Shown here one piece after another: positions 1 through 64,000 of a stretch of 64,000 nucleotides of DNA (the first letter of the stretch is position 1; each line of letters starts with the position of its first letter). The stretch comes from Candidatus Multivorans sp. (lineage in GTDB: Bacteria > Acidobacteriota > Thermoanaerobaculia > Multivoradales > Multivoraceae), in contig OZ251997.1 in NCBI GenBank assembly GCA_965247095.1, positions 288,001-352,000 on the forward strand, read 5' to 3'. The translations under genes and the position numbers were made by a program. The notes beneath the pieces were generated by a model. The model made no database searches. It was not told the DNA's origin and was given only the letters and a program-made list of their open reading frames with translations.

Positions 1-7
1 TGACACC

Positions 8-331
8 GTGGTTCATGGCCTTGTTGTATTCGCAGAGACCGGTGAACCGGCTGCCGGCGCGGTTGTTCGGTTCGAGACGGCGGACGAGCGGATCGTGCAT
101 CAGGGCCGCGCCGGCGACGACGGCAGATTCTCGGCTCGGGGCGTACCGGTCGGCTGGATCCGCATCTCCGCCCATCCGCGGGGTCTGGGCGGATGGTTGG
201 CGAGCGCCTCAGTGGAGGCGGTAGTGAGTTCGTCAGGTCCGCTGAGCGTGACCCTGCGGTTGCCGGAACTGGACCTGGAGTCGCTGCGGCCGGGAGCGAG
301 GGCGCCTGTGCGCCGGACCATCCGGCAGTAG
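8..331 (+). CDS. Carboxypeptidase-regulatory-like (Ig-like) domain protein, probably the 3' part of a gene starting before the window
   Basis: GxVV..ETGEPAAGAVV...GDDGRFSARGVPVG pattern typical of this domain; window edge. Confidence 0.55.
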   Translation: MVHGLVVFAETGEPAAGAVVRFETADERIVHQGRAGDDGRFSARGVPVGWIRISAHPRGLGGWLASASVEAVVSSSGPLSVTLRLPELDLESLRPGARAPVRRTIRQ

Positions 332-349
332 CTGGTACCCTGCGCCGCC

Positions 350-1546
350 ATGGGCGGTCCGCTCGACGGCTTCCGGGTGATCGAACTGGCGACCATGGTG
401 TCGGCGCCGATCGCCACCATGCTGCTGGCGGATCAGGGCGCCGAGGTGATCAAGGTCGAGGCGCCGCCCCACGGCGACATCATGCGCCGGCTCGGGCCGC
501 AGCGAGGGGGCGTCACGGCCGGGTTCGCGACGATCAACCGGGGCAAGCGGTCTCTGGTGCTCGACCTGAAGCATGAGCGCGGGATCGGCATCCTCCACGA
601 CCTGGTGGGAACGGCCGATGTCTTCGTCCAGAACTTCCGGCCCGGCGTGGTTGATCGTCTGGACCTCGGCGCCGACCGGCTGCGCGAGTTGAACCCGCGG
701 CTCGTCTACGTGTCGATCAGCGGCTTCGGCCAGGATGGCCCGTACGCTCAGAAGCGCGTCTACGACCCGATCATCCAGGCGCTGTCCGGCGTCGCCGACA
801 TCCAGGCCGACCGGGTGACGGGTGAGCCGAAGATGGTGCGCACGATCATCCCCGACAAGGTAACCGGGCTCACCGCCGCCCAGGCGATCACGGCGGCGCT
901 GCTTGCGCGGGAACGGACCGGCGAGGGCCAGCACCTCGGCCAGCACCTCGAAATTGCCATGCTCGACGCGACGATCTCCTTCGTCTGGCCCGAAGGCTTC
1001 GTGCGCCAGATCCTGGTCGGCGGCGAGGTGGCGCACGGACGCCCGGGATCGACCAGCGACCTGATCTACAAGACCGCCGACGGCTACATCACGGCGTCGA
1101 CGATCTCGGACGCCGAGTGGGAGGGCATGGCGCGCGCCACCGGGCGCCTGGAGTGGCTGGAGGACGAGCGCTACAACACGGCCGCGGGCAGGATCTCGAA
1201 CGCCGACCAGCGTCTCGGGATGGTTGGCGACGTCCTGCGGCAGCGCACGTCCGCCGAGTGGCTCGCCGCTCTGGAAGCGGAGGACGTTCCCTGCGCTCCG
1301 ATCCTCAACCGCAACGAGGTGCTGACCGACCCCCAGGTGGTCCGCAACGAGTTGCTGCGCGAGGTCGACCATCCCCAGGTCGGCCGGATGCGCGTGCCGC
1401 GTCCCGCGGCGAGGTTCTCGGGCACGCCGCCGGAACAGGCTGCGGCGTCGCCCGTGCTGGGCGAGGGGGCCGAGGACCTGCTGGGCGGTCTCGGTTTGAG
1501 CGCCGCCGAGATCGACGCACTGCGGCGCCGGAAGATCGTCGGTTAG
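350..1546 (+). CDS. CoA transferase, family III (CaiB/BaiF)
   Basis: PLDGFRVIEL, ADQGAEVIKVE, NRGKRSLVLDLK, DVFVQNFRPG, SISGFGQDGPY motifs. Confidence 0.93.
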   Translation: MGGPLDGFRVIELATMVSAPIATMLLADQGAEVIKVEAPPHGDIMRRLGPQRGGVTAGFATINRGKRSLVLDLKHERGIGILHDLVGTADVFVQNFRPGVVDRLDLGADRLRELNPRLVYVSISGFGQDGPYAQKRVYDPIIQALSGVADIQADRVTGEPKMVRTIIPDKVTGLTAAQAITAALLARERTGEGQHLGQHLEIAMLDATISFVWPEGFVRQILVGGEVAHGRPGSTSDLIYKTADGYITASTISDAEWEGMARATGRLEWLEDERYNTAAGRISNADQRLGMVGDVLRQRTSAEWLAALEAEDVPCAPILNRNEVLTDPQVVRNELLREVDHPQVGRMRVPRPAARFSGTPPEQAAASPVLGEGAEDLLGGLGLSAAEIDALRRRKIVG

Positions 1547-1575
1547 GCGTCGGTTAGGCGTCGGTTAGGCGTCGG
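1537..1575 (+). repeat. 11-bp tandem repeat (CGTCGGTTAGG)x3.5 spanning the stop codon
   Basis: Units at 1537, 1548, 1559 and a partial unit at 1570. Confidence 0.9.
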
Positions 1576-1621
1576 CCACACCCGCCCGCTTTGGGGCTCC
1601 GGGGGGGGGCTCCCAGGTGCC

Positions 1622-1693
1622 GTGCCATCCGTGCGCCCGCTGACGGGCGCACGGACTGGTTCACGGGTGGCGCGGATCGCGCCACCCGGGTTC
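1622..1693 (+). repeat. Repeat family A copy (68-bp two-hairpin unit plus flanking GTTC)
   Basis: GTGC-CATCCGTGCGCCCG-CTGA-CGGGCGCACGGA-CTGGTTCA-CGGGTGGCGCG-GAT-CGCGCCACCCG-G-GTTC; matches the reverse complement of 33823-33894 and 62370-62441. Confidence 0.9.
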
Positions 1694-1749
1694 GCGCTTG
1701 GTCGGAAGGCAGGGAGGTCGGCGCTGAGGGCTGCTAGGGTCCGCCGGTC

Positions 1750-2733
1750 GTGCGCTGGCTGCACTACTACCTCAGGCTGCTGGCCGCGGCGTCCCTGCTG
1801 CTGATCGCGGCGGGTGGTCTGGTCACCAGCACGGACTCGGGACTGGCCGTTCCCGACTGGCCGAACACCTACGGCTACTTCATGTTCTCGTTCCCGTTCT
1901 CGAAGATGGTCGGCGGCATTTTCTACGAGCACGGCCATCGGCTGATCGCGAGCACCGTCGGTCTGCTGACCATCGGCCTGGTGCTCTGGGCCTGGCGCGC
2001 TGAGCCGCGCCGGTGGGTGCGCCGGATGACCTGGACGGCGCTGGGTGCGGTCGTGGCTCAGGGGCTGCTCGGCGGCGTCACAGTGATCTACCTGCTGCCC
2101 AAGCCGATTTCGATCAGCCATGCCGGATTGGCGCAGCTCTTCTTTGCCCTGGTCGTCGGCCTCGGCGTCTTTACGTCGGCGGGTTGGCGAGACGGCTACG
2201 GGCGTGTCGAGCCCTTGGGTGATCCCGTTCTCGGGCGTCTCGCGGTGGCCGTTCCGACGCTCGTCTACGGCCAGATCCTGCTCGGCGCGACGATGCGTCA
2301 CAACGACGCCGGGCTCGCGATCCCCGACTTCCCGCTCGCTTTCGGCCGGCTTCTGCCGCCGGAGTGGAGTCTCGGCATCGGACTCCATTTCGCGCATCGC
2401 CTGGGCGCCGTCGCGGTGACGGCGGTCGCCGTGGCTCTCATCGCGCGGGTATTCGCTCATCACCGTGGTCGACACGAACTCGTCCGCCCGGCTCTGCTCC
2501 TTGCCGCGGTCCTGCTGGTGCAGATCGGTCTCGGAGCCTGGACCGTGTGGAGCGGCCTGCAGCCCCACATCAATACGTCGCACGTCGCCACCGGCGCCCT
2601 GGTGTGGGTTGTGTCCGTGACCCTGGCTCTGCGCGTCCACCGAGCCTGGTTCAGCGACGGGCAGTCGATCCGGTTGGCCCGTCTCTTACCCGACGCCGCG
2701 GCCGTCGAGGGCCACGAGCGGGCCCGGGCGTGA
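1750..2733 (+). CDS. ctaA: Heme A synthase (COX15/CtaA)
   Basis: GGLVTSTDSGLAVPDWP, FYEHGHRL, HFAHRLGA and SH heme-ligand motifs; multi-TM; adjacent to ctaB. Confidence 0.9.
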   Translation: MRWLHYYLRLLAAASLLLIAAGGLVTSTDSGLAVPDWPNTYGYFMFSFPFSKMVGGIFYEHGHRLIASTVGLLTIGLVLWAWRAEPRRWVRRMTWTALGAVVAQGLLGGVTVIYLLPKPISISHAGLAQLFFALVVGLGVFTSAGWRDGYGRVEPLGDPVLGRLAVAVPTLVYGQILLGATMRHNDAGLAIPDFPLAFGRLLPPEWSLGIGLHFAHRLGAVAVTAVAVALIARVFAHHRGRHELVRPALLLAAVLLVQIGLGAWTVWSGLQPHINTSHVATGALVWVVSVTLALRVHRAWFSDGQSIRLARLLPDAAAVEGHERARA

Positions 2734-3615
2734 CGATTCTGGCCGCCGAAGCAGCCCGTCCGGGTCGCGCCTCTCTGTTGCTGGCGCTGGCAAAGCCGCG
2801 GCTCAATGCACTGGCGGTCGCCACGGTGGCGATCGGTTACTACCTGGGAGCCCAAGAGTTCGACCTGGCTGTGTTCCTTGCTGTCGTTGCGGGCTCCGCG
2901 TTGGTAGCGGGCGGCGGCGCCGCGTTCAATCAGGTCGCGGAGCGCGATCTGGACGCGCTCATGGAGCGCACGCGGTCGCGGCCACTGCCGACGGGGGGGG
3001 TCGCCCGCGGCTGGCCGGCTCTTCGCCACGATTCTGAGCGTGGCGGGTGTGATCGTGCTGGCGCTCGGAGTCAACCTTGTAGCGACGGCGGTCGCGCTGG
3101 CGACCCTGATCAGCTACGCCTGGATCTACACGCCGATGAAGCGGCGCACGCCCTGGGCGGTCCTCGTCGGCGCGGTACCCGGCGCGTTGCCGCCAGTCAT
3201 CGGCTGGGTCGCCGCCCGCGGCGCCCTGACCGTAGAGGCGTGGTTGTTGTTCGGGATCGTCTTCGCGTGGCAGCTCCCGCACTTCCATTCCCTGGCCTGG
3301 CTTTACCGCGACGACTACGCGCGCGCCGGCTTCAAGGTCCTGGCCGCAACCGATCCCGACGGGCGCAGCACGGCCATGCAGTCAATGCTCTGGGCCTTTC
3401 TGCTTGCCGGCCTCACCCTACTCGCTGCCGTCGTCGGCCTGGCCCCTCCCGCCTTTGCAATCGCCGCCGCGACCTTCAGCACCGCCTTCGCCCTGCTCGC
3501 CGCCCGCTTCCTCAACAACCGAACAAACACTCGCGCTCGCACCCTGTTCCTCGGTTCCTTGATCGTGCTGCCCCTGATCTGGACCGCCCTCGTAGCCGGC
3601 CACGCGGCTCTCTGA
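2730..3615 (+). pseudogene. ctaB: Protoheme IX farnesyltransferase (heme O synthase), frameshifted at the G8 tract 2993-3000 (true frameshift or sequencing error)
   Basis: N-half LAKPR...NQVAERDLDALMERTRSRPLPTG in one frame (GTG 2730 overlaps the ctaA stop); C-half YTPMKR..GAVPGALPPVIGW..WQLPHF..DDYARAG in the frame of ORF 3040..3615. Confidence 0.85.
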
Positions 3616-3637
3616 TTTCAGAGACTTGTTTCGCGGA

Positions 3638-4081
3638 CTACCCGTCCGACCTGAGCAGGAGGATGCGGTTGTCGCTGGCGCCTGGAACCGCTGCGATCGG
3701 GATCGAGTCGTCGAAGGTGGCCAGGATGCCGTCGTTTTGCACTGCCAGGGCCAGGAGGTAGACGTCCGTGATCTGGCGGTAGCCTCGAATCGACCCGGCC
3801 GCGAGGTGCTCGCGTTCACGTATCGATAGCGAGTCGGGCCAGAAGGCGTGATCGTCGGTCTGGCAGAAGATCCTCAGGCGCTCCGTTGCGTCGGCCACCG
3901 TGGTCCGGCGCCCGGAATAGCTGGGGTTCGCCACGATCCGAACGAAGCCGTTCTCGGTCAATGGACAGGTTGACCAAGGTCCCCGCGAAGGACTTCCGAA
4001 CCACCGGTGGGCCGTCTCGTAGTGGATGTGCTCCGGGTCGAAGAGAGCTATCAGAACATTGACGTCGAGCAACGCACTCAA
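3638..4081 (-). CDS. vapC: PIN-domain toxin (VapC family)
   Basis: LLDVNVLIAL, TCPLTENGFVRI, QITDVYLLALA, LATFD. Confidence 0.9.
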   Translation of the reverse strand: MSALLDVNVLIALFDPEHIHYETAHRWFGSPSRGPWSTCPLTENGFVRIVANPSYSGRRTTVADATERLRIFCQTDDHAFWPDSLSIREREHLAAGSIRGYRQITDVYLLALAVQNDGILATFDDSIPIAAVPGASDNRILLLRSDG

Positions 4082-4308
4082 GGTTCGTCGTCTCGCAGAG
4101 CGTTCACCGCGGCGAGCGAGACCGGCCGAGCGCCGTCACGCGAGGGCAGTAAGGGAACGCCGTTTCGTTCTTCGACTCGGTGGGACCGGGGCGCCAGCGC
4201 CTTCCTGGCGAGCTCCGAGACGACTCGACCCACAGGTACACGGCGCTGCGCGGCGAGCTCCTTTGCGGCCCAGAGGACATCTTCGTCGAGGTTCAGTGTG
4301 GTGCGCAT
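4078..4308 (-). CDS. vapB: RHH/CopG-type antitoxin (VapB)
   Basis: MRTTLNLDEDVL...VSELARKAL; stop overlaps the toxin start; the longer listed ORF runs through repeats. Confidence 0.88.
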   Translation of the reverse strand: MRTTLNLDEDVLWAAKELAAQRRVPVGRVVSELARKALAPRSHRVEERNGVPLLPSRDGARPVSLAAVNALRDDEP

Positions 4309-4343
4309 AGGCTGAGCATCGCGCATCATGCATCTGATGTCAA
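4309..4343 (-). promoter_or_regulatory. Sigma70-type promoter, probably leaderless, with CATC/GATG operator-like repeats
   Basis: On the minus strand TTGACA (4338-4343), 17 nt, GATGCT (4315-4320), 6 nt, ATG. Confidence 0.6.
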
Positions 4344-4364
4344 CCGTGCGTTCTACGCCGCCCC

Positions 4365-4506
4365 GAACCCGTTTTGGGAGGAGACGAGCAAGACGCGACC
4401 CAGTCCGTGCGCCCGTCATCGGGCGCCCGGATGGCACCCGTTTTGGGAGGAGACGAGCAAGACGCGAACCAGTCCGTGCGCCCGTCAGCGGGCGCACGGA
4501 TGGAAC
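4365..4506 (-). repeat. Repeat family A tandem dimer (2 x 69 bp) inserted in the 3' end of a CoA transferase gene
   Basis: GAAC[4369-4437 ending GCAC][4438-4506 ending GAAC]; near-identical units; supplies the TGA at 4485. Confidence 0.92.
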
Positions 4507-5618
4507 TCCGTCCGGATCGCGGCGCCGTGCTGGTCGAGTTCGGGCACGGGAGGTAGGCGTCGCCCCGGTTCGTTCGGGGCGGCAGCGGGAGCCACCATGT
4601 CGATCTCGGTGCCGTCGGGGAGCGGTTGCCTGACTCGGCGGAGCTGTGGATGCCGCGACAGAGCGGCGACGTCGTTCAGGAAGCCGTAGGCGATGCGGGC
4701 GCGATCGAGGATCGTGCGAATCGACTGCCGGTCGTGGCGGATGAACACCTCGTCGATCGCGGCTTCGACGGCGGCGCGGCCTTGCGCTCGGTCCACGTTC
4801 CGCGGGTAGGCCTCGGCGAGTTCCGGTTGTTCGAGCACTTCATTGCATAGGCGCGCGAACTCGCGGTCGTTCTGGACTCCGATCAGCACGGAGTGGCCGT
4901 CGCCGAGCTGGAACACGCCGTAGGGCACGATCGTCGGATGGCCGAGGCCGACCCGCGGCCAGTCGAGACCATGCTGTTCGAAACGCAGCAGGGGCGCCGC
5001 CATCCAGTCCGCCATCGTGTGGAAGAGGCTGACCTCGACGTTGCGGCCGGCGCCGGTGCGACCGCGCTCGATCAGGGCTTCGAGGATGGCGGAGTACGCG
5101 TAGATGCCGGTGGCGAAGTCGCAGATGGAGACCCCGACGCGGCCGGGCTCTGCCGGCGAACCGGTGATCGACGCGACGCCGCTCTCCGCCTGGACGAGCA
5201 GGTCGTAGGCTCGCATCGACCGGTAGGGGCCGTCCTCGCCGTAGCCCGAGATGTCGCAGGTGACGAGCCGCGGATGGCGCCCGCGGAGCTCCTTCGACCC
5301 GAAGCCGGCCCGCGCGGCTGCGCCCGGCGCGAGGTTCTGGATGAACACATCGGCGCGCTCGACGATCCGTTCGAGCAGGGCCCGATCCTCGTCGCCCTTG
5401 ATGTCGAGAACGATCGACTCCTTGCCGCGGTTCAGCCAGGCGAAGTAGGCCGAGACGCCCCCCGTGCCGTCGTAGCCGCGGGCGAAGTCCCCGCCGTCAC
5501 GCTCCACCTTGATCACCCGGGCGCCTGCGTCCGCCAGGCGGCAGGTCGCCAGCGGCGCCGCGACCGCCTGCTCGATGGCAACCACGAGCAGGCCCTCGAG
5601 AGGACGGTGAGCGGTCAT
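4485..5618 (-). CDS. CoA transferase, family III (CaiB/BaiF)
   Basis: PLEGLLVVAIEQAVAAP, LADAGARVIKVER, NRGKES, QNLAPGA, ISGYGEDGPY. Confidence 0.93.
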   Translation of the reverse strand: MTAHRPLEGLLVVAIEQAVAAPLATCRLADAGARVIKVERDGGDFARGYDGTGGVSAYFAWLNRGKESIVLDIKGDEDRALLERIVERADVFIQNLAPGAAARAGFGSKELRGRHPRLVTCDISGYGEDGPYRSMRAYDLLVQAESGVASITGSPAEPGRVGVSICDFATGIYAYSAILEALIERGRTGAGRNVEVSLFHTMADWMAAPLLRFEQHGLDWPRVGLGHPTIVPYGVFQLGDGHSVLIGVQNDREFARLCNEVLEQPELAEAYPRNVDRAQGRAAVEAAIDEVFIRHDRQSIRTILDRARIAYGFLNDVAALSRHPQLRRVRQPLPDGTEIDMVAPAAAPNEPGRRLPPVPELDQHGAAIRTEFHPCAR

Positions 5619-6295
5619 CGCCAGGCGAAGACCGGCTGCTCGTAGTGAGCGACGCGGACATCATTGCCGCGGAGGACCACCTCGAGCATCTGGTAGACGA
5701 TCGCCGCCGTCGGCGCGTGGACGAGACCGCCCCGGATCGGCATCGAGAGCACCGGGTTCTCGCTCTCGGGAATCTCCCGCAGCACCGGCACGTCGGGCCG
5801 GTCGAGGTCGATCAGGGGGATGCGGTAGGCGCGGTAGACCTCGTCCGGGTTCGGCTGCAGCTCGCGGTAGTCGTCGCACCAGAACACGACCGGCGTGATG
5901 ACGAAGCCGGAGCGGGTGCCGAAGTCGTCGAGCCGGCCCAGGACGGCGCCGGGTTCGAGGTCCAGGCCGACCTCTTCGTGGAGTTCGCGCAGGGCCGCCT
6001 GCTCGGGGGTCTCCGCCTCGTCGATGCGGCCGCCCGGAAGTGCCCACTGACCGCGGTGGCGGCGGAGCCTCAGGGAGCGCCGAGTGAGCAGGAAGCAACC
6101 GCGGCCGCCCTTGTCCGGCAGCAGGGTCACCGCAACGGCGGCATGCGCGTTGGCGGACACGGCGCCGGTGTGCCCGGAGGCTTCCGCGGCCCGCGCCGCG
6201 GCCGCTTCAGGATCGAGCTTTCGCCGCTCGAAGCGCTCCAGGTTCCGCTCAGCGTGGGCGTGGAGTTCCGGACCGTGCCGTGCGGGGAAGCTCAC
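5615..6295 (-). CDS. Nudix hydrolase, CoA pyrophosphatase type
   Basis: LTRRS..LRRHRGQWALPGG followed by the Nudix box GRIDEAETPEQAALRELHEEVGL. Confidence 0.9.
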   Translation of the reverse strand: MSFPARHGPELHAHAERNLERFERRKLDPEAAAARAAEASGHTGAVSANAHAAVAVTLLPDKGGRGCFLLTRRSLRLRRHRGQWALPGGRIDEAETPEQAALRELHEEVGLDLEPGAVLGRLDDFGTRSGFVITPVVFWCDDYRELQPNPDEVYRAYRIPLIDLDRPDVPVLREIPESENPVLSMPIRGGLVHAPTAAIVYQMLEVVLRGNDVRVAHYEQPVFAWR

Positions 6296-6317
6296 GTAGC
6301 CGCGGCTGCCAGACCGT

Positions 6318-7364
6318 TCACGGCGCCTCCTCGCGGATCAGCTCCACGACCCGGCCGAGGGTGTCGAGCCGTTCCGTCACCGTGGCGCCGGCCGGGCTCA
6401 GCCGCAGCGTGGTCACTCCGGCGTCCCGGTAGGCGCGGATGCGGCTGCGAATGCGGGCCTCGTCGCCGATCAGGGTGTTGCCGAGCACCATCTCGTCGGG
6501 AACGCGCGCCGCGGCTTCCTCCCGCTTGCGGGCGATCCACAGCGCCTGCACTTCGCGGGCTGCCTCGACGAAACCGGCGCGGCGGTAGGCGTCGTTGTAG
6601 AAGTTGGTCTGCGCCGAACCCATCGCCCCCAGGGTGAAGGCCATGGACGGCTTGCGGCGGGCCGCCATCCGCTCCAGGTCGTCGCCGAACTCGACCTCGC
6701 CGCCGACCTGGATGTCGATGTCGTCGAGGCTGCGGCCGGCACGCTCGGCCCCCGCGCGCATCGAGGGGAAGAAGGCCTCCGCGTGTTCGGGGATGAAGGA
6801 GGCGCCGAGCCAGCCGTCTGCGACTTCGCCGGTGTACTCGAGCGACTTCGGCCCGAGGGTCGCCAGGTAGATCGGCAGCCTGGGCCGCGGCGGCTGCGAC
6901 ATGCGGATCGCCTTGCCCTCACCGCCGGGGCGGGGCAGGGTGTAGTGCTCGCCCTCGTAGGCGATCTTCTCGCCGGAGAGTGCGATCTTCAGGATGTCGA
7001 TGTATTCCCGCAGGCGGCCCAGGGGCTTTGCGAAGGCTGTGCCGTGCAACCCCTCGACCACCTGGGGACCGCTGACGCCGAGGCCGAGGACGAACCGGTC
7101 CTTCGAGATCGAGGCCAGCGACATCGCGGTCATCGCGGTCATCGAGGGGGCCCGCGCCGAGATCTGCATGATGCCGGTGCCAAGCCGGATGCGCTCCGTG
7201 CGCGCGGCGAGGTAGGCGAGCGGGGTCACGGCGTCCGTGCCCCAGGCCTCGGCCGACCAGACATCGTCCACACCGAGGCGTTCCGCCTCGACGACGTACT
7301 TCGTCAGGGCGTCCCAGTTCGTTCCGGAGGCGTACGCGCTCCCGATGCCGATCGCTGTCCGCAT
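6318..7364 (-). CDS. LLM-class flavin (probably F420)-dependent oxidoreductase
   Basis: WSAEAWGTDAVTPLAYLAA, LGLGVSGPQVVEGLHG, GEVADGW. Confidence 0.9.
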   Translation of the reverse strand: MRTAIGIGSAYASGTNWDALTKYVVEAERLGVDDVWSAEAWGTDAVTPLAYLAARTERIRLGTGIMQISARAPSMTAMTAMSLASISKDRFVLGLGVSGPQVVEGLHGTAFAKPLGRLREYIDILKIALSGEKIAYEGEHYTLPRPGGEGKAIRMSQPPRPRLPIYLATLGPKSLEYTGEVADGWLGASFIPEHAEAFFPSMRAGAERAGRSLDDIDIQVGGEVEFGDDLERMAARRKPSMAFTLGAMGSAQTNFYNDAYRRAGFVEAAREVQALWIARKREEAAARVPDEMVLGNTLIGDEARIRSRIRAYRDAGVTTLRLSPAGATVTERLDTLGRVVELIREEAP

Positions 7365-7392
7365 CCTTCGTTGCTCCTTGTGCTCAGGTGGT

Positions 7393-7974
7393 CTACTGAA
7401 CGGCCGTGGCGCGGACGTAGATCAGTTTGCGGATGTCCGGACGGGGGTCTTGAGTGCGGGTGTGCAGCATCACCTCCAGTTCGCTTCCGTCCTTTGACAG
7501 TTGCCAGGTCTCGGTGACGTCGAAGTCGCCGAACGGTGTGATTCTCGTGTACGAGACGGAGAGCTTGTCCTTGCGCCACTTCACGCGGGCGGTACGCGTA
7601 CCGCCTTGGAAATCGGGCATCTTCCGGGGCTTGCCGTCGGTGACCAGATTCTGGGAGAACTGGACCGGCGCCGGCAGGTTTTCGCCCCGCATGGTGTAGT
7701 TCATCACCAGGTCTTCCCCGGTCAATGAGATCTCGAGTTCGAGGTCGAGTGTGTTCGGCCGTTCGCGGCCGGCGCGGCCCGGGGCCAGGGAGTCGCTGCG
7801 CTCGCTGTCGAGCTGCCAGATGCCGGCGAAGTCCTCGTTGGCGGCGGCCAGCGGCGCCGCGCCGAGCGAGGCGATGGCGAGGGCCGCGCCGACGACGACG
7901 GCCGAGAAGGCCGTGGCCGTTGGGGAACCGGAAGGGCTGGCTGGGATCGTACGAGCGTGGGCTGATTTGTTCAT
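7393..7974 (-). CDS. Exported hypothetical protein (probable beta-barrel)
   Basis: RBS GAGGAG, signal peptide, DFAGIWQLDSERS and ETWQLSKDGSEL motifs. Confidence 0.7.
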   Translation of the reverse strand: MNKSAHARTIPASPSGSPTATAFSAVVVGAALAIASLGAAPLAAANEDFAGIWQLDSERSDSLAPGRAGRERPNTLDLELEISLTGEDLVMNYTMRGENLPAPVQFSQNLVTDGKPRKMPDFQGGTRTARVKWRKDKLSVSYTRITPFGDFDVTETWQLSKDGSELEVMLHTRTQDPRPDIRKLIYVRATAVQ

Positions 7975-8132
7975 GGATTTCTCCTCGCCGGCGGCGTGGG
8001 CGATGCCGGTCGCCGTCGGCAGCGTTACGTTGCTCTCTTGATAGCGGGCGGTTCTACTGAACGACTGTCGCGCGGACGGAGTAGTTCTTGCGGATTGTCG
8101 GGACGGTGGCTGTTCCCGATCTTACCGAGGCG

Positions 8133-8188
8133 CTAGCAGCGTGCGCCGCAGGAAGAATCGGCGCACCCCATGTTCTGCCGCGCACGCT
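8133..8188 (+). mobile_element. Repeat family B (MITE-like) copy; right CTAG absent
   Basis: CTAG-CAGCGTGCGCCGCAGGAAGAATCGGCGCACCCCATGTTCTGCCGCGCACGCT; near-identical to 10888-10948. Confidence 0.8.
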
Positions 8189-8248
8189 TGCATGGAACAA
8201 GCCATGTTTCCTGTGCGTCAGCGCGGCGCGGACGCCGCGACTCGACTC

Positions 8249-9189
<941 letters not shown>

Positions 9190-9193
<4 letters not shown>

Positions 9194-10560
9194 GAGGCCT
9201 TCACTCCTGGAACCGCGGCGGCCGGGACGGCGACCGGCTTGCCGACTGAAGGTTCTCTGACCGGAAAGGCGTCGGCGCGCCCGAGCGAGGAGTACCTGAG
9301 TCCGGCCGCGGCCACCCGCTCGGGCTCGTAGAGATTGCGCAGGTCGACGACCTGCGGTTTGCGCAGCAACTGCCGCAGCCGGTCGAGCTCGAGCGCGCGA
9401 AACTGGTTCCACTCGGTGAGGATGACCAGCAGATCGGCGCCCTCGGCGGCCTCGTACTGGTCGCCGCAGTAGACCGCCTCGGGGCGGATGCGGCGGGCCT
9501 TTTCCATCGCGGCCGGGTCGTAGACGCGGACATCGGCGCCGCGGGCGAGGAGTCGATCAAGCACGAACAGGGCCGGCGATTCGCGGATGTCGTCGGTGTC
9601 GGGCTTGAAGGACAGCCCGAGCAGCGCCACCGTCCGGCCCCTGGGATCGCCGAGCACGGACTCGATCTTGGCGAGCATCCGTTCCTGGACCCGGTGATTG
9701 ACCTGGAGCGTCGCCTCGACGATCTCGGCGCGGGCGCCGGCGTCCCGGGCCATGGAGACCATCGCGCGGGTGTCCTTGGGAAAGCAGGAGCCGCCGAAGC
9801 CAGGCCCCGGGCGCAGGAACAGCGGTCCGATTCGCTTGTCGAGGCCCATGCCGTGGGCCACGACCTGGACGTCGGCAGAGGTTAGCTCGCACAGCTCCGC
9901 GACTTCGTTGATGAAGGAGATGCGGGTGGCGAGGAAGCTGTTCGAGGCGTACTTGATCATCTCCGCGGTCTCGACATCGGTGACCACGATGGGTACGCCG
10001 CGGGCGCGCAGCGGTGAGTAGATCTCGAGCATGATGTCGGTGGCGCGCTGATCGCGGCTGCCGATGACCAGGCGGTCCGGGCGCATGAAGTCCTCGATCG
10101 CGGAGCCCTCGCGCAGGAACTCGGGGTTGCTGACCACGGAGAAGGTGCGGCCGTGGCCGATGATCTCCTCGATCATGCGGCCGGTGCCGACGGGCACTGT
10201 GCTCTTGGTGACGATCGCCTTGTAGCCGTTGAGCCTCCCGCCGATCGCCTGGGCCACTTCGCGCACGTAGCGAAGATCCGAGGAGCCGTCCTCGCGGGGC
10301 GGCGTGCCGACGGCGATGAACACGGCCGCCGCGGCTTCAAGCGCGGGCCCCAGCTCGGTCGTGAAGCTCAGTCGGCCCGCTTCCTCGTTCTTCGCTACCA
10401 GGGTCGCCAGGCCGGGCTCGTAGATCGGAATCCGGCCCGCCTGCAACTTGGCGATCTTCGCCTCGTCCTGGTCGACGCAGACGACATCCATGCCGAAGTC
10501 GGCCAGGCATGCGCCCGTGACCAAGCCGACGTAGCCGGAACCTACGACGCAGATTCTCAC
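9190..10560 (-). CDS. ugd: UDP-glucose 6-dehydrogenase
   Basis: [45 protein letters not shown]. Confidence 0.95.
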
Positions 10561-10654
10561 CTGCGCTGTTATATAACAGCGAGTGCGATGCGCCGCTCCC
10601 GCCCTCGGGTTGCGGCACGCACACAGGACATTTCAGAAGAGTCAGGGTGAGTCG

Positions 10655-10891
10655 ATGAAGCGTGGACGACGGCTGAGCAACGCGATAGCGACCCGGAAGT
10701 CGGTGATCACTGCGCCGCGCAGCTTCTCGAAGGTGCAGCGGAACGAGCCGTGCCCGTGCGGCAGCGGCCAGAAGTACAAGGACTGCCACTTCGCCGAGGG
10801 CGAGGCCTTCCTGCGCAAGCTGGGACGCCAGCGCTACAAGGCGCAGCAGAAGGCGGACGGTACGCCCTGGTACGTGCGCTGGCTGACCTAG
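10655..10891 (+). CDS. Small SEC-C metal-binding motif protein
   Basis: [20 protein letters not shown]. Confidence 0.85.
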
Positions 10892-10948
10892 CAGCGTGCG
10901 CGGCAGGAAGAATCGGCGTACCCCATGTTCTGCGGCGCACGCTCCTAG
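10888..10948 (+). mobile_element. Repeat family B (MITE-like), 61 bp including both CTAG
   Basis: CTAG...CTAG boundaries with imperfect terminal inverted repeats CAGCGTGCGCGGCAG / CTGCGGCGCACGCTC. Confidence 0.85.
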
Positions 10949-10957
10949 ACCGGCGCC

Positions 10958-11866
10958 CTATACGGGAGTCGGCTCCGCCTTTGCGTCGACCGCGGCGTCG
11001 TGATCCTGCTTGGCCTTCAGAAGTTGCGGCATGACGAGGTCGAGGTCGCGGAGATCCCACATGCCTTCCTTGCTGAACTTCCGGATCACCTTGGGCTGCT
11101 GCATGATGCCGATCCAGCCGCGCATCACGTCGATGATCTGAGCGGTCATGTCCTGACCCGCGTCCGACGCCAGCCAGGCGCATACGGGGGCGATCTGGTT
11201 GGGGCTCTGCTCGGGAGCCTTCTCGTCGACCTGCATGCCCCGTGAGGCGCGCAGTTCAGCCGTCATCCGGGTCGTGGCGCCGGGGGAGATCGTGTTCACG
11301 GTGCAGCCGTACTTCGCGAGCTCCAGCGCCAGCACCCGGGAGAGACCGGCGATACCGGCCTTGGCGGCGGCGTAGTTCGACTGCCCGAAGTTGCCGTAGA
11401 GGCCGGAGACCGAGGAGAAGTTGATGATCCGGCAGCCCGTCCGGTTCGTCCCACGGATGTAGTTGGCGAACGGCCGGCTGCAACAGTAGTGGCCCTTCAG
11501 ATGGACGTTGAGCACCGCGTCCCAGTCCGCCTCTTCCAGGTTGAAGATCGTCCGGTCGCGCAGGATGCCGGCGTTGTTGACCAGAATGTCCAGGGCGCCG
11601 AACGAGTCGATCGCGGTCTGAAAGATGTTCTGCCCACCTTCGACCGTGGCGACCGAGTCGTAGTTCGGCGCGGCTGAGCCGCCGGCGCTCCGGATCTCCT
11701 CGACGACCTCGTCGGCGATGCGTGAACCGCCGGTGCCGTCGGTGGCGCCGCCGAGGTCGTTGACGACCACGTTCGCGCCCTCTTCCGCGAACTTGAGCGC
11801 GATGCCCTTGCCTATGCCGCGTCCGGCGCCGGTGACGATTGCCGTCCTGCCTTCGAGGATTCCCAT
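10958..11866 (-). CDS. SDR oxidoreductase resembling MFE-2-type hydroxyacyl-CoA dehydrogenase
   Basis: TGAGRGIG, VVVNDLGG, NNAGILRDR, GNFGQSNYAAAKAG. Confidence 0.9.
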   Translation of the reverse strand: MGILEGRTAIVTGAGRGIGKGIALKFAEEGANVVVNDLGGATDGTGGSRIADEVVEEIRSAGGSAAPNYDSVATVEGGQNIFQTAIDSFGALDILVNNAGILRDRTIFNLEEADWDAVLNVHLKGHYCCSRPFANYIRGTNRTGCRIINFSSVSGLYGNFGQSNYAAAKAGIAGLSRVLALELAKYGCTVNTISPGATTRMTAELRASRGMQVDEKAPEQSPNQIAPVCAWLASDAGQDMTAQIIDVMRGWIGIMQQPKVIRKFSKEGMWDLRDLDLVMPQLLKAKQDHDAAVDAKAEPTPV

Positions 11867-11944
11867 GATCTTGCTATCTCCGTCGGTTGTCGTGGTCGTT
11901 GGCGGGGTCGGTACTCTAGCCCCTTGGCGCCTCGTCGCGGAAGC

Positions 11945-12826
11945 TCAGGCGACGACCGCGACGCCCTGGCTCACTGCTTCCTCGCCGTTCGCGTTCAGCA
12001 CCCGGAAGGCGATCTGCCGCGCGCCGTCCGTTTCGCCGCCCGGCGCATGCTCGACCTGGATCGATGTACCGGGGATGACCATGGCGGTGAAGCGGCCGTG
12101 CAGGCGCTTCAGGCGGGCCGGATCGCCGTCGCCGTAGGCGCGCAGCACCTCGCGCCCGGCGAGAGCCCAGGTGGCGGTGCCGTGGAGGATGATGTCCGGC
12201 AGGCCGGCCCGGAGCGCGACCTCGCGCTCGGTGTGGATTGGATTCCAGATCCGGGCGCACTCGGTGTAGACGTGGGGCATCTCACGGGGCACGAAGATCT
12301 CGGTCCGGCTCGAGTCGGCGCCGTTCAACCGGAGCCGAGGCACATCGGGCGCCGGCTCGATCTCGGCATTGCCGCCGTCGGTGGCCACGCCGCGAAAGAT
12401 GGAGCGCGACCAGGAAGTGACGACGGGCCGGTCGTCGCCGTCGACCGTCTCCAGGCAGGTGGTCAGCAGGGCGCCGGCGCGGGTGGCCCGGATGCCGGCG
12501 TAGCGGCCGCGCGTGGTCAGCGAATCGCCGGGCCGGATCGGCCGGTGGAAGTGGGAATCCTGGCTGGCGTGGACGCCGCGGACCAGTTCGTCCGCTTCGC
12601 CGCCGAGGAGGTGGCTGCCTCTGCCGTTGCTGACCACCGGCCACTCCAGGGATACGCAGTAGGAGGGCGGCGCCGCGATGCCCCCGCCGCGGGCGTCGTC
12701 GAACACGGACTCGCAGGTGTCGCCGATGCCGGCGGCGTAGGCGAGCGCGTCGCGCACGGTGATCCGGCGCTCGTAGGGCGGCAGGTCGCTGCCGGCCGCG
12801 GCGGTGGAGATCGGCATCTCTAGCAA
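11945..12826 (-). CDS. Double-hotdog MaoC / enoyl-CoA hydratase 2-like protein
   Basis: LAYAAGIG, VHASQDSHFHRPI, WNPIH..VALRAGLPDIILHGTAT, RLHGRFTAMVIPG. Confidence 0.85.
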   Translation of the reverse strand: MLEMPISTAAAGSDLPPYERRITVRDALAYAAGIGDTCESVFDDARGGGIAAPPSYCVSLEWPVVSNGRGSHLLGGEADELVRGVHASQDSHFHRPIRPGDSLTTRGRYAGIRATRAGALLTTCLETVDGDDRPVVTSWSRSIFRGVATDGGNAEIEPAPDVPRLRLNGADSSRTEIFVPREMPHVYTECARIWNPIHTEREVALRAGLPDIILHGTATWALAGREVLRAYGDGDPARLKRLHGRFTAMVIPGTSIQVEHAPGGETDGARQIAFRVLNANGEEAVSQGVAVVA

Positions 12827-12850
12827 CCCGTGGTGGAAGTCCGTGACGGG

Positions 12851-13465
12851 TCAGTCGGTGGCGCCGCCGAGGCGCCGTTCCAGATCCTGGAGCCGGTTCT
12901 TCAACTCGTCGAGTTCGGCCCGGCTGGCGCTGCCGCCGTCTTCTTGCTGCGTTGCGGCAGGCGCCTTCGGTTCGGGTGCGGTCGGTGCGGCCGACCGCTC
13001 CGATCCCTGGCTGCCGTCCGTGCTCCGCCCGGCGCCGAATACGCTATCCGCCTGGCGCATCTGGGCGTGCATCTGCTCGGCGATGGCGCGTGGATCCCAG
13101 AGACGCATCCAGGATGGGTCGGGCGCGAAGGGGTTGGTTCTCATCGTGTCGCGTACGCGTTCGTAGACCTCGCCGGCGCTCTTGAGGTACCACTGGAAGA
13201 AGTCGCGGCCCGCCTGGTCGCGAGCCCTGATCAGGTCGCGCAGGAACTCGAGGGGCGGCCCTCGCTCAGGGTCCTTGGCGCCGTCGACGATGATCTGGGT
13301 CAGCACGTGGCGGGTCACATCCTCGCCCGTCTTCGAGTCGACGACCTGGATGTCCTCACCGCTCCGCACCATCTCGGCGACTCCGTCGAGGTTCACGTAG
13401 CGACTATTGTGGGTGTCGTAGAGCCGCCGGTTCTCGTACTTCTTGATGACGATGGGAGAGGGCAT
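12851..13465 (-). CDS. phaR: PHA synthesis regulator PhaR-like DNA-binding protein
   Basis: IKKYENRRLYDTHNSRYVNL...VVDSKTGEDVTRHVLTQII; C-terminal ELDELKNRL; divergent from phaC. Confidence 0.9.
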   Translation of the reverse strand: MPSPIVIKKYENRRLYDTHNSRYVNLDGVAEMVRSGEDIQVVDSKTGEDVTRHVLTQIIVDGAKDPERGPPLEFLRDLIRARDQAGRDFFQWYLKSAGEVYERVRDTMRTNPFAPDPSWMRLWDPRAIAEQMHAQMRQADSVFGAGRSTDGSQGSERSAAPTAPEPKAPAATQQEDGGSASRAELDELKNRLQDLERRLGGATD

Positions 13466-13535
13466 CTAGCGGGAGGTGCTCATGTCACGAGAGCGGAGGT
13501 CACTTCGTGATGGGTCGGTCGTTGCGCGGGGGGGG

Positions 13536-13582
13536 TTGACACAGTGCAGCATAATGTGCAGGATTATTGCTGCGCTGCACAA
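13536..13582 (+). promoter_or_regulatory. Promoter with overlapping TGC/GCA-rich PhaR-type operator
   Basis: TTGACA (13536-13541), 17 nt, CAGGAT; inverted repeat GCAGCATAAT...ATTATTGCTGC (13546-13573) and TGCTGCGCTGCACAA. Confidence 0.65.
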
Positions 13583-13698
13583 GACGGGCGCTGTCGACAG
13601 ACATCACCGTCATCGGTGCATCCGTCGAAACAGGCCAAACGAGCCGAAACCAACATGGACGTTTCCGACTAAGGATCGTACCACTCAGGAGACTTCAG

Positions 13699-14094
13699 AT
13701 GACGACCAGTACAGCAGCCAGCACGACGAAGAGCCCCATGCAGCCCTGGCGCGGAACGATGATCGACGCCAACCGCCGGGTGCTCGACTTCCAGAAGCGG
13801 GCGTTCGACACCAGCTTCGACATGGTGGCCAGGCTCCAGGAGCGCCGGGAAGAGGCCGTCGGTAACTGGGTCGAGAACGCCGACCGGATCCCGGCAGAGG
13901 CCAAGAGCCTGGTGCAGGAGTGGACCCGGCTGTCCCAGGAGAGCCGCAACGCCTACCGCTCCGCGGTGGAGACCAGCTTCGGCCTCGCCAACAGTTACCT
14001 CGACTCGCTCGCGCCGCAGGCGACCGAGGAGTCGTACTCAGAGCCCCATGGCAGACGACCGGCGCACCGCCAAGCCTGTGAATCCGCCGCCTGA
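13699..14094 (+). CDS. Putative phasin (PHA granule-associated protein)
   Basis: RBS AGGAG before ATG 13699; amphipathic helical 131 aa; first gene downstream of the PhaR-type operator. Confidence 0.55.
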   Translation: MTTSTAASTTKSPMQPWRGTMIDANRRVLDFQKRAFDTSFDMVARLQERREEAVGNWVENADRIPAEAKSLVQEWTRLSQESRNAYRSAVETSFGLANSYLDSLAPQATEESYSEPHGRRPAHRQACESAA

Positions 14095-14443
14095 TCCCTT
14101 CGCCATGTGGCGCGAGTGGGTCACGAAGTCCGAGCATCAGATGAATGCGATGCTCAACGAGATGATGGGGACGGAGGAATTCGCTCGCGCCTCGGGAAGC
14201 TGGGTCGAGGCGATGACGATGTTCCAGCAGACGATGAACGAGAACACCCAGCGCTACTTCCAGATGGTCAACGTGCCAACACGGACGGACGTCAGCGAGC
14301 TCGCCGAGCGTCTGACCGCGGTGGAGGAACGGCTGCAACGGATCGAGGCGCTGCTCGCGACCGCCGTCGGACGTAAGGGACAGAACCAGGCGGTCCGCCC
14401 GGCCCGGACCCGGCGTCCACCGTCCGAACAGCCCGATCGGTGA
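14048..14443 (+). CDS. phaE: PHA synthase small subunit (PhaE-like / class IV PhaR-like)
   Basis: DPFAMWREW, MGTEEFA, NVPTRTDVSELAERLTAVEERL; stop overlaps the phaC start. Confidence 0.72.
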   Translation: MADDRRTAKPVNPPPDPFAMWREWVTKSEHQMNAMLNEMMGTEEFARASGSWVEAMTMFQQTMNENTQRYFQMVNVPTRTDVSELAERLTAVEERLQRIEALLATAVGRKGQNQAVRPARTRRPPSEQPDR

Positions 14444-15531
14444 ACCCGGCGAACCTAAACATGGGCGGCGTCGCAGAGAGCGTTCGACGCGAAATGGAGC
14501 GCACGTTCCGCCGCAGCGTCAAGGGACTGCAGTACATCTCGACCGGCGATCCGGGCGTCGGGTTGACGCCGAAGGACATCGTCCACAGCCGCGGCACCCT
14601 GCGTCTGTACCACTACCGCGCCCGGGTCGACGAGGTCTACCGGACGCCGATCCTGCTGGTCATGTCCCTGATCAGCAAGCCCTACATCCTCGACCTGGCG
14701 CCGGGCCAGAGCTTTGTCGAGTTCCTGCTTGACCGCGGCTTCGACGTCTACATGGTCGACTGGGGCACGCCCAGGTCGGAAGACAAGCGGCTCCGGCTCG
14801 AGGACTACGTGCTCGACTTCATCCCGGAGTGCGTGGAAGCCGTTCATGAGCGCAGCGGCGAGCCCGACGTGTCGATGGTCGGCTACTGCATGGGCGGTCT
14901 GCTGGCGGCGCTCTACGCGGCTCTTCATCCCGACGCGGCGTCGGGCGGCCGGCTCAGCAACTTGGCCTGCTTCACGACGCCGGTCAACTACGACGGCATG
15001 GGCCTGTTCAAGACCTGGACCGACCCGGCCCACTTCGATGTCGACCGGATCGTCGACCGGTTGGGCAACGTGCCGCCGCAGATGCTCTACGCCTCGTTCA
15101 ACGCGCTGCGGCCGGCCTCCCAGGTCGCCGGGCGGGTGCGCCTCTGGGACAACATGTGGAACGACGAGTTCGTGACCTCCTACCGCAGGCTGCAACGCTG
15201 GGCGGCGGATCAGATCCCTTTCCCGGGCGAATGCTTCCGCCAGACGACGAAGGAGTTGCAGCAGCAGAATCTCTTGATGAAGGGCGAGTTCGAGCTCGGT
15301 GGCCGCGTGGTCGACCTGTCGAACATCCGCGTCCCCTTCGTTCACGTGGTGGCGGAGCACGACCACATCGTGCCGTACGAGGCGGCGCGGGACCTGGTGG
15401 GAATGGTCGGCGCCGAAGACAAGCAGGAGATCATGCTCAAGGGTGGCCACGTCAGTCTGGTCGCGGGCGCCAACGCCGTGCGCCGCCTGTGGCCGCGGCT
15501 CGAGGAGTGGTTGGCCGAGCGGTCGGTGTAG
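14440..15531 (+). CDS. phaC: PHA synthase PhaC, class III/IV size
   Basis: VGLTPKD, SLISKPYILDL, VYMVDWG, lipase box GYCMGG, DHIVP, GGHVS. Confidence 0.92.
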   Translation: MNPANLNMGGVAESVRREMERTFRRSVKGLQYISTGDPGVGLTPKDIVHSRGTLRLYHYRARVDEVYRTPILLVMSLISKPYILDLAPGQSFVEFLLDRGFDVYMVDWGTPRSEDKRLRLEDYVLDFIPECVEAVHERSGEPDVSMVGYCMGGLLAALYAALHPDAASGGRLSNLACFTTPVNYDGMGLFKTWTDPAHFDVDRIVDRLGNVPPQMLYASFNALRPASQVAGRVRLWDNMWNDEFVTSYRRLQRWAADQIPFPGECFRQTTKELQQQNLLMKGEFELGGRVVDLSNIRVPFVHVVAEHDHIVPYEAARDLVGMVGAEDKQEIMLKGGHVSLVAGANAVRRLWPRLEEWLAERSV

Positions 15532-15577
15532 GCCGCTTCCAAGCGAAGCACCTGGACTACTGAAGGAGGTCCACGGG

Positions 15578-15959
15578 ATGACTGAACAGAAGAACGAGGG
15601 CGGGGGCAGCTCTGCGCCGCGACATCCGGCACACCGAGGTCGTCGCCGAGATCCGGGTCGTGATCTCCGAGGCAGCGCGCGGCAAGGGCCTCGGCCGGCT
15701 GCTCGTGGAGCAAGCCTTCCAGGCGGCGGTCGCAGCGGGGATCGAGAAGCTCGTGGCCCGGATGACGCCGGATCAGAAGGGTGCGGTCGCGGCCTTCGAG
15801 GGGCTGGGTTTCGTTGCCGAAGGTCTGATGCGGAACCATGTGCGCGACCTTTCCGGCGAGACGCACGACCTCCTGGTCATGGGCCTGGATGTGATTGCGT
15901 TCCACCGCACCCTCGAGAGCTACGGCGTCGGCGAGGCCGCTGCCGCCGGTGGCGACTGA
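15578..15959 (+). pseudogene. GNAT acetyltransferase with out-of-frame start and missing N-terminal part
   Basis: Strong RBS AAGGAGG and ATG 15578 are out of frame with the GNAT core VAEIRVVISEAARGKGLGRLL...FEGLGFVAEG. Confidence 0.6.
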
Positions 15960-16044
15960 CGCCAGGAGCCGCGGCCGGCGCCACGGCGTGCCCCGGGCGC
16001 GCTACGATCCCGGTCCCGAACCGGTTCCCTGAGGAGAACGAGCC

Positions 16045-17583
16045 ATGCGAGACAACGTCGGACTGACCCTGACCAAACGCGCCTCTCTGTCGCCCGACAT
16101 GGAGGGCTTCATCGACGTGGAGACGGAGCGCCGTTTCACGTTCGCGGAGTGGAACCTGCGCTCGAACCGCACCGCCAATGCGCTACGGGAACTGGGCGTG
16201 GGCAAGGGCGATCGGGTGGCGCTGCTGTTGATGAACAGCGTCGAGTACATGGAGACCTTCTTCGCGGTCGCCAAGATCGGCGCCGTCTGTGTGCCGCTGA
16301 ACTGGCGGCTGACGCCTGAGGAGCTCTCGTTCATCATCCGCGACGCCGGCGCCGAGACCCTGGTCTTCGGCGACGAGTTCCAGGCCCAGGTCCTGGACCT
16401 GATCGCGCGCGGCGGCGGCGAGAACGGCACGAAGATCAAGAGGTGGGTCCACGTGGGTCCGGACGAGCAGCGGCCGGACGGCTGCCTCTCTTATCTCGAT
16501 GCCACCTCCGCGGCGAGCGACGCCGAGCCCGAGATCGGGGCGCAGGACGACGACCTGCTCTACATCATGTACACGTCGGGGACGACGGGCCTGCCCAAGG
16601 GCGCCGTCCACACCCACGAGTCGGCGCTGTGGGCCGCTCTGACGATCATGGCCAGTGCCGATACCCGCTACGGCGACCGCTACCTCGTCTCCCTGCCGCT
16701 CTTCCACGTCGGCGCCCTGACCCCGGCCACCGGCAATGTCCACCGCGGCAGCACCAGCGTCGTGATGAGGGCGTTCGATCCGGTGCGCACATGGCAGTTG
16801 ATCGAGGAAGAGAACATCGACGTCATGCTGAAGGTGCCGGCGATGCTCAACTTCATGCTCCAGGTGTACGACCCGGAGCGTTGCAAGCACGAGCGACTCC
16901 GCTGGTGCATGAGCGGCGCCGCGCCGGTGCCGGTCAGCCTGATCGAGGCGTACGAGAAGCTGGGCATCGAGATCCACCAGGTCTACGGGCTGACCGAGAC
17001 CTGCGGACCGGCCTGCCTGATCTCGCCCGAGGACGCCATTCGCAAAGCCGGCTCCACCGGCAAGGCCTTCTTCCACACCTCCGTGCGCGTCGTCGACGGC
17101 GACGGCGCCGACTGCGCCCCCGGCGAGGCGGGCGAGGTCCTGGTCGCCGGCCGCCACCTGATGAAGGAGTACTGGAACCGCCCCGAGGCCACCGCCGAGG
17201 CGATCAAGGACGGCTGGCTCTACACCGGCGACGGCGCCGTGATGGACGAAGACGGTTTCGTCTACATCCAGGACCGGCTCAAGGACATGATCATCTCCGG
17301 CGGCGAGAACGTCTATCCCGCGGAGCTCGAAGAGGTCATCGTCCGCCACCCCAAGGTCCTCGAGGTCGGCGTCATCGGCCGCGAGAGCGAGAAGTGGGGC
17401 GAATCCCCGGTCGCTATCGTCGTCCGCTCCGACGAGAGCCTCGAAGGGCAGGAGGTCCTCGACTTCTGCAAGGACAAGCTGGCCCGCTTCAAGCAGCCGG
17501 TCGCCGTCCACTTCATCGACCAGTTGCCGCGGAACCCGTCGGGGAAGATCCTGAAGCGGCTGTTGCGGGAGCAGTTCAACTGA
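16045..17583 (+). CDS. Long-chain fatty acid--CoA ligase (AMP-binding)
   Basis: YTSGTTGLPKG, YGLTET, GWLYTGD, DRLKDMIISGGENVYP, LPRNPSGK. Confidence 0.94.
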   Translation: MRDNVGLTLTKRASLSPDMEGFIDVETERRFTFAEWNLRSNRTANALRELGVGKGDRVALLLMNSVEYMETFFAVAKIGAVCVPLNWRLTPEELSFIIRDAGAETLVFGDEFQAQVLDLIARGGGENGTKIKRWVHVGPDEQRPDGCLSYLDATSAASDAEPEIGAQDDDLLYIMYTSGTTGLPKGAVHTHESALWAALTIMASADTRYGDRYLVSLPLFHVGALTPATGNVHRGSTSVVMRAFDPVRTWQLIEEENIDVMLKVPAMLNFMLQVYDPERCKHERLRWCMSGAAPVPVSLIEAYEKLGIEIHQVYGLTETCGPACLISPEDAIRKAGSTGKAFFHTSVRVVDGDGADCAPGEAGEVLVAGRHLMKEYWNRPEATAEAIKDGWLYTGDGAVMDEDGFVYIQDRLKDMIISGGENVYPAELEEVIVRHPKVLEVGVIGRESEKWGESPVAIVVRSDESLEGQEVLDFCKDKLARFKQPVAVHFIDQLPRNPSGKILKRLLREQFN

Positions 17584-17635
17584 GGCGGTTCCGAACCAAC
17601 AGCACCATCGTTCAGCTCTCCTCGTTTGGGTCGGT

Positions 17636-19372
17636 CTAGTCCTCCCGCCCCACCCACCAGTTCCGTGTCCCCGGCCGGAACGCGGTGACGCCGGAGGGCC
17701 CGACGACGACGCCGCGCATCCGCTTGCTGAAGCCCCAGGTGGTGCTGTAGTTCCACAGGAACAGGACCGGCTGGTCGGCCTGGACCTGGGCCTGGAGTTG
17801 GCGCAGCAACTCCGCGCGGCGGTCGCGGTCGAGCTCCAGGCGGGAGCGGTCGAACAGGTCGTCGACCTTGGGGTTGCTGTAGCTGTCGTAGTTGCGGCCG
17901 TTGTCGATCGCTTCGGTGTGGAAGTAGTTGCGCCAGATGTCGGGGTCGGCGAAGACCTGGTAGGTGTCGACGTGGGCTGTCATCTCGTGCTGGATCAGGC
18001 GCGGCGAGCGGCTTGCGTTCTCCTGGATCTCGGTGTCGAAGGAGACGCCGATGCGGCGCAGGTCGTCGCGGTAGATGTCGACCATGCGGCGGGCGTCGAC
18101 GAAGGACTGCGGCAGGTTCATCATGAAGTGGAAGCGGACCTGCTCGCCATCGATCTCCTTGTAGCGCCAGCCGTCCTCGGGGTTGCTCAGCCAACCGGCC
18201 TCGTCGAGTAGAGCCGCCGCCTTGTCGAGGTCGTAGTCGATCGGTGCGATGTCCGGGTTGTGGCTCCAGTGGCTGGGCGGGAACATGCCGTTGGAGCGGG
18301 TGTAGACGTTCCAGCTCACCTGGCGCAGCACGCGTTCCGCGTCGTAGGCGTGAGCCATCGCGCGTCGCACCAGGACGTCGCCAAAGAACGGGTTGCTGCC
18401 GCTCTGGTTCCAGCCGATGTAGGCCTGCATCCATCGCGGCCCCCAGGCCTTGACGCCTACCGCATGGAAGTCCTCGTCGTTCGTCTGGCTGCCGTGCTGC
18501 TGGACCGTCAGCCAGATGTCGTCGAGGGTTCCCTTGCGGAACTGGAGCAGGGCGGCATTGCGGTCGCTGTGGGTGGTGATCACCTGCCGGCGAATCGGCG
18601 GCTTCTCGAACGGGTAGTCCTCCCAGCGCTCGACGGCGACGCGGTCGGCGTGGATCCACTCCACGAACCGGTACGGTCCGTTGCCGATGCCGAGTTCCCG
18701 CAGGTAGCGGTTGTAGTAGGCGCTGGAGCGCAGGGTCGGGTCGGCCGCCCGTTCCTCGGGGTTGTTCAGGATGTGGGCGGGAACGATGGGGAAGAAAAGG
18801 TTGTCGATTGTCAGAGCGGTGACCTGCCGGTGGACGACATCGAAGGTGATGTCGTCGATGATCCGGATGTCCTCGATCTCGCTGACCTTGTACTTGTGAT
18901 CCACGGCGGGCACGTTGTCGTCGCTGATCGCCTCCCAGGTGAAGCGGACATCCTCGGAAGTGAGCGGCGCGCCGTCGTGCCAGCGCAGGCCCGCATGGAG
19001 CCGGATGCGGTGGATCCGCCCGCCCTCGAGTTCTTCCACCTCGTCCACCATCGCCGGGTTCCAGACCGCCTCCAGCTTCGAGTTGCGGTGCGCGATCGGA
19101 TCGAACAGCAGTTCGTAGAGAAAACCGTCCGTCCAGGCACGGATGAACAGGGGGTTGAGCGAGGTCGGCTGGTCGAGCGAGTAGCGCGTGATCGTGGCGT
19201 CGGTGTCGACCCGTTCCGGGTCGAGCGGCGCGAAGAGGGAGTCCGGGTTCGCTACCGGGTCGGTGAGCGGGTCGTAGTCGAACATCGCGCTCGTCGCCGG
19301 GCTGCCGAGGTCCCCCATGCAGCCGGCGCACAGCAGCAAGGCGAGTGCGGCGAGGGCGAGTCGAGTGGTCAC
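17636..19372 (-). CDS. ABC transporter substrate-binding lipoprotein (family 5, peptide/nickel-like)
   Basis: Lipobox LLLCAGC, LRWHDGAPLTSEDVRFT, GNGPYRFVEW, YDLDKAAALLDEAGW; GTG overlaps the upstream stop. Confidence 0.9.
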   Translation of the reverse strand: MTTRLALAALALLLCAGCMGDLGSPATSAMFDYDPLTDPVANPDSLFAPLDPERVDTDATITRYSLDQPTSLNPLFIRAWTDGFLYELLFDPIAHRNSKLEAVWNPAMVDEVEELEGGRIHRIRLHAGLRWHDGAPLTSEDVRFTWEAISDDNVPAVDHKYKVSEIEDIRIIDDITFDVVHRQVTALTIDNLFFPIVPAHILNNPEERAADPTLRSSAYYNRYLRELGIGNGPYRFVEWIHADRVAVERWEDYPFEKPPIRRQVITTHSDRNAALLQFRKGTLDDIWLTVQQHGSQTNDEDFHAVGVKAWGPRWMQAYIGWNQSGSNPFFGDVLVRRAMAHAYDAERVLRQVSWNVYTRSNGMFPPSHWSHNPDIAPIDYDLDKAAALLDEAGWLSNPEDGWRYKEIDGEQVRFHFMMNLPQSFVDARRMVDIYRDDLRRIGVSFDTEIQENASRSPRLIQHEMTAHVDTYQVFADPDIWRNYFHTEAIDNGRNYDSYSNPKVDDLFDRSRLELDRDRRAELLRQLQAQVQADQPVLFLWNYSTTWGFSKRMRGVVVGPSGVTAFRPGTRNWWVGRED

Positions 19373-20904
19373 CGGCACTCGGCCGAGCCCGCTCCGTCGA
19401 GCTGAACGGATCGGCCGCAGAACTCCTGCTCGCACATGGCGCGCAACGTGTCCCGATCCTCGACGTTCGCCCAGCTTCTGCGGCCGTCGGGCAGCCGGCA
19501 GGCCACGTGGGCGACGGTGGGGACGAAGCTCGGGGCTTCCCGCTCGCCGTAGACCGAGCGGTAGGAGGTGGTCGACTTCGCGCTGCCGCCGCCGAACATC
19601 ACGGCGTAGGTCTCGATCTCGGCCGGACCGGCGTAGCCGGTGACCGCTTCGCGCTTGGGGAGAGCATGGACCTCGTCTGTGAGGTCCTCGTGACGGTAGG
19701 GCCGGGCCGGCTCTTCGTTGCTGTAGACGCCGAAGGAGTGCTTGGTCAGCATGCCGCCATTCGCGGTGACCAGGGCCCGGCCGCCGTCCTTCTCGCGCAG
19801 GAGTTCGGCGGTGCGGGCGATCGAGTGCATGACGTAGCTGTTGAGCGGACCGCCGCCGAAGGTCAGGCCGCCGGTGACGGTGAGCGGGCGCTGCGGGTCG
19901 AGACCGAGCTCCCGGGCGGCGACCTGCACCGAACTCGGGAAGCAACTGTAGACGTCGACGAAGTCGAGGTCGGCCACTTCGACGCCTGCGAGTTCGAGTG
20001 CCCTACGGCCGGCGAGACGGATCGCGGGCGATGAGTAGAGGTCGTCGCGTTCGGAGACGAAGTAGTGATCGACGGCGTCGGTGCCGGAGAGCGGGAAGAT
20101 CATCTTCGAGCGTGGCACCCCCAGCGCCCGTGCGACGTCGAGCGAGCAGAGCACGAGCGCCGCCGCCATGTCGACCCGCATGTTCGCGTTCATCAGCTTG
20201 GTGTAGGGGTAGGTCACGGCGCGGTTCGCGGGCGACACGGTGCCGATCTCGGCGGCGGTCAGAGGACGCCTGATCCAGGCGTTGGGGTTGTCCTGCGCGA
20301 CCTGGTTGAAGCCGGCCCAGAGCTCCGCGATCCGGGCCCGATGAGCGTCTACTGCCTCGCCGTTTCGGTGCCGCAGGGCGATCTCGAACAGGGAGTAGTA
20401 CTGGACCGCCTGCTGGATGCCGCAGGCCATCTCCATCTCGTGCCGCGTCCAGCGGGTGTCGCCGTAGTTTGTGTCCGGCAGCTTGGGTGGGTCGTCGTCG
20501 ACGAGCCAGTCCAGGTCCACGCCCATCTTGCCCGCCCGCCCCATCGTCCGGCCGCATTCCGCCGCGCAGAGCACGACGACTTCGCGGCGCCCGCCCTGGA
20601 TGTCGAGCGCGGTCTGGTTGAAGACCGCCTGGACCTGGTTGCCGCCGACCACGGACAGCCCGGTTTCGGCGCCGTGAAGATCGAGGGCCTCGATCACCGC
20701 GAGGGCCGGGTTCCTGTAGCCCCAGACCCCCTTCATCGCGCGCACCGAGCCGATCCGCCCGGGCAGCCCGGGGGCTTCGGCGTCGTCGACCGCGTTCCGC
20801 ACGGCCTCGATCATCAGTTCGATCGGCGGCCGGGCCTCGGCTGGATCGTCGGCGCGCTGCAGGACCTGGGCGACGCCGACCAGAACGGGGGTGCGTTGGG
20901 TCAT
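19369..20904 (-). CDS. Thiolase-like protein (acetyl-CoA acetyltransferase family) with extra C-terminal domain
   Basis: RTPVLVGVAQ, YPYTKLMNAN, DVYSCFPSSVQ, TVTGGLTFGGGPLNSYVMHSIA, NGGMLTKH. Confidence 0.88.
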   Translation of the reverse strand: MTQRTPVLVGVAQVLQRADDPAEARPPIELMIEAVRNAVDDAEAPGLPGRIGSVRAMKGVWGYRNPALAVIEALDLHGAETGLSVVGGNQVQAVFNQTALDIQGGRREVVVLCAAECGRTMGRAGKMGVDLDWLVDDDPPKLPDTNYGDTRWTRHEMEMACGIQQAVQYYSLFEIALRHRNGEAVDAHRARIAELWAGFNQVAQDNPNAWIRRPLTAAEIGTVSPANRAVTYPYTKLMNANMRVDMAAALVLCSLDVARALGVPRSKMIFPLSGTDAVDHYFVSERDDLYSSPAIRLAGRRALELAGVEVADLDFVDVYSCFPSSVQVAARELGLDPQRPLTVTGGLTFGGGPLNSYVMHSIARTAELLREKDGGRALVTANGGMLTKHSFGVYSNEEPARPYRHEDLTDEVHALPKREAVTGYAGPAEIETYAVMFGGGSAKSTTSYRSVYGEREAPSFVPTVAHVACRLPDGRRSWANVEDRDTLRAMCEQEFCGRSVQLDGAGSAECR

Positions 20905-20916
20905 CTGGGCTGCGAG

Positions 20917-21027
20917 CCTGCGCGACAGAACGACACGAAGTGAGTTCTGTGGCGCGGGGTTCTGGTGAGGTGGGGGATGGGGCCAAACTCCGAGCCGGCG
21001 AGGCGTTTGGCGGCGCTTGCCTGCCGG
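20917..21027 (+). repeat. Repeat family D copy (empty site, no A insertion)
   Basis: TTCTGTGGCGCGGGGTTCTGGTGAGGTGGGGGATGGGGCCAAAC...GTTTGGCGGCGCT aligns with the reverse complement of 62291-62373. Confidence 0.8.
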
Positions 21028-21189
21028 GCCGGCTGAACGTTGTCGGATGAGGATCCGCGATCGGTGAGTGTAGCTTGCCGGTCGCTTCGCTGCCGCGCCC
21101 GTTGGCTAATCGCTACGGGGGACGCGGCGTTGATCGCGCTCCCGGATGGCACGGTGGTGCGGCCGGTCTACAACCGGCTCGCCGGGCAC

Positions 21190-21951
21190 GTCGCCGACGA
21201 AAACGAGGTCGCGCTTCCCGGCGCAACGGTCACCGTCAGTTCGCCCCTACCTCATGGGCTCGCGCACCGAGCTCAGCGACGAAGGCGGCCTGGTTCAGCG
21301 GCCACAGCGGCGGCGACCACGAACTGCGGCTCGGAGTCGACTATGGCGATGTGGGTTACCGCAGGCAGGGCAACCTGACCGGCGGCGGCCTGTTCCTGAC
21401 CTGGGGCGGCCGGCCCTTCAGGTACCTTGTGCAGCCGCTCTCGGGTCCGACCGAGACGGAAGGACGCCTGGTGACCGCGTATCTCCAGGACACGTGGCGC
21501 CCGACCCATGAACTTACGCTCAAGTTCGGTGTGCGGAGAGACGAGGTGTCGTTCACCAACGACATCGGCAACAAGGTCGCGGATATGGCCAAGCTGCAGC
21601 CGCGGCTGGGTCTGGCATGGGACGTCACCGGGAACGCGAAGGTGGTTCTTCCTGCGTTCCTTCGCGGGTGAACCGAACCGGATCGCCGACGGCCTCAAGC
21701 CGACGTTCGCGGAAGAGGCGATCGTGGGTGTGGAGATGGAGGTCGCGCGCCGGACGTCCAGCGGGCTGACCTACGTCGACAAGGTGACGTCGGACATCTT
21801 CGAGGACACATGCAGCGGCAACTGGCCGACTCCGACGCCGATCGCCGACTGCACCCGTTCGAGAGGGTGCCGGCGCGACATCGAGGTGGGCGACCCGACG
21901 CGCTACCGGGAGCCCCGGCGATTCGAGGCCGGCGTGCGATTCGAGTTCTGA
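21190..21951 (+). pseudogene. Collapsed TonB-dependent receptor remnant
   Basis: Collinear fragments in different frames: LPGATVTVSSP; HELRLGVDY; YLQDTWRPTHELTLKFGVRRD; QPRLGLAWDVTGNAK; LKPTFAEEAIVGVE; PRRFEAGVRFEF-stop. Confidence 0.8.
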
Positions 21952-22043
21952 GCCCGTGGTGCGGCGGCGGGTGGAATGGGGCGCCGGCTCCCCGGTTGAC
22001 AGCGCTGCGCTAACGTTGCCGGGCTCGGCACCGGCCCCCGCAC

Positions 22044-23786
22044 ATGCTCACCAAGCTCACGATCCGCAACTTCAAGCGCTTCGAGGAGGTCGAGATCCAA
22101 CTCGGCAACCCCGTGGTGTTCGTCGGACCGAACAATTCAGGGAAGACATCGGCGCTGCAGGCGCTCGCGCTTTGGGATCTCGGCCTGAAGCGCTGGAACG
22201 AGAAGCGGGCGGGTCAGAAGGCGCCGGAGAAGCGGCCGGGGGTGGCCGTCAACCGGCGCGACCTGGTGGCGGCGCCGGTGCCGGTCGCGAATCTACTCTG
22301 GCGCGACCTTCACACGCGGAACGTCCTCGTGGAGAACGGCAGGCAGAGAACGGAAAACGTTCGCGTCGATGTGATTGTCGACGGCCACGACAACGAAGGC
22401 GCCTGGTCGTGCGGCTTGGAGTTCGACTACGCGAATGCGGAGTCGTTCTATTGCCGCCCGCTGAGGCTGAGCGTCGGGCGGACGCCGAAACGGATGTCCG
22501 TACCGGAGCAGGCGAGTTCGGTGCGCCTTGCCTATCTGCCGTCCATGTCAGGGCTGGCTGCGAACGAGGCACGCATCGACCCGGGGGCGGTCAACGTTCG
22601 GTTGGGCGAGGGGCGTACTTCGGAAGTGCTGCGCAACGTCTGCCATCGCCTTCATACGGAGCAACCGGACGCCTGGGACTCAGTGGTTCAGACGATCGTG
22701 CGGTTGTTTGGAGTCCAGATCGCCCCGCCGCGTTACGTTGCGGATCGAGGCGAAGTCGCGATGGAGTACCGTGAGGGGCGGGTGCTGCTTGATCTGTCGT
22801 CAAGCGGCATAGGACTGCAGCAGACTCTCATGCTGCTCTCGTATCTTGCTCTGAATCCGAGAACGGTTCTCTTGCTCGACGAACCGGATGCCCATCTGGA
22901 GACACTGCGCCAGCGTGAGATCTACTGTTTGATCCGTGAGGCCGCCGAGGAACACGACAGTCAGATTCTGGTTGCCAGTCATTCCGAAGTGCTGCTGAAT
23001 GAGGCCGCGGGCGCCGACATGGTCATCGCCTTCATCGGAGAACCGCATCGGATCGACGCCGGTCCTAGCCAAGTCACGAAAGCGCTTCGCAGTATCGGTT
23101 TCGACCAGTACCTTCAGGCTCGACAGACGGGATGGGTTCTCTATATCGAGGGCTCCACCGATCTTGCCATTCTCCAGGCGTTCGCCAAGAGGTTGGACCA
23201 CAAGTCTGCCATGAGAGCGTTAGAACGTCCGCTTGTGAGTTACATCGGCAACCAGTTCTCGAAAGCAGAGTCTCATTTCTTCGGCCTGCGGGAAGCCTGG
23301 CCTCACCTCCGCGGTATCGCGATCATGGATGAGTCGGATCGAGAAAGAGACCCGGGCGGAGGGCTGGTGCGAAGCCTGTGGCGGCGTCGAGAGGCCGAGA
23401 ACTACCTCTGCACGCGGGCGACGCTTGAGTCCTTTGCGTCCGGGCTTGCGAAGGAGATGGCGCTTGGACCCCTGTTTGAGACCGCTGAAGTCAGTCGCAG
23501 GGTCGATCTGATGCGCCGGATGATCTCGGAGGTCGAGAGCGCGTTGCTGCGGCTCGGCCGCCCGCCGCCATGGAGTGCTGAGTGCAAGGTCAGCGACGAT
23601 TTCCTGGCGCCCCTGTTCGAGGGGTACTTCAGTGAACTCGGAGAACCGAACCGCATGACGAAGGCGAACTTCCACCGGCTGGTCGACTGCGTGCCGGAAG
23701 AGGAGGTCGACCCTGAAGTGGTGGAGAAGCTCGACTTGATCGCCAATGTTGCGGCGGCCGCCGAGGCCGCGCGCGACGACGCCTGA
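22044..23786 (+). CDS. ABC/SMC-like ATPase fused to a TOPRIM-like domain (OLD-family-like nuclease)
   Basis: IRNFKRF, Walker A GPNNSGKT, signature LSSSGIG, Walker B LLLDEPDAHL, ASHS; C-terminal YIEGSTD, MDESD, REAENYL. Confidence 0.8.
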   Translation: MLTKLTIRNFKRFEEVEIQLGNPVVFVGPNNSGKTSALQALALWDLGLKRWNEKRAGQKAPEKRPGVAVNRRDLVAAPVPVANLLWRDLHTRNVLVENGRQRTENVRVDVIVDGHDNEGAWSCGLEFDYANAESFYCRPLRLSVGRTPKRMSVPEQASSVRLAYLPSMSGLAANEARIDPGAVNVRLGEGRTSEVLRNVCHRLHTEQPDAWDSVVQTIVRLFGVQIAPPRYVADRGEVAMEYREGRVLLDLSSSGIGLQQTLMLLSYLALNPRTVLLLDEPDAHLETLRQREIYCLIREAAEEHDSQILVASHSEVLLNEAAGADMVIAFIGEPHRIDAGPSQVTKALRSIGFDQYLQARQTGWVLYIEGSTDLAILQAFAKRLDHKSAMRALERPLVSYIGNQFSKAESHFFGLREAWPHLRGIAIMDESDRERDPGGGLVRSLWRRREAENYLCTRATLESFASGLAKEMALGPLFETAEVSRRVDLMRRMISEVESALLRLGRPPPWSAECKVSDDFLAPLFEGYFSELGEPNRMTKANFHRLVDCVPEEEVDPEVVEKLDLIANVAAAAEAARDDA

Positions 23787-23820
23787 TGCGGCAGTCGCCG
23801 CAACGAGCGGAGCGAATCGA

Positions 23821-24230
23821 ATGCCGCAGCACCCGTTCGACCACGGCGCGCTGATCCTGCGTGACGAGAACCTGGCGGCGTGGCCGCGGACGAGGAGGTC
23901 GTACGCGACCAGCTCGCCGAGTACTACGGCCTGATCACCCACCTCGACGAGCAGGTCGGGCGAATCCACCGCCAGTTGTTCGATCTCCAAGACGACCCCG
24001 GCGAACTGCGGAACCTGATCGCTGAGCCGGAGTACAGCGAGACCGCCGCCCGCCTCGATGCGCTGCTCGAAGGCTGGCGAGCAGCCATGGGCGATGCCGC
24101 ACCGCTCTGGGTCCCCGAACCGGCACCCCTACGCCGCGACCTCACCGGCACCGAACGCAAGCCCGACCGCTGGCAGCCGGAGTGGATCGTGGAGAAGTAC
24201 TTCGATGTGCCGGCCGTCGGAGACGGGTAG
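23821..24230 (+). pseudogene. Sulfatase C-terminal remnant with frameshift and internal deletion
   Basis: PQHPFDHG..RDENLAAWPRT; then in another frame AEYYGLITHLDEQVGRI joined directly to QLFDLQDDPGELRNL. Confidence 0.75.
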
Positions 24231-24254
24231 GTTCTGGATTCCGCCTGCGGCGGG

Positions 24255-24280
24255 GCGGGCGAGACGCCCGCGTTCCCAGG
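24255..24280 (-). repeat. Repeat family C (REP-like) copy
   Basis: GCGGGCGAGACGCCCGCGTTCCCAGG, also at 28851, 33818 and 49906. Confidence 0.85.
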
Positions 24281-24300
24281 GGGCGTGCGTGCCAGCGTCG

Positions 24301-25074
24301 TCAACGCGCCGATTCGGCCTGCGCGCGACCGCGGGCGCGGACGCCGGCCAGCCGCTCGCCGACCTCTTCCGGCTTCGGCGACTGGTACATGCGGTTGATC
24401 TCGACCTCGTAGTCCATGGCGTCGCCCAGGTTGAGGTCGAAGCCGCGGTCGATCATCCGCTTGTACTGGAACATCACATCGCGCTGGCAGGTGAGCATGT
24501 CGGCCGCCAGGGCGCGGCATGTGGGCAGGAGCTCCGCTCGCGGGACGATGCGGTTGACCAGGCCCCACTCGCAGGCCCGTTCGGCCGACAGGTAGTTGCC
24601 GGTGAGCGAGAGTTCCTTGGCTCGCGCCATGCCGATGGCCCGTGACAGCCGGGAGGAGAGACCCCAACCGGAGAGCAGGCCGATCCGGGCGTGGGTGTCG
24701 GCGAAACGCGCTTCGGGGGTTGCGATCAGCAGATCGCAGGACAGGGCGATCTCGAAGCCGCCGGTCACGGCGATGCCGTTGATCGCGCCGATCACGGGTT
24801 GGTGGAGCGAGCGGAGCAATTTCGGCGGGTCGGCGATGGCCTTGCGCTTGCGGTTCGGATCGCTCATCTCCTTCAGGTCGAGGCCGGCGCAGAAGGCGCG
24901 CCCCGCGCCGGTCAGGATGACCACTCCCACCTCGTCATCCCCGCGCAGGTCCTCGATCGTCAGGGCGAGCAGGTCGCGCAGCTCTTCCGAGAGGGCGTTC
25001 AGCACGCCCGGGCGATTCAGCGTGAGGGTCGCGATGCCCTCGGATTTCTCGACCGACAGCACCGGCGCCGACAT
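24301..25074 (-). CDS. Enoyl-CoA hydratase/isomerase (crotonase family)
   Basis: TLNRPGVLNAL, AFCAGLDLK, GAINGIAVTGGFEIALSCD, FADTHARIG. Confidence 0.93.
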   Translation of the reverse strand: MSAPVLSVEKSEGIATLTLNRPGVLNALSEELRDLLALTIEDLRGDDEVGVVILTGAGRAFCAGLDLKEMSDPNRKRKAIADPPKLLRSLHQPVIGAINGIAVTGGFEIALSCDLLIATPEARFADTHARIGLLSGWGLSSRLSRAIGMARAKELSLTGNYLSAERACEWGLVNRIVPRAELLPTCRALAADMLTCQRDVMFQYKRMIDRGFDLNLGDAMDYEVEINRMYQSPKPEEVGERLAGVRARGRAQAESAR

Positions 25075-25162
25075 GGCTCGAACGCTCCTTCCCGGGTTGA
25101 ACGGCTGGCATCTTACGGCACTGCGGGTAGGCTCTTCACGTATCTGCAGGAGGGAGCCAGCG

Positions 25163-26959
25163 ATGCGACGAGAACCTAGCCGTTCGGCGGATCGGAAGCC
25201 TGTAACCCTGGACCGCCGGACGCTGATGGCCGGGGTGGCGGGTGGCGCCGCGCTCGCGATCGGCTGCGGCGCAGGTGCTGAGCCGGGCGCATCCGAGTCG
25301 CAGGCCGCCGTATCAGGCGGTTGGACGCCGCCGGGCGACGAGGACCGGCGCGCCCTCGTATCGACGGCGCATTTCGGCCCCAAGCGGGCCGTCCGGAGCG
25401 CGAACGGCATAGCCATCTGCACCCATCCGCTCGCCGCTGCTGCGGCCGCCGACATGATCGCGCTGGGCGGCAACGCCTGCGACGGCGTGCTCGCCGCGAG
25501 CATTGCCCAGGCCGTGGTCGAGCCGCACATGACGACGCTGTCGGGCTGTCTCTCGATGCTCTACTACGACGCCGCTTCGGGCGAGTACAGCTACGTCAAC
25601 GGGATGATGGCGGCGCCGCAGGCGGTGCCGGATGTTCGCGGCATGGACGTAGCCGGGTTCGGGGCCCTGATGGCGAAGACCGACGGGACCCTCTGTTTCG
25701 TGCCCGGCTTCTGGGGCGGCTTCGAGGCCGGGCACGACCGCCATGGCCGGCTGCCGCGGGCCACCGTGATGGCGCCGGCGATCCACTACGCCCGCCACGG
25801 CTTCGAGATCCACCCCTTCCTGTGGGGCGAGATGTTCGTCGAGTCGTCGGTGCTGGGACGGGCGCTCTTCAGCCGCGAGATCTACTTTCGCGGCAGCACG
25901 CTCCGCGACATCGGCGACCTTCTGGTGCAGAGCGCGCTCGCGGACACCCTCGAGCGGCTCGTCGCAGAAGGCAGCGACCACTTCTACCGGGGCGAGTTCG
26001 GCCGCCGCTACGCCGAGACGGTACAGGCCAAGGGCGGTTTGATCACCGCGGAGGACATGGCGTCCTATGAGGCGTTCTGGGACGAGCCGGTGCACGGAAC
26101 CTACCGCGACTACGGCGTCGTCGGCTCGCCGGCGCCGGACTTCGGCGGTCAGGCGCTGGTCGAGATCATGAACATGGTCGAACTGCTGGACCTCCAGGCG
26201 GTGGGGCCGGCGTTCGAGTCCGGCGAGACGACGCTCAAGATGATGCAGATCGTCGGCCGGGTGTACGCCGACGCGGTCGGCGGCCGGTTCGACGGCACGC
26301 TGCCCGAAGTCGAGCGAGCGATCTCCAAGGAGTACGCGGAGGAGCGGTTCGCCGCGCTCGAGGGCCGTCCGGCCAGCCCCAACGACCGGTACGCGGCAGC
26401 CGGACCGATCCCGCCTCCGCCGGGCTCGAACCACGTCACGGTGGTCGACGCCGAGGGCAACGTCGCCACGGTGCTGCACTCGGTCATGTCGATGCCGTTC
26501 AGGACCGGCATCTACGTCGACGGCGTGTACGCCTGCGCGTCGGGCGTTCACCTGGGCTCCGGGCCGGTCGAGCCCGGGGCAAGGGCGCACGCGCGGATCT
26601 GCCCGAACATGTTCACCCGGCACGGCCGACCGGTGCTCGCCTCCGGGTCGCCGAGCGTGTCACTGACCGAGAACATCGTCCAGAACTCCGTGAACCTGCT
26701 CGACTTCGGCCTCGACCTCGAGACCTCGGTCCACAAGCCGCGGTTCGGCGGCTCGTCGATGAACGTTCCCGGGGCGCTGATGGTGGAGGCCGATCTGCCC
26801 GGGGGACCGGCGCGGCTGCTCCAGGAAGCCGGCGCGACCGTAGACGTGGTGAACCCCTGGAACTGGCTGTGCGGTTCGTTCGAGGGCGTCCTGATCGAGG
26901 AGGACGGCGCTGTGGCATGCGGCGACCCGAGGCGCACGGCGCAGGCGGTAGCTGTTTGA
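25163..26959 (+). CDS. Gamma-glutamyltransferase-family Ntn hydrolase with Tat-like signal; atypical active site
   Basis: DRRTLM signal, GGNACDG, VVEPHMT, A..GFEI, FYRGEF, GGLITAEDM, HVTVVDAEGN, DPRR. Confidence 0.88.
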   Translation: MRREPSRSADRKPVTLDRRTLMAGVAGGAALAIGCGAGAEPGASESQAAVSGGWTPPGDEDRRALVSTAHFGPKRAVRSANGIAICTHPLAAAAAADMIALGGNACDGVLAASIAQAVVEPHMTTLSGCLSMLYYDAASGEYSYVNGMMAAPQAVPDVRGMDVAGFGALMAKTDGTLCFVPGFWGGFEAGHDRHGRLPRATVMAPAIHYARHGFEIHPFLWGEMFVESSVLGRALFSREIYFRGSTLRDIGDLLVQSALADTLERLVAEGSDHFYRGEFGRRYAETVQAKGGLITAEDMASYEAFWDEPVHGTYRDYGVVGSPAPDFGGQALVEIMNMVELLDLQAVGPAFESGETTLKMMQIVGRVYADAVGGRFDGTLPEVERAISKEYAEERFAALEGRPASPNDRYAAAGPIPPPPGSNHVTVVDAEGNVATVLHSVMSMPFRTGIYVDGVYACASGVHLGSGPVEPGARAHARICPNMFTRHGRPVLASGSPSVSLTENIVQNSVNLLDFGLDLETSVHKPRFGGSSMNVPGALMVEADLPGGPARLLQEAGATVDVVNPWNWLCGSFEGVLIEEDGAVACGDPRRTAQAVAV

Positions 26960-27708
26960 GAATCCCGGTGCTCCGGCTCCTGCCGGCGTTCGCACTCGCG
27001 ACGGCCGGCGCCTTCGCCGGTGAGGTGACTGTGGCGGTGGCGGCCAACGCGGCAGAAGCGATCGAGACGCTCGCCGCCGAGTTCGAACAGGACAGCGGCC
27101 ACCGGGTCACCGTGACGGTCGGCTCGACGGGCAAGCTCTACGCCCAGATCCTCCACGGCGCGCCGTTCGACCTGTTCCTCGCCGCCGACCAGGAGCGCCC
27201 GCGGCTGCTGGTGGAGCAAGGGCTCGCGGCCCCGAACTCGCGCACGACGTATGCCGTTGGTCGACTCGTGCTCTGGCGCCCGGTGCCCGAAGCGTTCACC
27301 GACGCGGCCGCCGTGTTGCGCGAAGGCGCCTTCCGCCGGCTCGCAATCGCGAATCCTGATCTTGCGCCCTACGGCGCCGCCGCTCGCGACACGCTGCGCG
27401 AGCTCGGCCTCTGGGAGAGCCTCCGGTCGAAGATCGTGGTCGGTGAGAACGTGGGTCAGGCCTTCGCCATGGTGGCTTCGGGGAACGCGGAACTCGGCTT
27501 CGTCGCGCTCTCCTCGGTGCTCAGCGCCCGGACAACGCAGCCGGGGCGCCGTTGGGAGGTTCCCCCGCACTTTCACGCGCCGATCCGCCAGGACGCGGTG
27601 CTGCTCGACCGCGCCAGGGCCAACCCGGCGGCGCGCGACTTCCTTCGTTTTTTGGGCAGCCCGCGGGCGCGGAAATCCATCGCGTCCTTCGGCTACCTGG
27701 TCGACTAG
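26956..27708 (+). CDS. modA: Molybdate ABC transporter substrate-binding protein
   Basis: VAVAAN, GSTGKLYAQILHGAPFDLFLAAD, IANPDLAPYG, GENVGQA; start approximate. Confidence 0.92.
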   Translation: MRIPVLRLLPAFALATAGAFAGEVTVAVAANAAEAIETLAAEFEQDSGHRVTVTVGSTGKLYAQILHGAPFDLFLAADQERPRLLVEQGLAAPNSRTTYAVGRLVLWRPVPEAFTDAAAVLREGAFRRLAIANPDLAPYGAAARDTLRELGLWESLRSKIVVGENVGQAFAMVASGNAELGFVALSSVLSARTTQPGRRWEVPPHFHAPIRQDAVLLDRARANPAARDFLRFLGSPRARKSIASFGYLVD

Positions 27709-27735
27709 CTCCTCGGGCGCCGGAGTACCTGCGCG

Positions 27736-28402
27736 ATGGACCTGCCCGAACTCGGCCCGCTCTGGCTCAGCCTGCAACTCGCGGCCGCGGCGACCGCGGT
27801 GTTGATCGTCCTCGGTACGCCGCTCGCGTGGTGGCTGGCGCGCACCCGTTCGCGGATCAAGCCGGTTGTCGAGGCGGTCACCGCGCTGCCGCTGGTGCTG
27901 CCGCCGACCGTGCTCGGCTTCTACCTGTTGCTGCTGATGAGCCCGCGCTCCTCCTTGGGCCGCCTGTGGGTGGAGATCACCGACACGACGCTCACCTTCT
28001 CGTTCGCGGGCCTGCTGGTCGCCTCCGTCGTCTACTCGCTGCCCTTCATGGTTCAGCCGCTCCAGGCCGCCTTCGAGTCGCTGGGACGGGGTCCGCTCGA
28101 GGCGGCCGCCGCGCTTCGGGCCTCGCCGATCGACGCCTTCCTCACCGTCGCCGCGCCGCTGTCTCTGCGGGGTTTCCTGACCGCGGCGGTGCTCACCTTC
28201 GCGCACACGATCGGCGAGTTCGGGGTCGTGCTGATGGTGGGCGGCAACATCCCGGGCAAGACGCGGGTGATCTCGATCGCCATCTACGAGCACGTCGAGA
28301 CCCTGCGCTACGCCGAGGCCCACACCCTGGCCGCGGGTTTGCTGCTGTTCGCGTTTGCGGCGCTCGTGTTCGTCTATGTCTTCAACCGGAGGCTGCCGGT
28401 CC

Positions 28403-28413
<11 letters not shown>
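27736..28413 (+). CDS. modB: Molybdate ABC transporter permease
   Basis: LPLVLPPTVLGFYLL, YSLPFMVQP, FAHTIGEFGVVLMVGGNIPGKT. Confidence 0.95.
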
Positions 28414-29677
<1,264 letters not shown>

Positions 29678-29705
29678 CGACCGCCCGTCTGCTACGGTCG
29701 CCGCC

Positions 29706-31019
29706 TTGCCCGAGCAGCAGAGGAAGTCAGAGACGGAGCAATTCAGTCCAGGGTACGCCCGCTACGTGCTCGGCGTGCTGTTCCTGGTCTACGTTTTCAA
29801 CTTCATCGACCGGCAGATCCTCTCGATCCTGATCGATCCGATCAAGGAGGAACTCGGGGCATCGGACACCCAGATGGGTTTCCTGACCGGGATCGCCTTC
29901 GCGGTCTTCTACACCGGGTTCGGCATTCCCATCGCGCGCTGGGCGGACCGCGGCGTGCGGCGGTCGATCATCGCGATCGGTCTGACCGTGTGGAGCGTGA
30001 TGACCGCGCTCTGCGGCCTGGCCCAGAACTTCCTCCAGCTTGCGGCGGCGCGCATCGGCGTCGGCGTCGGCGAAGCGGCGGGCAGCCCACCTGCGCACTC
30101 TCTGATCTCGGACTACTTCCCGCCTGAACGCCGGGCGGCGGCGCTCTCGATCTACAACATCGGCATTCCGGTGGGCGTGATGATCGGCTACCTTGCCGGC
30201 GGTTGGATCGTCGAGTTCTTCAACTGGCGGGTCGCGTTCTTCGTTGTCGGGATTCCCGGCGTGCTGCTGGCGCTTGTGATGCGCTTCACCGTTCGCGAAC
30301 CGCCGCGCGGTATGTCGGAGGCGGCGGGCGCCGATACAGAGTCGTACTCGCTGGGCGAAGTCGTCCGGTTCCTCAGGTCCCTGCGCTCCTTCATGCTGCT
30401 GGCGGTCGCTTCGGGGATCGCCTCGCTCACTGCCTACGGTTTCGGCGCCTGGGTGCCTCCCTTCCTGGGCCGGGTCCACGGCATGGGCAGCGGTGAGATC
30501 GGCACCTGGATGGGGCTCGGGACCGGCATCGGCGGCGCGCTGGGCATGGTGATCACCGGCTTCGTGGCCGACCGGTTGGCCAAGCGCGATCCACGCTGGT
30601 ACGCGTGGATCGGCGCCGGCACGATCGCCGTCTACTTCCCGTTCATGGTCGCCTTCCTGCTGGTCGACGAGGCGATTCCGGCCATCCTCTTCTACTTCGT
30701 TCCGCTGACCCTGGGCGCCGTCTATCTCGGCCCGGCGATCGCCATGACCCACGCCCTGGTCACGGTCAGGATGCGGGCGCTCGCGTCCTCCATCCTGCTG
30801 TTCATCCTGAACCTGATCGGAATGGGTCTCGGCCCGCAGATCGTCGGTTTCCTGAACGACGTGCTCGAACCCAAGTACGGCATCGAGTCGATCCGCTACT
30901 CCCTGCTCTGGGTGGGCATGGCGAAGATCCTCGCCTTGGTACTGTTCCTGCTGGCGGCGAAGTACGTCAAGGAAGACCTGAAGGCGAAGCATCGGCTGGG
31001 CGGCGCGGCGGAGGCGTAG
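29706..31019 (+). CDS. MFS transporter (spinster-like)
   Basis: FNFIDRQILSIL, ARWADRGVRR, ARIGVGVGEA, SLISDYFPPERR; start approximate. Confidence 0.92.
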   Translation: MPEQQRKSETEQFSPGYARYVLGVLFLVYVFNFIDRQILSILIDPIKEELGASDTQMGFLTGIAFAVFYTGFGIPIARWADRGVRRSIIAIGLTVWSVMTALCGLAQNFLQLAAARIGVGVGEAAGSPPAHSLISDYFPPERRAAALSIYNIGIPVGVMIGYLAGGWIVEFFNWRVAFFVVGIPGVLLALVMRFTVREPPRGMSEAAGADTESYSLGEVVRFLRSLRSFMLLAVASGIASLTAYGFGAWVPPFLGRVHGMGSGEIGTWMGLGTGIGGALGMVITGFVADRLAKRDPRWYAWIGAGTIAVYFPFMVAFLLVDEAIPAILFYFVPLTLGAVYLGPAIAMTHALVTVRMRALASSILLFILNLIGMGLGPQIVGFLNDVLEPKYGIESIRYSLLWVGMAKILALVLFLLAAKYVKEDLKAKHRLGGAAEA

Positions 31020-31042
31020 GCCTTAACCCCTGGAGAACGAAC

Positions 31043-33808
31043 ATGATGTTGACAGTGAAGCGCGCTCTGACCTTGACCGCAATCCTTGTCCTATGGCTGG
31101 GCGCGACCTCCGCGGTTTCCGCCCAGGCCCTGCCCGACGGCCTCACCAAGGTGGCGAGCGTCGAGGGGATCACCGAGTACCAGTTGGAGAACGGGCTCAG
31201 GTTCCTGCTCTTCCCCGACCAGGGCAAGCAGCAGGTCACGGTCAACATCACGTACTTCGTGGGCTCGCGCCACGAGGGCTACGGCGAGACGGGGATGGCT
31301 CACCTGCTCGAGCACCTGGCCTTCAAGGGCACGCCGAACCATCCGGACATCCCCGCCGAGCTAACCGAGCACGGCGCCTTCCCCAATGGGACGACCTGGT
31401 TCGACCGCACGAACTACTACGAGACCTTCCCGGCCACGGACGAGAACCTGGTGTGGGCGCTCGATCTGGAGGCTGACCGGATGGTCAACTCCTTCATCTC
31501 GGCCGAGGACCTCGAGTCCGAGATGACCGTGGTGCGGAACGAGTGGGAGTCGGGAGAGAACCAGCCCGGGAGCGTGCTACGGAAGCGCGTGATGTCCGCC
31601 GCCTTCGACTGGCACAACTACGGCAACTCGACGATCGGGGCGCGGGCAGACCTGGAGAACGTGCCGATCGAGCGCCTGCAGGCCTTCTACCGGAAGTACT
31701 ACCAGCCCGACAATGCGATCCTGGTGGTCGCCGGCCGGTTCGAGGTCGAGAGGGCCCTGGAACTGGCGGCGGAGAAGTTCGGCGCCATCCCGCGGCCCGA
31801 GCGGACCGGCGCGAACAGGCTGTTCGGCACCTACACGGCCGAGCCGGCGCAGGACGGTGAGCGGACGGTGACGCTACGGCGGGTCGGCGACGTGCAGCTC
31901 GTGATGGCCGCGTACCACGTGCCGCCGGGCGCCCACGAGCAGTTCGCGGCGGTCGATGTGCTGACCCACGTGCTGAGCGCCAGGCCGGCCGGACGCCTCT
32001 ACAAGAACCTTGTGGAGCCCGGGCTTGCCGCCTCGGCGTCCGCTTCGAGTCTGCAGCTCAACGAGCCCGGTGTCCTGATGGCGTCCGTCCAGGTCCGGGA
32101 GGGGGATTCGCTGGACGAGGCCGCCCGGGCTCTCTTCGCCACGATCGACGAGATCGCGGCGGCACCGCCCACCGAGGAGGAAGTGGAGCGCGCCAAGACG
32201 GACTATCTGTCGGCCATCGAACTCGCCTTCAACAACCCTCAGGGCATCGCGCTCCAGTTGAGCGAGTGGGCCTCGATGGGAGATTGGCGTCTCTTCTTCC
32301 TGCATCGGGACCGCCTGGAGCAGGTCACGGTGGAAGGGGTTCACGAGGTTGCGCAGACCTACCTGCGCGACTCGAATCGCACCGTGGGCTACTTCTATCC
32401 GACGGACGAGACGCCGGCACGGGCCGAGGTGCCTGAGCCACCTGATGTCGGCGCCTTGGTTGCGGACTACAGCGGGCGTGAGGCGGTGGCGGAAGGCGAA
32501 GCCTTCGACCCGACGCCCGCGAACATCGATCGCCGTACGCGCACGCTCACCCTTTCGAATGGCGTGAAGGTGGGGTTGCTGCCCAAGGCGAACCGGGGCG
32601 AAGCCGTCGCCGTTCAGCTTGCGTTCCGGCACGGAACCGAAGAGGCCCTGCTGGGCCGTGCTGTCGCTGGCGACCTGGCTGGCTCCATGCTGATGCGCGG
32701 TACGACGAAGCGCTCGCGACAGGAGATCAGCGACGAGCTGGATCGGCTCAAGGCGCAGGGAAGCGTCGGCGGCGGCGCGATGATCGCGAGCGGCTCCTTC
32801 ACGACGGTGCGGGAGAACCTGACTCCCGTGCTGAAGCTGGCTGGCGAGATTCTGCGTGAGCCGGCATTCGATGCGAAGGAGTTCGATCTGCTCCGCGAGG
32901 AGCGTCTGGCTCAGATCGAGTCCCAGCGGTCCGAGCCCATGGCCCAGGTGCCGCAGGCGATGAACCGGCACTTCAACCCTTGGCCGTCCGACCATCCACG
33001 GTACTCGCCTACGTTCGACGAACAGATCGAGCGCCTGAACGCGGTCACGGTGGAAGAAGCGAGAGAGTTCTGGTCCTCCTTCTACGGCGCCGAGGGCGGC
33101 ACGATCGCGGTCGTCGGGGACTTCGATGCGGACGAGATTGCAGCCGAACTCGAGCAACTGTTCGGGGACTGGCAGGCGTCCCAGCCGTACGCACGAGTGG
33201 CGGACCCGCACCGCGAGGTCGAGACGGTCTCTCTCGACATTGAGACGCCGGACAAGACGAACGCGATGATGATGGCCGCGACCACCTTTTCGATGCGCGA
33301 CGACGACGAGAACTACCCGGCGCTCGTGATGGCAAACTACATGCTGGGCGGCGGATTCCTCAGTTCGCGGCTTGCGACCCGGATACGCCAGCAGGAGGGG
33401 TTGTCGTACGGCGTCGGCTCTCAGATCGCGGCGCCGCCGGTGGACGACAGCGCGATCTTCCTGACCTACGCCATCTTCGCGCCGGAGAACGCCGACAAGG
33501 TCGTCGCCGCCTTCAGTGACGAGATGCGCAAGGCGCTCGAAGACGGCTTCACCGAAGAGGAGTTCGATGCCGCCAGGCGGGGTTACCTGGACGCGCAGCA
33601 GAACGGACGATCCCAGGATCGGACACTTGCGGCGATGCTGAACAGCAACCTGTTCTTCGGGCGGACGTTCGAGTTTGTGGCCGCGCAGGAGCGGGCGATC
33701 GAGGCTCTGACGGTCGAGCAGGTCAACGAGACCCTCCGCCGTCACATCTCCCTCGATGGCATCTCGGTCGTCCGCGGCGGCGACTTCGCAAACAAGCTGA
33801 GCCAGTAG
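31043..33808 (+). CDS. M16 family zinc protease (insulinase/pitrilysin-like), exported
   Basis: Signal peptide, GMAHLLEHLAFKG, NGTTWFDRTNY, SRLATRIRQQEGLSYG. Confidence 0.94.
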   Translation: MMLTVKRALTLTAILVLWLGATSAVSAQALPDGLTKVASVEGITEYQLENGLRFLLFPDQGKQQVTVNITYFVGSRHEGYGETGMAHLLEHLAFKGTPNHPDIPAELTEHGAFPNGTTWFDRTNYYETFPATDENLVWALDLEADRMVNSFISAEDLESEMTVVRNEWESGENQPGSVLRKRVMSAAFDWHNYGNSTIGARADLENVPIERLQAFYRKYYQPDNAILVVAGRFEVERALELAAEKFGAIPRPERTGANRLFGTYTAEPAQDGERTVTLRRVGDVQLVMAAYHVPPGAHEQFAAVDVLTHVLSARPAGRLYKNLVEPGLAASASASSLQLNEPGVLMASVQVREGDSLDEAARALFATIDEIAAAPPTEEEVERAKTDYLSAIELAFNNPQGIALQLSEWASMGDWRLFFLHRDRLEQVTVEGVHEVAQTYLRDSNRTVGYFYPTDETPARAEVPEPPDVGALVADYSGREAVAEGEAFDPTPANIDRRTRTLTLSNGVKVGLLPKANRGEAVAVQLAFRHGTEEALLGRAVAGDLAGSMLMRGTTKRSRQEISDELDRLKAQGSVGGGAMIASGSFTTVRENLTPVLKLAGEILREPAFDAKEFDLLREERLAQIESQRSEPMAQVPQAMNRHFNPWPSDHPRYSPTFDEQIERLNAVTVEEAREFWSSFYGAEGGTIAVVGDFDADEIAAELEQLFGDWQASQPYARVADPHREVETVSLDIETPDKTNAMMMAATTFSMRDDDENYPALVMANYMLGGGFLSSRLATRIRQQEGLSYGVGSQIAAPPVDDSAIFLTYAIFAPENADKVVAAFSDEMRKALEDGFTEEEFDAARRGYLDAQQNGRSQDRTLAAMLNSNLFFGRTFEFVAAQERAIEALTVEQVNETLRRHISLDGISVVRGGDFANKLSQ

Positions 33809-33817
33809 CCGGCGTTT

Positions 33818-33931
33818 CCTGGGAACCCGGGTGGCGCGACCCGCGCCACCCGCGAACCGCTCCGAGCGCCCGTCATCGGGCGCGCGGATGGCACCCGGGC
33901 GTCTCGCCCGCATCCGGCGCGCAGCGCCGGC
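33818..33931. repeat. Composite: family C repeat interrupted by a family A unit (33827-33894)
   Basis: CCTGGGAAC[68 bp A ending GCAC]CCGGGCGTCTCGCCCGCATCCGG. Confidence 0.88.
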
Positions 33932-33943
33932 CTCCGCTCCGTC

Positions 33944-35950
33944 CTACTCCACAGCCTCGCCGCCAATCGCCGCCACCAACGCCGCGATCGAGTCCGGGTT
34001 CTCCAGCGTCCCCACGTTGACTGCCCGCTCCACCGGCTCGCCGGCGAGGATCCGCTTGATCGGCACCTCCAGCTTCTTGCCGGAGAGCGTCGTCGGCACC
34101 TCGGGAATCGCGCGGATCTCGTCCGGCCCGTGCCGTGGCGAGAGCCGCTTCCGCAGGTGGCGGCGGATGCGGTCGGCGAGCGCCGCGTCGAGCGACACTC
34201 CGTCGCGCGGCACGACGAATAGCCACAGCTTTCCTTCGCGATCCAGACTCCCGGTGTCCACGATCACGCAGTCTTCGATCTCGGGCAGCTCCGCGGCAGC
34301 GCGGTAGAACTCGGAGGTGCCCATCCGCACCCCGCCGCGGTTGAGCGTCGAGTCGGAGCGGCCGTAGATCAGGGAGCTGCCTTCTCCATCGAACTCGATC
34401 CAGTCGCCGTGGCGCCAGACGCCCGGCCAGTGGTCGAAATAGCTGTCCCGGTAGCGCTTGCCCGAACCGTCGTTCCAGAAGAAGAGCGGCATGGACGGCA
34501 GCGGTTCGGTGATCACCAGTTCTCCGACCTGCCCGGTGACGGCGCGGCCGCTCTCGTCGAAGGCCTCGACCTTCGCGCCCAGCGATCGGCACTGAATGCG
34601 TCCGCGACGGACCGGCTGCAGCGGGTTCGGGCCGACGAAGCCGGTGCAGACATCCGTGCCGCCGGACAGAGAACCGAGCCAGACATCGGACTTCACGTGC
34701 TCGTACACCCAGTCGAACCCCTCGGCCGGCAGCGGCGCGCCGGTAGAGCCGACGGCCCGCAGGGCGTCAAAGCCGAATTGCTTGCCCGGCTCCAGGCCGG
34801 CAGTCCGGCAGGCCAGCAGGAAGGGCGCGCTGACGCCGAAACACGTCACTGCCTCCTCGTCGGCGAGGCCATAGAGAGCCTCCAGGTCGGGCCAGCCGGG
34901 CGAGCCGTCGTAGAGCACGACGGTGGCGCCCACCAGAAGCCCTGAGACCAGGTAGTTCCACATCATCCAGCCGGTGGTCGTGTACCAGAAGAAGCGGTCG
35001 TTGGGCCCCAGGTCCGTGTGCAGCGAGAGCTGTTTCAGGTGCTCGAGGAGGATGCCGCCGTGCCCCTGCACGATCGCCTTGGGCAGACCGGTCGTGCCGG
35101 ACGAGTAGAGGATCCACAGCGGGTGGTCGAAGGGAACCGGCTCGAAGGCGAGTTCGCCGCTCTCGGCGGTCAGTTGCGCCCAGGTCAGGTCCATGGACGC
35201 TCGGCCGCCACCGCCACCGCCACCGCCACCGCCACCGCCGGCGCCACCGCCACCGCCGGCGCCGGGAACCAGAACCGCCGCCTCCAGGGTCGGCAGGGCG
35301 CCGACGATCCGCTCCAGGTCGCCGCTGCGGTCGAACCAGCGGCCGTTGTAGCCGTAGCCGTCGGTTCCGATCAGCACCTTCGGCTCGATCTGGCGGAAGC
35401 GGTCGAGCACGCTGTCCTTGCCGAACTCGGGCGGGCAGCTCGACCAGATCGCGCCCAGGCTGGCCGTGGCCAGAAGGCCGATCGCGGCCTCCGCGCTGTT
35501 GGGCAGGTAGGTGACCACCCGGTCGCCGACACCGACGCCGAGGCGCTGCAGTCCGGCTCGCGCGGCCGCGACTTCGCGGCGCAGGTCGTCCCGGCTCAGT
35601 TCCCGCCGGGGGCCCGCTTCGCTGCGGCAGATGAGAGCCGGTTCCGCACCGCCGCTGGCCAGGGCATGCTCGGCGTAGTTCAGGGTCGCGCACGGGAACC
35701 ACTCGGCGCCCGGCAAGGACCTGTTTCCGATCACCCGCTTGGCGGGGGTGTGAAGCCGGACCTCGAAGTACTCGGCGATCGATCCCCAGAACCCGTCCAG
35801 ATCGGTCACCGACCACTGCCAGAGTTCCTCGTAGCCGGCGAATCGAAGCCCACGCTCGTACTCCAGCCAGCGCAGGTAGCCGGTCAGGTTGCAGCGTTCG
35901 ATCCGCTTCGGCGAAGGCTGCCAGACGATCTCGGGGTCCATGACGTTCAC
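33944..35950 (-). CDS. Acetoacetate--CoA ligase
   Basis: LNYAEH, SSCPPEFG..SVLDRFRQIEPK, YSSGTTGLPK, YTTTGWMMWN, SGGTD, GRSDSTLNRGGVRMG. Confidence 0.93.
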   Translation of the reverse strand: MNVMDPEIVWQPSPKRIERCNLTGYLRWLEYERGLRFAGYEELWQWSVTDLDGFWGSIAEYFEVRLHTPAKRVIGNRSLPGAEWFPCATLNYAEHALASGGAEPALICRSEAGPRRELSRDDLRREVAAARAGLQRLGVGVGDRVVTYLPNSAEAAIGLLATASLGAIWSSCPPEFGKDSVLDRFRQIEPKVLIGTDGYGYNGRWFDRSGDLERIVGALPTLEAAVLVPGAGGGGGAGGGGGGGGGGGGRASMDLTWAQLTAESGELAFEPVPFDHPLWILYSSGTTGLPKAIVQGHGGILLEHLKQLSLHTDLGPNDRFFWYTTTGWMMWNYLVSGLLVGATVVLYDGSPGWPDLEALYGLADEEAVTCFGVSAPFLLACRTAGLEPGKQFGFDALRAVGSTGAPLPAEGFDWVYEHVKSDVWLGSLSGGTDVCTGFVGPNPLQPVRRGRIQCRSLGAKVEAFDESGRAVTGQVGELVITEPLPSMPLFFWNDGSGKRYRDSYFDHWPGVWRHGDWIEFDGEGSSLIYGRSDSTLNRGGVRMGTSEFYRAAAELPEIEDCVIVDTGSLDREGKLWLFVVPRDGVSLDAALADRIRRHLRKRLSPRHGPDEIRAIPEVPTTLSGKKLEVPIKRILAGEPVERAVNVGTLENPDSIAALVAAIGGEAVE
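35204..35263 (-). repeat. (CCACCG)n microsatellite encoding a poly-Gly tract
   Basis: Encodes GAGGGGGAGGGGGGGGGGGG inside the ligase. Confidence 0.9.
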
Positions 35951-36035
35951 TCACCGGTTTTCCGCACGGCTCAGACCGCGGCGGCAGCGACCGCTAGGCT
36001 GATTCGGACGGTCACAACACAAGGGAGGCTAGACG

Positions 36036-36503
36036 ATGAAGCATCTTCCACTGATTGCTCGCATCCTGCTGGGGCTGATCTTCGCAGTCTTTGGCGTCAT
36101 CGGCCTGTTCGAGCTGGGGCCGGAGCCGGAGATGGGAGAGGAGGCTGCGGCCTTCATGGGAGCGATCATGGATACGGGCTACCTGTGGCCGGTGATCAAG
36201 GTGGCCGAGATCGTCTGCGGCGTGCTGCTGATCCTCGGCCTGTTCGTGCCGCTCGCTCTCGTGGTGCTGGCGCCGATCGTCCTGAACATCCTGCTCTTCC
36301 ACGTTTTCCTGGCGCCCGAGAGCGTGGTCATCGGCGTCGTGGCGGTGGTGCTCGGCCTCTACGTCGCTCACCAGCACCGGTCGAGCTTGAGCGCCGTTCT
36401 GCAGCGCAAGGCCGAAGCCCGGAACCCGCCCCGGCGGGTGCTACGAATCCGTGCCGACCGCGATCAGGTGACGGCGCGCCCGGAAGTAGATGACGCCGTC
36501 TGA
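36036..36503 (+). CDS. DoxX-like membrane protein
   Basis: ARILLGLIF, TGYLWPVIKVAEIVCG, LAPIVLNILLFH; tail overlaps the convergent gene. Confidence 0.85.
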   Translation: MKHLPLIARILLGLIFAVFGVIGLFELGPEPEMGEEAAAFMGAIMDTGYLWPVIKVAEIVCGVLLILGLFVPLALVVLAPIVLNILLFHVFLAPESVVIGVVAVVLGLYVAHQHRSSLSAVLQRKAEARNPPRRVLRIRADRDQVTARPEVDDAV

Positions 36504-37793
36504 GATGGCGGGCGTCGCCATCAGGGTTTCGCCGAGTTCGTTGACGGCGATCTCGTTCAGTGCCGCGCCGGGTTCGATGACGTACACGTCGCCGTCCTCG
36601 CTGCTGAAGTAGATGCGGTCGCCGGCGGCGACCGCCGAGGCGCTGAAGCCGGAGGCGCCGCGTCCCAGGCGTTTCTGGGTCAGGCGTTCGCCGGTCCTCC
36701 AGTCGACGACGGTGACGACCCCGTTGTCGTAGCAGAAGTAGGCAAGATCGCCGACGACGATCGGCGTCTGCATGTAGTTCCCCAACCGTTCGTGGAACCA
36801 GGCCATTGCGTCGTGGTCGGGATCGAGCTTGCCCCTGGCGTCCGGATCGATGGCGTAGATCGGCTTCAGCCGGCCATGGGCGTTCGTGATCAGGATCGGA
36901 CCTTCGCCGGCGCGGATCGGCGTGGGCACCGGGATGTCGCCGCCGCCTTCGAGCCGCCACAGTTCCTCGCCGGTGTCGAAGTCGTAGCCGCCGATATGGC
37001 GATAGCCGTTGACGACGACCTGCCGGCCGCCATCGCCGCGCGGGAAGACGGCGGGCGTGCTCCAGGTGGCGACCTCTTCGCGCGGTGTCCGCCAGATGTC
37101 CTCGCCGGTCGTGGCATCCAGGACCGTGACAAAGGAGTCGCTCAGGATGTCGACCTGGATGATCACCCGGCCGTCGTGGACGATCGGCGAACTGGCGAAT
37201 CCCCACTCGTAGGTGGGGAAGTCGTAGGGACCGGAGTCGAGCACGCCGAACTGCCGGTTCCAGAGAGGGTTGCCGTCCAGGTCGTAGGCGTGGAGCCCCT
37301 CCGAACCGAAGAACGCCACCAGGACGCGGCCGTCGGTCGCCGGCGTCGAGTTCGTATGCGACGCCTTCATGTGGCGCTTGATTGCGGGCGTGCCGTGGAA
37401 GGCGGTCTGTTGCCATAGCAGCTCGCCGCTCCGTTTGTCGAAGGCGAGCACCTGGAACCGCTGAGGCGGCTCGCCCGCAACCGGCGTACCGTCGCCGTAG
37501 AGACCGACCTTGAGCGACGCCTCGCCGCGTTCGGGCACCGCCGAGGTCAGAAACAGACGGTCGCCCCAGATCACCGGGCTCGAATGGCCAAGGCCAGGAA
37601 CCGGAACGCGGAAGAGGACGTTCTCGCCGGTCTCCACGTTCCAGGTCGCCGGCGGCGATCCGGTGCCCCTGCCGTCCGCGCCGTTGCCGCGGAAGGAAGG
37701 CCAGTTGTCCGAGGCGGCGAGGGGCAGGGCCGCCGCGGCAAGCGCGAATGTCGCGAGGACCGAGGAAACCCGTCTCCTGGAGAAGGCCGTCAC
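36441..37793 (-). CDS. PQQ-binding-like beta-propeller protein (paralog 1)
   Basis: Signal peptide, NWPSFRG, GHSSPVIWGD, NSTPATDG, FASSP, ATPAISDG. Confidence 0.9.
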   Translation of the reverse strand: MTAFSRRRVSSVLATFALAAAALPLAASDNWPSFRGNGADGRGTGSPPATWNVETGENVLFRVPVPGLGHSSPVIWGDRLFLTSAVPERGEASLKVGLYGDGTPVAGEPPQRFQVLAFDKRSGELLWQQTAFHGTPAIKRHMKASHTNSTPATDGRVLVAFFGSEGLHAYDLDGNPLWNRQFGVLDSGPYDFPTYEWGFASSPIVHDGRVIIQVDILSDSFVTVLDATTGEDIWRTPREEVATWSTPAVFPRGDGGRQVVVNGYRHIGGYDFDTGEELWRLEGGGDIPVPTPIRAGEGPILITNAHGRLKPIYAIDPDARGKLDPDHDAMAWFHERLGNYMQTPIVVGDLAYFCYDNGVVTVVDWRTGERLTQKRLGRGASGFSASAVAAGDRIYFSSEDGDVYVIEPGAALNEIAVNELGETLMATPAISDGVIYFRARRHLIAVGTDS

Positions 37794-37799
37794 GGCGAG

Positions 37800-39158
37800 C
37801 TACGACCCGGCGCCGACGGCGATCAGGTGGCGCCTTGCCCGGAAGTAGATGACGCCGTCCGAGATCGCCGGCGTCGCCATCAGGGTCTCGCCCAGTTCGT
37901 TGACTGCGAGTTCGTTCAACTCGGGGCCCGGCTCGATGACGTAGACGTCGCCGTCCTCGCTATTGAAGTAGATGTGACCGCCGGCGGCGACCGGCGAGGC
38001 GGTGAAGCCGGAAGCGCCGCGGCCCAGGCGTTTCTGAGCGACGCGCTCGCCGCTCTTCCAGTCGAGCACGGTGACCACGCCGTTGTCGAAGCCGAAGTAG
38101 GCGAGGTCGCCCACCACGATCGGCGTCTGCATGTAGTTGCCGAGCCGGCCATGGAACCAAGCCATTGCTTCGTGGTCGGGGTCGATTCCGCCCGCCGCGT
38201 CCAGATTAATGGCGTAGATGGGCCGCATGCGCCCGTGGGCGCTGGTGATCAGGATCGGGCCGTCGCCGGCGCGAATCGGCGTCGGCACCGGGATGTCGCC
38301 GCCTCCCGCGAGCCGCCACAGTTCCTCACCGGTGTCGAAGTCGTAGCCGCCGATGTGCTTGTAGCCGTTGACGACGATCTGACGACCGCCGTCGCGCCGC
38401 GGGAACACGGCGGGTGTGCTCCAGGTCGGAATCTCGTCGCGCCCGGTACGCCAGATGTCCTCGCCAGTGGCGGCGTCGAGAACCGCAAGGAAGGAGTCGC
38501 CCTGCACGTCGACCTGGATAATCAGGCGGCCGTCATGGATCAGCGGCGAGCTGGCGAAGCCCCACTGCGCCGTCTTGACCATGAAGTAGCCTGAGTCGAG
38601 CAGCCCGAACTGGCGGTTCCAGAGCGGGTTGCCGTCCAGGTCGTAGGCGTGCAGGCCTTCGGACCCGAAGAAGACGACCAGCACCTCCCCGTCGGTCGCC
38701 GGCGTCGAGTTCGTGTGGGATGCCTTGGTGTGGCGCTTGATGGCCGGCGTGCCCTCAAAGGCCGTCTGCTGCCAGAGCAGTTCGCCGCTCCGTTTGTCGT
38801 ACGCCAGCAGCTTGTAGCGCTGCGGCGGTTCGCCCACGACGGGCGCGATGTCGCCGTAGAGGCCGACCTTGAGCGATGCCTCCTCGCCTTCGGGCACCGA
38901 GGAGGTCAGGAACAGACGGTCGCCCCAGATCACCGGACTTGAGTGCCCGAGGCCGGGCACGGCGACCCGGAAGAGGATGTTCTCACCGGTCTCGACGTTC
39001 CAGGTCGCCGGCGGCGTGCCGGTGCCGTTCCCGTCCGCCGCGTTGCCACGGAAGGATGGCCAGTTGTCGGATGCGGCTGCGAGCGGTGACGTCGCCGCAG
39101 CCAGGACGGCCACGACGAGGAGGCGTTTGAGCGTCGGGATCTGTATTGATCTACTCAT
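37800..39158 (-). CDS. PQQ-binding-like beta-propeller protein (paralog 2)
   Basis: Same motifs; collinear close paralog of 36441..37793. Confidence 0.9.
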   Translation of the reverse strand: MSRSIQIPTLKRLLVVAVLAAATSPLAAASDNWPSFRGNAADGNGTGTPPATWNVETGENILFRVAVPGLGHSSPVIWGDRLFLTSSVPEGEEASLKVGLYGDIAPVVGEPPQRYKLLAYDKRSGELLWQQTAFEGTPAIKRHTKASHTNSTPATDGEVLVVFFGSEGLHAYDLDGNPLWNRQFGLLDSGYFMVKTAQWGFASSPLIHDGRLIIQVDVQGDSFLAVLDAATGEDIWRTGRDEIPTWSTPAVFPRRDGGRQIVVNGYKHIGGYDFDTGEELWRLAGGGDIPVPTPIRAGDGPILITSAHGRMRPIYAINLDAAGGIDPDHEAMAWFHGRLGNYMQTPIVVGDLAYFGFDNGVVTVLDWKSGERVAQKRLGRGASGFTASPVAAGGHIYFNSEDGDVYVIEPGPELNELAVNELGETLMATPAISDGVIYFRARRHLIAVGAGS

Positions 39159-39169
39159 GGGTGAAGTAT

Positions 39170-39235
39170 GTGCCATCCGTGCGCCCGATGACGTGCGCAC
39201 GGCGTGGGTCGCAGGCGCCGCTGAGGTCCGGGTTG
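39170..39235 (+). repeat. Repeat family A degenerate copy
   Basis: GTGCCATCCGTGCGCCCGATGACGTGCGCACGG followed by an eroded second half ending CCGGGTTG. Confidence 0.7.
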
Positions 39236-39241
39236 GGTCTA

Positions 39242-40996
39242 TTAGTCGGGTGAATCCGGTTCCTCGACTTCAGAAGGACGGAGTAGCTTCTCCGGTGTGG
39301 CCGCGTCGCCCGGTTCGAGCCCCCGGTCCGCGGAAGCTTGACGGTTCAGACCCATCAGTGCCGAGATGTTCTGGATGTCTTCGTTGGAGCGAATCGGCGC
39401 GATGTCGCTTCGGCTGTCCAAGAAGTTGCGCAGCTCGCGGAGGATCGACGCCGCCTCCTCCGGCGCCGGGCCGAAGGCCAGCAAGTAACGAGGGGTGTCG
39501 AAAGTCCTTGGCCCATGACCAACGAAGGTCGAAGTGACCGCCCGTGCGACGATCAAGAGAGGCGTCAGACTGGATCGCACGATATAGTTCTCCGAGGACA
39601 CTGAGTCGAGGATCGCCTTTCCGACTGAGACCTTGGATTCGCTGTAGGTACCGTCACAGCGGAGCAACACAATGAGAGAATCGAACAGAATCTCGCACCA
39701 GAAATGATGAGCGATCTGCACTATCGTTGTGCCGAAGACCCACAGCACGACGGCGTAGAGAAGCAACGCCGCTGAGACGTTTGTGGCGGACGTGTCGGCA
39801 AGGCTTCCCGGGAGGAGGTAGACGAGAAAGGCCGCCAAAACGAAAAGCAGTACGCCGGTCCCCGAAGCCAGGGCCTTGAGCCGGTCGTAGTTCCTGTCTG
39901 GGGCTGCCTCGAGTTGGATGGGCTGTACTTCTTGGATGATGCGCCCGCTGAAGGCGCCCTTGTTGTCGCTGCCTTCCTCCATCAGTCCGGAATCCCAATC
40001 GGTATAGATCCGGTTGGGAGCCTCCTTGTGCCGGCGCCGCTTCATCACAATGCTGTCGAGATGCGTGAAGAGACTCCTAGGGTGGACGGACTCCTGCCAT
40101 TCTGCTTTGAATTCCGAAACTTCCGTGGGTGGGTAGGCGCCGATCTCACTGCGTTTCCGAAGCAGCAGGCCGAGCAGCGCGGCGGTGAGGGCGAGGAGGA
40201 CCAGAAGAGCCAGGAAGAGGCGGGGAAACGAAACGCCCAGCGGAGATGGCGAGAGCAAGTCCATCGTGGCGAAGACGATGGCGGGAAGGGTCAGGAGTGG
40301 AATCAGTAGGGAAAGTCTGCTGCTCTTCCAGTCTCCGAGAGGCAGTCCTTTTAGGGGGCGCAGACGAAGAGCGGCCAGTAACATGACAAGGCAGCCGCTG
40401 AAGAACACGGCGGCCCGGTCCGAGACCCAGGCGGAGCTGTCTGCCAGGATGCCTGAGAAACCGAGGAACCAGAGCAGGCCGTAGGCCATGGCGGCGGTCC
40501 CCACGAGCAAGATCAGTTTGAGCACGTAGTCGGCAACGGCGCGGTAGGGAGGAGGAAGGAACAGGAGCTGAGGGAAGACCGTATGGGCCAGGTGGCGAAG
40601 CCATTTGGACGGTGCGCGGTAAGTGATGTTCTTCCGTCCCACCAGCATCTCTTCAATCTGTTTGGCCTTGTACGTTGCCTGACCTGGAGGACCTTGAGGT
40701 TCGCCCTTAGTGAGGTTGGGTGCCAGATCTGCAGGAGCGTTCCTGCCAACGTAGAAGCGGAACACCTGGACTGCGCCGCGGCCTGCGAGCACGAGGCCCG
40801 CGGTGCTGAGGAGGACGGCGAAGAGCAGTTGTAGAGTGGCTTGCTGGCGGCCGCCGTCGTCCACCAGATCGGGAACTCGAAGGAACGACAGGACGCCCAT
40901 GCCGGCGACGAGGAGTCCGCCGGCAATCCGTATCCGGCCCTCGATGAAGTAAGGGTTCCGTATAGCGAAGTCGCTTGAACCGTACTCGAAGGTCAT
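39242..40996 (-). CDS. Hypothetical multi-pass membrane protein
   Basis: Long ORF with about 8 hydrophobic segments; start MTFEYGS inferred; visibly more A/T-rich than its neighbours. Confidence 0.8.
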   Translation of the reverse strand: MTFEYGSSDFAIRNPYFIEGRIRIAGGLLVAGMGVLSFLRVPDLVDDGGRQQATLQLLFAVLLSTAGLVLAGRGAVQVFRFYVGRNAPADLAPNLTKGEPQGPPGQATYKAKQIEEMLVGRKNITYRAPSKWLRHLAHTVFPQLLFLPPPYRAVADYVLKLILLVGTAAMAYGLLWFLGFSGILADSSAWVSDRAAVFFSGCLVMLLAALRLRPLKGLPLGDWKSSRLSLLIPLLTLPAIVFATMDLLSPSPLGVSFPRLFLALLVLLALTAALLGLLLRKRSEIGAYPPTEVSEFKAEWQESVHPRSLFTHLDSIVMKRRRHKEAPNRIYTDWDSGLMEEGSDNKGAFSGRIIQEVQPIQLEAAPDRNYDRLKALASGTGVLLFVLAAFLVYLLPGSLADTSATNVSAALLLYAVVLWVFGTTIVQIAHHFWCEILFDSLIVLLRCDGTYSESKVSVGKAILDSVSSENYIVRSSLTPLLIVARAVTSTFVGHGPRTFDTPRYLLAFGPAPEEAASILRELRNFLDSRSDIAPIRSNEDIQNISALMGLNRQASADRGLEPGDAATPEKLLRPSEVEEPDSPD

Positions 40997-41167
40997 ACCT
41001 GCGCCTTTCTGTCGTCCCAGTGTTGCGAGCCTGTTCATGATAGCGGCGGTGATAGTCCGTTTCGCGGAAGGCCCAGCCGCATCGTCGGCGAAGGGCGGGC
41101 GGTCCGGTCTGATCAGATTCCCATCCAGTATCGTGGAGGCAGTGGACGCGATCACAAGTGCCGGGGC

Positions 41168-42187
41168 ATGGACATGAGTTCACCGATGAGCGTCTTCTGG
41201 AATCCGCGGTGCGACGGGCACACCGTGCCGCCGCGGTTCCCGGAGCGGCCGGAGCGCGTTCAGCTGGCCCTGCCGTACCTGGAAGAGCGGGGCTGGGATC
41301 TGGTGGACACCGGCACGAACGGAGCGACGGGCGGGATGGCCGGGCAGGCCCGGCGGCTCGCCGCACAGGTCCACGACCCGGAGTACATCGAGCGGATGGA
41401 GGCCGCCGTGGCAGAGGTCGCCGCGTCGGCGGCGGAGGGGAACTTCCCGCGACGACCGACTCCGATGCTCGACACGAACGACAACCCGCTGTCGCCGGGA
41501 ACGGCCGACGCCGCCCGGGGCGCGGTCGATGCCGTGCTCGCGGCCGGCGACCACGTGATGCTCGGCGCCGGCCACCGTGCGATGACCGTGACCCGGCCGC
41601 CGGGACACCACTGCGAGCGGGACCGGGCCATGGGCTTCTGCTACCTGAACCAGATCGCGATCCTGGCCCAGGGCCTGATCGAGGTGTACGGCGTGGAGCG
41701 GGTGGCAGTCCTCGACTTCGATGTCCACCACGGCAACGGCACCCAGCACCTGTTCGACCATCGTTCCGATGTCGCCTATCTCAGCGTCCACCAGTACCCG
41801 TTCTATCCAGGCACGGGCGCCGCCAACGAGCGGGGCGTCGGCGCCGGTGAGGGCACGACGGTCAACGCCCCGCTGCCGGCGGGGAGTGGCGACGGCGTCT
41901 ACCGGGAGGTCATGGGTGACCTCCTGCTGCCGGCGGTGCGGTCGTTCCGCCCCGACGTGCTGCTTGTCTCGGCCGGTTTCGATGCCTGGCGGAACGACCC
42001 GATCGCGGGCATGGAGTTGACGGAGAAGAGCTTCCATCGGTTCGGCGTCGATCTGGCCGACCTTGCCGAGGACGTGTGCGAGGGTCGGCTCGTTTCCGTT
42101 CTGGAGGGTGGCTACGACACCGCCGCGCTGCCCGGCCTGATCGATGTCTATCTGACGGGCACGGTCGGGATGGCGCGGAGCGGGTAG
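41168..42187 (+). CDS. Histone deacetylase family amidohydrolase
   Basis: PERPER, RPPGHH, MGFCYLN, DFDVHHGNGTQ, SAGFDA, LEGGY. Confidence 0.94.
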   Translation: MDMSSPMSVFWNPRCDGHTVPPRFPERPERVQLALPYLEERGWDLVDTGTNGATGGMAGQARRLAAQVHDPEYIERMEAAVAEVAASAAEGNFPRRPTPMLDTNDNPLSPGTADAARGAVDAVLAAGDHVMLGAGHRAMTVTRPPGHHCERDRAMGFCYLNQIAILAQGLIEVYGVERVAVLDFDVHHGNGTQHLFDHRSDVAYLSVHQYPFYPGTGAANERGVGAGEGTTVNAPLPAGSGDGVYREVMGDLLLPAVRSFRPDVLLVSAGFDAWRNDPIAGMELTEKSFHRFGVDLADLAEDVCEGRLVSVLEGGYDTAALPGLIDVYLTGTVGMARSG

Positions 42188-42375
42188 CCCGAAGTGCCGG
42201 ACCGGAATCTTGGTGCGGGCGGCGCGTTGTAGCATGGTGAAGATTCGATGAGGGTGGCCGGTCGAGCCTACGGGCGTTTCGCCGGTCGAAACCGCATCGA
42301 GCGGGAAGCCGCGAGGAGCGGCCGGGCCTCGTTGCCGGACCACCCAGGGGAACAACCAGGAGGAGGCAAACGAAG

Positions 42376-42780
42376 TTGAGATCGAGTCCCAGTTTTCCCG
42401 TCAGGATCCGTACTCAGGGCATCCGACTGAGCGATGATCTGAAGCGCACGATCGAGTTCGAGGCCCAGGGCCTGGAGCGGTTCAACTCGCGGATCGTCGA
42501 CTGTGAAGTGGCGGTTACCGGCCCAAGCGGGAACCGCCGCAACGGGTCGTCATTCGATGTCGTGGTCAAGGTCGCGCTGCCGGGGCCGGACGTGGTCGTC
42601 CACCGGTCGGCCGCCGCATCGATTCCGATCGCCATCAACCAGACATTCGCCACCGCCCGTCGCCGGGTGAAGCGTCAGGCCCACCTGCGGCGCAGGCGAA
42701 TGCCGCTGGGGCGGACTTCGGGGGTCGGTAGCCGGGGTCGGCCGCGGAACCGGAACGGCAGCGGGCGGATGCGCGCCTAG
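42376..42780 (+). CDS. HPF/RaiA-family ribosome-associated protein
   Basis: LERFNSRIVDCEVAV, VKVALPGPDVVV, AINQTFATARRRVK; AGGAGG RBS before TTG. Confidence 0.7.
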   Translation: MRSSPSFPVRIRTQGIRLSDDLKRTIEFEAQGLERFNSRIVDCEVAVTGPSGNRRNGSSFDVVVKVALPGPDVVVHRSAAASIPIAINQTFATARRRVKRQAHLRRRRMPLGRTSGVGSRGRPRNRNGSGRMRA

Positions 42781-42783
42781 TCC

Positions 42784-44082
42784 CTAGTCGGCGGAGGCGC
42801 CGAAGACGCCGTCGAGCACGGCGCGCACCCGAGGCAGCAGGGGATAGGTGTCCGGGTCGGACTCGGCCGCGGTGTAACCCACCCAGACGGCGACGACATC
42901 GCGGTCCGGGTTGACGAGCAGGCCTTGGCCGGCCCAGCCGCCTTTGTAGATGTCGTGGTTCGTGAACACGAGATCCCACTGGTAGACATTGTGCTTGATA
43001 TCAGGCGCTCTGCCGCCGAAACGGGCGTTCTCCAGCAGCTCCGGGCGACCGCCGTAGAGCAGGGTCTGGACGTGCTCCTCCGGCACGATCCGTTGCTGCG
43101 AGACCTTCGCGTAGCTGGGCGTGAACAGGAGGCCGAATCGTGCCATGTCCCTCGGGCGCGCCAGCATGCCGCCTGAAGTCAGCGGAATACCGTAGCGCCC
43201 GGCGTAGATCGAGGCGTCGGCCTCGGCGCCGATACGGGTCCAGATTCCGCGGCTCAGGGCGTCCTGGAAGGGCATGCCGGTGACTTCCTCGACCAGCCAG
43301 CCGAGCACGAACGTGTTGGTCCCCGAGTAGTCGAAGCCCTTGCCCTGCTTGGTCCAAGTGCCGACGTTCAGGTTCGAGAGCATCGTGTACGGGTCGTCAG
43401 GCGTTCGCTTGCTCCGCACCCCGTCGCCGAGCGAGGCTTCGAACTGGTAGTAGCAAGTGCTGCGGTCGCTGTAGTCGCCGTCGGGGCAGTCGACGCCCGA
43501 GGCCATGTCGAGCACGTTGCGGACGGTGACGCCCTCGAAGTCCGATCCCCTGAGCGCGGGCACGTAGCGGTCGACCGGTTTGGCCGTATCGACCAGCCCG
43601 CGGTGTTCGAGGATCGCCACCAGCGTCGCCGGCAGGACCTTCGTCACCGACCACCAGATCGGCTTCTCGTGCGGTTGCATCCGGGGATAGCGCTCGAAGA
43701 CGACCTCGCCCCGGTGGAGGATGACGATGCCCATCGTGGTCGAGTGTTCGCCTTGCAGGTACGCGTCGAAGCTCACTTCGCCTGACGGCGTCGCGACCGG
43801 AAAATCGGCGATCTCGGCCATCGGCCGCACCGTCAGCTCGCTGACCGGCCCGTCGCGATAGACGTTGACCGAGGGCACGATCTGGTGGAGGTTCCGGTTG
43901 CGCCAGGCCATCGCCTCGCCGGTCTCGGTCCACCAGACCTCTTCGGCCGGGTCGGGCAGAGCGCGGTGCTGGCGCAGGTTCTCCTCGATCATCCAGGTCG
44001 GTTGGAAGGTCGGGGCGGTGTTCTGGGCGCAGGCGGCAGCGGCGACGACGAGCGGGAGCGGCAGGAGGAGGCTTCGTTTCAT
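42784..44082 (-). CDS. Serine hydrolase, beta-lactamase family (NylB-like)
   Basis: SxxK (WSVTK), TVRNVLDMASG, FDYSGTNT, RDMARFG, KGGWAGQ. Confidence 0.9.
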   Translation of the reverse strand: MKRSLLLPLPLVVAAAACAQNTAPTFQPTWMIEENLRQHRALPDPAEEVWWTETGEAMAWRNRNLHQIVPSVNVYRDGPVSELTVRPMAEIADFPVATPSGEVSFDAYLQGEHSTTMGIVILHRGEVVFERYPRMQPHEKPIWWSVTKVLPATLVAILEHRGLVDTAKPVDRYVPALRGSDFEGVTVRNVLDMASGVDCPDGDYSDRSTCYYQFEASLGDGVRSKRTPDDPYTMLSNLNVGTWTKQGKGFDYSGTNTFVLGWLVEEVTGMPFQDALSRGIWTRIGAEADASIYAGRYGIPLTSGGMLARPRDMARFGLLFTPSYAKVSQQRIVPEEHVQTLLYGGRPELLENARFGGRAPDIKHNVYQWDLVFTNHDIYKGGWAGQGLLVNPDRDVVAVWVGYTAAESDPDTYPLLPRVRAVLDGVFGASAD

Positions 44083-44128
44083 GGCCGCAGGCTAGCCGAA
44101 GACCGGGGACCGCTCAGCCCTCGAGTTC

Positions 44129-47100
44129 TCAGTCGAGCGAGCCCAGGTATTGCCAGATCGCATCGAACTGCCGCTCGGCCTCGCCGTTGAAGACGTCGTA
44201 GAGGCCCGTATGGCCGTCCTCGTCGACGAACTGGGGCATCTTGCTACCCGGCAGGATGCGCTGCGGGTCACGCAGGAAGCGATCGAAGTACTCGCGTCTC
44301 AGGCGCCGGCGGACGAGGGCGAAGTTGATCGTCTCTTCGGAACCTTCGCCGCCGAGTGCCGGCTCGTCGCCGAGGGCGTGGCAGGAGTGGCAGCCCAGGC
44401 GGTCGCCCCGGATCAAGTCCCTGCCGATCGCCGCCAGCGCCGCGTCAGCCGGCTCAGCGGTCACCGCCGATGCGGGCAGACCGTGCTGATGGTGCAGCCC
44501 GGTGGCCAGAACATTGGCGTGGGAAGCGAAGGCGGGCATCCGCGCGCGCAGATGCGGCCGTGGCCGGTCGACTGTGCGGCCGGCCAGGAAGTCATCGAGC
44601 CAGTCGCTGCGGAGCTTTTCGCCGGCCCAGGTCAGGGCCGGAGGCAGCAGGTCCGGGCCGGACTCGTCCGGGGTTGCGGGTGAAGAGGCGAAATCGTCCT
44701 GGGCCGCCGTGTCGTCGGAAGGATCGGAAGCAACGGCCGGGGCCGACCAGGAAGCGGCGCTGCCGTCGCGGGCGTGGCAGGCGAGGCAGCCGCCGGCAGT
44801 GATCCGGCGCTCGGCGAACTCGGCGGGAATCCCGCGCGTGAGGGACGCCACGTCGTCGGCGAGGAACCGTTCGATCGAAGCGGTCTCGGCGACATCGAAG
44901 TCGTAGCGCGGATGATTGGTGTCGGCGCTTCCGGTGCCGATCCAGGGCAGGGCGGCAGCGGCAAGCCCGCTCATCGGGGCGGCGGGCGCGGGAGGGTCGT
45001 CGTCTCCGAGCGAGTGACAGCTTCGGCAGCGGAGTTCCTCGACCAGGCGCCGGCCTCGATCCGGGTCGCCCCGGATGGGCGGGGGGGTTGTGGTTGGGGC
45101 GGTCTCGACGGGCGTGGCGGCGCCTTCGCTTGCCGGTGCGAGCAGGTACGCGGCCAGGGCGCCGGCTTCCGCCGGCTCGAGTGCGATCCGTGGCATCCGG
45201 CCCCACGGATCGGCGGCGGCCGGGTCGAGCAGGTACGCGGTCAGAGCATGCGGCTGCCACTTGTCCCGGATTCGCAACACGGGAAGCTCATCGCCGTGGC
45301 ATGCCGCGCAGCCGATCTCGTTGTACAGGCGGCGGCCGTCGGCGACAGCGCCGTCCAGCGGGCCTGGCCCGGCTTGGCGCTCCTGATCGTCGGCGTTGAC
45401 GGTCATCAGATACGCGGCGAGGTCGGCGGCTTGTCGGCGCGCTTCGACGGCGTCGGTCGAGAGCAGTCGCGGCATGCGGGCCTGTGGTCGAACCGAGCCC
45501 GGGTCGAGCAACCAGCGCTCGATCCACTGCCGGCGCAGGCGCGAACCGATGCCGCCTAAGTCTGGCGCCGTAGCGGCGAGTTCGGGCATGGCGTCCGACA
45601 GCGCATCCGGCGTGCCAGCAGCCGGATGGCAACGGATGCACAGCGCGTCTGCGACCAGGTCGCGGGCCGCGCGGCGTGCGGCGCCGTGGTCGAGTTCCGC
45701 CGAAGAGGGCCGCCGCAGGGACTCCGGCGGCAAGGGTTCCTCCGGCAGGTAGTCGTTGCTCCAGCTCAGGCGAAGGGAGGCGTCGCCGCGTGCCGGGCTG
45801 CGGTAGACGAGTTGGATCGGGTTGAGGCCCTTGTTCAGCCGCACCTCGCCGTTGGTCGATACCGGAGCGCCGCCGGCGGGCAGATTCTCCGAATCAACGA
45901 CGACCTCGCCGCCGATGCTCAGCCGAACGGCGCCCGAGCCGCGCACGGTGAACCGGTACCAGTCGTTCAGGTCGAGCTCGACTGCGCCGCGGAAGGTGGC
46001 CTCGAACGGGCCGGCGTCGATGAAGGGGCTGGCGGCCTGACCCGCGGGAACGTAGAGCGCGGCCAGACGCGCGACGCGAACGTCCGTGGCGTCGCTCTCT
46101 TGCGACCGGAGCGCAAGCTCGAGGCCGGGATGCTCGAAGCCTTCAGCTTCGGGTTGTGCGGCGACGACGCCCGCGAGGATCTCTCTGCCGGCGCGGGATC
46201 CGAGTTCGTGAATCGTGCCGTGGATGAACTCGCGCATCCGCTCGCCGTCGGCACTTCGGAGGTTCATCTCCAGGTGGTATTGCTGCACCGGGAGGATGTC
46301 CGGGATCTCGACGAAGACCGAGCGCCCGTCGGCGGAGAGGGTTGCCGACGGAATCGCGAGAACGTCTTCGCCCGCGCCCTCGCCGAGCACCCGGTAGTCC
46401 TCGGAGCCGTAGCTCGCCTGACGCAGGTACTGCCAGATCCGTATCGAGTAGTTCCCGGGGTCGGTGGCGACGGCCGGGTCGAGCGCCGTGGTGAAGCGGA
46501 CCACGATGCCGTCGGGCGCGGTCTCGTAGGCCGCCGGGATGCGCAGCGGCTCGTCGGTTCGCCGCACGCGGTAGAAGCCGCCGGACTGGGTCCGGTCGCC
46601 TGCCCAGGCGAACAGACCGCAGACGTAGAGGTGGTCGTCGGCGGGGTTGAAGCGGCCCCGGATCAGGCCGGTCGGCGCTGCCACGACGGGGAGTTCGACC
46701 ACTGCCGCCTGGCGAGGCGGGCCGTCGTTGCCGGCGAAAGCCTGGTCGAAGAGCACCGAGAACATCTTGCCGTTGCCGTAGGACAGGTAGATCAGCGATT
46801 CGTCGAGTTCGCCCCAGCGTTCGCTCCGGATCCGCACCGGCGCCGACGGCGAGCGGTCGACGTCGTGGTGGATCCACGTCACGGGTTGAACGAAGTCGTC
46901 CGGGTCGCGGTCGGGCTCGCGCCAGGCCCGCATGTAGCCGTGGAAGGTCCCCGGCTCGACCCAGTTGATCCGGTTCTCGGGCGTCCAGTGCCCCTCCTGG
47001 TCGGTGACGATCACGCTCCCGTCGGGATTGACCACCAGCCCGTTCGGCGCCCGGAAGCCGTTGGCGATGATCTCGGTGGAGGCGCCGTCGGCGGAGACCT

Positions 47101-48544
47101 TGAGGATCGTGCCGTGCTGGGGCACGCGGGCGTCGAAGTCGTGCCCCGTGCCCTTGGCGTAGTAGAAGTTGCCTTCGGCGTCCGTTTCCAGGCCGACGGA
47201 GAACTCGTGGAAGTGGGCGGAGGCCTGGGCGTCGTGGTTGAACGCCTCGTAGTGGTCGGCCTCGCCGTCGCCGTTCAGGTCGTGGAGGCGGGTGATCTGG
47301 TCGCGGGAGGTGACGAAGATCTCGCCATCCCTGGTGTTCACGCCGAGCGGCTCGTACATCCCGGTGGCGAAACGTTTCCAGGTGACCGACAAGGTCTCGT
47401 CGCCGGCCAGACCGTCGCCGCCCAGGCCGTCGACGATCCAGACATCGCCCATCCAGGTCGCGACCACGGCGCGCCGGCCGCCGTCCAGGAAGTCGAAGCC
47501 GCCCAGCCGCATCCAGGATCGGTAGGGGTTGTCGAGCGGCGTGGTGATCGCCTCGAGCGCGAAGGGGCCGCTGCGGCGGCCGAGGACGCGGCTTTCGGTC
47601 GTTACGGTCACGGTCCAGTGGGCGGGGCCGCCGTGGGTCAACGCGTCGAGATCGGCGGCCCGCGGGGACTGTCTGGCCCGCGCCAGGAAGCCGGAGTTCG
47701 ACCTGCCGCGCTGCCCGATCACGACCTTGAACCGGACCGGCTCGGCGCCGGCCGGCACGCGCAGCCGCAGGTGGTTGCTGTCGTCAATCTCCCACCGGGC
47801 GCCGTCCGGCGCGCCGAGCATTGCGGCGACCAGCGGGCCGCTTCGCTCGGCGACGGTGGGCTGCGACGAGCGTGGCGTTCGGAAACCGGCGGCGTTGCCC
47901 TCGGCCCAGGCATTGCCTCCCTCCTGGTACGCCACCTGGATCAGGAGGTCCGTGTTCCGCGGCCCGATGTTGAGAGTGCGGCTGAAGGCGCCGAAGCCGT
48001 CGGACGCTCCGAGTTCCAGCACGTCAGCGCCGCCCACGCGGTAGCTCAGCACGACTTGGGAACCGTGGAGATAGTGCCCGAGCCAGCGCGCGACGGCACG
48101 TTCCTGCGGCCCGAAGCGGCGTCCGCCGCGGCCCACGATGCGGGTATCCCCTAAGTCGTCGCCCGCTCTCGACCAGCCCGGTGCGTCCGGATTCGTGAAC
48201 ACGATGTCGCCCACGATCGCCGGCTCGATCTCGTGCCGACCGTTGTAGTTGATCGAGTTCCAGTCCATGAAGCCGGACCCGGTCCAGCCCGCGGCCCAGC
48301 GCAGGGTGTCGGTGTCGAAGAGCAGGAACTCCGTGCCCTTGGCCACGCCGCCGGGACCCTCGTCGACCCGGATGGCTATGCCCTTGTTCGCGTTGTTGCC
48401 CGGCTCGACGATGTAGGAGTGGACCTTGAACGGCCCGTAGTCCATGTCGGACCAGGGGTCGCCGGTCAGCTCCTGGGCGCTGGTGATGCCGGCGAGCAGA
48501 ATGGCGGCTGCAATCGGCAGAACGACAGCGGTCAGATGTCGCAT
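44129..48544 (-). CDS. Large exported protein: propeller region, PA14-like domain and five c-type heme motifs
   Basis: CIRCH, CAACH, CRSCH, CLACH, CHSCH; RLHDLNGDGEAD, NGFRAPNG, DQEGHW; signal peptide from ATG 48544. Confidence 0.88.
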   Translation of the reverse strand: MRHLTAVVLPIAAAILLAGITSAQELTGDPWSDMDYGPFKVHSYIVEPGNNANKGIAIRVDEGPGGVAKGTEFLLFDTDTLRWAAGWTGSGFMDWNSINYNGRHEIEPAIVGDIVFTNPDAPGWSRAGDDLGDTRIVGRGGRRFGPQERAVARWLGHYLHGSQVVLSYRVGGADVLELGASDGFGAFSRTLNIGPRNTDLLIQVAYQEGGNAWAEGNAAGFRTPRSSQPTVAERSGPLVAAMLGAPDGARWEIDDSNHLRLRVPAGAEPVRFKVVIGQRGRSNSGFLARARQSPRAADLDALTHGGPAHWTVTVTTESRVLGRRSGPFALEAITTPLDNPYRSWMRLGGFDFLDGGRRAVVATWMGDVWIVDGLGGDGLAGDETLSVTWKRFATGMYEPLGVNTRDGEIFVTSRDQITRLHDLNGDGEADHYEAFNHDAQASAHFHEFSVGLETDAEGNFYYAKGTGHDFDARVPQHGTILKVSADGASTEIIANGFRAPNGLVVNPDGSVIVTDQEGHWTPENRINWVEPGTFHGYMRAWREPDRDPDDFVQPVTWIHHDVDRSPSAPVRIRSERWGELDESLIYLSYGNGKMFSVLFDQAFAGNDGPPRQAAVVELPVVAAPTGLIRGRFNPADDHLYVCGLFAWAGDRTQSGGFYRVRRTDEPLRIPAAYETAPDGIVVRFTTALDPAVATDPGNYSIRIWQYLRQASYGSEDYRVLGEGAGEDVLAIPSATLSADGRSVFVEIPDILPVQQYHLEMNLRSADGERMREFIHGTIHELGSRAGREILAGVVAAQPEAEGFEHPGLELALRSQESDATDVRVARLAALYVPAGQAASPFIDAGPFEATFRGAVELDLNDWYRFTVRGSGAVRLSIGGEVVVDSENLPAGGAPVSTNGEVRLNKGLNPIQLVYRSPARGDASLRLSWSNDYLPEEPLPPESLRRPSSAELDHGAARRAARDLVADALCIRCHPAAGTPDALSDAMPELAATAPDLGGIGSRLRRQWIERWLLDPGSVRPQARMPRLLSTDAVEARRQAADLAAYLMTVNADDQERQAGPGPLDGAVADGRRLYNEIGCAACHGDELPVLRIRDKWQPHALTAYLLDPAAADPWGRMPRIALEPAEAGALAAYLLAPASEGAATPVETAPTTTPPPIRGDPDRGRRLVEELRCRSCHSLGDDDPPAPAAPMSGLAAAALPWIGTGSADTNHPRYDFDVAETASIERFLADDVASLTRGIPAEFAERRITAGGCLACHARDGSAASWSAPAVASDPSDDTAAQDDFASSPATPDESGPDLLPPALTWAGEKLRSDWLDDFLAGRTVDRPRPHLRARMPAFASHANVLATGLHHQHGLPASAVTAEPADAALAAIGRDLIRGDRLGCHSCHALGDEPALGGEGSEETINFALVRRRLRREYFDRFLRDPQRILPGSKMPQFVDEDGHTGLYDVFNGEAERQFDAIWQYLGSLD

Positions 48545-48618
48545 CGGGCGGAGGATTGTAGCCGGGGGGATTCGAGTGGGGCAGGTATCGGCACCTGGCC
48601 GGGCTGCGCCGCCACGTG

Positions 48619-48999
48619 TCATGTTGCCTTGAGCATCAGGCCCCCGTGTGCCGCGAAGTGGCGGAAGTCCCGGTCTCTTGTCACCAAGGGCAGGTCGTGA
48701 TCCAGACAGGATTGGCAGATCAGCGTGTCCGCCAGGTTGGCTCGCAACCCCCTTGCGAGGACTTGCGATCGCAGCGTCGCCGCGCGTTCCCAGTAGCCGG
48801 GTGCCACCTGCAAGAGCGGAAGCTGCCGGATCAACGCCTTGGTGTCTTCGTCTGCCGTCGGACTGCTGAGAAGCTCGGTCAGGACGACCGGGGGCAGGAC
48901 GGCGATACCGAGGAGCAGTGCCTCCTCAACGGCGTCAACATCAGCTCCTTCTTGACCCTCTAGGTAGGCGATGAGCGAACTGGTGTCGAGCGCGATCAA
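48619..48999 (-). CDS. vapC: PIN-domain toxin (VapC family)
   Basis: IALDTSSLI, VLTELL, LADTLICQSC, LVTRDRDF. Confidence 0.88.
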   Translation of the reverse strand: MIALDTSSLIAYLEGQEGADVDAVEEALLLGIAVLPPVVLTELLSSPTADEDTKALIRQLPLLQVAPGYWERAATLRSQVLARGLRANLADTLICQSCLDHDLPLVTRDRDFRHFAAHGGLMLKAT

Positions 49000-49012
49000 G
49001 GCGTAGCGGCGC

Positions 49013-49234
49013 CTAGTCTTCCCTGAGGCGCTTCAGGTCGAGATCGAAACGGACCCGGCCGCGAAGCGCGCGGAGCTTCTCGTAGGCGTCGCGTGCGGCG
49101 ACGAGGTGAAGGCCTTGGCGAACCGTCTCCGTGATCCCGGAGCCGCTCGCCTCCCGGGCGCGCGCGAGGAGCACATGCGGTACGTGGACGGTGATCTTCT
49201 GCAGAGCCGCGTCGTTACTTGCTGTCTCGGCCAT
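49013..49234 (-). CDS. Putative antitoxin
   Basis: 73 aa, KITVHVP..LL..A...GITETVRQGL, directly upstream of the PIN gene; GCCATA-N6-TATGGC inverted repeat at 49258-49275. Confidence 0.78.
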   Translation of the reverse strand: MAETASNDAALQKITVHVPHVLLARAREASGSGITETVRQGLHLVAARDAYEKLRALRGRVRFDLDLKRLRED

Positions 49235-49318
49235 GGTGCGAACGTACCATACGTGGCGCCATAGTCATTTATGGCATCGTGTTGCCTGTTGACGGAAGCC
49301 GCTGGTGAGGCTACGTTC

Positions 49319-49864
49319 ATGGGCACCATGAAGAAGACAACACTCTGGATCGTCGCCGCTGTGGCCGGTCTTGTCCTGCTCGGCCTTGGCTACGGCATTG
49401 GCTGGATCACGGGCGTCACCGGTGTCGGCCGGACGGTGCCGATCGAAGAACTCTCCGAGCGGGAGCGCGCATTCGCCGAGCGGATGCAAAGCGTGGACTT
49501 GGTGGGGCACTTCACGATCGACAACCTGGAAGGTCTTGAGGAGTTCGAGGTCAGGCGCGACCGCAACCCCGAGCGCTACGAGATCGCGAGCGTCGCGAAG
49601 CTCGAGGGAGAGGGGGACCGGTGGCGCTTCGACGTCCGCGTGGTCTACATGACGGTCGACGTGACCCTGCCGGTCGTCGTGCCGCTCGTATGGGCTGGCG
49701 ATACGCCCATGGTCAGCATCACCGACTTCGAGATTCCTGGCTTGGGCGACCAGTTCGGGGCGCGGGTGTTGTTCTATGACGACCGGTATGCCGGCACCTG
49801 GGACCACGGGCCATACGGCGGGATGATGTACGGCGTGATCGAGCCGGCGGGGGGCGGCGAGTAG
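49319..49864 (+). CDS. Hypothetical membrane-anchored protein
   Basis: N-terminal TM; WAGDTPMVSITD...ARVLFYDDRYAGTWDHG...GGMMYG; coding-like codon use. Confidence 0.75.
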   Translation: MGTMKKTTLWIVAAVAGLVLLGLGYGIGWITGVTGVGRTVPIEELSERERAFAERMQSVDLVGHFTIDNLEGLEEFEVRRDRNPERYEIASVAKLEGEGDRWRFDVRVVYMTVDVTLPVVVPLVWAGDTPMVSITDFEIPGLGDQFGARVLFYDDRYAGTWDHGPYGGMMYGVIEPAGGGE

Positions 49865-49905
49865 CGCGGCGAAGCCTACGGGCTCGCCGCTTCGCGGCGT
49901 CGCCC

Positions 49906-49972
49906 GGATGCGGGCGAGACGCCCGCGTTCCCAGGGGACGGAGCCGGATGCCGGCGGGGACGCCGGCGCACC
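49906..49972 (-). repeat. Repeat family C: one intact and one degenerate copy between convergent genes
   Basis: GGATGCGGGCGAGACGCCCGCGTTCCCAGG (49906-49935) and GGATGCCGGCGGGGACGCCGGCGCACC (49946-49972). Confidence 0.82.
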
Positions 49973-49984
49973 TGTACCTTCGAG

Positions 49985-52900
49985 CTACCAGGTGTCGATG
50001 TTTCTCCGCTTCTTGCCGTCGCGAACCGGGGGCGGCGGCACCGAGTCGAGCGTCCGGGCGATCCAGCGGCGCGAGTCGGCAGGGTCGATCACGTCGTCGA
50101 CGGCGAAGGCCGCGCCGGCGGTGAGGGCGCTGCCTCGTTCGTAGGCCGCAGCGACAAGTTCTTCGTAACGGGCGCGCCGCTCTTCGGGGTCCTCGATCGC
50201 GACGAGTTCGTTGCGGAACCCGAGCTTGACCTGACCTTCGAGGCCCATGCCGCCGAACTCGGCGGTCGGCCAGGCGACGGTGAAGAAGGGCTCCTTCAGG
50301 TCGCCGCCCGCCATCGCCTGGGCGCCGAGACCGTAGGCCTTGCGGAGCACGATCGTCAGCGTCGGCACCGTGACGTTGGCGCCGGTCACGAACAGCCTGC
50401 AGCAGTGGCGGACCAGGGCGGTGCGCTCGATCTCCGGCCCGACCATCATGCCGGGCGTGTCGCAGAGAACGAGGACGGGAATGTCGAAGGCGTCGCATAA
50501 CTGCAGGAAACGTGCGCCCTTGTCCGAGCCGTCGCTATCGATCGCGCCGGACAGGAACTCCGGGTTGTTGGCGAGGACGCCCACCGGCCGTCCCTCGACC
50601 CGGATCAGGGTGGTCACCATGCCGAGGCCGAACTCGGGCCGGAGCTCCAGCACGCTGCCGGTGTCGGCCAGGGTGCGGATCACTTCGCGCACGTTGTAGA
50701 TGCGCAGGCGGTTCTCCGGCACGATCCGGCGCAGGAGTCTCTGATCGGGGCACTGCCAGTCGTCGACCCGACCCTGGAAGTAGGAGAGGTACTGCTGTGT
50801 GGCGGCGACCGCCTCGACCTCGTCCTGGACCGCGATGTCGACGACGCCGTTCGGCACCTGAACGTCCATCGGACCGACTTCCTCCGGCCGGAACACGCCC
50901 AGGCCGCCGCCCTCGATCAGGGCCGGGCCGCCCATGCCGATGCTGGAGTCGGCGGTGGCGATGATCACGTCGCAGCAGCCGAGCAGGGCGGCGTTGCCGG
51001 CAAAGCAGAAACGCGAGGTGATGCCCACGATCGGCACCAGTCCGCTCAGGCGGGCGAAGGAGGTGAAGGTCGGCGTGTCGAGAGGCCGGTAGGTTTCGTC
51101 GCTGCGGCCCTGGCCTGTGTTGGTGGTCGAGGCGCCGCCCTTCCGCTTGCCGCCGGTACCGGCGCGGCCGCCGCCACCCTCGGCGAACAGGACCACGGGG
51201 CGCTTCCAGCGGTGCGCCAGTTCGACCATGCGGTCCGTCTTCGGATGGTTGATCGCGCCCTGGGTGCCGGCGAGCACGGTGTAGTCGTAGGCCATGACCA
51301 CGCAACGGTTGCGCTCATCGGGGAAGAGATCGCCGTTGATCGAGCCGACGCCGGTGATCATGCCGTCGGTCGGGAATTTGCGGATGATCTCTTCCTTCGG
51401 GAGGCCGGTGCCGGGGGTCAGCACCAACTGTCCGTGCTCGACGAAGCTGCCTTCGTCGCAGAGTTGGTCGATGTTCTCGCGCGCGGTACGTTGCTTTGTG
51501 TTGCGCCGTTTCTGGACCGCTTCGGGTCGCGCCTCGTCCAGCGTCACCCGGTGGCGTTCGAGGACCTTGCCGAGATCGGGCCGGATCAGATCGAGGTCGA
51601 TCTCGGCCTCCTGCTCGTCGCGCGAGACCTCGATGTCCCGTTCCTCGATCAGCGCCAGGACGTGGCCCTCCCAGACCGCGTCGCCGGCCGCGGCCCGCAG
51701 ATCGCGCAGTTCGCCGCCGATGTCCGAGCGGATCTCGTGCTCCATCTTCATCGCTTCCATGATGAAGAGGATCTGACCCGGGGCGATCTCCTGGCCCAGT
51801 TCCGCCTCGTGACTGAGGACGGTGCCCTGCATGGGGGCGCGGACGGCGGTGAGCCCGTCGGGGACCGGCGTCGAATCGATCGGAGGGGGCGCGGCTGCCG
51901 GCACGCTGACACTCGGCGCCCCGGACTTGCCGTGGTCCAGCACGGCGAGCGGATCGACGGCGTCGACCTTGACGCCGGCCAGGCCGCGCTCCGAGCCCGC
52001 GCTTCCACCGTTGTCGACGACGCTGGCCTGGCAGCCGCGATCCTCGAACCTGGCAGCCTCCTCAACCAGTTCCACCAGCTTCTCGTCGACGAAGCGGGTG
52101 TGAACGTCCCACGACCCGGCCTCGGGACGCGTGAGCAGCGCGCGCAGGAAGGAGGCGTTCGTTTCGATGCCCTCGATCCGGAAGTCGCCGAGCGCGCGGG
52201 CGGTCCGGGCCAGGGCGGCGACGTGGTCGGCCTGTGGCACTCGCCCCACGACCTTGGCCAGCAGGGAGTCGAAGCGTGGATTCGTCTGGTAGCCGGCGTA
52301 GCCGAACGTGTCCGTGCGCAGCCCCGGCCCGTTGGGCGGCTCGAAGGCGGTGAGGACGCCGCCGGTGGGCAACACCGCGCCGCCGGTGGCCATCTTCTCC
52401 ATGTTGACCCGGGCCTGCACGGCGTAGCCGCGCGGCGCCGCGCCGTTCTGCGAAGAGAAGCCCAGTTCGGCGAGCAGGCGGCCCTGGGCCAGTTCGAGCT
52501 GAAGGTGGACGAGGTCGACGCCGAAGACCTCCTCGGTCACCGTGTGTTCGACCTGCAGGCGCGCGTTCGCTTCGATGAAGAAGAAACGCGGTTCGGCATC
52601 GGATCCAGCCCCGGTCTCGACCAGGAACTCGAAGGTGCCGAGGTTGCGGTAGGCCGCTGCGGAAGCAAGAGCGAGCGCAGCGTCCCGGATCGCCTTGCGC
52701 AGCGCCGGCGGCAGGCAGGGCGCGGGCGCGATCTCGATCAGCTTCTGGTGGCGTCGCTGGAAGCTGCAGTCCCGGTCGCCGAAGTGGACGACGGCGCCGC
52801 TCGCATCGCCGGCGATCTGCACCTCCACGTGGCGGACCGCCGTCAGCAACTCCTCGACGAAGACACCGTCGTTGTCGAATGCAGCTCCGGCCTCGGACAC

Positions 52901-53446
52901 GGCCCGGCGGTACGCGTCCTCGAGTTCGTCTTCCGCGGTCACGATCCTCATGCCGCGGCCGCCGCCGCCCCCGACCGCCTTGATCAGCATCGAGGAGCCC
53001 GGGGGCAGGTCGTCCATGAAGGCGCGCGCCTGTTCCAGCGTGACCGGTTCGGAAACCCCGGGGACGACCGGAACGCCATGCTTCTGGGCGAGAGCCCGGG
53101 CCCGTGCCTTGTCGCCGAACAGCTCGAGGGACGTAGGCTCCGGTCCGACGAACCGGAGGCCCGCGGCGATACAGGCGCGGGCGAAGCCGGCGTTCTCGCT
53201 CAGGAAGCCGTAGCCCGGGTGGACCGCGTCGCATCCGTGCCCGGCGGCGGCCCGGAGCAGTTGCTTAGCGTCGAGGTAGGCGGCGGGGCCGGCGCCGCTG
53301 AGAGCCGCCGCTTCGTCCGCCGTCCGGACGTGAAGCGACGCGGCGTCGTCTTCTGAGAACACCGCCACGGTCGGGATGTCGAGTTCCGCCGCGGCGCGGG
53401 CGATACGGACCGCGATCTCGCCGCGGTTGGCGATCAGCAACTTCAT
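49985..53446 (-). CDS. Single-chain biotin-dependent acyl-CoA carboxylase (BC-BCCP-CT)
   Basis: LLIANRGEIA, HPGYGFLSEN, QRRHQK, RLQVEH, biotin site EAMKM, YTVLAGTQG, DTPGMMVGP. Confidence 0.94.
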   Translation of the reverse strand: MKLLIANRGEIAVRIARAAAELDIPTVAVFSEDDAASLHVRTADEAAALSGAGPAAYLDAKQLLRAAAGHGCDAVHPGYGFLSENAGFARACIAAGLRFVGPEPTSLELFGDKARARALAQKHGVPVVPGVSEPVTLEQARAFMDDLPPGSSMLIKAVGGGGGRGMRIVTAEDELEDAYRRAVSEAGAAFDNDGVFVEELLTAVRHVEVQIAGDASGAVVHFGDRDCSFQRRHQKLIEIAPAPCLPPALRKAIRDAALALASAAAYRNLGTFEFLVETGAGSDAEPRFFFIEANARLQVEHTVTEEVFGVDLVHLQLELAQGRLLAELGFSSQNGAAPRGYAVQARVNMEKMATGGAVLPTGGVLTAFEPPNGPGLRTDTFGYAGYQTNPRFDSLLAKVVGRVPQADHVAALARTARALGDFRIEGIETNASFLRALLTRPEAGSWDVHTRFVDEKLVELVEEAARFEDRGCQASVVDNGGSAGSERGLAGVKVDAVDPLAVLDHGKSGAPSVSVPAAAPPPIDSTPVPDGLTAVRAPMQGTVLSHEAELGQEIAPGQILFIMEAMKMEHEIRSDIGGELRDLRAAAGDAVWEGHVLALIEERDIEVSRDEQEAEIDLDLIRPDLGKVLERHRVTLDEARPEAVQKRRNTKQRTARENIDQLCDEGSFVEHGQLVLTPGTGLPKEEIIRKFPTDGMITGVGSINGDLFPDERNRCVVMAYDYTVLAGTQGAINHPKTDRMVELAHRWKRPVVLFAEGGGGRAGTGGKRKGGASTTNTGQGRSDETYRPLDTPTFTSFARLSGLVPIVGITSRFCFAGNAALLGCCDVIIATADSSIGMGGPALIEGGGLGVFRPEEVGPMDVQVPNGVVDIAVQDEVEAVAATQQYLSYFQGRVDDWQCPDQRLLRRIVPENRLRIYNVREVIRTLADTGSVLELRPEFGLGMVTTLIRVEGRPVGVLANNPEFLSGAIDSDGSDKGARFLQLCDAFDIPVLVLCDTPGMMVGPEIERTALVRHCCRLFVTGANVTVPTLTIVLRKAYGLGAQAMAGGDLKEPFFTVAWPTAEFGGMGLEGQVKLGFRNELVAIEDPEERRARYEELVAAAYERGSALTAGAAFAVDDVIDPADSRRWIARTLDSVPPPPVRDGKKRRNIDTW

Positions 53447-53599
53447 CGGAACTTGGCCCCTTCCGGCTCGGAAGGGCCGTTATCCTATGCGGCCGGTGAT
53501 CCACCAGCTCGCCTCGAAGCACAGACAGGCGCGCTTGCCCGCGTCGACGCGTTCGCAAGATCGCTCCCTCCCACGTCAAACCGGAGAAGCCCAGAGCCA

Positions 53600-54625
53600 A
53601 TGAAAGTCATTCGCACTCCCGACGAGCGCTTCGTCGACCTTCCCGACTTCGACTACGAGCCCCACTACACCGTCGTACCGAGGGGCGACGGTGAGGGCGA
53701 GGGTCTCCGGATCCACCACGTGGAGGCGGGGCCGGAGGAAGGTCCGCTGGTGCTTCTGATGCACGGTCAGCCGACCTGGAGCTTCCTCTACCGGCGGATG
53801 ATCCCGGTGCTCGTGGAGCGGGGCCTGCGGGTGATGGCGCCGGACCTGGTCGGCTATGGCCGGTCGGACAAGCCGACGGAGCGCGAGGACTACACCTACC
53901 AGCGGCAGGTGGACTGGCTGAGCGCCTGGTTGCGCAGTAACGGCGTCGTCCACGCGACCCTGGTCGGCCAGGACTGGGGAGGCCTGATCGGGCTGCGGAT
54001 GGCGGCGCTCGATCCGGCCCGCTTCGACCGCATCGTCGCCGCGAACACCGGCTTGCCGCTGCCGCTTGAGATGTCCGGGGAGACGGTGCGAAAGATCGAG
54101 AAGTTCCGGGCCGAGGCGCCGACACCGACGATGATGGAGATGCAGCAGCAGATCTCGCAGATGGGGACGGATCCGGCGGTCAAGTTCGCGTACTGGCAGA
54201 AGTGGACCTGGGAGACCGAGGACATTCCGGTCGGGCTCATGCTCGCGGCCAGCGTCGACGGCGTGTCGCTCACGCCTGAGGAGATGGCGGCCTACGACGC
54301 ACCGTTCCCCGATCCGTCCTACAAGGCGGGGATCCGGGCCATGCCGAGCCGGGTGCCGATGTTGCCGAACGACCCTTCCGTGCCGGCTCAGATGGAAGCC
54401 TGGCGCGTGTTCTCGGAGTGGACGAAGCCGTTTCTCTGCGCCTTCGCGGACGACGATCCGGTCACGGGCGGCGCAAAGCGGCCCTTCAAAGCGAGGGTTC
54501 CCGGCGCGCAGGGGCAGCCCCACAAGACGATCGAGGGCGGCGGCCATTTCCTGCAGGAGGGCCGGGGCCGGGAACTGGCCGCGATCGTCGCCGACTTCAT
54601 CGAGTCGACGCCGGTGGGCGGCTAA
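53600..54625 (+). CDS. Haloalkane dehalogenase
   Basis: RTPDERF..LPDFDY, HGQPTWSFLYR, GQDWGGLIG, AYDAPFPD, GHFLQE. Confidence 0.92.
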   Translation: MKVIRTPDERFVDLPDFDYEPHYTVVPRGDGEGEGLRIHHVEAGPEEGPLVLLMHGQPTWSFLYRRMIPVLVERGLRVMAPDLVGYGRSDKPTEREDYTYQRQVDWLSAWLRSNGVVHATLVGQDWGGLIGLRMAALDPARFDRIVAANTGLPLPLEMSGETVRKIEKFRAEAPTPTMMEMQQQISQMGTDPAVKFAYWQKWTWETEDIPVGLMLAASVDGVSLTPEEMAAYDAPFPDPSYKAGIRAMPSRVPMLPNDPSVPAQMEAWRVFSEWTKPFLCAFADDDPVTGGAKRPFKARVPGAQGQPHKTIEGGGHFLQEGRGRELAAIVADFIESTPVGG

Positions 54626-54682
54626 GAGCGTGCGCCGCAGAACATGGGGCACGCCGATTCTTCCTACCGCGCACGCTGCTAG
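54622..54682 (-). mobile_element. Repeat family B (MITE-like) copy
   Basis: CTAA-GAGCGTGCGCCGCAGAACATGGGG...GCGCACGCTG-CTAG, 61 bp. Confidence 0.85.
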
Positions 54683-54688
54683 GTGGCG

Positions 54689-55351
54689 ATGAGCGAAGGT
54701 CGTCGGAGGCTCCTGCGACGTGGACTCGTGGCTGTCGTCGCAGTCGTGGCGTTGGCCGGGGCGGCCGTCGCGGCGGCTCGGGTCTATCTTCGCTCGGCGC
54801 CGCGGCCGGCCGACACGACCGAAGCGCGTCTGCTGATCGGCGGCGGCGGAGAGGTCGATCACTGCGACCTGCCGGTGCTCGACGGATCGGGGCTTACCGC
54901 GGACGAGATACCGATCGCCTACACGCCCGGATGCGCCGGGTGGACCGAGTGGCCGCTGCCCGTGCTGGCGGCCTGCACCGAACCGCTTCCCGCCGGAGCG
55001 CCGGACCTGCGCGGGCTCTGGCTGGATGGCAACAGCGGGCATCTGGAACGGGTCGAGCAGTGCGGCGACCGGGTAGTCGTGACCACGGTCGGCGTCATCC
55101 ACGACATGAGGGCGGATGGCACTTTGCGGCATGGCGCCAACGACGTGAACACGCGCTGTATGAGGATTCGCAATCGGACCCGCTACCGGGACGGAGTGCT
55201 GCAGATGGACGGCTACGGCATTCCCTGGCTCCGGGTCGAGCGCTGGATGGATGGCGACGAACTGCGCTGGACGCATCCCCAGGCTGGCAGTCACCGGATG
55301 CAGTGCATCTGCCACGTTCCGCCCGAGCGCGTGACGCGCGAGCCCTACTGA
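54689..55351 (+). CDS. Hypothetical membrane-anchored Cys-containing protein
   Basis: N-terminal TM; CTEPL..APDLRGLW, ERVEQCGDRVVVT..GVIHDMRADG. Confidence 0.72.
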   Translation: MSEGRRRLLRRGLVAVVAVVALAGAAVAAARVYLRSAPRPADTTEARLLIGGGGEVDHCDLPVLDGSGLTADEIPIAYTPGCAGWTEWPLPVLAACTEPLPAGAPDLRGLWLDGNSGHLERVEQCGDRVVVTTVGVIHDMRADGTLRHGANDVNTRCMRIRNRTRYRDGVLQMDGYGIPWLRVERWMDGDELRWTHPQAGSHRMQCICHVPPERVTREPY

Positions 55352-55433
55352 AGGAGCCGTCGTCCCGGACAGCGGTCCGCTTGCCTGAACCTGGTCCGGG
55401 CGCCGAGGTGCGCGAGGCGCGGGCGCCGGCCGC

Positions 55434-55492
55434 TTGACATCTGGAGATTCGGGTGATGTCATAGCACCATCAATAGGGAGGTCATGACATCA
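55434..55492 (+). promoter_or_regulatory. TA promoter/operator
   Basis: TTGACA 55434-55439; inverted repeat TGATGTCAT (55454-55462) / ATGACATCA (55484-55492); GGAGG RBS. Confidence 0.6.
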
Positions 55493-55755
55493 TGCGTAGT
55501 ACGGTGCGAATCGACGACGACCTCATGGAGGCCCTCCGAGCGCGCTCGGAGGGTGAGGGCCTGAGCATGGCGCGCATGCTCAACCGGCTGCTACGGTCCG
55601 GCCTCGCCGCGGAATCAGGCGCCACCCGGCGGCCGCGGTTTCGGCAAGCAACCGCGTGCATGGGCCGATCCCGCGTCGATCTGGACAAGGCGCTCTCGCT
55701 CGCCGCTGCGCTCGAGGACGAGGAGATTGTTCGCAAGCTCTCGGTGAGGAAATGA
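55492..55755 (+). CDS. vapB: RHH antitoxin (VapB)
   Basis: MRSTVRIDDDL...LDKALSLAAALEDEE. Confidence 0.88.
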   Translation: MRSTVRIDDDLMEALRARSEGEGLSMARMLNRLLRSGLAAESGATRRPRFRQATACMGRSRVDLDKALSLAAALEDEEIVRKLSVRK

Positions 55756-55762
55756 CTGCCTC

Positions 55763-56233
55763 GTGATGATCGTCGACGTCAACGTCCTCCTGTACGCGGT
55801 CAACGAGAACGCCGAGAACCACGAGCCGATCCGCTCCTGGTTGGAGGACGCACTGGACGGGGACGAGACGGTGGGCCTGCCGTGGATCGTCTTGCTGGGC
55901 TTCGTTCGGATAGCGACCAATCCGCGCGTGTTTTCGGCGCCGTTGTCGGTCGACGAGGCGCTTGACAGGGTGGAACAGTGGTTGGACGCCCATGTCGTCA
56001 CGATCGTCGGGGAGAAGACCGACCACTGGCGCGCGCTGCGGGGCCTGCTCGAAGACACGGGTACGGCGGGTAACCTGACGACCGATGCTCACCTCGCGGC
56101 GTGCGCCATCACGCACGATGCAACCCTGGTGTCGTGTGACGGCGACTTTGCCCGTTTCGAGGGCCTGCGTTGGACGAATCCGCTCAAGGCCGCGCGGCCG
56201 GTCACGGCCCGCGCCAACGGCCTGTCCCGGTAG
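55763..56233 (+). CDS. vapC: PIN-domain toxin (VapC family)
   Basis: IVDVNVLLYA, FVRIATNPR, GNLTTDAHLAA, SCDGDFARF. Confidence 0.92.
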   Translation: MMIVDVNVLLYAVNENAENHEPIRSWLEDALDGDETVGLPWIVLLGFVRIATNPRVFSAPLSVDEALDRVEQWLDAHVVTIVGEKTDHWRALRGLLEDTGTAGNLTTDAHLAACAITHDATLVSCDGDFARFEGLRWTNPLKAARPVTARANGLSR

Positions 56234-56252
56234 CCGCGGTACGATGCCGGCG

Positions 56253-56858
56253 ATGCTCGGCACGACCCTCGACGCCACGGCGTACCTCGACCGTCTGCGC
56301 GCCGAGCTGGCTCGGGTGGACGCGGCGGCGGTCGAGCGTTGGGCGGATCTGGTGTTTGATGTCTGGACTCAGGGCAGCACGCTCTATCTGATCGGCAATG
56401 GCGGGTCGGCCGCAGCGGCAAGCCACCTGAGTGTCGATCTGGGGAAGGGCACGGTCGCCAAAGGCAGCCTGCGGGACGAGTCCCTTCGACGGTTGCGAGT
56501 CGTCAGCCTGGCCGACAGCGTGCCGTGGATTACGGCGGTGGGCAACGACCTCGACTACGAGCAGATCTTCGTCCAGCAACTGATGAGCGCTGCCGTTTCC
56601 GGCGACGCCCTGATGGCGTTCAGCGGCTCGGGCAACAGTCCCAACGTGCTCGCCGCGGTGGACTGGGCGAACCGTCACGGCCTGCGGACCTTCGGGCTGA
56701 GCGGATTCGACGGCGGCCGGCTGAAGGAACTCCAGCAGGACGGCGTCCACGTCGATCTCGACGACATGGGAATGGTCGAGAGCGTTCACGTCAGCCTGTT
56801 CCACTGGGTCGTGGACGACGTCTACGCCCGCACCCAGCAGACCGGCCGGTACGCCTGA
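56253..56858 (+). CDS. SIS-domain protein, phosphoheptose isomerase (GmhA/DiaA) family
   Basis: GNGGSAAAASH, TAVGND, SGSGNSPNV, GFDGG, VESVH. Confidence 0.85.
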   Translation: MLGTTLDATAYLDRLRAELARVDAAAVERWADLVFDVWTQGSTLYLIGNGGSAAAASHLSVDLGKGTVAKGSLRDESLRRLRVVSLADSVPWITAVGNDLDYEQIFVQQLMSAAVSGDALMAFSGSGNSPNVLAAVDWANRHGLRTFGLSGFDGGRLKELQQDGVHVDLDDMGMVESVHVSLFHWVVDDVYARTQQTGRYA

Positions 56859-56868
56859 GGACGGCGCC

Positions 56869-57720
56869 ATGGAAACCGCATCGAGCGGACGCCGGGTCGA
56901 TCTGCCGGGGCGGGGTGCGACGTGGGTGCATGAGGTCGAGGGGCCGCCCGGGGCACCGGTCCTGCTGCTGCTTCACGGCCTGGCGGCCACCGCGCTCCTG
57001 AACTGGGCTACGAGCTTCGCCACTCTCGGACGCGGTTTCCGGGTCCTCGCGCTCGACCAGCGCGGGCACGGCCACGGCATCCGTCGGATCGGCGCCTTCA
57101 AGCTCGAGGACTGCGCCGACGATGCGGCGGCGTTGGTCGACCGGCTGGGCGTGGAGCGGGTGATCCCGGTCGGCTACTCAATGGGCGGAGCGGTGGCGCA
57201 GTTGTTCTGGCGCCGTCACCCGGACCGGACCGCGGGTCTCGTGCTCTGCGCGACCAGTTCGCGCTTCGGCGGTCCGCGGGCCCAGCGGGCGGCCTCCACG
57301 CTCGGGCCGTTGCTGTCGCTGGCGGCGCGCGCGGCCCCCCGGTCGCTGTGGGAACGCATGGGCGAGCGCATGCTCGCGAACGTCGAGGATCCAGCCCTGC
57401 AGCAGACATTGAAGGAGCAGATGGGACCGACGGATCCGGTCTCGGTGATCGAGGCTAGCGCCGCGTTGGCCCGGTTCGACTCGAGCCCCTGGCTCGGCGA
57501 GATCGACGTGCCGACCGGGGTTGTGCTGACCGAGCAGGACGGGCACATTCCGCCCCAGTACCAGGCGCTGATGGCGGAGCAGGTTCCCGGCGCCTCGGTC
57601 CACCGGGTGGATGCCGATCACTACGCCTGCGTGGCGCGACCGGACCTCTTCGTTCCGACTCTGTTCGCCGCCTGCCGATCCGTCGCGCTACGCGGCGCGC
57701 CGGTACGCAGCGTTTCCTGA
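56869..57720 (+). CDS. Alpha/beta hydrolase
   Basis: LLHG, DQRGHG, GYSMGG, D...H triad spacing. Confidence 0.9.
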   Translation: METASSGRRVDLPGRGATWVHEVEGPPGAPVLLLLHGLAATALLNWATSFATLGRGFRVLALDQRGHGHGIRRIGAFKLEDCADDAAALVDRLGVERVIPVGYSMGGAVAQLFWRRHPDRTAGLVLCATSSRFGGPRAQRAASTLGPLLSLAARAAPRSLWERMGERMLANVEDPALQQTLKEQMGPTDPVSVIEASAALARFDSSPWLGEIDVPTGVVLTEQDGHIPPQYQALMAEQVPGASVHRVDADHYACVARPDLFVPTLFAACRSVALRGAPVRSVS

Positions 57721-57738
57721 CGCCGCGTCAACGGGTCG

Positions 57739-57799
57739 CTAGGAGCGTGCGCGGCTGAACATGGGGTGCGCCGACTCTTCCTGCGGCGCACGCTGCTAG
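57739..57799 (-). mobile_element. Repeat family B (MITE-like) copy
   Basis: CTAG-GAGCGTGCGCGGCTGAACATGGGG...GCGCACGCTG-CTAG, 61 bp. Confidence 0.85.
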
Positions 57800-60700
57800 C
57801 GCCGCGGTCGCTTTCGGAGGCGCCTGCGTCGCCGTCGCCGCGGCTTGCTGACGTGGGCGGCCTGGGTGGCGGGCTGCCGGCCCAGGTTCACGAACTGGTC
57901 CCACACGGTGCGGCTCCACGCCGTCAGCTTCTCGACTGTCCGGTCCACCAGGTCGTAGATCACCGGCACGACGAGCAGGGTGAGCAGCGTGGAGGTGGCC
58001 ATGCCGCCCATCGTCAGCACCGCGATCGCGGCGCGGGCCTCGGAACCGGAGGCGGTGGAGAACGCGACCGGCAGCAGGCCGCAGATCAGCGAGAGGGCGG
58101 TCATCAGCACCGGACGCAGGCGCGCCGGCCCGGCCTCGAGAATCGCCTCCCTGCGGGTACGGCCGTCCTGGCGGAGGCGGTTGATGTAGTCGATCAGGAG
58201 GATGCCGTTCTTCATCACCAGCCCCATCAGCACCAGGAGACCGATGCCGCTCAACATGTCGAGCGGCTTGCCCGAGAGCTTGAGGGCCAGGAAGGCGCCG
58301 ATGAAGGAGAGCGGCGCGGACATCATGATCGTGATCGGGTGGACCAGGGAGTTGAAGAGGGACGCCAGGACCATGTAGATCGCGGCGATCGCGAGCACGA
58401 AGGCGAAGAACAGCGAGACGCTGGTCTCCTGCAAGACCACCGTCATGCCGCTGGGCACGAGTTGGTTCGGAGCCTCGAGCCCCACCATCTGGCTGTAGTC
58501 CTCGACCCGGGCGGCAAGTTCGGACTGCGCCACGCCCTCGGCTGCGTTGGCCGCGATCGTGATCTGGCGGGAGCGATTCTGGCGGCTGATCTGGACCGCG
58601 CCTTCGCCGACCCGGATGTCGGCGACGTTGGTGATCGGGGTCAGTTGACCGGAGGCGGTGCGGATCTGGATCAGGTCCAGCTTCTCCGGGGTGTCCCGGT
58701 ACTCGGGCAGGACCTGGACGCGGACGTCGTAGCGTTCCCCGCCCTCCTCGAAAGTGCCCAGTTCCTCTCCCGCGAGCAGGGTGCGGATCGTGCGGCCGAT
58801 GACCGTTGCCTGCACCCCGAGGTCGGCGGCGCGGTCGCGGTCGACGTCGATCTTGATTTCCGGCTTGCCGGTCTCCCAACTCGTTCCGACGTCGACGAAA
58901 GCGGGATCGGAGCGCATCAGCGCCACCAGCCGGTCCGAGTAGAGCTCGAGATCCTCCATGAGCGGACCGCGCAGACTGTAGGTCACGGCGCGCGAGCCCA
59001 ACTGGTCGTCGCTTCCCGCGATCCAGTTGATCGGCGACACGGCGACCTCCTCGGCCTCGGGGATCTGCGTCAGCAGCCGCTCGCGGACCCGGTCCATGAT
59101 CGCCGCCTGGCCGAGATCGCGCTCTCGCTTGTTCGTCAACTGGACGTAGATCGAAGCTCGATGGGGCTCCTGCCGGCTGCCGCCGCCGATCGTCGCGAAA
59201 CGGTTCCGGACCTCGGGGTCGGCCGCGAGCACTTCCTCGGCGCGGCGCGCCGCCTGAGCCGTGACGGCAAGCGGGGTGCCGATCGGCATCTTCACGTCGA
59301 CGTTGAACTCGCTCCGGTCCTCGGTCACGAACAGATCGAACGGGAGCGTGGTGGCGACCAGGACTCCGCCGGCCATTGCCGCCACCGCGACGATCAGGGT
59401 GAGCAGCTTATGGCCGAGGGCGCGCCGTAGAACCTCCTGGTAGAAGCGGTCGAGGCCGTCGAGGGCCGAGCCCAGGGCACGGCTCACCGGGTCGTTTCCC
59501 TGACGCGCGGTCAGCACGCGGCTGCCGAGCATGGGCGTCAAGGTCAGGGCGAAGAGGCTCGACACGCAGACAGCGATCGCCATCACCATGCCGAACTCGT
59601 AGAACCACTGGCCGACCGTGCCGGACATGAAGGCGATCGGCACGAAGACCGCGCACTGTGCCAGGGTGGTCGAGATCACCGCCAGCGTCACTTGGCTGGC
59701 GCCCTCCTCGGCTGCCTCTCTTCGGCCCAGCCCCTGCTCGATCCGGCGGTAGATCACCTCCAGGACCACGATCGCGTCGTCGATCACGACGCCGATCGAC
59801 AGCGACAACGCCATCAGCGTCATCACGTTCAGGGTGAAGTCGGCGACGTAGAAGAAGGTAAACGACGCGATCACGGAGGAGGGGATCGCGAGCGCCGAGA
59901 TCAGGGTCGACCTGGGGTTGCGCAGGAACAGGAGCACCACGGCGACCACCAGGACGCCGCCCCAGAGCATGTTCGAGAACACGGAGTAGATCGACTCCTC
60001 GATGAACACCGCCATGTCGCGGGTGATCAGGACCTCCATGCCGGGCGGCAGGTTCGGGCGCAGGGCCTCGACTTCGGTCCGAACCGCTTCGGCGACGGCG
60101 ACCGTGTTCGCCCCGCTCCGCCGCCGCACCTCGAGCGAGACCCCGCGCTGGCCGTTGAAACGGGCCACGGACCGCTCCTCGGCCAGGCCGTCCTCGATCT
60201 TCGCCACGTCCCGCAGGTAGACCAGCCGTCCGCCGCGTTCGGCGGCGATCAGGGCGCCGAAGTCCTCGACCCGCTTGACCCGGCCGGAGGTGGTCACCGT
60301 CCACTCCCGCTCGCGCCCCTCGACGCGGCCGCCGGCGGTCTCGGCGTTCTCCAGCAGCAGGGTGGAGCGGACATCGTCGATCGAGAGCCCGTAGCCGCCG
60401 AGCCGGACCGGATCGAGCCAGATCCGCACCTCGCGGCGGCGCGAGCCGATGATCTCGATGCTGCCGACGCCTGGCAGGCGTTCCAGTCGGTCCTTGACCA
60501 TGTTCTCGGCCAGTTCGGACAGTTCGCGGACCGAGACCGGACCACCGAGCATGATCGACAGGATCGGCGTCGCGTCCGGGTCGATCTGGGTGACGACCGG
60601 ATCTTCGATGTCGAGGGGGAGCTCCGCGCGGACGGGGGCCATCTTCTCGCGCACGTGCTGCGCCTTGACGTCGATGTCGTAGCCGGTTTCGAACTCGACG

Positions 60701-60978
60701 AAGATCTGGGAGATCCCCTCCGAGGAGACCGAACTCAGTTCGCGGATGCCTTCGATCGTGTTGATCTGCTCTTCGAGGACATCGGTGACTTCGGTCTCGA
60801 CGGTCTCCGGTGAGGCCCCTTCGAGGATTGTCGTGACGGTGACGAAGGGGAACTCGACATCCGGGTTCAGGTCGACATTGAGCCGGCTCAGCGACACCAA
60901 GCCCAGCACGACCAGCGCCACGTTGAGCATCAAGGCGAAGACGGGCCTGCGGATCGAGATGAGCGGCAGGTTCAGCAT
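57796..60978 (-). CDS. RND efflux permease (AcrB/AcrD/AcrF family)
   Basis: SIRRPVFA, GASPETVE, GVVIDDAIVV, GLVMKNGILL, RLRPVLMT. Confidence 0.95.
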   Translation of the reverse strand: MLNLPLISIRRPVFALMLNVALVVLGLVSLSRLNVDLNPDVEFPFVTVTTILEGASPETVETEVTDVLEEQINTIEGIRELSSVSSEGISQIFVEFETGYDIDVKAQHVREKMAPVRAELPLDIEDPVVTQIDPDATPILSIMLGGPVSVRELSELAENMVKDRLERLPGVGSIEIIGSRRREVRIWLDPVRLGGYGLSIDDVRSTLLLENAETAGGRVEGREREWTVTTSGRVKRVEDFGALIAAERGGRLVYLRDVAKIEDGLAEERSVARFNGQRGVSLEVRRRSGANTVAVAEAVRTEVEALRPNLPPGMEVLITRDMAVFIEESIYSVFSNMLWGGVLVVAVVLLFLRNPRSTLISALAIPSSVIASFTFFYVADFTLNVMTLMALSLSIGVVIDDAIVVLEVIYRRIEQGLGRREAAEEGASQVTLAVISTTLAQCAVFVPIAFMSGTVGQWFYEFGMVMAIAVCVSSLFALTLTPMLGSRVLTARQGNDPVSRALGSALDGLDRFYQEVLRRALGHKLLTLIVAVAAMAGGVLVATTLPFDLFVTEDRSEFNVDVKMPIGTPLAVTAQAARRAEEVLAADPEVRNRFATIGGGSRQEPHRASIYVQLTNKRERDLGQAAIMDRVRERLLTQIPEAEEVAVSPINWIAGSDDQLGSRAVTYSLRGPLMEDLELYSDRLVALMRSDPAFVDVGTSWETGKPEIKIDVDRDRAADLGVQATVIGRTIRTLLAGEELGTFEEGGERYDVRVQVLPEYRDTPEKLDLIQIRTASGQLTPITNVADIRVGEGAVQISRQNRSRQITIAANAAEGVAQSELAARVEDYSQMVGLEAPNQLVPSGMTVVLQETSVSLFFAFVLAIAAIYMVLASLFNSLVHPITIMMSAPLSFIGAFLALKLSGKPLDMLSGIGLLVLMGLVMKNGILLIDYINRLRQDGRTRREAILEAGPARLRPVLMTALSLICGLLPVAFSTASGSEARAAIAVLTMGGMATSTLLTLLVVPVIYDLVDRTVEKLTAWSRTVWDQFVNLGRQPATQAAHVSKPRRRRRRRLRKRPRR

Positions 60979-60985
60979 GGCCGCC

Positions 60986-62185
60986 TCATCGTGGCTGCGG
61001 TGCGTCCGGGAGCGCGGCAGAGGGCGCCGTGTCCCCGCCGGCCGCCAGCGGCGGCGGCTCGGCGGCTTGAACCGGCGCACCGTCGGCGAGCCGGTCGATC
61101 ACCGGGCCGACGATCACCGCGTCGCCGGCTTCGACGCCGGTCCTGATCTCGACCAGGCGCGAGCCGGTGGCGCCGACCGTGACCTCGATCTGCCGGGCGC
61201 GGCCGTCCACGGTCGTGAACAGGTAGGCGCGGCCGTCGCGGTTGAGCAGGGCGGCCCGTTCGACAATCACCGCGCCGCCGCGGGTCCGCGGCCGGATCTC
61301 GGCCCGGACGAAGGCGCCCGCCTTGGCGCCCGACAGGTTGCCGGGCACTGGCGCCCGCACCCGGTAGGTCCGTGTCTCGGGGTCGATTCTGGCGTTGACC
61401 GACGCGATCGTGGACTGGATCGGCTCGGCGGCGCCCTCGACGATCAGGAGAGCCGGGTCGCCGACTCTCACCGGCGACGCCGCAGCCGCCGGCACGTCGA
61501 GTTCGGCGGAAAAACCTGTCTGTTCCTGGATCGTGACGACGACGGAGCCGGGGCCGACGATCGCGCCCTCGTGGAGCTGCCTTTCGACCACATGGGCGGT
61601 GTACGGGCTGATCACCTCCGTGCGGGTGAGGTCCTGCTCGGCGCTCTGGACCGCGGCCTGCTCCTGCTGGACACGGGCCTTGGCCACTGCGAGCAGGGTC
61701 AGTTGCTGATCGAGCCGTTGCGGCGGCGCGACCTGCTGTTCGGCCAGTCGGCGCACCCGTTCCAGTTCCTGGAGGGCCTGCGCGGCCTCGGCCTTCGCCA
61801 GCGCGAGGCCGGCGCGCGCCCGTTGCAGGTTGGTTCTGAACGGCCCCGGGTCGAGTTGGAAGACGACATCGCCGGCTGCCACTTCATCGCCGACATCGAA
61901 GTGGACGACCGAGAGCCTTCCCGCCAGCTCCGGTCCGAGTTCGGTCAGGCGCGGGGCGACAACGGAGCCGGAGGCGGTGACCAAGGCGTCGACCTGACCG
62001 CGCCGCACCCGGGTGGTCGGGGCAAGCACGCCGCTCCTGAAGATGCCCGTGCCGGTGGCCAGACTCGCGTCGGCGCTCGTGGCGCTGTCGGGCACGTCGC
62101 CGCGGCAGCCGATGCTCACCGCCACGGCAAACGTCGCTACCAGCACGATGGTTCGCTGTATGTGTTCAGGCCCCGATCGCGTCAT
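60986..62185 (-). CDS. RND periplasmic adaptor (membrane fusion protein)
   Basis: VGDEVAAGDVVFQLD, helical hairpin, EVISPYTAHV, IDPETRT; start approximate. Confidence 0.9.
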   Translation of the reverse strand: MTRSGPEHIQRTIVLVATFAVAVSIGCRGDVPDSATSADASLATGTGIFRSGVLAPTTRVRRGQVDALVTASGSVVAPRLTELGPELAGRLSVVHFDVGDEVAAGDVVFQLDPGPFRTNLQRARAGLALAKAEAAQALQELERVRRLAEQQVAPPQRLDQQLTLLAVAKARVQQEQAAVQSAEQDLTRTEVISPYTAHVVERQLHEGAIVGPGSVVVTIQEQTGFSAELDVPAAAASPVRVGDPALLIVEGAAEPIQSTIASVNARIDPETRTYRVRAPVPGNLSGAKAGAFVRAEIRPRTRGGAVIVERAALLNRDGRAYLFTTVDGRARQIEVTVGATGSRLVEIRTGVEAGDAVIVGPVIDRLADGAPVQAAEPPPLAAGGDTAPSAALPDAPQPR

Positions 62186-62290
62186 GGTCCGACTCCTGCC
62201 AAGTCGTGCGGAGTCTTGGCCGTGTCCCGGCGCCCGGGGACGGCGTCGCGTCCACGGCGTTCGAGGTGCTACGTAGCCTTCACGGTCGTA

Positions 62291-62477
62291 CCGGTTGGTA
62301 GCGCCGCCAAACCCGTCGCAGACTCCGTGTTTGGCCCCAGCCCCCACCTCACCAGGACCTTGCGCCGCAGAACCCGGGTGGCGCGATACGCGCCACCCGC
62401 GAACCAGTCCGAGCGGCCGTCATCGGGCGCACGGATGGAACTCACTCCGTTGCGTTTCTGCGGCGCAAGGTCCTGGT
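62291..62477 (-). repeat. Composite: family D repeat carrying a family A unit (62374-62441) in the loop of a 22-bp perfect inverted repeat
   Basis: ACCAGGACCTTGCGCCGCAGAA (62351-62372) / TTCTGCGGCGCAAGGTCCTGGT (62456-62477); GAAC at 62370 and 62438. Confidence 0.88.
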
Positions 62478-62575
62478 TGGTACTCTGCGGCCACCGCAAA
62501 CCGAATCATACAGCCGATGGCGGATCCGCGAGGATCCGTTGCCGTCCTGCGCAACAGTTTGGAGGTCGTTCGAAC

Positions 62576-63415
62576 ATGCACCGCGATCCACGAAGAGCCC
62601 CCGCCCCTGGTTCCCTCGTTGCCGGCCTGATCCTTGGCCTGGCTTTCGGCGCCGTGCAGCCGGTGGCCTCGGAGGACTTCGACCACGTCCACCTGACCGC
62701 GCCGGACACGATGGTGGCGGCCAAGTGGTACAACGATCTCTTCGGCGGCAAGCTCGGCAAGAGCGGGCCCTTCGACGCCGTGTTCTACGGCAACGACATC
62801 CTGAAGGTCCGCGAGGGGGCGCCGACCAGCGGCAGCGGCGGCACCTCGGTCGATCACCTCGGTTTCTCGGTCGACGACGTGGAAGCGACGCTGGAACAGT
62901 GTGAAGCGGCCGGCGGCAAGGTCGTCGGCGCCGCCCGACACGTGGAGGCGGCCGGGTTCACCTTCGGCTTCTGCGAGGACCCCTGGGGTACGCGCATCGA
63001 GGTGATCGACGACTTGGACCACGGCGGCGCGCCGGGGCTGCACCACATTCACGTCTTCTCGGGCGACGCGGTGGCGACCGCCGCCTGGTACGCGACGCAG
63101 TTCGGCGGCGAGGTCGTGCCCTTCAAGAGCTTAGCCCCCCTGCACTCGATCCTCTACGACAACGGCGGCGACGAGACCTGGCTGATCGTCAACCAGGCGC
63201 CGGGCGAACGGACCGGCACCGACGGCACGGTGGTCGATCACATCGGTTGGCACACTACTGACTACGATCCGTGGCTCGAGCGGTTGCGTGCGAACGGCGT
63301 GAAGTTCGTCGTCGAGCCGCGGGAGCTGGAGGACGGCCACCGGATCGCCTTCATCGAGGGGCCGGACGGCACGAAGATCGAGGTGGTCGAGCTGCTTGAA
63401 GGAGGGGCTCCTTGA
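62576..63415 (+). CDS. Exported VOC/glyoxalase family protein
   Basis: Signal peptide, FDHVHL, DHLGFSVDD, EDPWGTRIEV, HHIH, EGPDGTKIEV. Confidence 0.88.
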   Translation: MHRDPRRAPAPGSLVAGLILGLAFGAVQPVASEDFDHVHLTAPDTMVAAKWYNDLFGGKLGKSGPFDAVFYGNDILKVREGAPTSGSGGTSVDHLGFSVDDVEATLEQCEAAGGKVVGAARHVEAAGFTFGFCEDPWGTRIEVIDDLDHGGAPGLHHIHVFSGDAVATAAWYATQFGGEVVPFKSLAPLHSILYDNGGDETWLIVNQAPGERTGTDGTVVDHIGWHTTDYDPWLERLRANGVKFVVEPRELEDGHRIAFIEGPDGTKIEVVELLEGGAP

Positions 63416-64000
63416 CGCGGAGGCTGAACCTGGATCGCGGTTGCCGGTGGGTGCGGGTGCGGCTGCTTGCCGCCATCGCCGCGGCGCCCGCGGTTGCCGT
63501 CGCACCGCTCGGGGCACAGGAGACGGCTGCGCCGGTTGAGCCGGCGCGGTTCCACCACATCCACCTCAACGCAACGGACGTCGAGCGTTCGATCGATTTC
63601 TACCGCGGCACCTTCGGCGCGTTGCCGATCGAGTTCCGGGGCGCGGCGGACGCCGTGTTCACGGAGCGATCCTTCATCCTCTTCAACGAGGTGGCGGAGG
63701 CGCCCGGCGGCAGCCAGGAGAGCGGCATCTGGCACTTCGGCTGGGGCGGCGTTGATGTGCCGAACGAGTACAAGTGGCTGGTGTCCCGCGGCGTCGACAT
63801 CCACACGCCGATCTACCGCCTGGGCCGGGGGCAGTTTATCTACGTCAACGGCCCCGACCGCGAGATGATCGAAGTGAACACGATGGGCCATCACCGCTTC
63901 GCCCACGTTCACCTGTTCGCCGTCGACGTCAACGAGACCGCGTCATGGTACGAGCAGACCTTCGGGCTGCGCGCGGGGCGCAGCGCGGACGGCAACCCGC
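63412..64000 (+). CDS. Second exported VOC family protein (runs off the window; absent from the ORF track)
   Basis: TTG overlaps the previous stop; reads ...AQETAAPVEPARFHHIHLNATDVERSIDFY...IWHFGWG...YVNGPDREMIEV...FAHVHL. Confidence 0.82.
   Translation, partial: MTRRLNLDRGCRWVRVRLLAAIAAAPAVAVAPLGAQETAAPVEPARFHHIHLNATDVERSIDFYRGTFGALPIEFRGAADAVFTERSFILFNEVAEAPGGSQESGIWHFGWGGVDVPNEYKWLVSRGVDIHTPIYRLGRGQFIYVNGPDREMIEVNTMGHHRFAHVHLFAVDVNETASWYEQTFGLRAGRSADGNP

Follow-up and report, generated by a model that had tools for sequence, protein, structure and literature searches.

A mobile two-hairpin repeat of 68-69 bases without a gene of its own, possibly moved as a folded single strand in trans

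The window, a stretch of 64,000 nucleotides from the genome designated G000, contains copies of a 68-69-base unit (family A) that carries no gene of its own and that is a real, mobile element, present or absent to the base at orthologous sites. The unit is likely mobilised in trans by an HUH transposase, which is the best inference. The fuller account, in which the unit moves as a folded single strand and the HUH enzyme is most probably a RAYT, is put forward tentatively.

Structure and copies of the unit

Within the window, the unit was found at 1624..1691 (- strand, 68 nt), inside a family F small repeat between CoA-transferase and COX15/CtaA genes with target GA^AC; as a tandem pair of 69-nt copies at 4367..4435 and 4436..4504 (both +), the first with a variant first hairpin and the second providing the last codons and stop of a CoA-transferase gene; at 33825..33892 (+, 68 nt), set into the GGGAAC foot of a C-family REP that lies behind a gene for an M16 peptidase; and at 62372..62439 (+, 68 nt), within a family D palindrome. 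The rest of that C REP, consisting of AC and the REP hairpin, follows at 33893..33911 (+), and the same REP family flanks the only RAYT gene in the genome. A degenerate 62-nt copy lies at 39172..39233 (-), with target CA^AC. All six copies had been recognised in the first-pass annotation, with coordinates that were off by 2 bases.

The order of parts is 5'-AC-C-hairpin 1 (11 bp)-YGAA-hairpin 2-(C/A)-3', in which hairpin 2 comprises 3 bp, one bulged base, 12 bp and a TCA(T/G) loop; terminal inverted repeats and target duplication are both absent. The left and right 4-mers were mostly unequal among the 153 full-length copies of G000 (GAAC/GCAC in 63, GAAC/GAAC in 34). DNA folding of the copies taken from 1622 and 62370 returned the two-hairpin fold (z -8.8 and -7.3), and the degenerate copy at 39172, in which hairpin 1 has decayed, reached only z -1.3.

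Both stems covary. Across 29 diverse copies, a set with relatedness not controlled, 94.7% of stem cells were paired, compared with 27-47% in slid registers, and two-sided changes were present at 12 of 26 pairs, a result equalled in 0 of 500 shuffles. The basal 3 bp of hairpin 2 are also compensated (CCA/TGG, ACA/TGT, GCA/TGC). One hairpin-1 variant has GNRA-type loops (GAAA, GAGA) and G-T pairs. For the variant CGTTTTG...CAAGACG of copies 4367 and 4436, the earlier claim that pairing is kept holds once G-T pairs are allowed, and the paired form lies outside the minimum-energy DNA fold. No Rfam match at gathering score was obtained within the window. Integron attC sites contain a paired AAC/GTT box; this box is absent from the unit, and attC identity was rejected. 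The unit may also resemble relaxase nic sites, the hairpin ribozyme and Helentrons.

Empty and filled sites

The site at 62372 is empty in G027, in G024 and in sequencing run X5, the contigs of which are near-identical at the empty site (4 of 829 and 2 of 809 letters differ). The insertion at 62372 is recent, and constitutes strain-level movement. At 1624, an empty orthologue is present in G024 (L349) and a filled one in G035. At 4367, the unit was absent in 17 of the 28 loci listed, and a single unit was present in G036 and G016. The CoA-transferase gene at 4485-5618 (-) ends in EFHPCAR* with the unit, and in EFGAA* and similar endings when the site is empty; a restored gene end had been predicted on removal of the unit, and EFGAA* was seen at a locus without it. 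Three empty sites had been reconstructed from the window alone, and this part of the first-pass annotation was borne out: exact empty orthologues were found at the three window sites 1624, 4367 and 62372, one of them in a near-identical strain, while at the family C site 33825 the entire REP and unit block is missing from G027 and the empty site is known from paralogues only. No orthologous site was found for 39172 among the relatives searched. About half of the 31 rows in the empty-site table were tandem or paralogue matches and several were diverged, and clean pairs alone were used; in one flank comparison, comparable flanks were available in only 12/153 and 10/12 copies.

The earlier description of a non-autonomous mobile element lacking inverted ends and target duplication and forming head-to-tail multimers is supported by these empty sites together with the flanks and arrays. 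Joints 'going back 68' were present in contigs, and tandems explain them equally as well as circles; all eight sequencing runs examined for circle junctions consist of contigs, in which the two are indistinguishable.

Crossover position and target

The crossover splits the tetranucleotide at its midpoint (GA^AC) instead of lying at G(A/C)AC outer brackets as originally annotated, and the AC is borne by the element. The crossover position is set by empty and filled pairs at GA^TC and GA^AG. An empty GAAC pairs with a filled right GCAC, and an empty GATC pairs with a filled GA[AC...TGTC]TC. The register is fixed by the empty GA^TC target at 54171..54174 (-), inside an ORF (53576-54625 region), which is filled in frame in G024, G026 and G027. 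A proposed GAA^C junction was dropped, contradicted by the GA^TC orthologues and by GA^GC right ends; the cluster count at the position separating GAA^C from GA^AC was not significant (11 vs 4, p=0.12), and the register therefore rests on those orthologues and right ends.

The flank survey, one of the checks originally proposed, gave a fixed left end and a conserved short target in 77 independent flank clusters. The element start was A in 73, C in 77 and C in 77, and the flanks were softer (left G 56/C 15, then A 65; right A 66, C 57). That the element-borne bases stay on the left is as a single nick position predicts. Observed targets were GA^AC, GA^AG, GA^GC, GA^TC and CA^AT, which are (G/C)A^AC-like, with conservation on both sides of the cut that spans 4 bases only.

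These observations bear directly on the original model of a miniature IS91-family (Y2 rolling-circle) element. The unit has GAAC/GCAC at its two ends on a single strand, which recalls miniature IS801 fragments, and it shares with miniature IS801/IS91 derivatives a terminal tetranucleotide like GAAC and the lack of duplication (available text of PMC3189936 and PMC13181058); tandem arrays also fit. However, in the same portions of these sources the whole target tetranucleotide of IS91-family elements adjoins oriIS and the left GAAC is element-owned, and the crossover inside the tetranucleotide thus means that the IS91 geometry fails. The unit also differs from such miniatures in its fixed left end, which leaves no one-ended events, and in its length of 68 nt against 229-679 nt. 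PF04986 and PF14319 were absent from G000 (control searches also gave no match), and the check for a Y2 gene bounded by the unit's ends yielded a single PF04986 fragment in 1 of 42 genomes, without those ends, and no intact Y2 transposase in the genus. An IS91-family origin is accordingly very improbable.

Abundance, distribution and host repeats

A search of the genome and its relatives, as the first-pass annotation had proposed, gave 176 non-overlapping profile matches in G000 at E<=1 (0 in the reversed genome), including the 153 full-length copies, and recovered the unit in 33 of 36 relatives from the genus, likely Ca. Multivorans (Acidobacteriota). The unit had no match in three genus genomes, and it was present in 0 of 130 other genomes of the same class. 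Tandems are exact head-to-tail arrays; G000 has five, and G027 has an 11-mer of identical units at a place where G000 has a single copy. In G005, one copy is split by about 180 bp in what looks like a secondary insertion. Copies inside predicted genes mostly had a length divisible by three (20/22 vs 23/116 outside), and outside REPs the copies showed no bias between replication strands (38 to 33).

Most copies lie within REPs and other palindromic repeats, and 75 of the 246 C REPs of G000 are filled by the unit. Unit variants are tied to host repeats: of 85 classifiable C-REP contexts 70 have a bulged C, and of 133 others 118 have a bulged G, the GTCAC subfamily resides mostly in E-REP loops, and a single composite contributes 25 copies. 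These associations would suit a unit that is not self-moving, being carried along solely within REPs or miniature elements and removed when its 4-nt near-repeats recombine in a deletion. Against this stand the 77 independent flank clusters, the unique-site and in-frame genic copies with empty orthologues, and right ends unlike the empty site, for which repeat deletion alone is insufficient. Insertions at unique coding sites contradict purely passive spread, which is given scarcely any credence here.

Search for a longer relative or helper

No known transposase tracks with the unit. A gene-carrying longer version was not found among the partial copies of G000, in a census of its multi-copy IS or with one-hairpin patterns. 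Strict patterns, which would miss diverged ends, detected no case of hairpin 2 lacking hairpin 1 (0 of 42 genomes and 0 metagenome contigs); hairpin 1 without its usual continuation occurred in 1 of 42, as a truncation. No autonomous partner was present upstream of hairpin 2 at 103 public loci, a viral scan for the unit gave 0 matches, and none of the multi-copy IS of G000 has the unit's ends. The proximity of a hairpin-2 fragment to xerD, and of a half-copy to a broken integrase, was put down to chance. A classical MITE of a DDE transposase was rejected on the absence of terminal inverted repeats, of target duplication and of a matching IS in G000.

The unit could be what remains of an IS200/IS605-type transposon, or of another HUH transposon not yet catalogued, with its two ends fused; the helper would be rare, lost or missed by profiles. 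In the accessible portion of PMC3119063, the IS605-derived PATEs of Haloquadratum are gene-less and tiny (down to 52 bp), without inverted ends or duplication, with palindromes near both ends and strain-specific insertions. The unit matches this description in lacking inverted ends and duplication, having near-terminal palindromes and being too short to code, and its two differing hairpins, constant orientation and precise empty sites are likewise in keeping; a remnant served by another helper would also account for the failure of RAYT to track with it. Unlike PATEs, the unit has no IS605-type parent with matching ends among the genomes searched, and its two hairpins are the entire unit. No longer version came to light in the one-hairpin searches above, G000 has no IS200 TnpA above cut-off, and TnpB was found in 1 of 42 genomes only, without the unit's ends. 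Further, target conservation extends to either side of the cut, unlike in IS200/IS605 targets, which lie entirely 5' of the cut (as described in the available part of PMC6006769). Those targets are 4-5-mers selected by a guide at the hairpin foot; for the unit, no position pair showed element-flank (guide-target) covariation above z 3.2, in a comparison of low power. Such a remnant origin is unlikely, if still worth serious consideration.

Single-strand movement and the case for RAYT

Under the tentatively favoured account of HUH movement in trans, two nicks would be made, 5' of the element's AC and past the last base of the unit, freeing a 68-nt single-stranded circle that has GG(C/A)^ACCC as its junction and is predicted to fold as a rod; this circle would be re-joined at a target GA^AC. 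Arrays would form when the unit re-inserts at its own end, or by rolling amplification, and part of the copy number would likely come by hitch-hiking when a unit-bearing REP or CTAG-flanked miniature element is copied.

RAYT is the leading but unproven candidate mobiliser, which may bind and cleave the unit. It was the only HUH family match in G000 in profile searches (NF047646, 79.8 bits vs a cut-off of 80; atlas 0.96), its gene is flanked by C REPs of which two carry the unit, and the unit's position corresponds to the complement of the REP foot. This is the place at which E. coli TnpA-REP cleaves its own iREP, at C^T (PMC3333891), and TnpA-REP cut sites track the foot sequence (PMC8266576), according to the available text of each. 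Two local RAYT clades are present in the genus genomes, one accompanied by C REPs and the other by E REPs.

The earlier suggestion of a RAYT enzyme survives as a possibility, but the co-occurrence and proximity tests failed. A Y1 match was present in 8 of the 13 genomes rich in the unit and in 17 of the 29 poor in it (p=1.0; kin are not independent and the pattern undercounts the GTCAC subfamily), although late RAYT loss may blur RAYT-REP co-occurrence (PMC3333891, available portion). Copies outside C REPs were no closer to REPs than controls (4/71 within 400 nt vs 5.6% and 3.3%). G063, G025, G064, G034 and G012 have 46-112 unit matches but only 2-5 C REPs, and in G063 and G025 a Y1 match is absent. 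The unit enters C REPs on the foot strand and E REPs on the opposite strand, and GAA feet and predicted T^T cut sites are on opposite strands, in a foot register picked after the fact. The proposed check for RAYT genes flanked by the unit's ends turned out negative: among 28 loci listed, the unit alone never flanks the gene, and occurs there only nested in C or E REPs.

Strain-level recent movement without a tracking transposase is also consistent with a mover from beyond the known transposase families. A host recombinase that works on single-stranded, folded DNA is one candidate and an RNA-level route another, and the conserved folds would then serve that machinery; the GNRA-type loops and retained G-T pairs of one hairpin-1 variant point the same way. 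There is, however, no positive evidence of such an enzyme. The candidates in G000 are limited to XerD-like integrases, broken integrases and a reverse transcriptase that is itself broken, and the three genus genomes without the unit would need a separate explanation if a universal host gene were responsible. This route seems rather doubtful.

IS110-family recombinases provide another precedent. In the parts of PMC8450116 and PMC12288879 available, IS110 elements target REPs, leave a 2-nt core only and carry passengers, of which ssr9 of ISPpu9 forms its own minicircles and tandems and has end boxes of 41 and 14 nt that recur in its parent. The unit resembles ssr9 as a small gene-less module with tandems, no inverted ends and REP association, and 23 of the 42 genus genomes have IS110 genes, several of which are inserted in E REP feet. 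In contrast to ssr9, the unit has no end boxes in common with any of about eight delimited IS110 types, among matches listed (one pair without alignment), and no fixed dinucleotide core, the targets given above sharing none and being conserved over just 4 bases. G034 and G036 are element-rich without a PF02371 match. An IS110 passenger is thus improbable.

Relation to REPs and implications

Like REP, BIME and REPIN systems with RAYT, the unit is a high-copy hairpin repeat, mostly intergenic and amplified in tandem (PMC3333891, PMC8266576, PMC6006769 and PMC3116915, as far as their available text extends), and its genome has one RAYT gene with the unit in the flanking REPs. It differs from them in that it does not bracket RAYT itself, the cognate inverted repeats at RAYT genes being the C and E REPs; its hairpins are head-to-tail rather than an inverted doublet, its ends are base-exact, it has no GTAG/GTGG foot and its abundance does not track with RAYT. 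No description of the unit was found in the literature searched, which comprised main texts and few subscription papers.

Pending the enzyme, the unit counts as a small mobile repeat, lineage-specific and of a broadly familiar type, for which a PATE-like passenger is the best reading. There is a modest chance that it is instead a minimal single-stranded DNA circle of 68 nt that folds as a rod, follows a cut rule of its own (GA^AC) and is moved by a recombinase belonging to none of the IS91, IS200/IS605, IS110 and cognate-REP systems. REPs have ragged ends and unmapped integration, and the base-exact ends, 4-base target, strain-level empty sites and covarying stems make the unit a ready substrate for studying how they spread. 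The unit also edits proteins, as in the rewritten CoA-transferase end and the mostly multiple-of-three lengths of genic copies. If the reading as a circle with a recombinase outside those systems is true, the unit would live as a REP parasite whose activity continues within strains of an uncultured bacterial genus, and would serve as bait for a new single-strand transposase.

Copies, folds and range

All six family A units proposed for the window by the first-pass annotation were recovered (starting at 1624, 4367, 4436, 33825, 39172 and 62372), the copy at 39172 being decayed. Across the 4.6-Mb genome holding the window (G000), a profile built from these six gave 176 non-overlapping matches at E<=1, of which 153 are full-length copies of 63-69 nt, versus none in the reversed genome; Rfam gave no match within the window. 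The two-hairpin fold reached z -8.8 and -7.3 for copies 1622 and 62370 (the units at 1624 and 62372, shifted by 2 bases). Across 29 diverse copies, with kinship ignored, 94.7% of cells were paired and 12/26 pairs showed two-sided change, stem pairing and covariation matched by 0/500 shuffles, and slid registers paired only 27-47%. The claim that variant hairpins keep their pairing holds for the stems overall, which are compensated across these copies, but the variant first hairpin (the 4367/4436 pair) falls outside the minimum-energy DNA fold.

A 68-nt query matched 33/36 genus relatives and, weakly, 1/24 other genomes of the order, and a covariance model matched 18/20 genus relatives versus 0/130 other genomes of the class. 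Database entries that contain hairpin 2 carried the titles Ca. Multivorans, Thermoanaerobaculia, Acidobacteria or Vicinamibacteraceae (80 among the matches listed), and viral contigs gave no match to the unit.

Mobility

Empty orthologous sites were found at three loci of the window. At 62372 the unit is absent to the exact base in two relatives (G027 and G024), and contigs from a sequencing run with a near-identical strain (X5) lack precisely 68 bases there, at the depth of the locus, and differ from G000 in 4/829 and 2/809 letters. The unit at 1624 is absent in G024, and that at 4367 is missing in 17 of the 28 loci listed, one CoA-transferase then ending EFGAA*; G036 and G016 hold a single unit there versus two in the window. 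There are five tandem arrays in G000, and in G027 11 identical units stand where G000 holds one copy. Lengths were divisible by three in 20/22 copies inside predicted genes versus 23/116 outside under a crude gene model. The G027 tandem (L370:2220-2980; 69 nt per unit) lies in frame in the opening stretch of a long ORF. Polymorphism extends to the family D palindrome (window 62300-62480 and 20944-21017): G027 and G024 carry it, and the corresponding site in G026, G065, G016, G036 and G035 lacks it.

Junction and target

The tetranucleotide, initially described as a bracket, is instead the recombination site. Left and right tetranucleotides are mostly unequal among the 153 copies (GAAC/GCAC in 63, GAAC/GAAC in 34), and there is therefore no target duplication. 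With ^ as the crossover and square brackets around the unit, E-type repeats read GA^AG when empty and GA[AC...GGC]AG when filled; at window 54171-54174 the sequence is GATC in G000 and G035 but GGTC in G036 and G016, and the filled counterpart of this site in G024, G026 and G027 reads GA[AC...TGTC]TC. With flanks grouped into 77 independent clusters, the first three bases of the element are A in 73, C in 77 and C in 77; the last two of the left flank are G in 56 or C in 15, then A in 65, and the right flank opens with A in 66 and C in 57. These orthologues and counts define the element as AC-C...TGG(C/A) and its target as (G/C)A^AC. The GA^AC register rests on the orthologues rather than on the cluster count at that single junction position, which does not reach significance by itself (11 vs 4, p=0.12).

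This mid-site crossover contradicts the geometry of the IS91 family, in which, in the available text of PMC13181058 and PMC3189936, the target tetranucleotide lies entire beside oriIS and the element starts with its own GAAC. Mobilisation in trans by an HUH enzyme, as first suggested, is still what we infer, with an IS91-type enzyme disfavoured: the sole PF04986 match across 42 genus genomes is a 153-aa fragment lacking the unit's ends, and a miniature IS91-family element is highly improbable. PF04986 and PF14319 had no match in G000, where control searches were likewise without signal.

Candidate parents and hitch-hiking

None of the multi-copy insertion sequences of G000 showed the unit's ends. 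Strict patterns, which miss diverged ends, found hairpin 2 without hairpin 1 in 0/42 genomes and 0 metagenome contigs, and hairpin 1 without its usual continuation once, as a truncation; the hairpin-2 motif without exclusion gave 103 matches, nearly all with hairpin 1 upstream. Neither IS200 TnpA over cut-off nor TnpB occurs in G000, and the one genome of 42 with TnpB lacks the unit's ends under a strict pattern. That the unit is a passenger of IS110 is doubtful: several delimited types are inserted at the foot of E REPs or travel on another miniature element, and the ends were found in none of about eight types by strict patterns that miss diverged ends. At least five IS110/IS1111 types of the genus share one insertion position in the E REP foot (L045-L072, L295-L314).

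Unit variants are tied to their host repeats, with bulge C in 70/85 classifiable C contexts and bulge G in 118/133 others, a GTCAC-linker subfamily mostly in E loops (35 rows, four being chance matches), and 25 copies stemming from one CTAG-flanked composite. Either filled repeats were copied whole or subfamilies have a target preference, and empty C orthologues fit insertion and precise excision alike; pure hitch-hiking, with no movement of the unit's own, is scarcely credible. A CTAG-flanked inverted-repeat miniature element lies at window 8133-8188, 10888-10943, 54616-54682 and 57733-57799, and related copies elsewhere contain a C REP that itself holds the unit, making a nest of three levels. 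The family H miniature repeat, with CTAG at its end (window 8187-8200 and some 35 sites in G000; L003, L004), occurs in arrays and at two places brackets an IS110-family gene, like a composite transposon of miniature elements.

RAYT as candidate mobiliser

The sole Y1 gene of G000 encodes a RAYT (REP-associated transposase) of 214 aa (L001:1249-2290; G000:C1 about 2898000-2899050), with inverted C REP arrays (foot GGGAAC) on both sides and two REPs filled. At this locus in G016 and G065, the number of REPs differs, as does the set of REPs holding the unit. RAYTs of the genus fall into two groups, one with C REPs and the other with E REPs. The REPs flanking the second group (L016-L040) have GGGTGC as their foot in place of GGGAAC, and neither sequence belongs to the GTAG/GTGG type of the REP/RAYT papers, as far as their available text goes. 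Filled C REPs number 75/246 in G000, and 82/153 copies have a C context by a flank rule that misassigns a few.

The leading candidate, though a tentative one, is RAYT acting in trans. In C REPs the unit sits at the foot complement, the same place at which E. coli TnpA-REP cuts iREP (PMC3333891), and TnpA-REP cut sites follow the foot sequence (PMC8266576), both according to the portions of these papers available. Against RAYT, a Y1 match occurs in 8/13 element-rich versus 17/29 element-poor genomes, five element-rich genomes hold merely 2-5 C REPs, and the strand that takes the unit is that of the foot in C REPs and the opposite one in E REPs. Further, no closeness to REPs is seen for copies located outside C REPs (4/71 within 400 nt versus controls of 5.6% and 3.3%), nor do these copies favour one replication strand (38 to 33). 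RAYT loss at a late stage can mask a correlation, according to the available text of PMC3333891. A helper that is a lost or uncatalogued HUH enzyme is possible, if less probable than RAYT, and movement by an unknown host or RNA route is unlikely. An HUH enzyme in trans would nick the unit as a single strand and re-join it through a 68-nt circle.

Other features of the window and genome

A broken reverse transcriptase gene has as neighbours a formylglycine-enzyme-like ORF and a repeated copy of the gene's 3' end (L234:78-2298), an arrangement similar to a decayed diversity-generating retroelement. Two PQQ-type beta-propeller genes stand in tandem at window 36441-39200 (82-84% alike, 1359 bases apart). 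A small gene pair at 3638-4302, by eye like a PIN-type toxin-antitoxin module, includes a 74-aa ORF with no Pfam match and has 99% identity in G035 and G036 versus 91-96% for neighbouring DNA. The cumulative GC skew of G000 turns near 1.11 and 2.51 Mb, and because the replichores are very unequal, this suggests a large inversion or assembly issue.

Comparison with known systems

The unit has fixed ends and a short target without duplication, conserves its folds, forms multimers and has moved recently. It is like a PATE (PMC3119063) in how it works and like a REP passenger in how it lives, and its habit is similar to that of ssr9 of ISPpu9 (PMC8450116, PMC12288879), as these are described in the available text; for each family it fails one defining test. 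Such a unit is not described in the available main text of PMC6006769, PMC3733652 and PMC3116915, and a literature search of article texts found no description of it. Together with the negative tests on helpers, what is new here is the GA^AC register.
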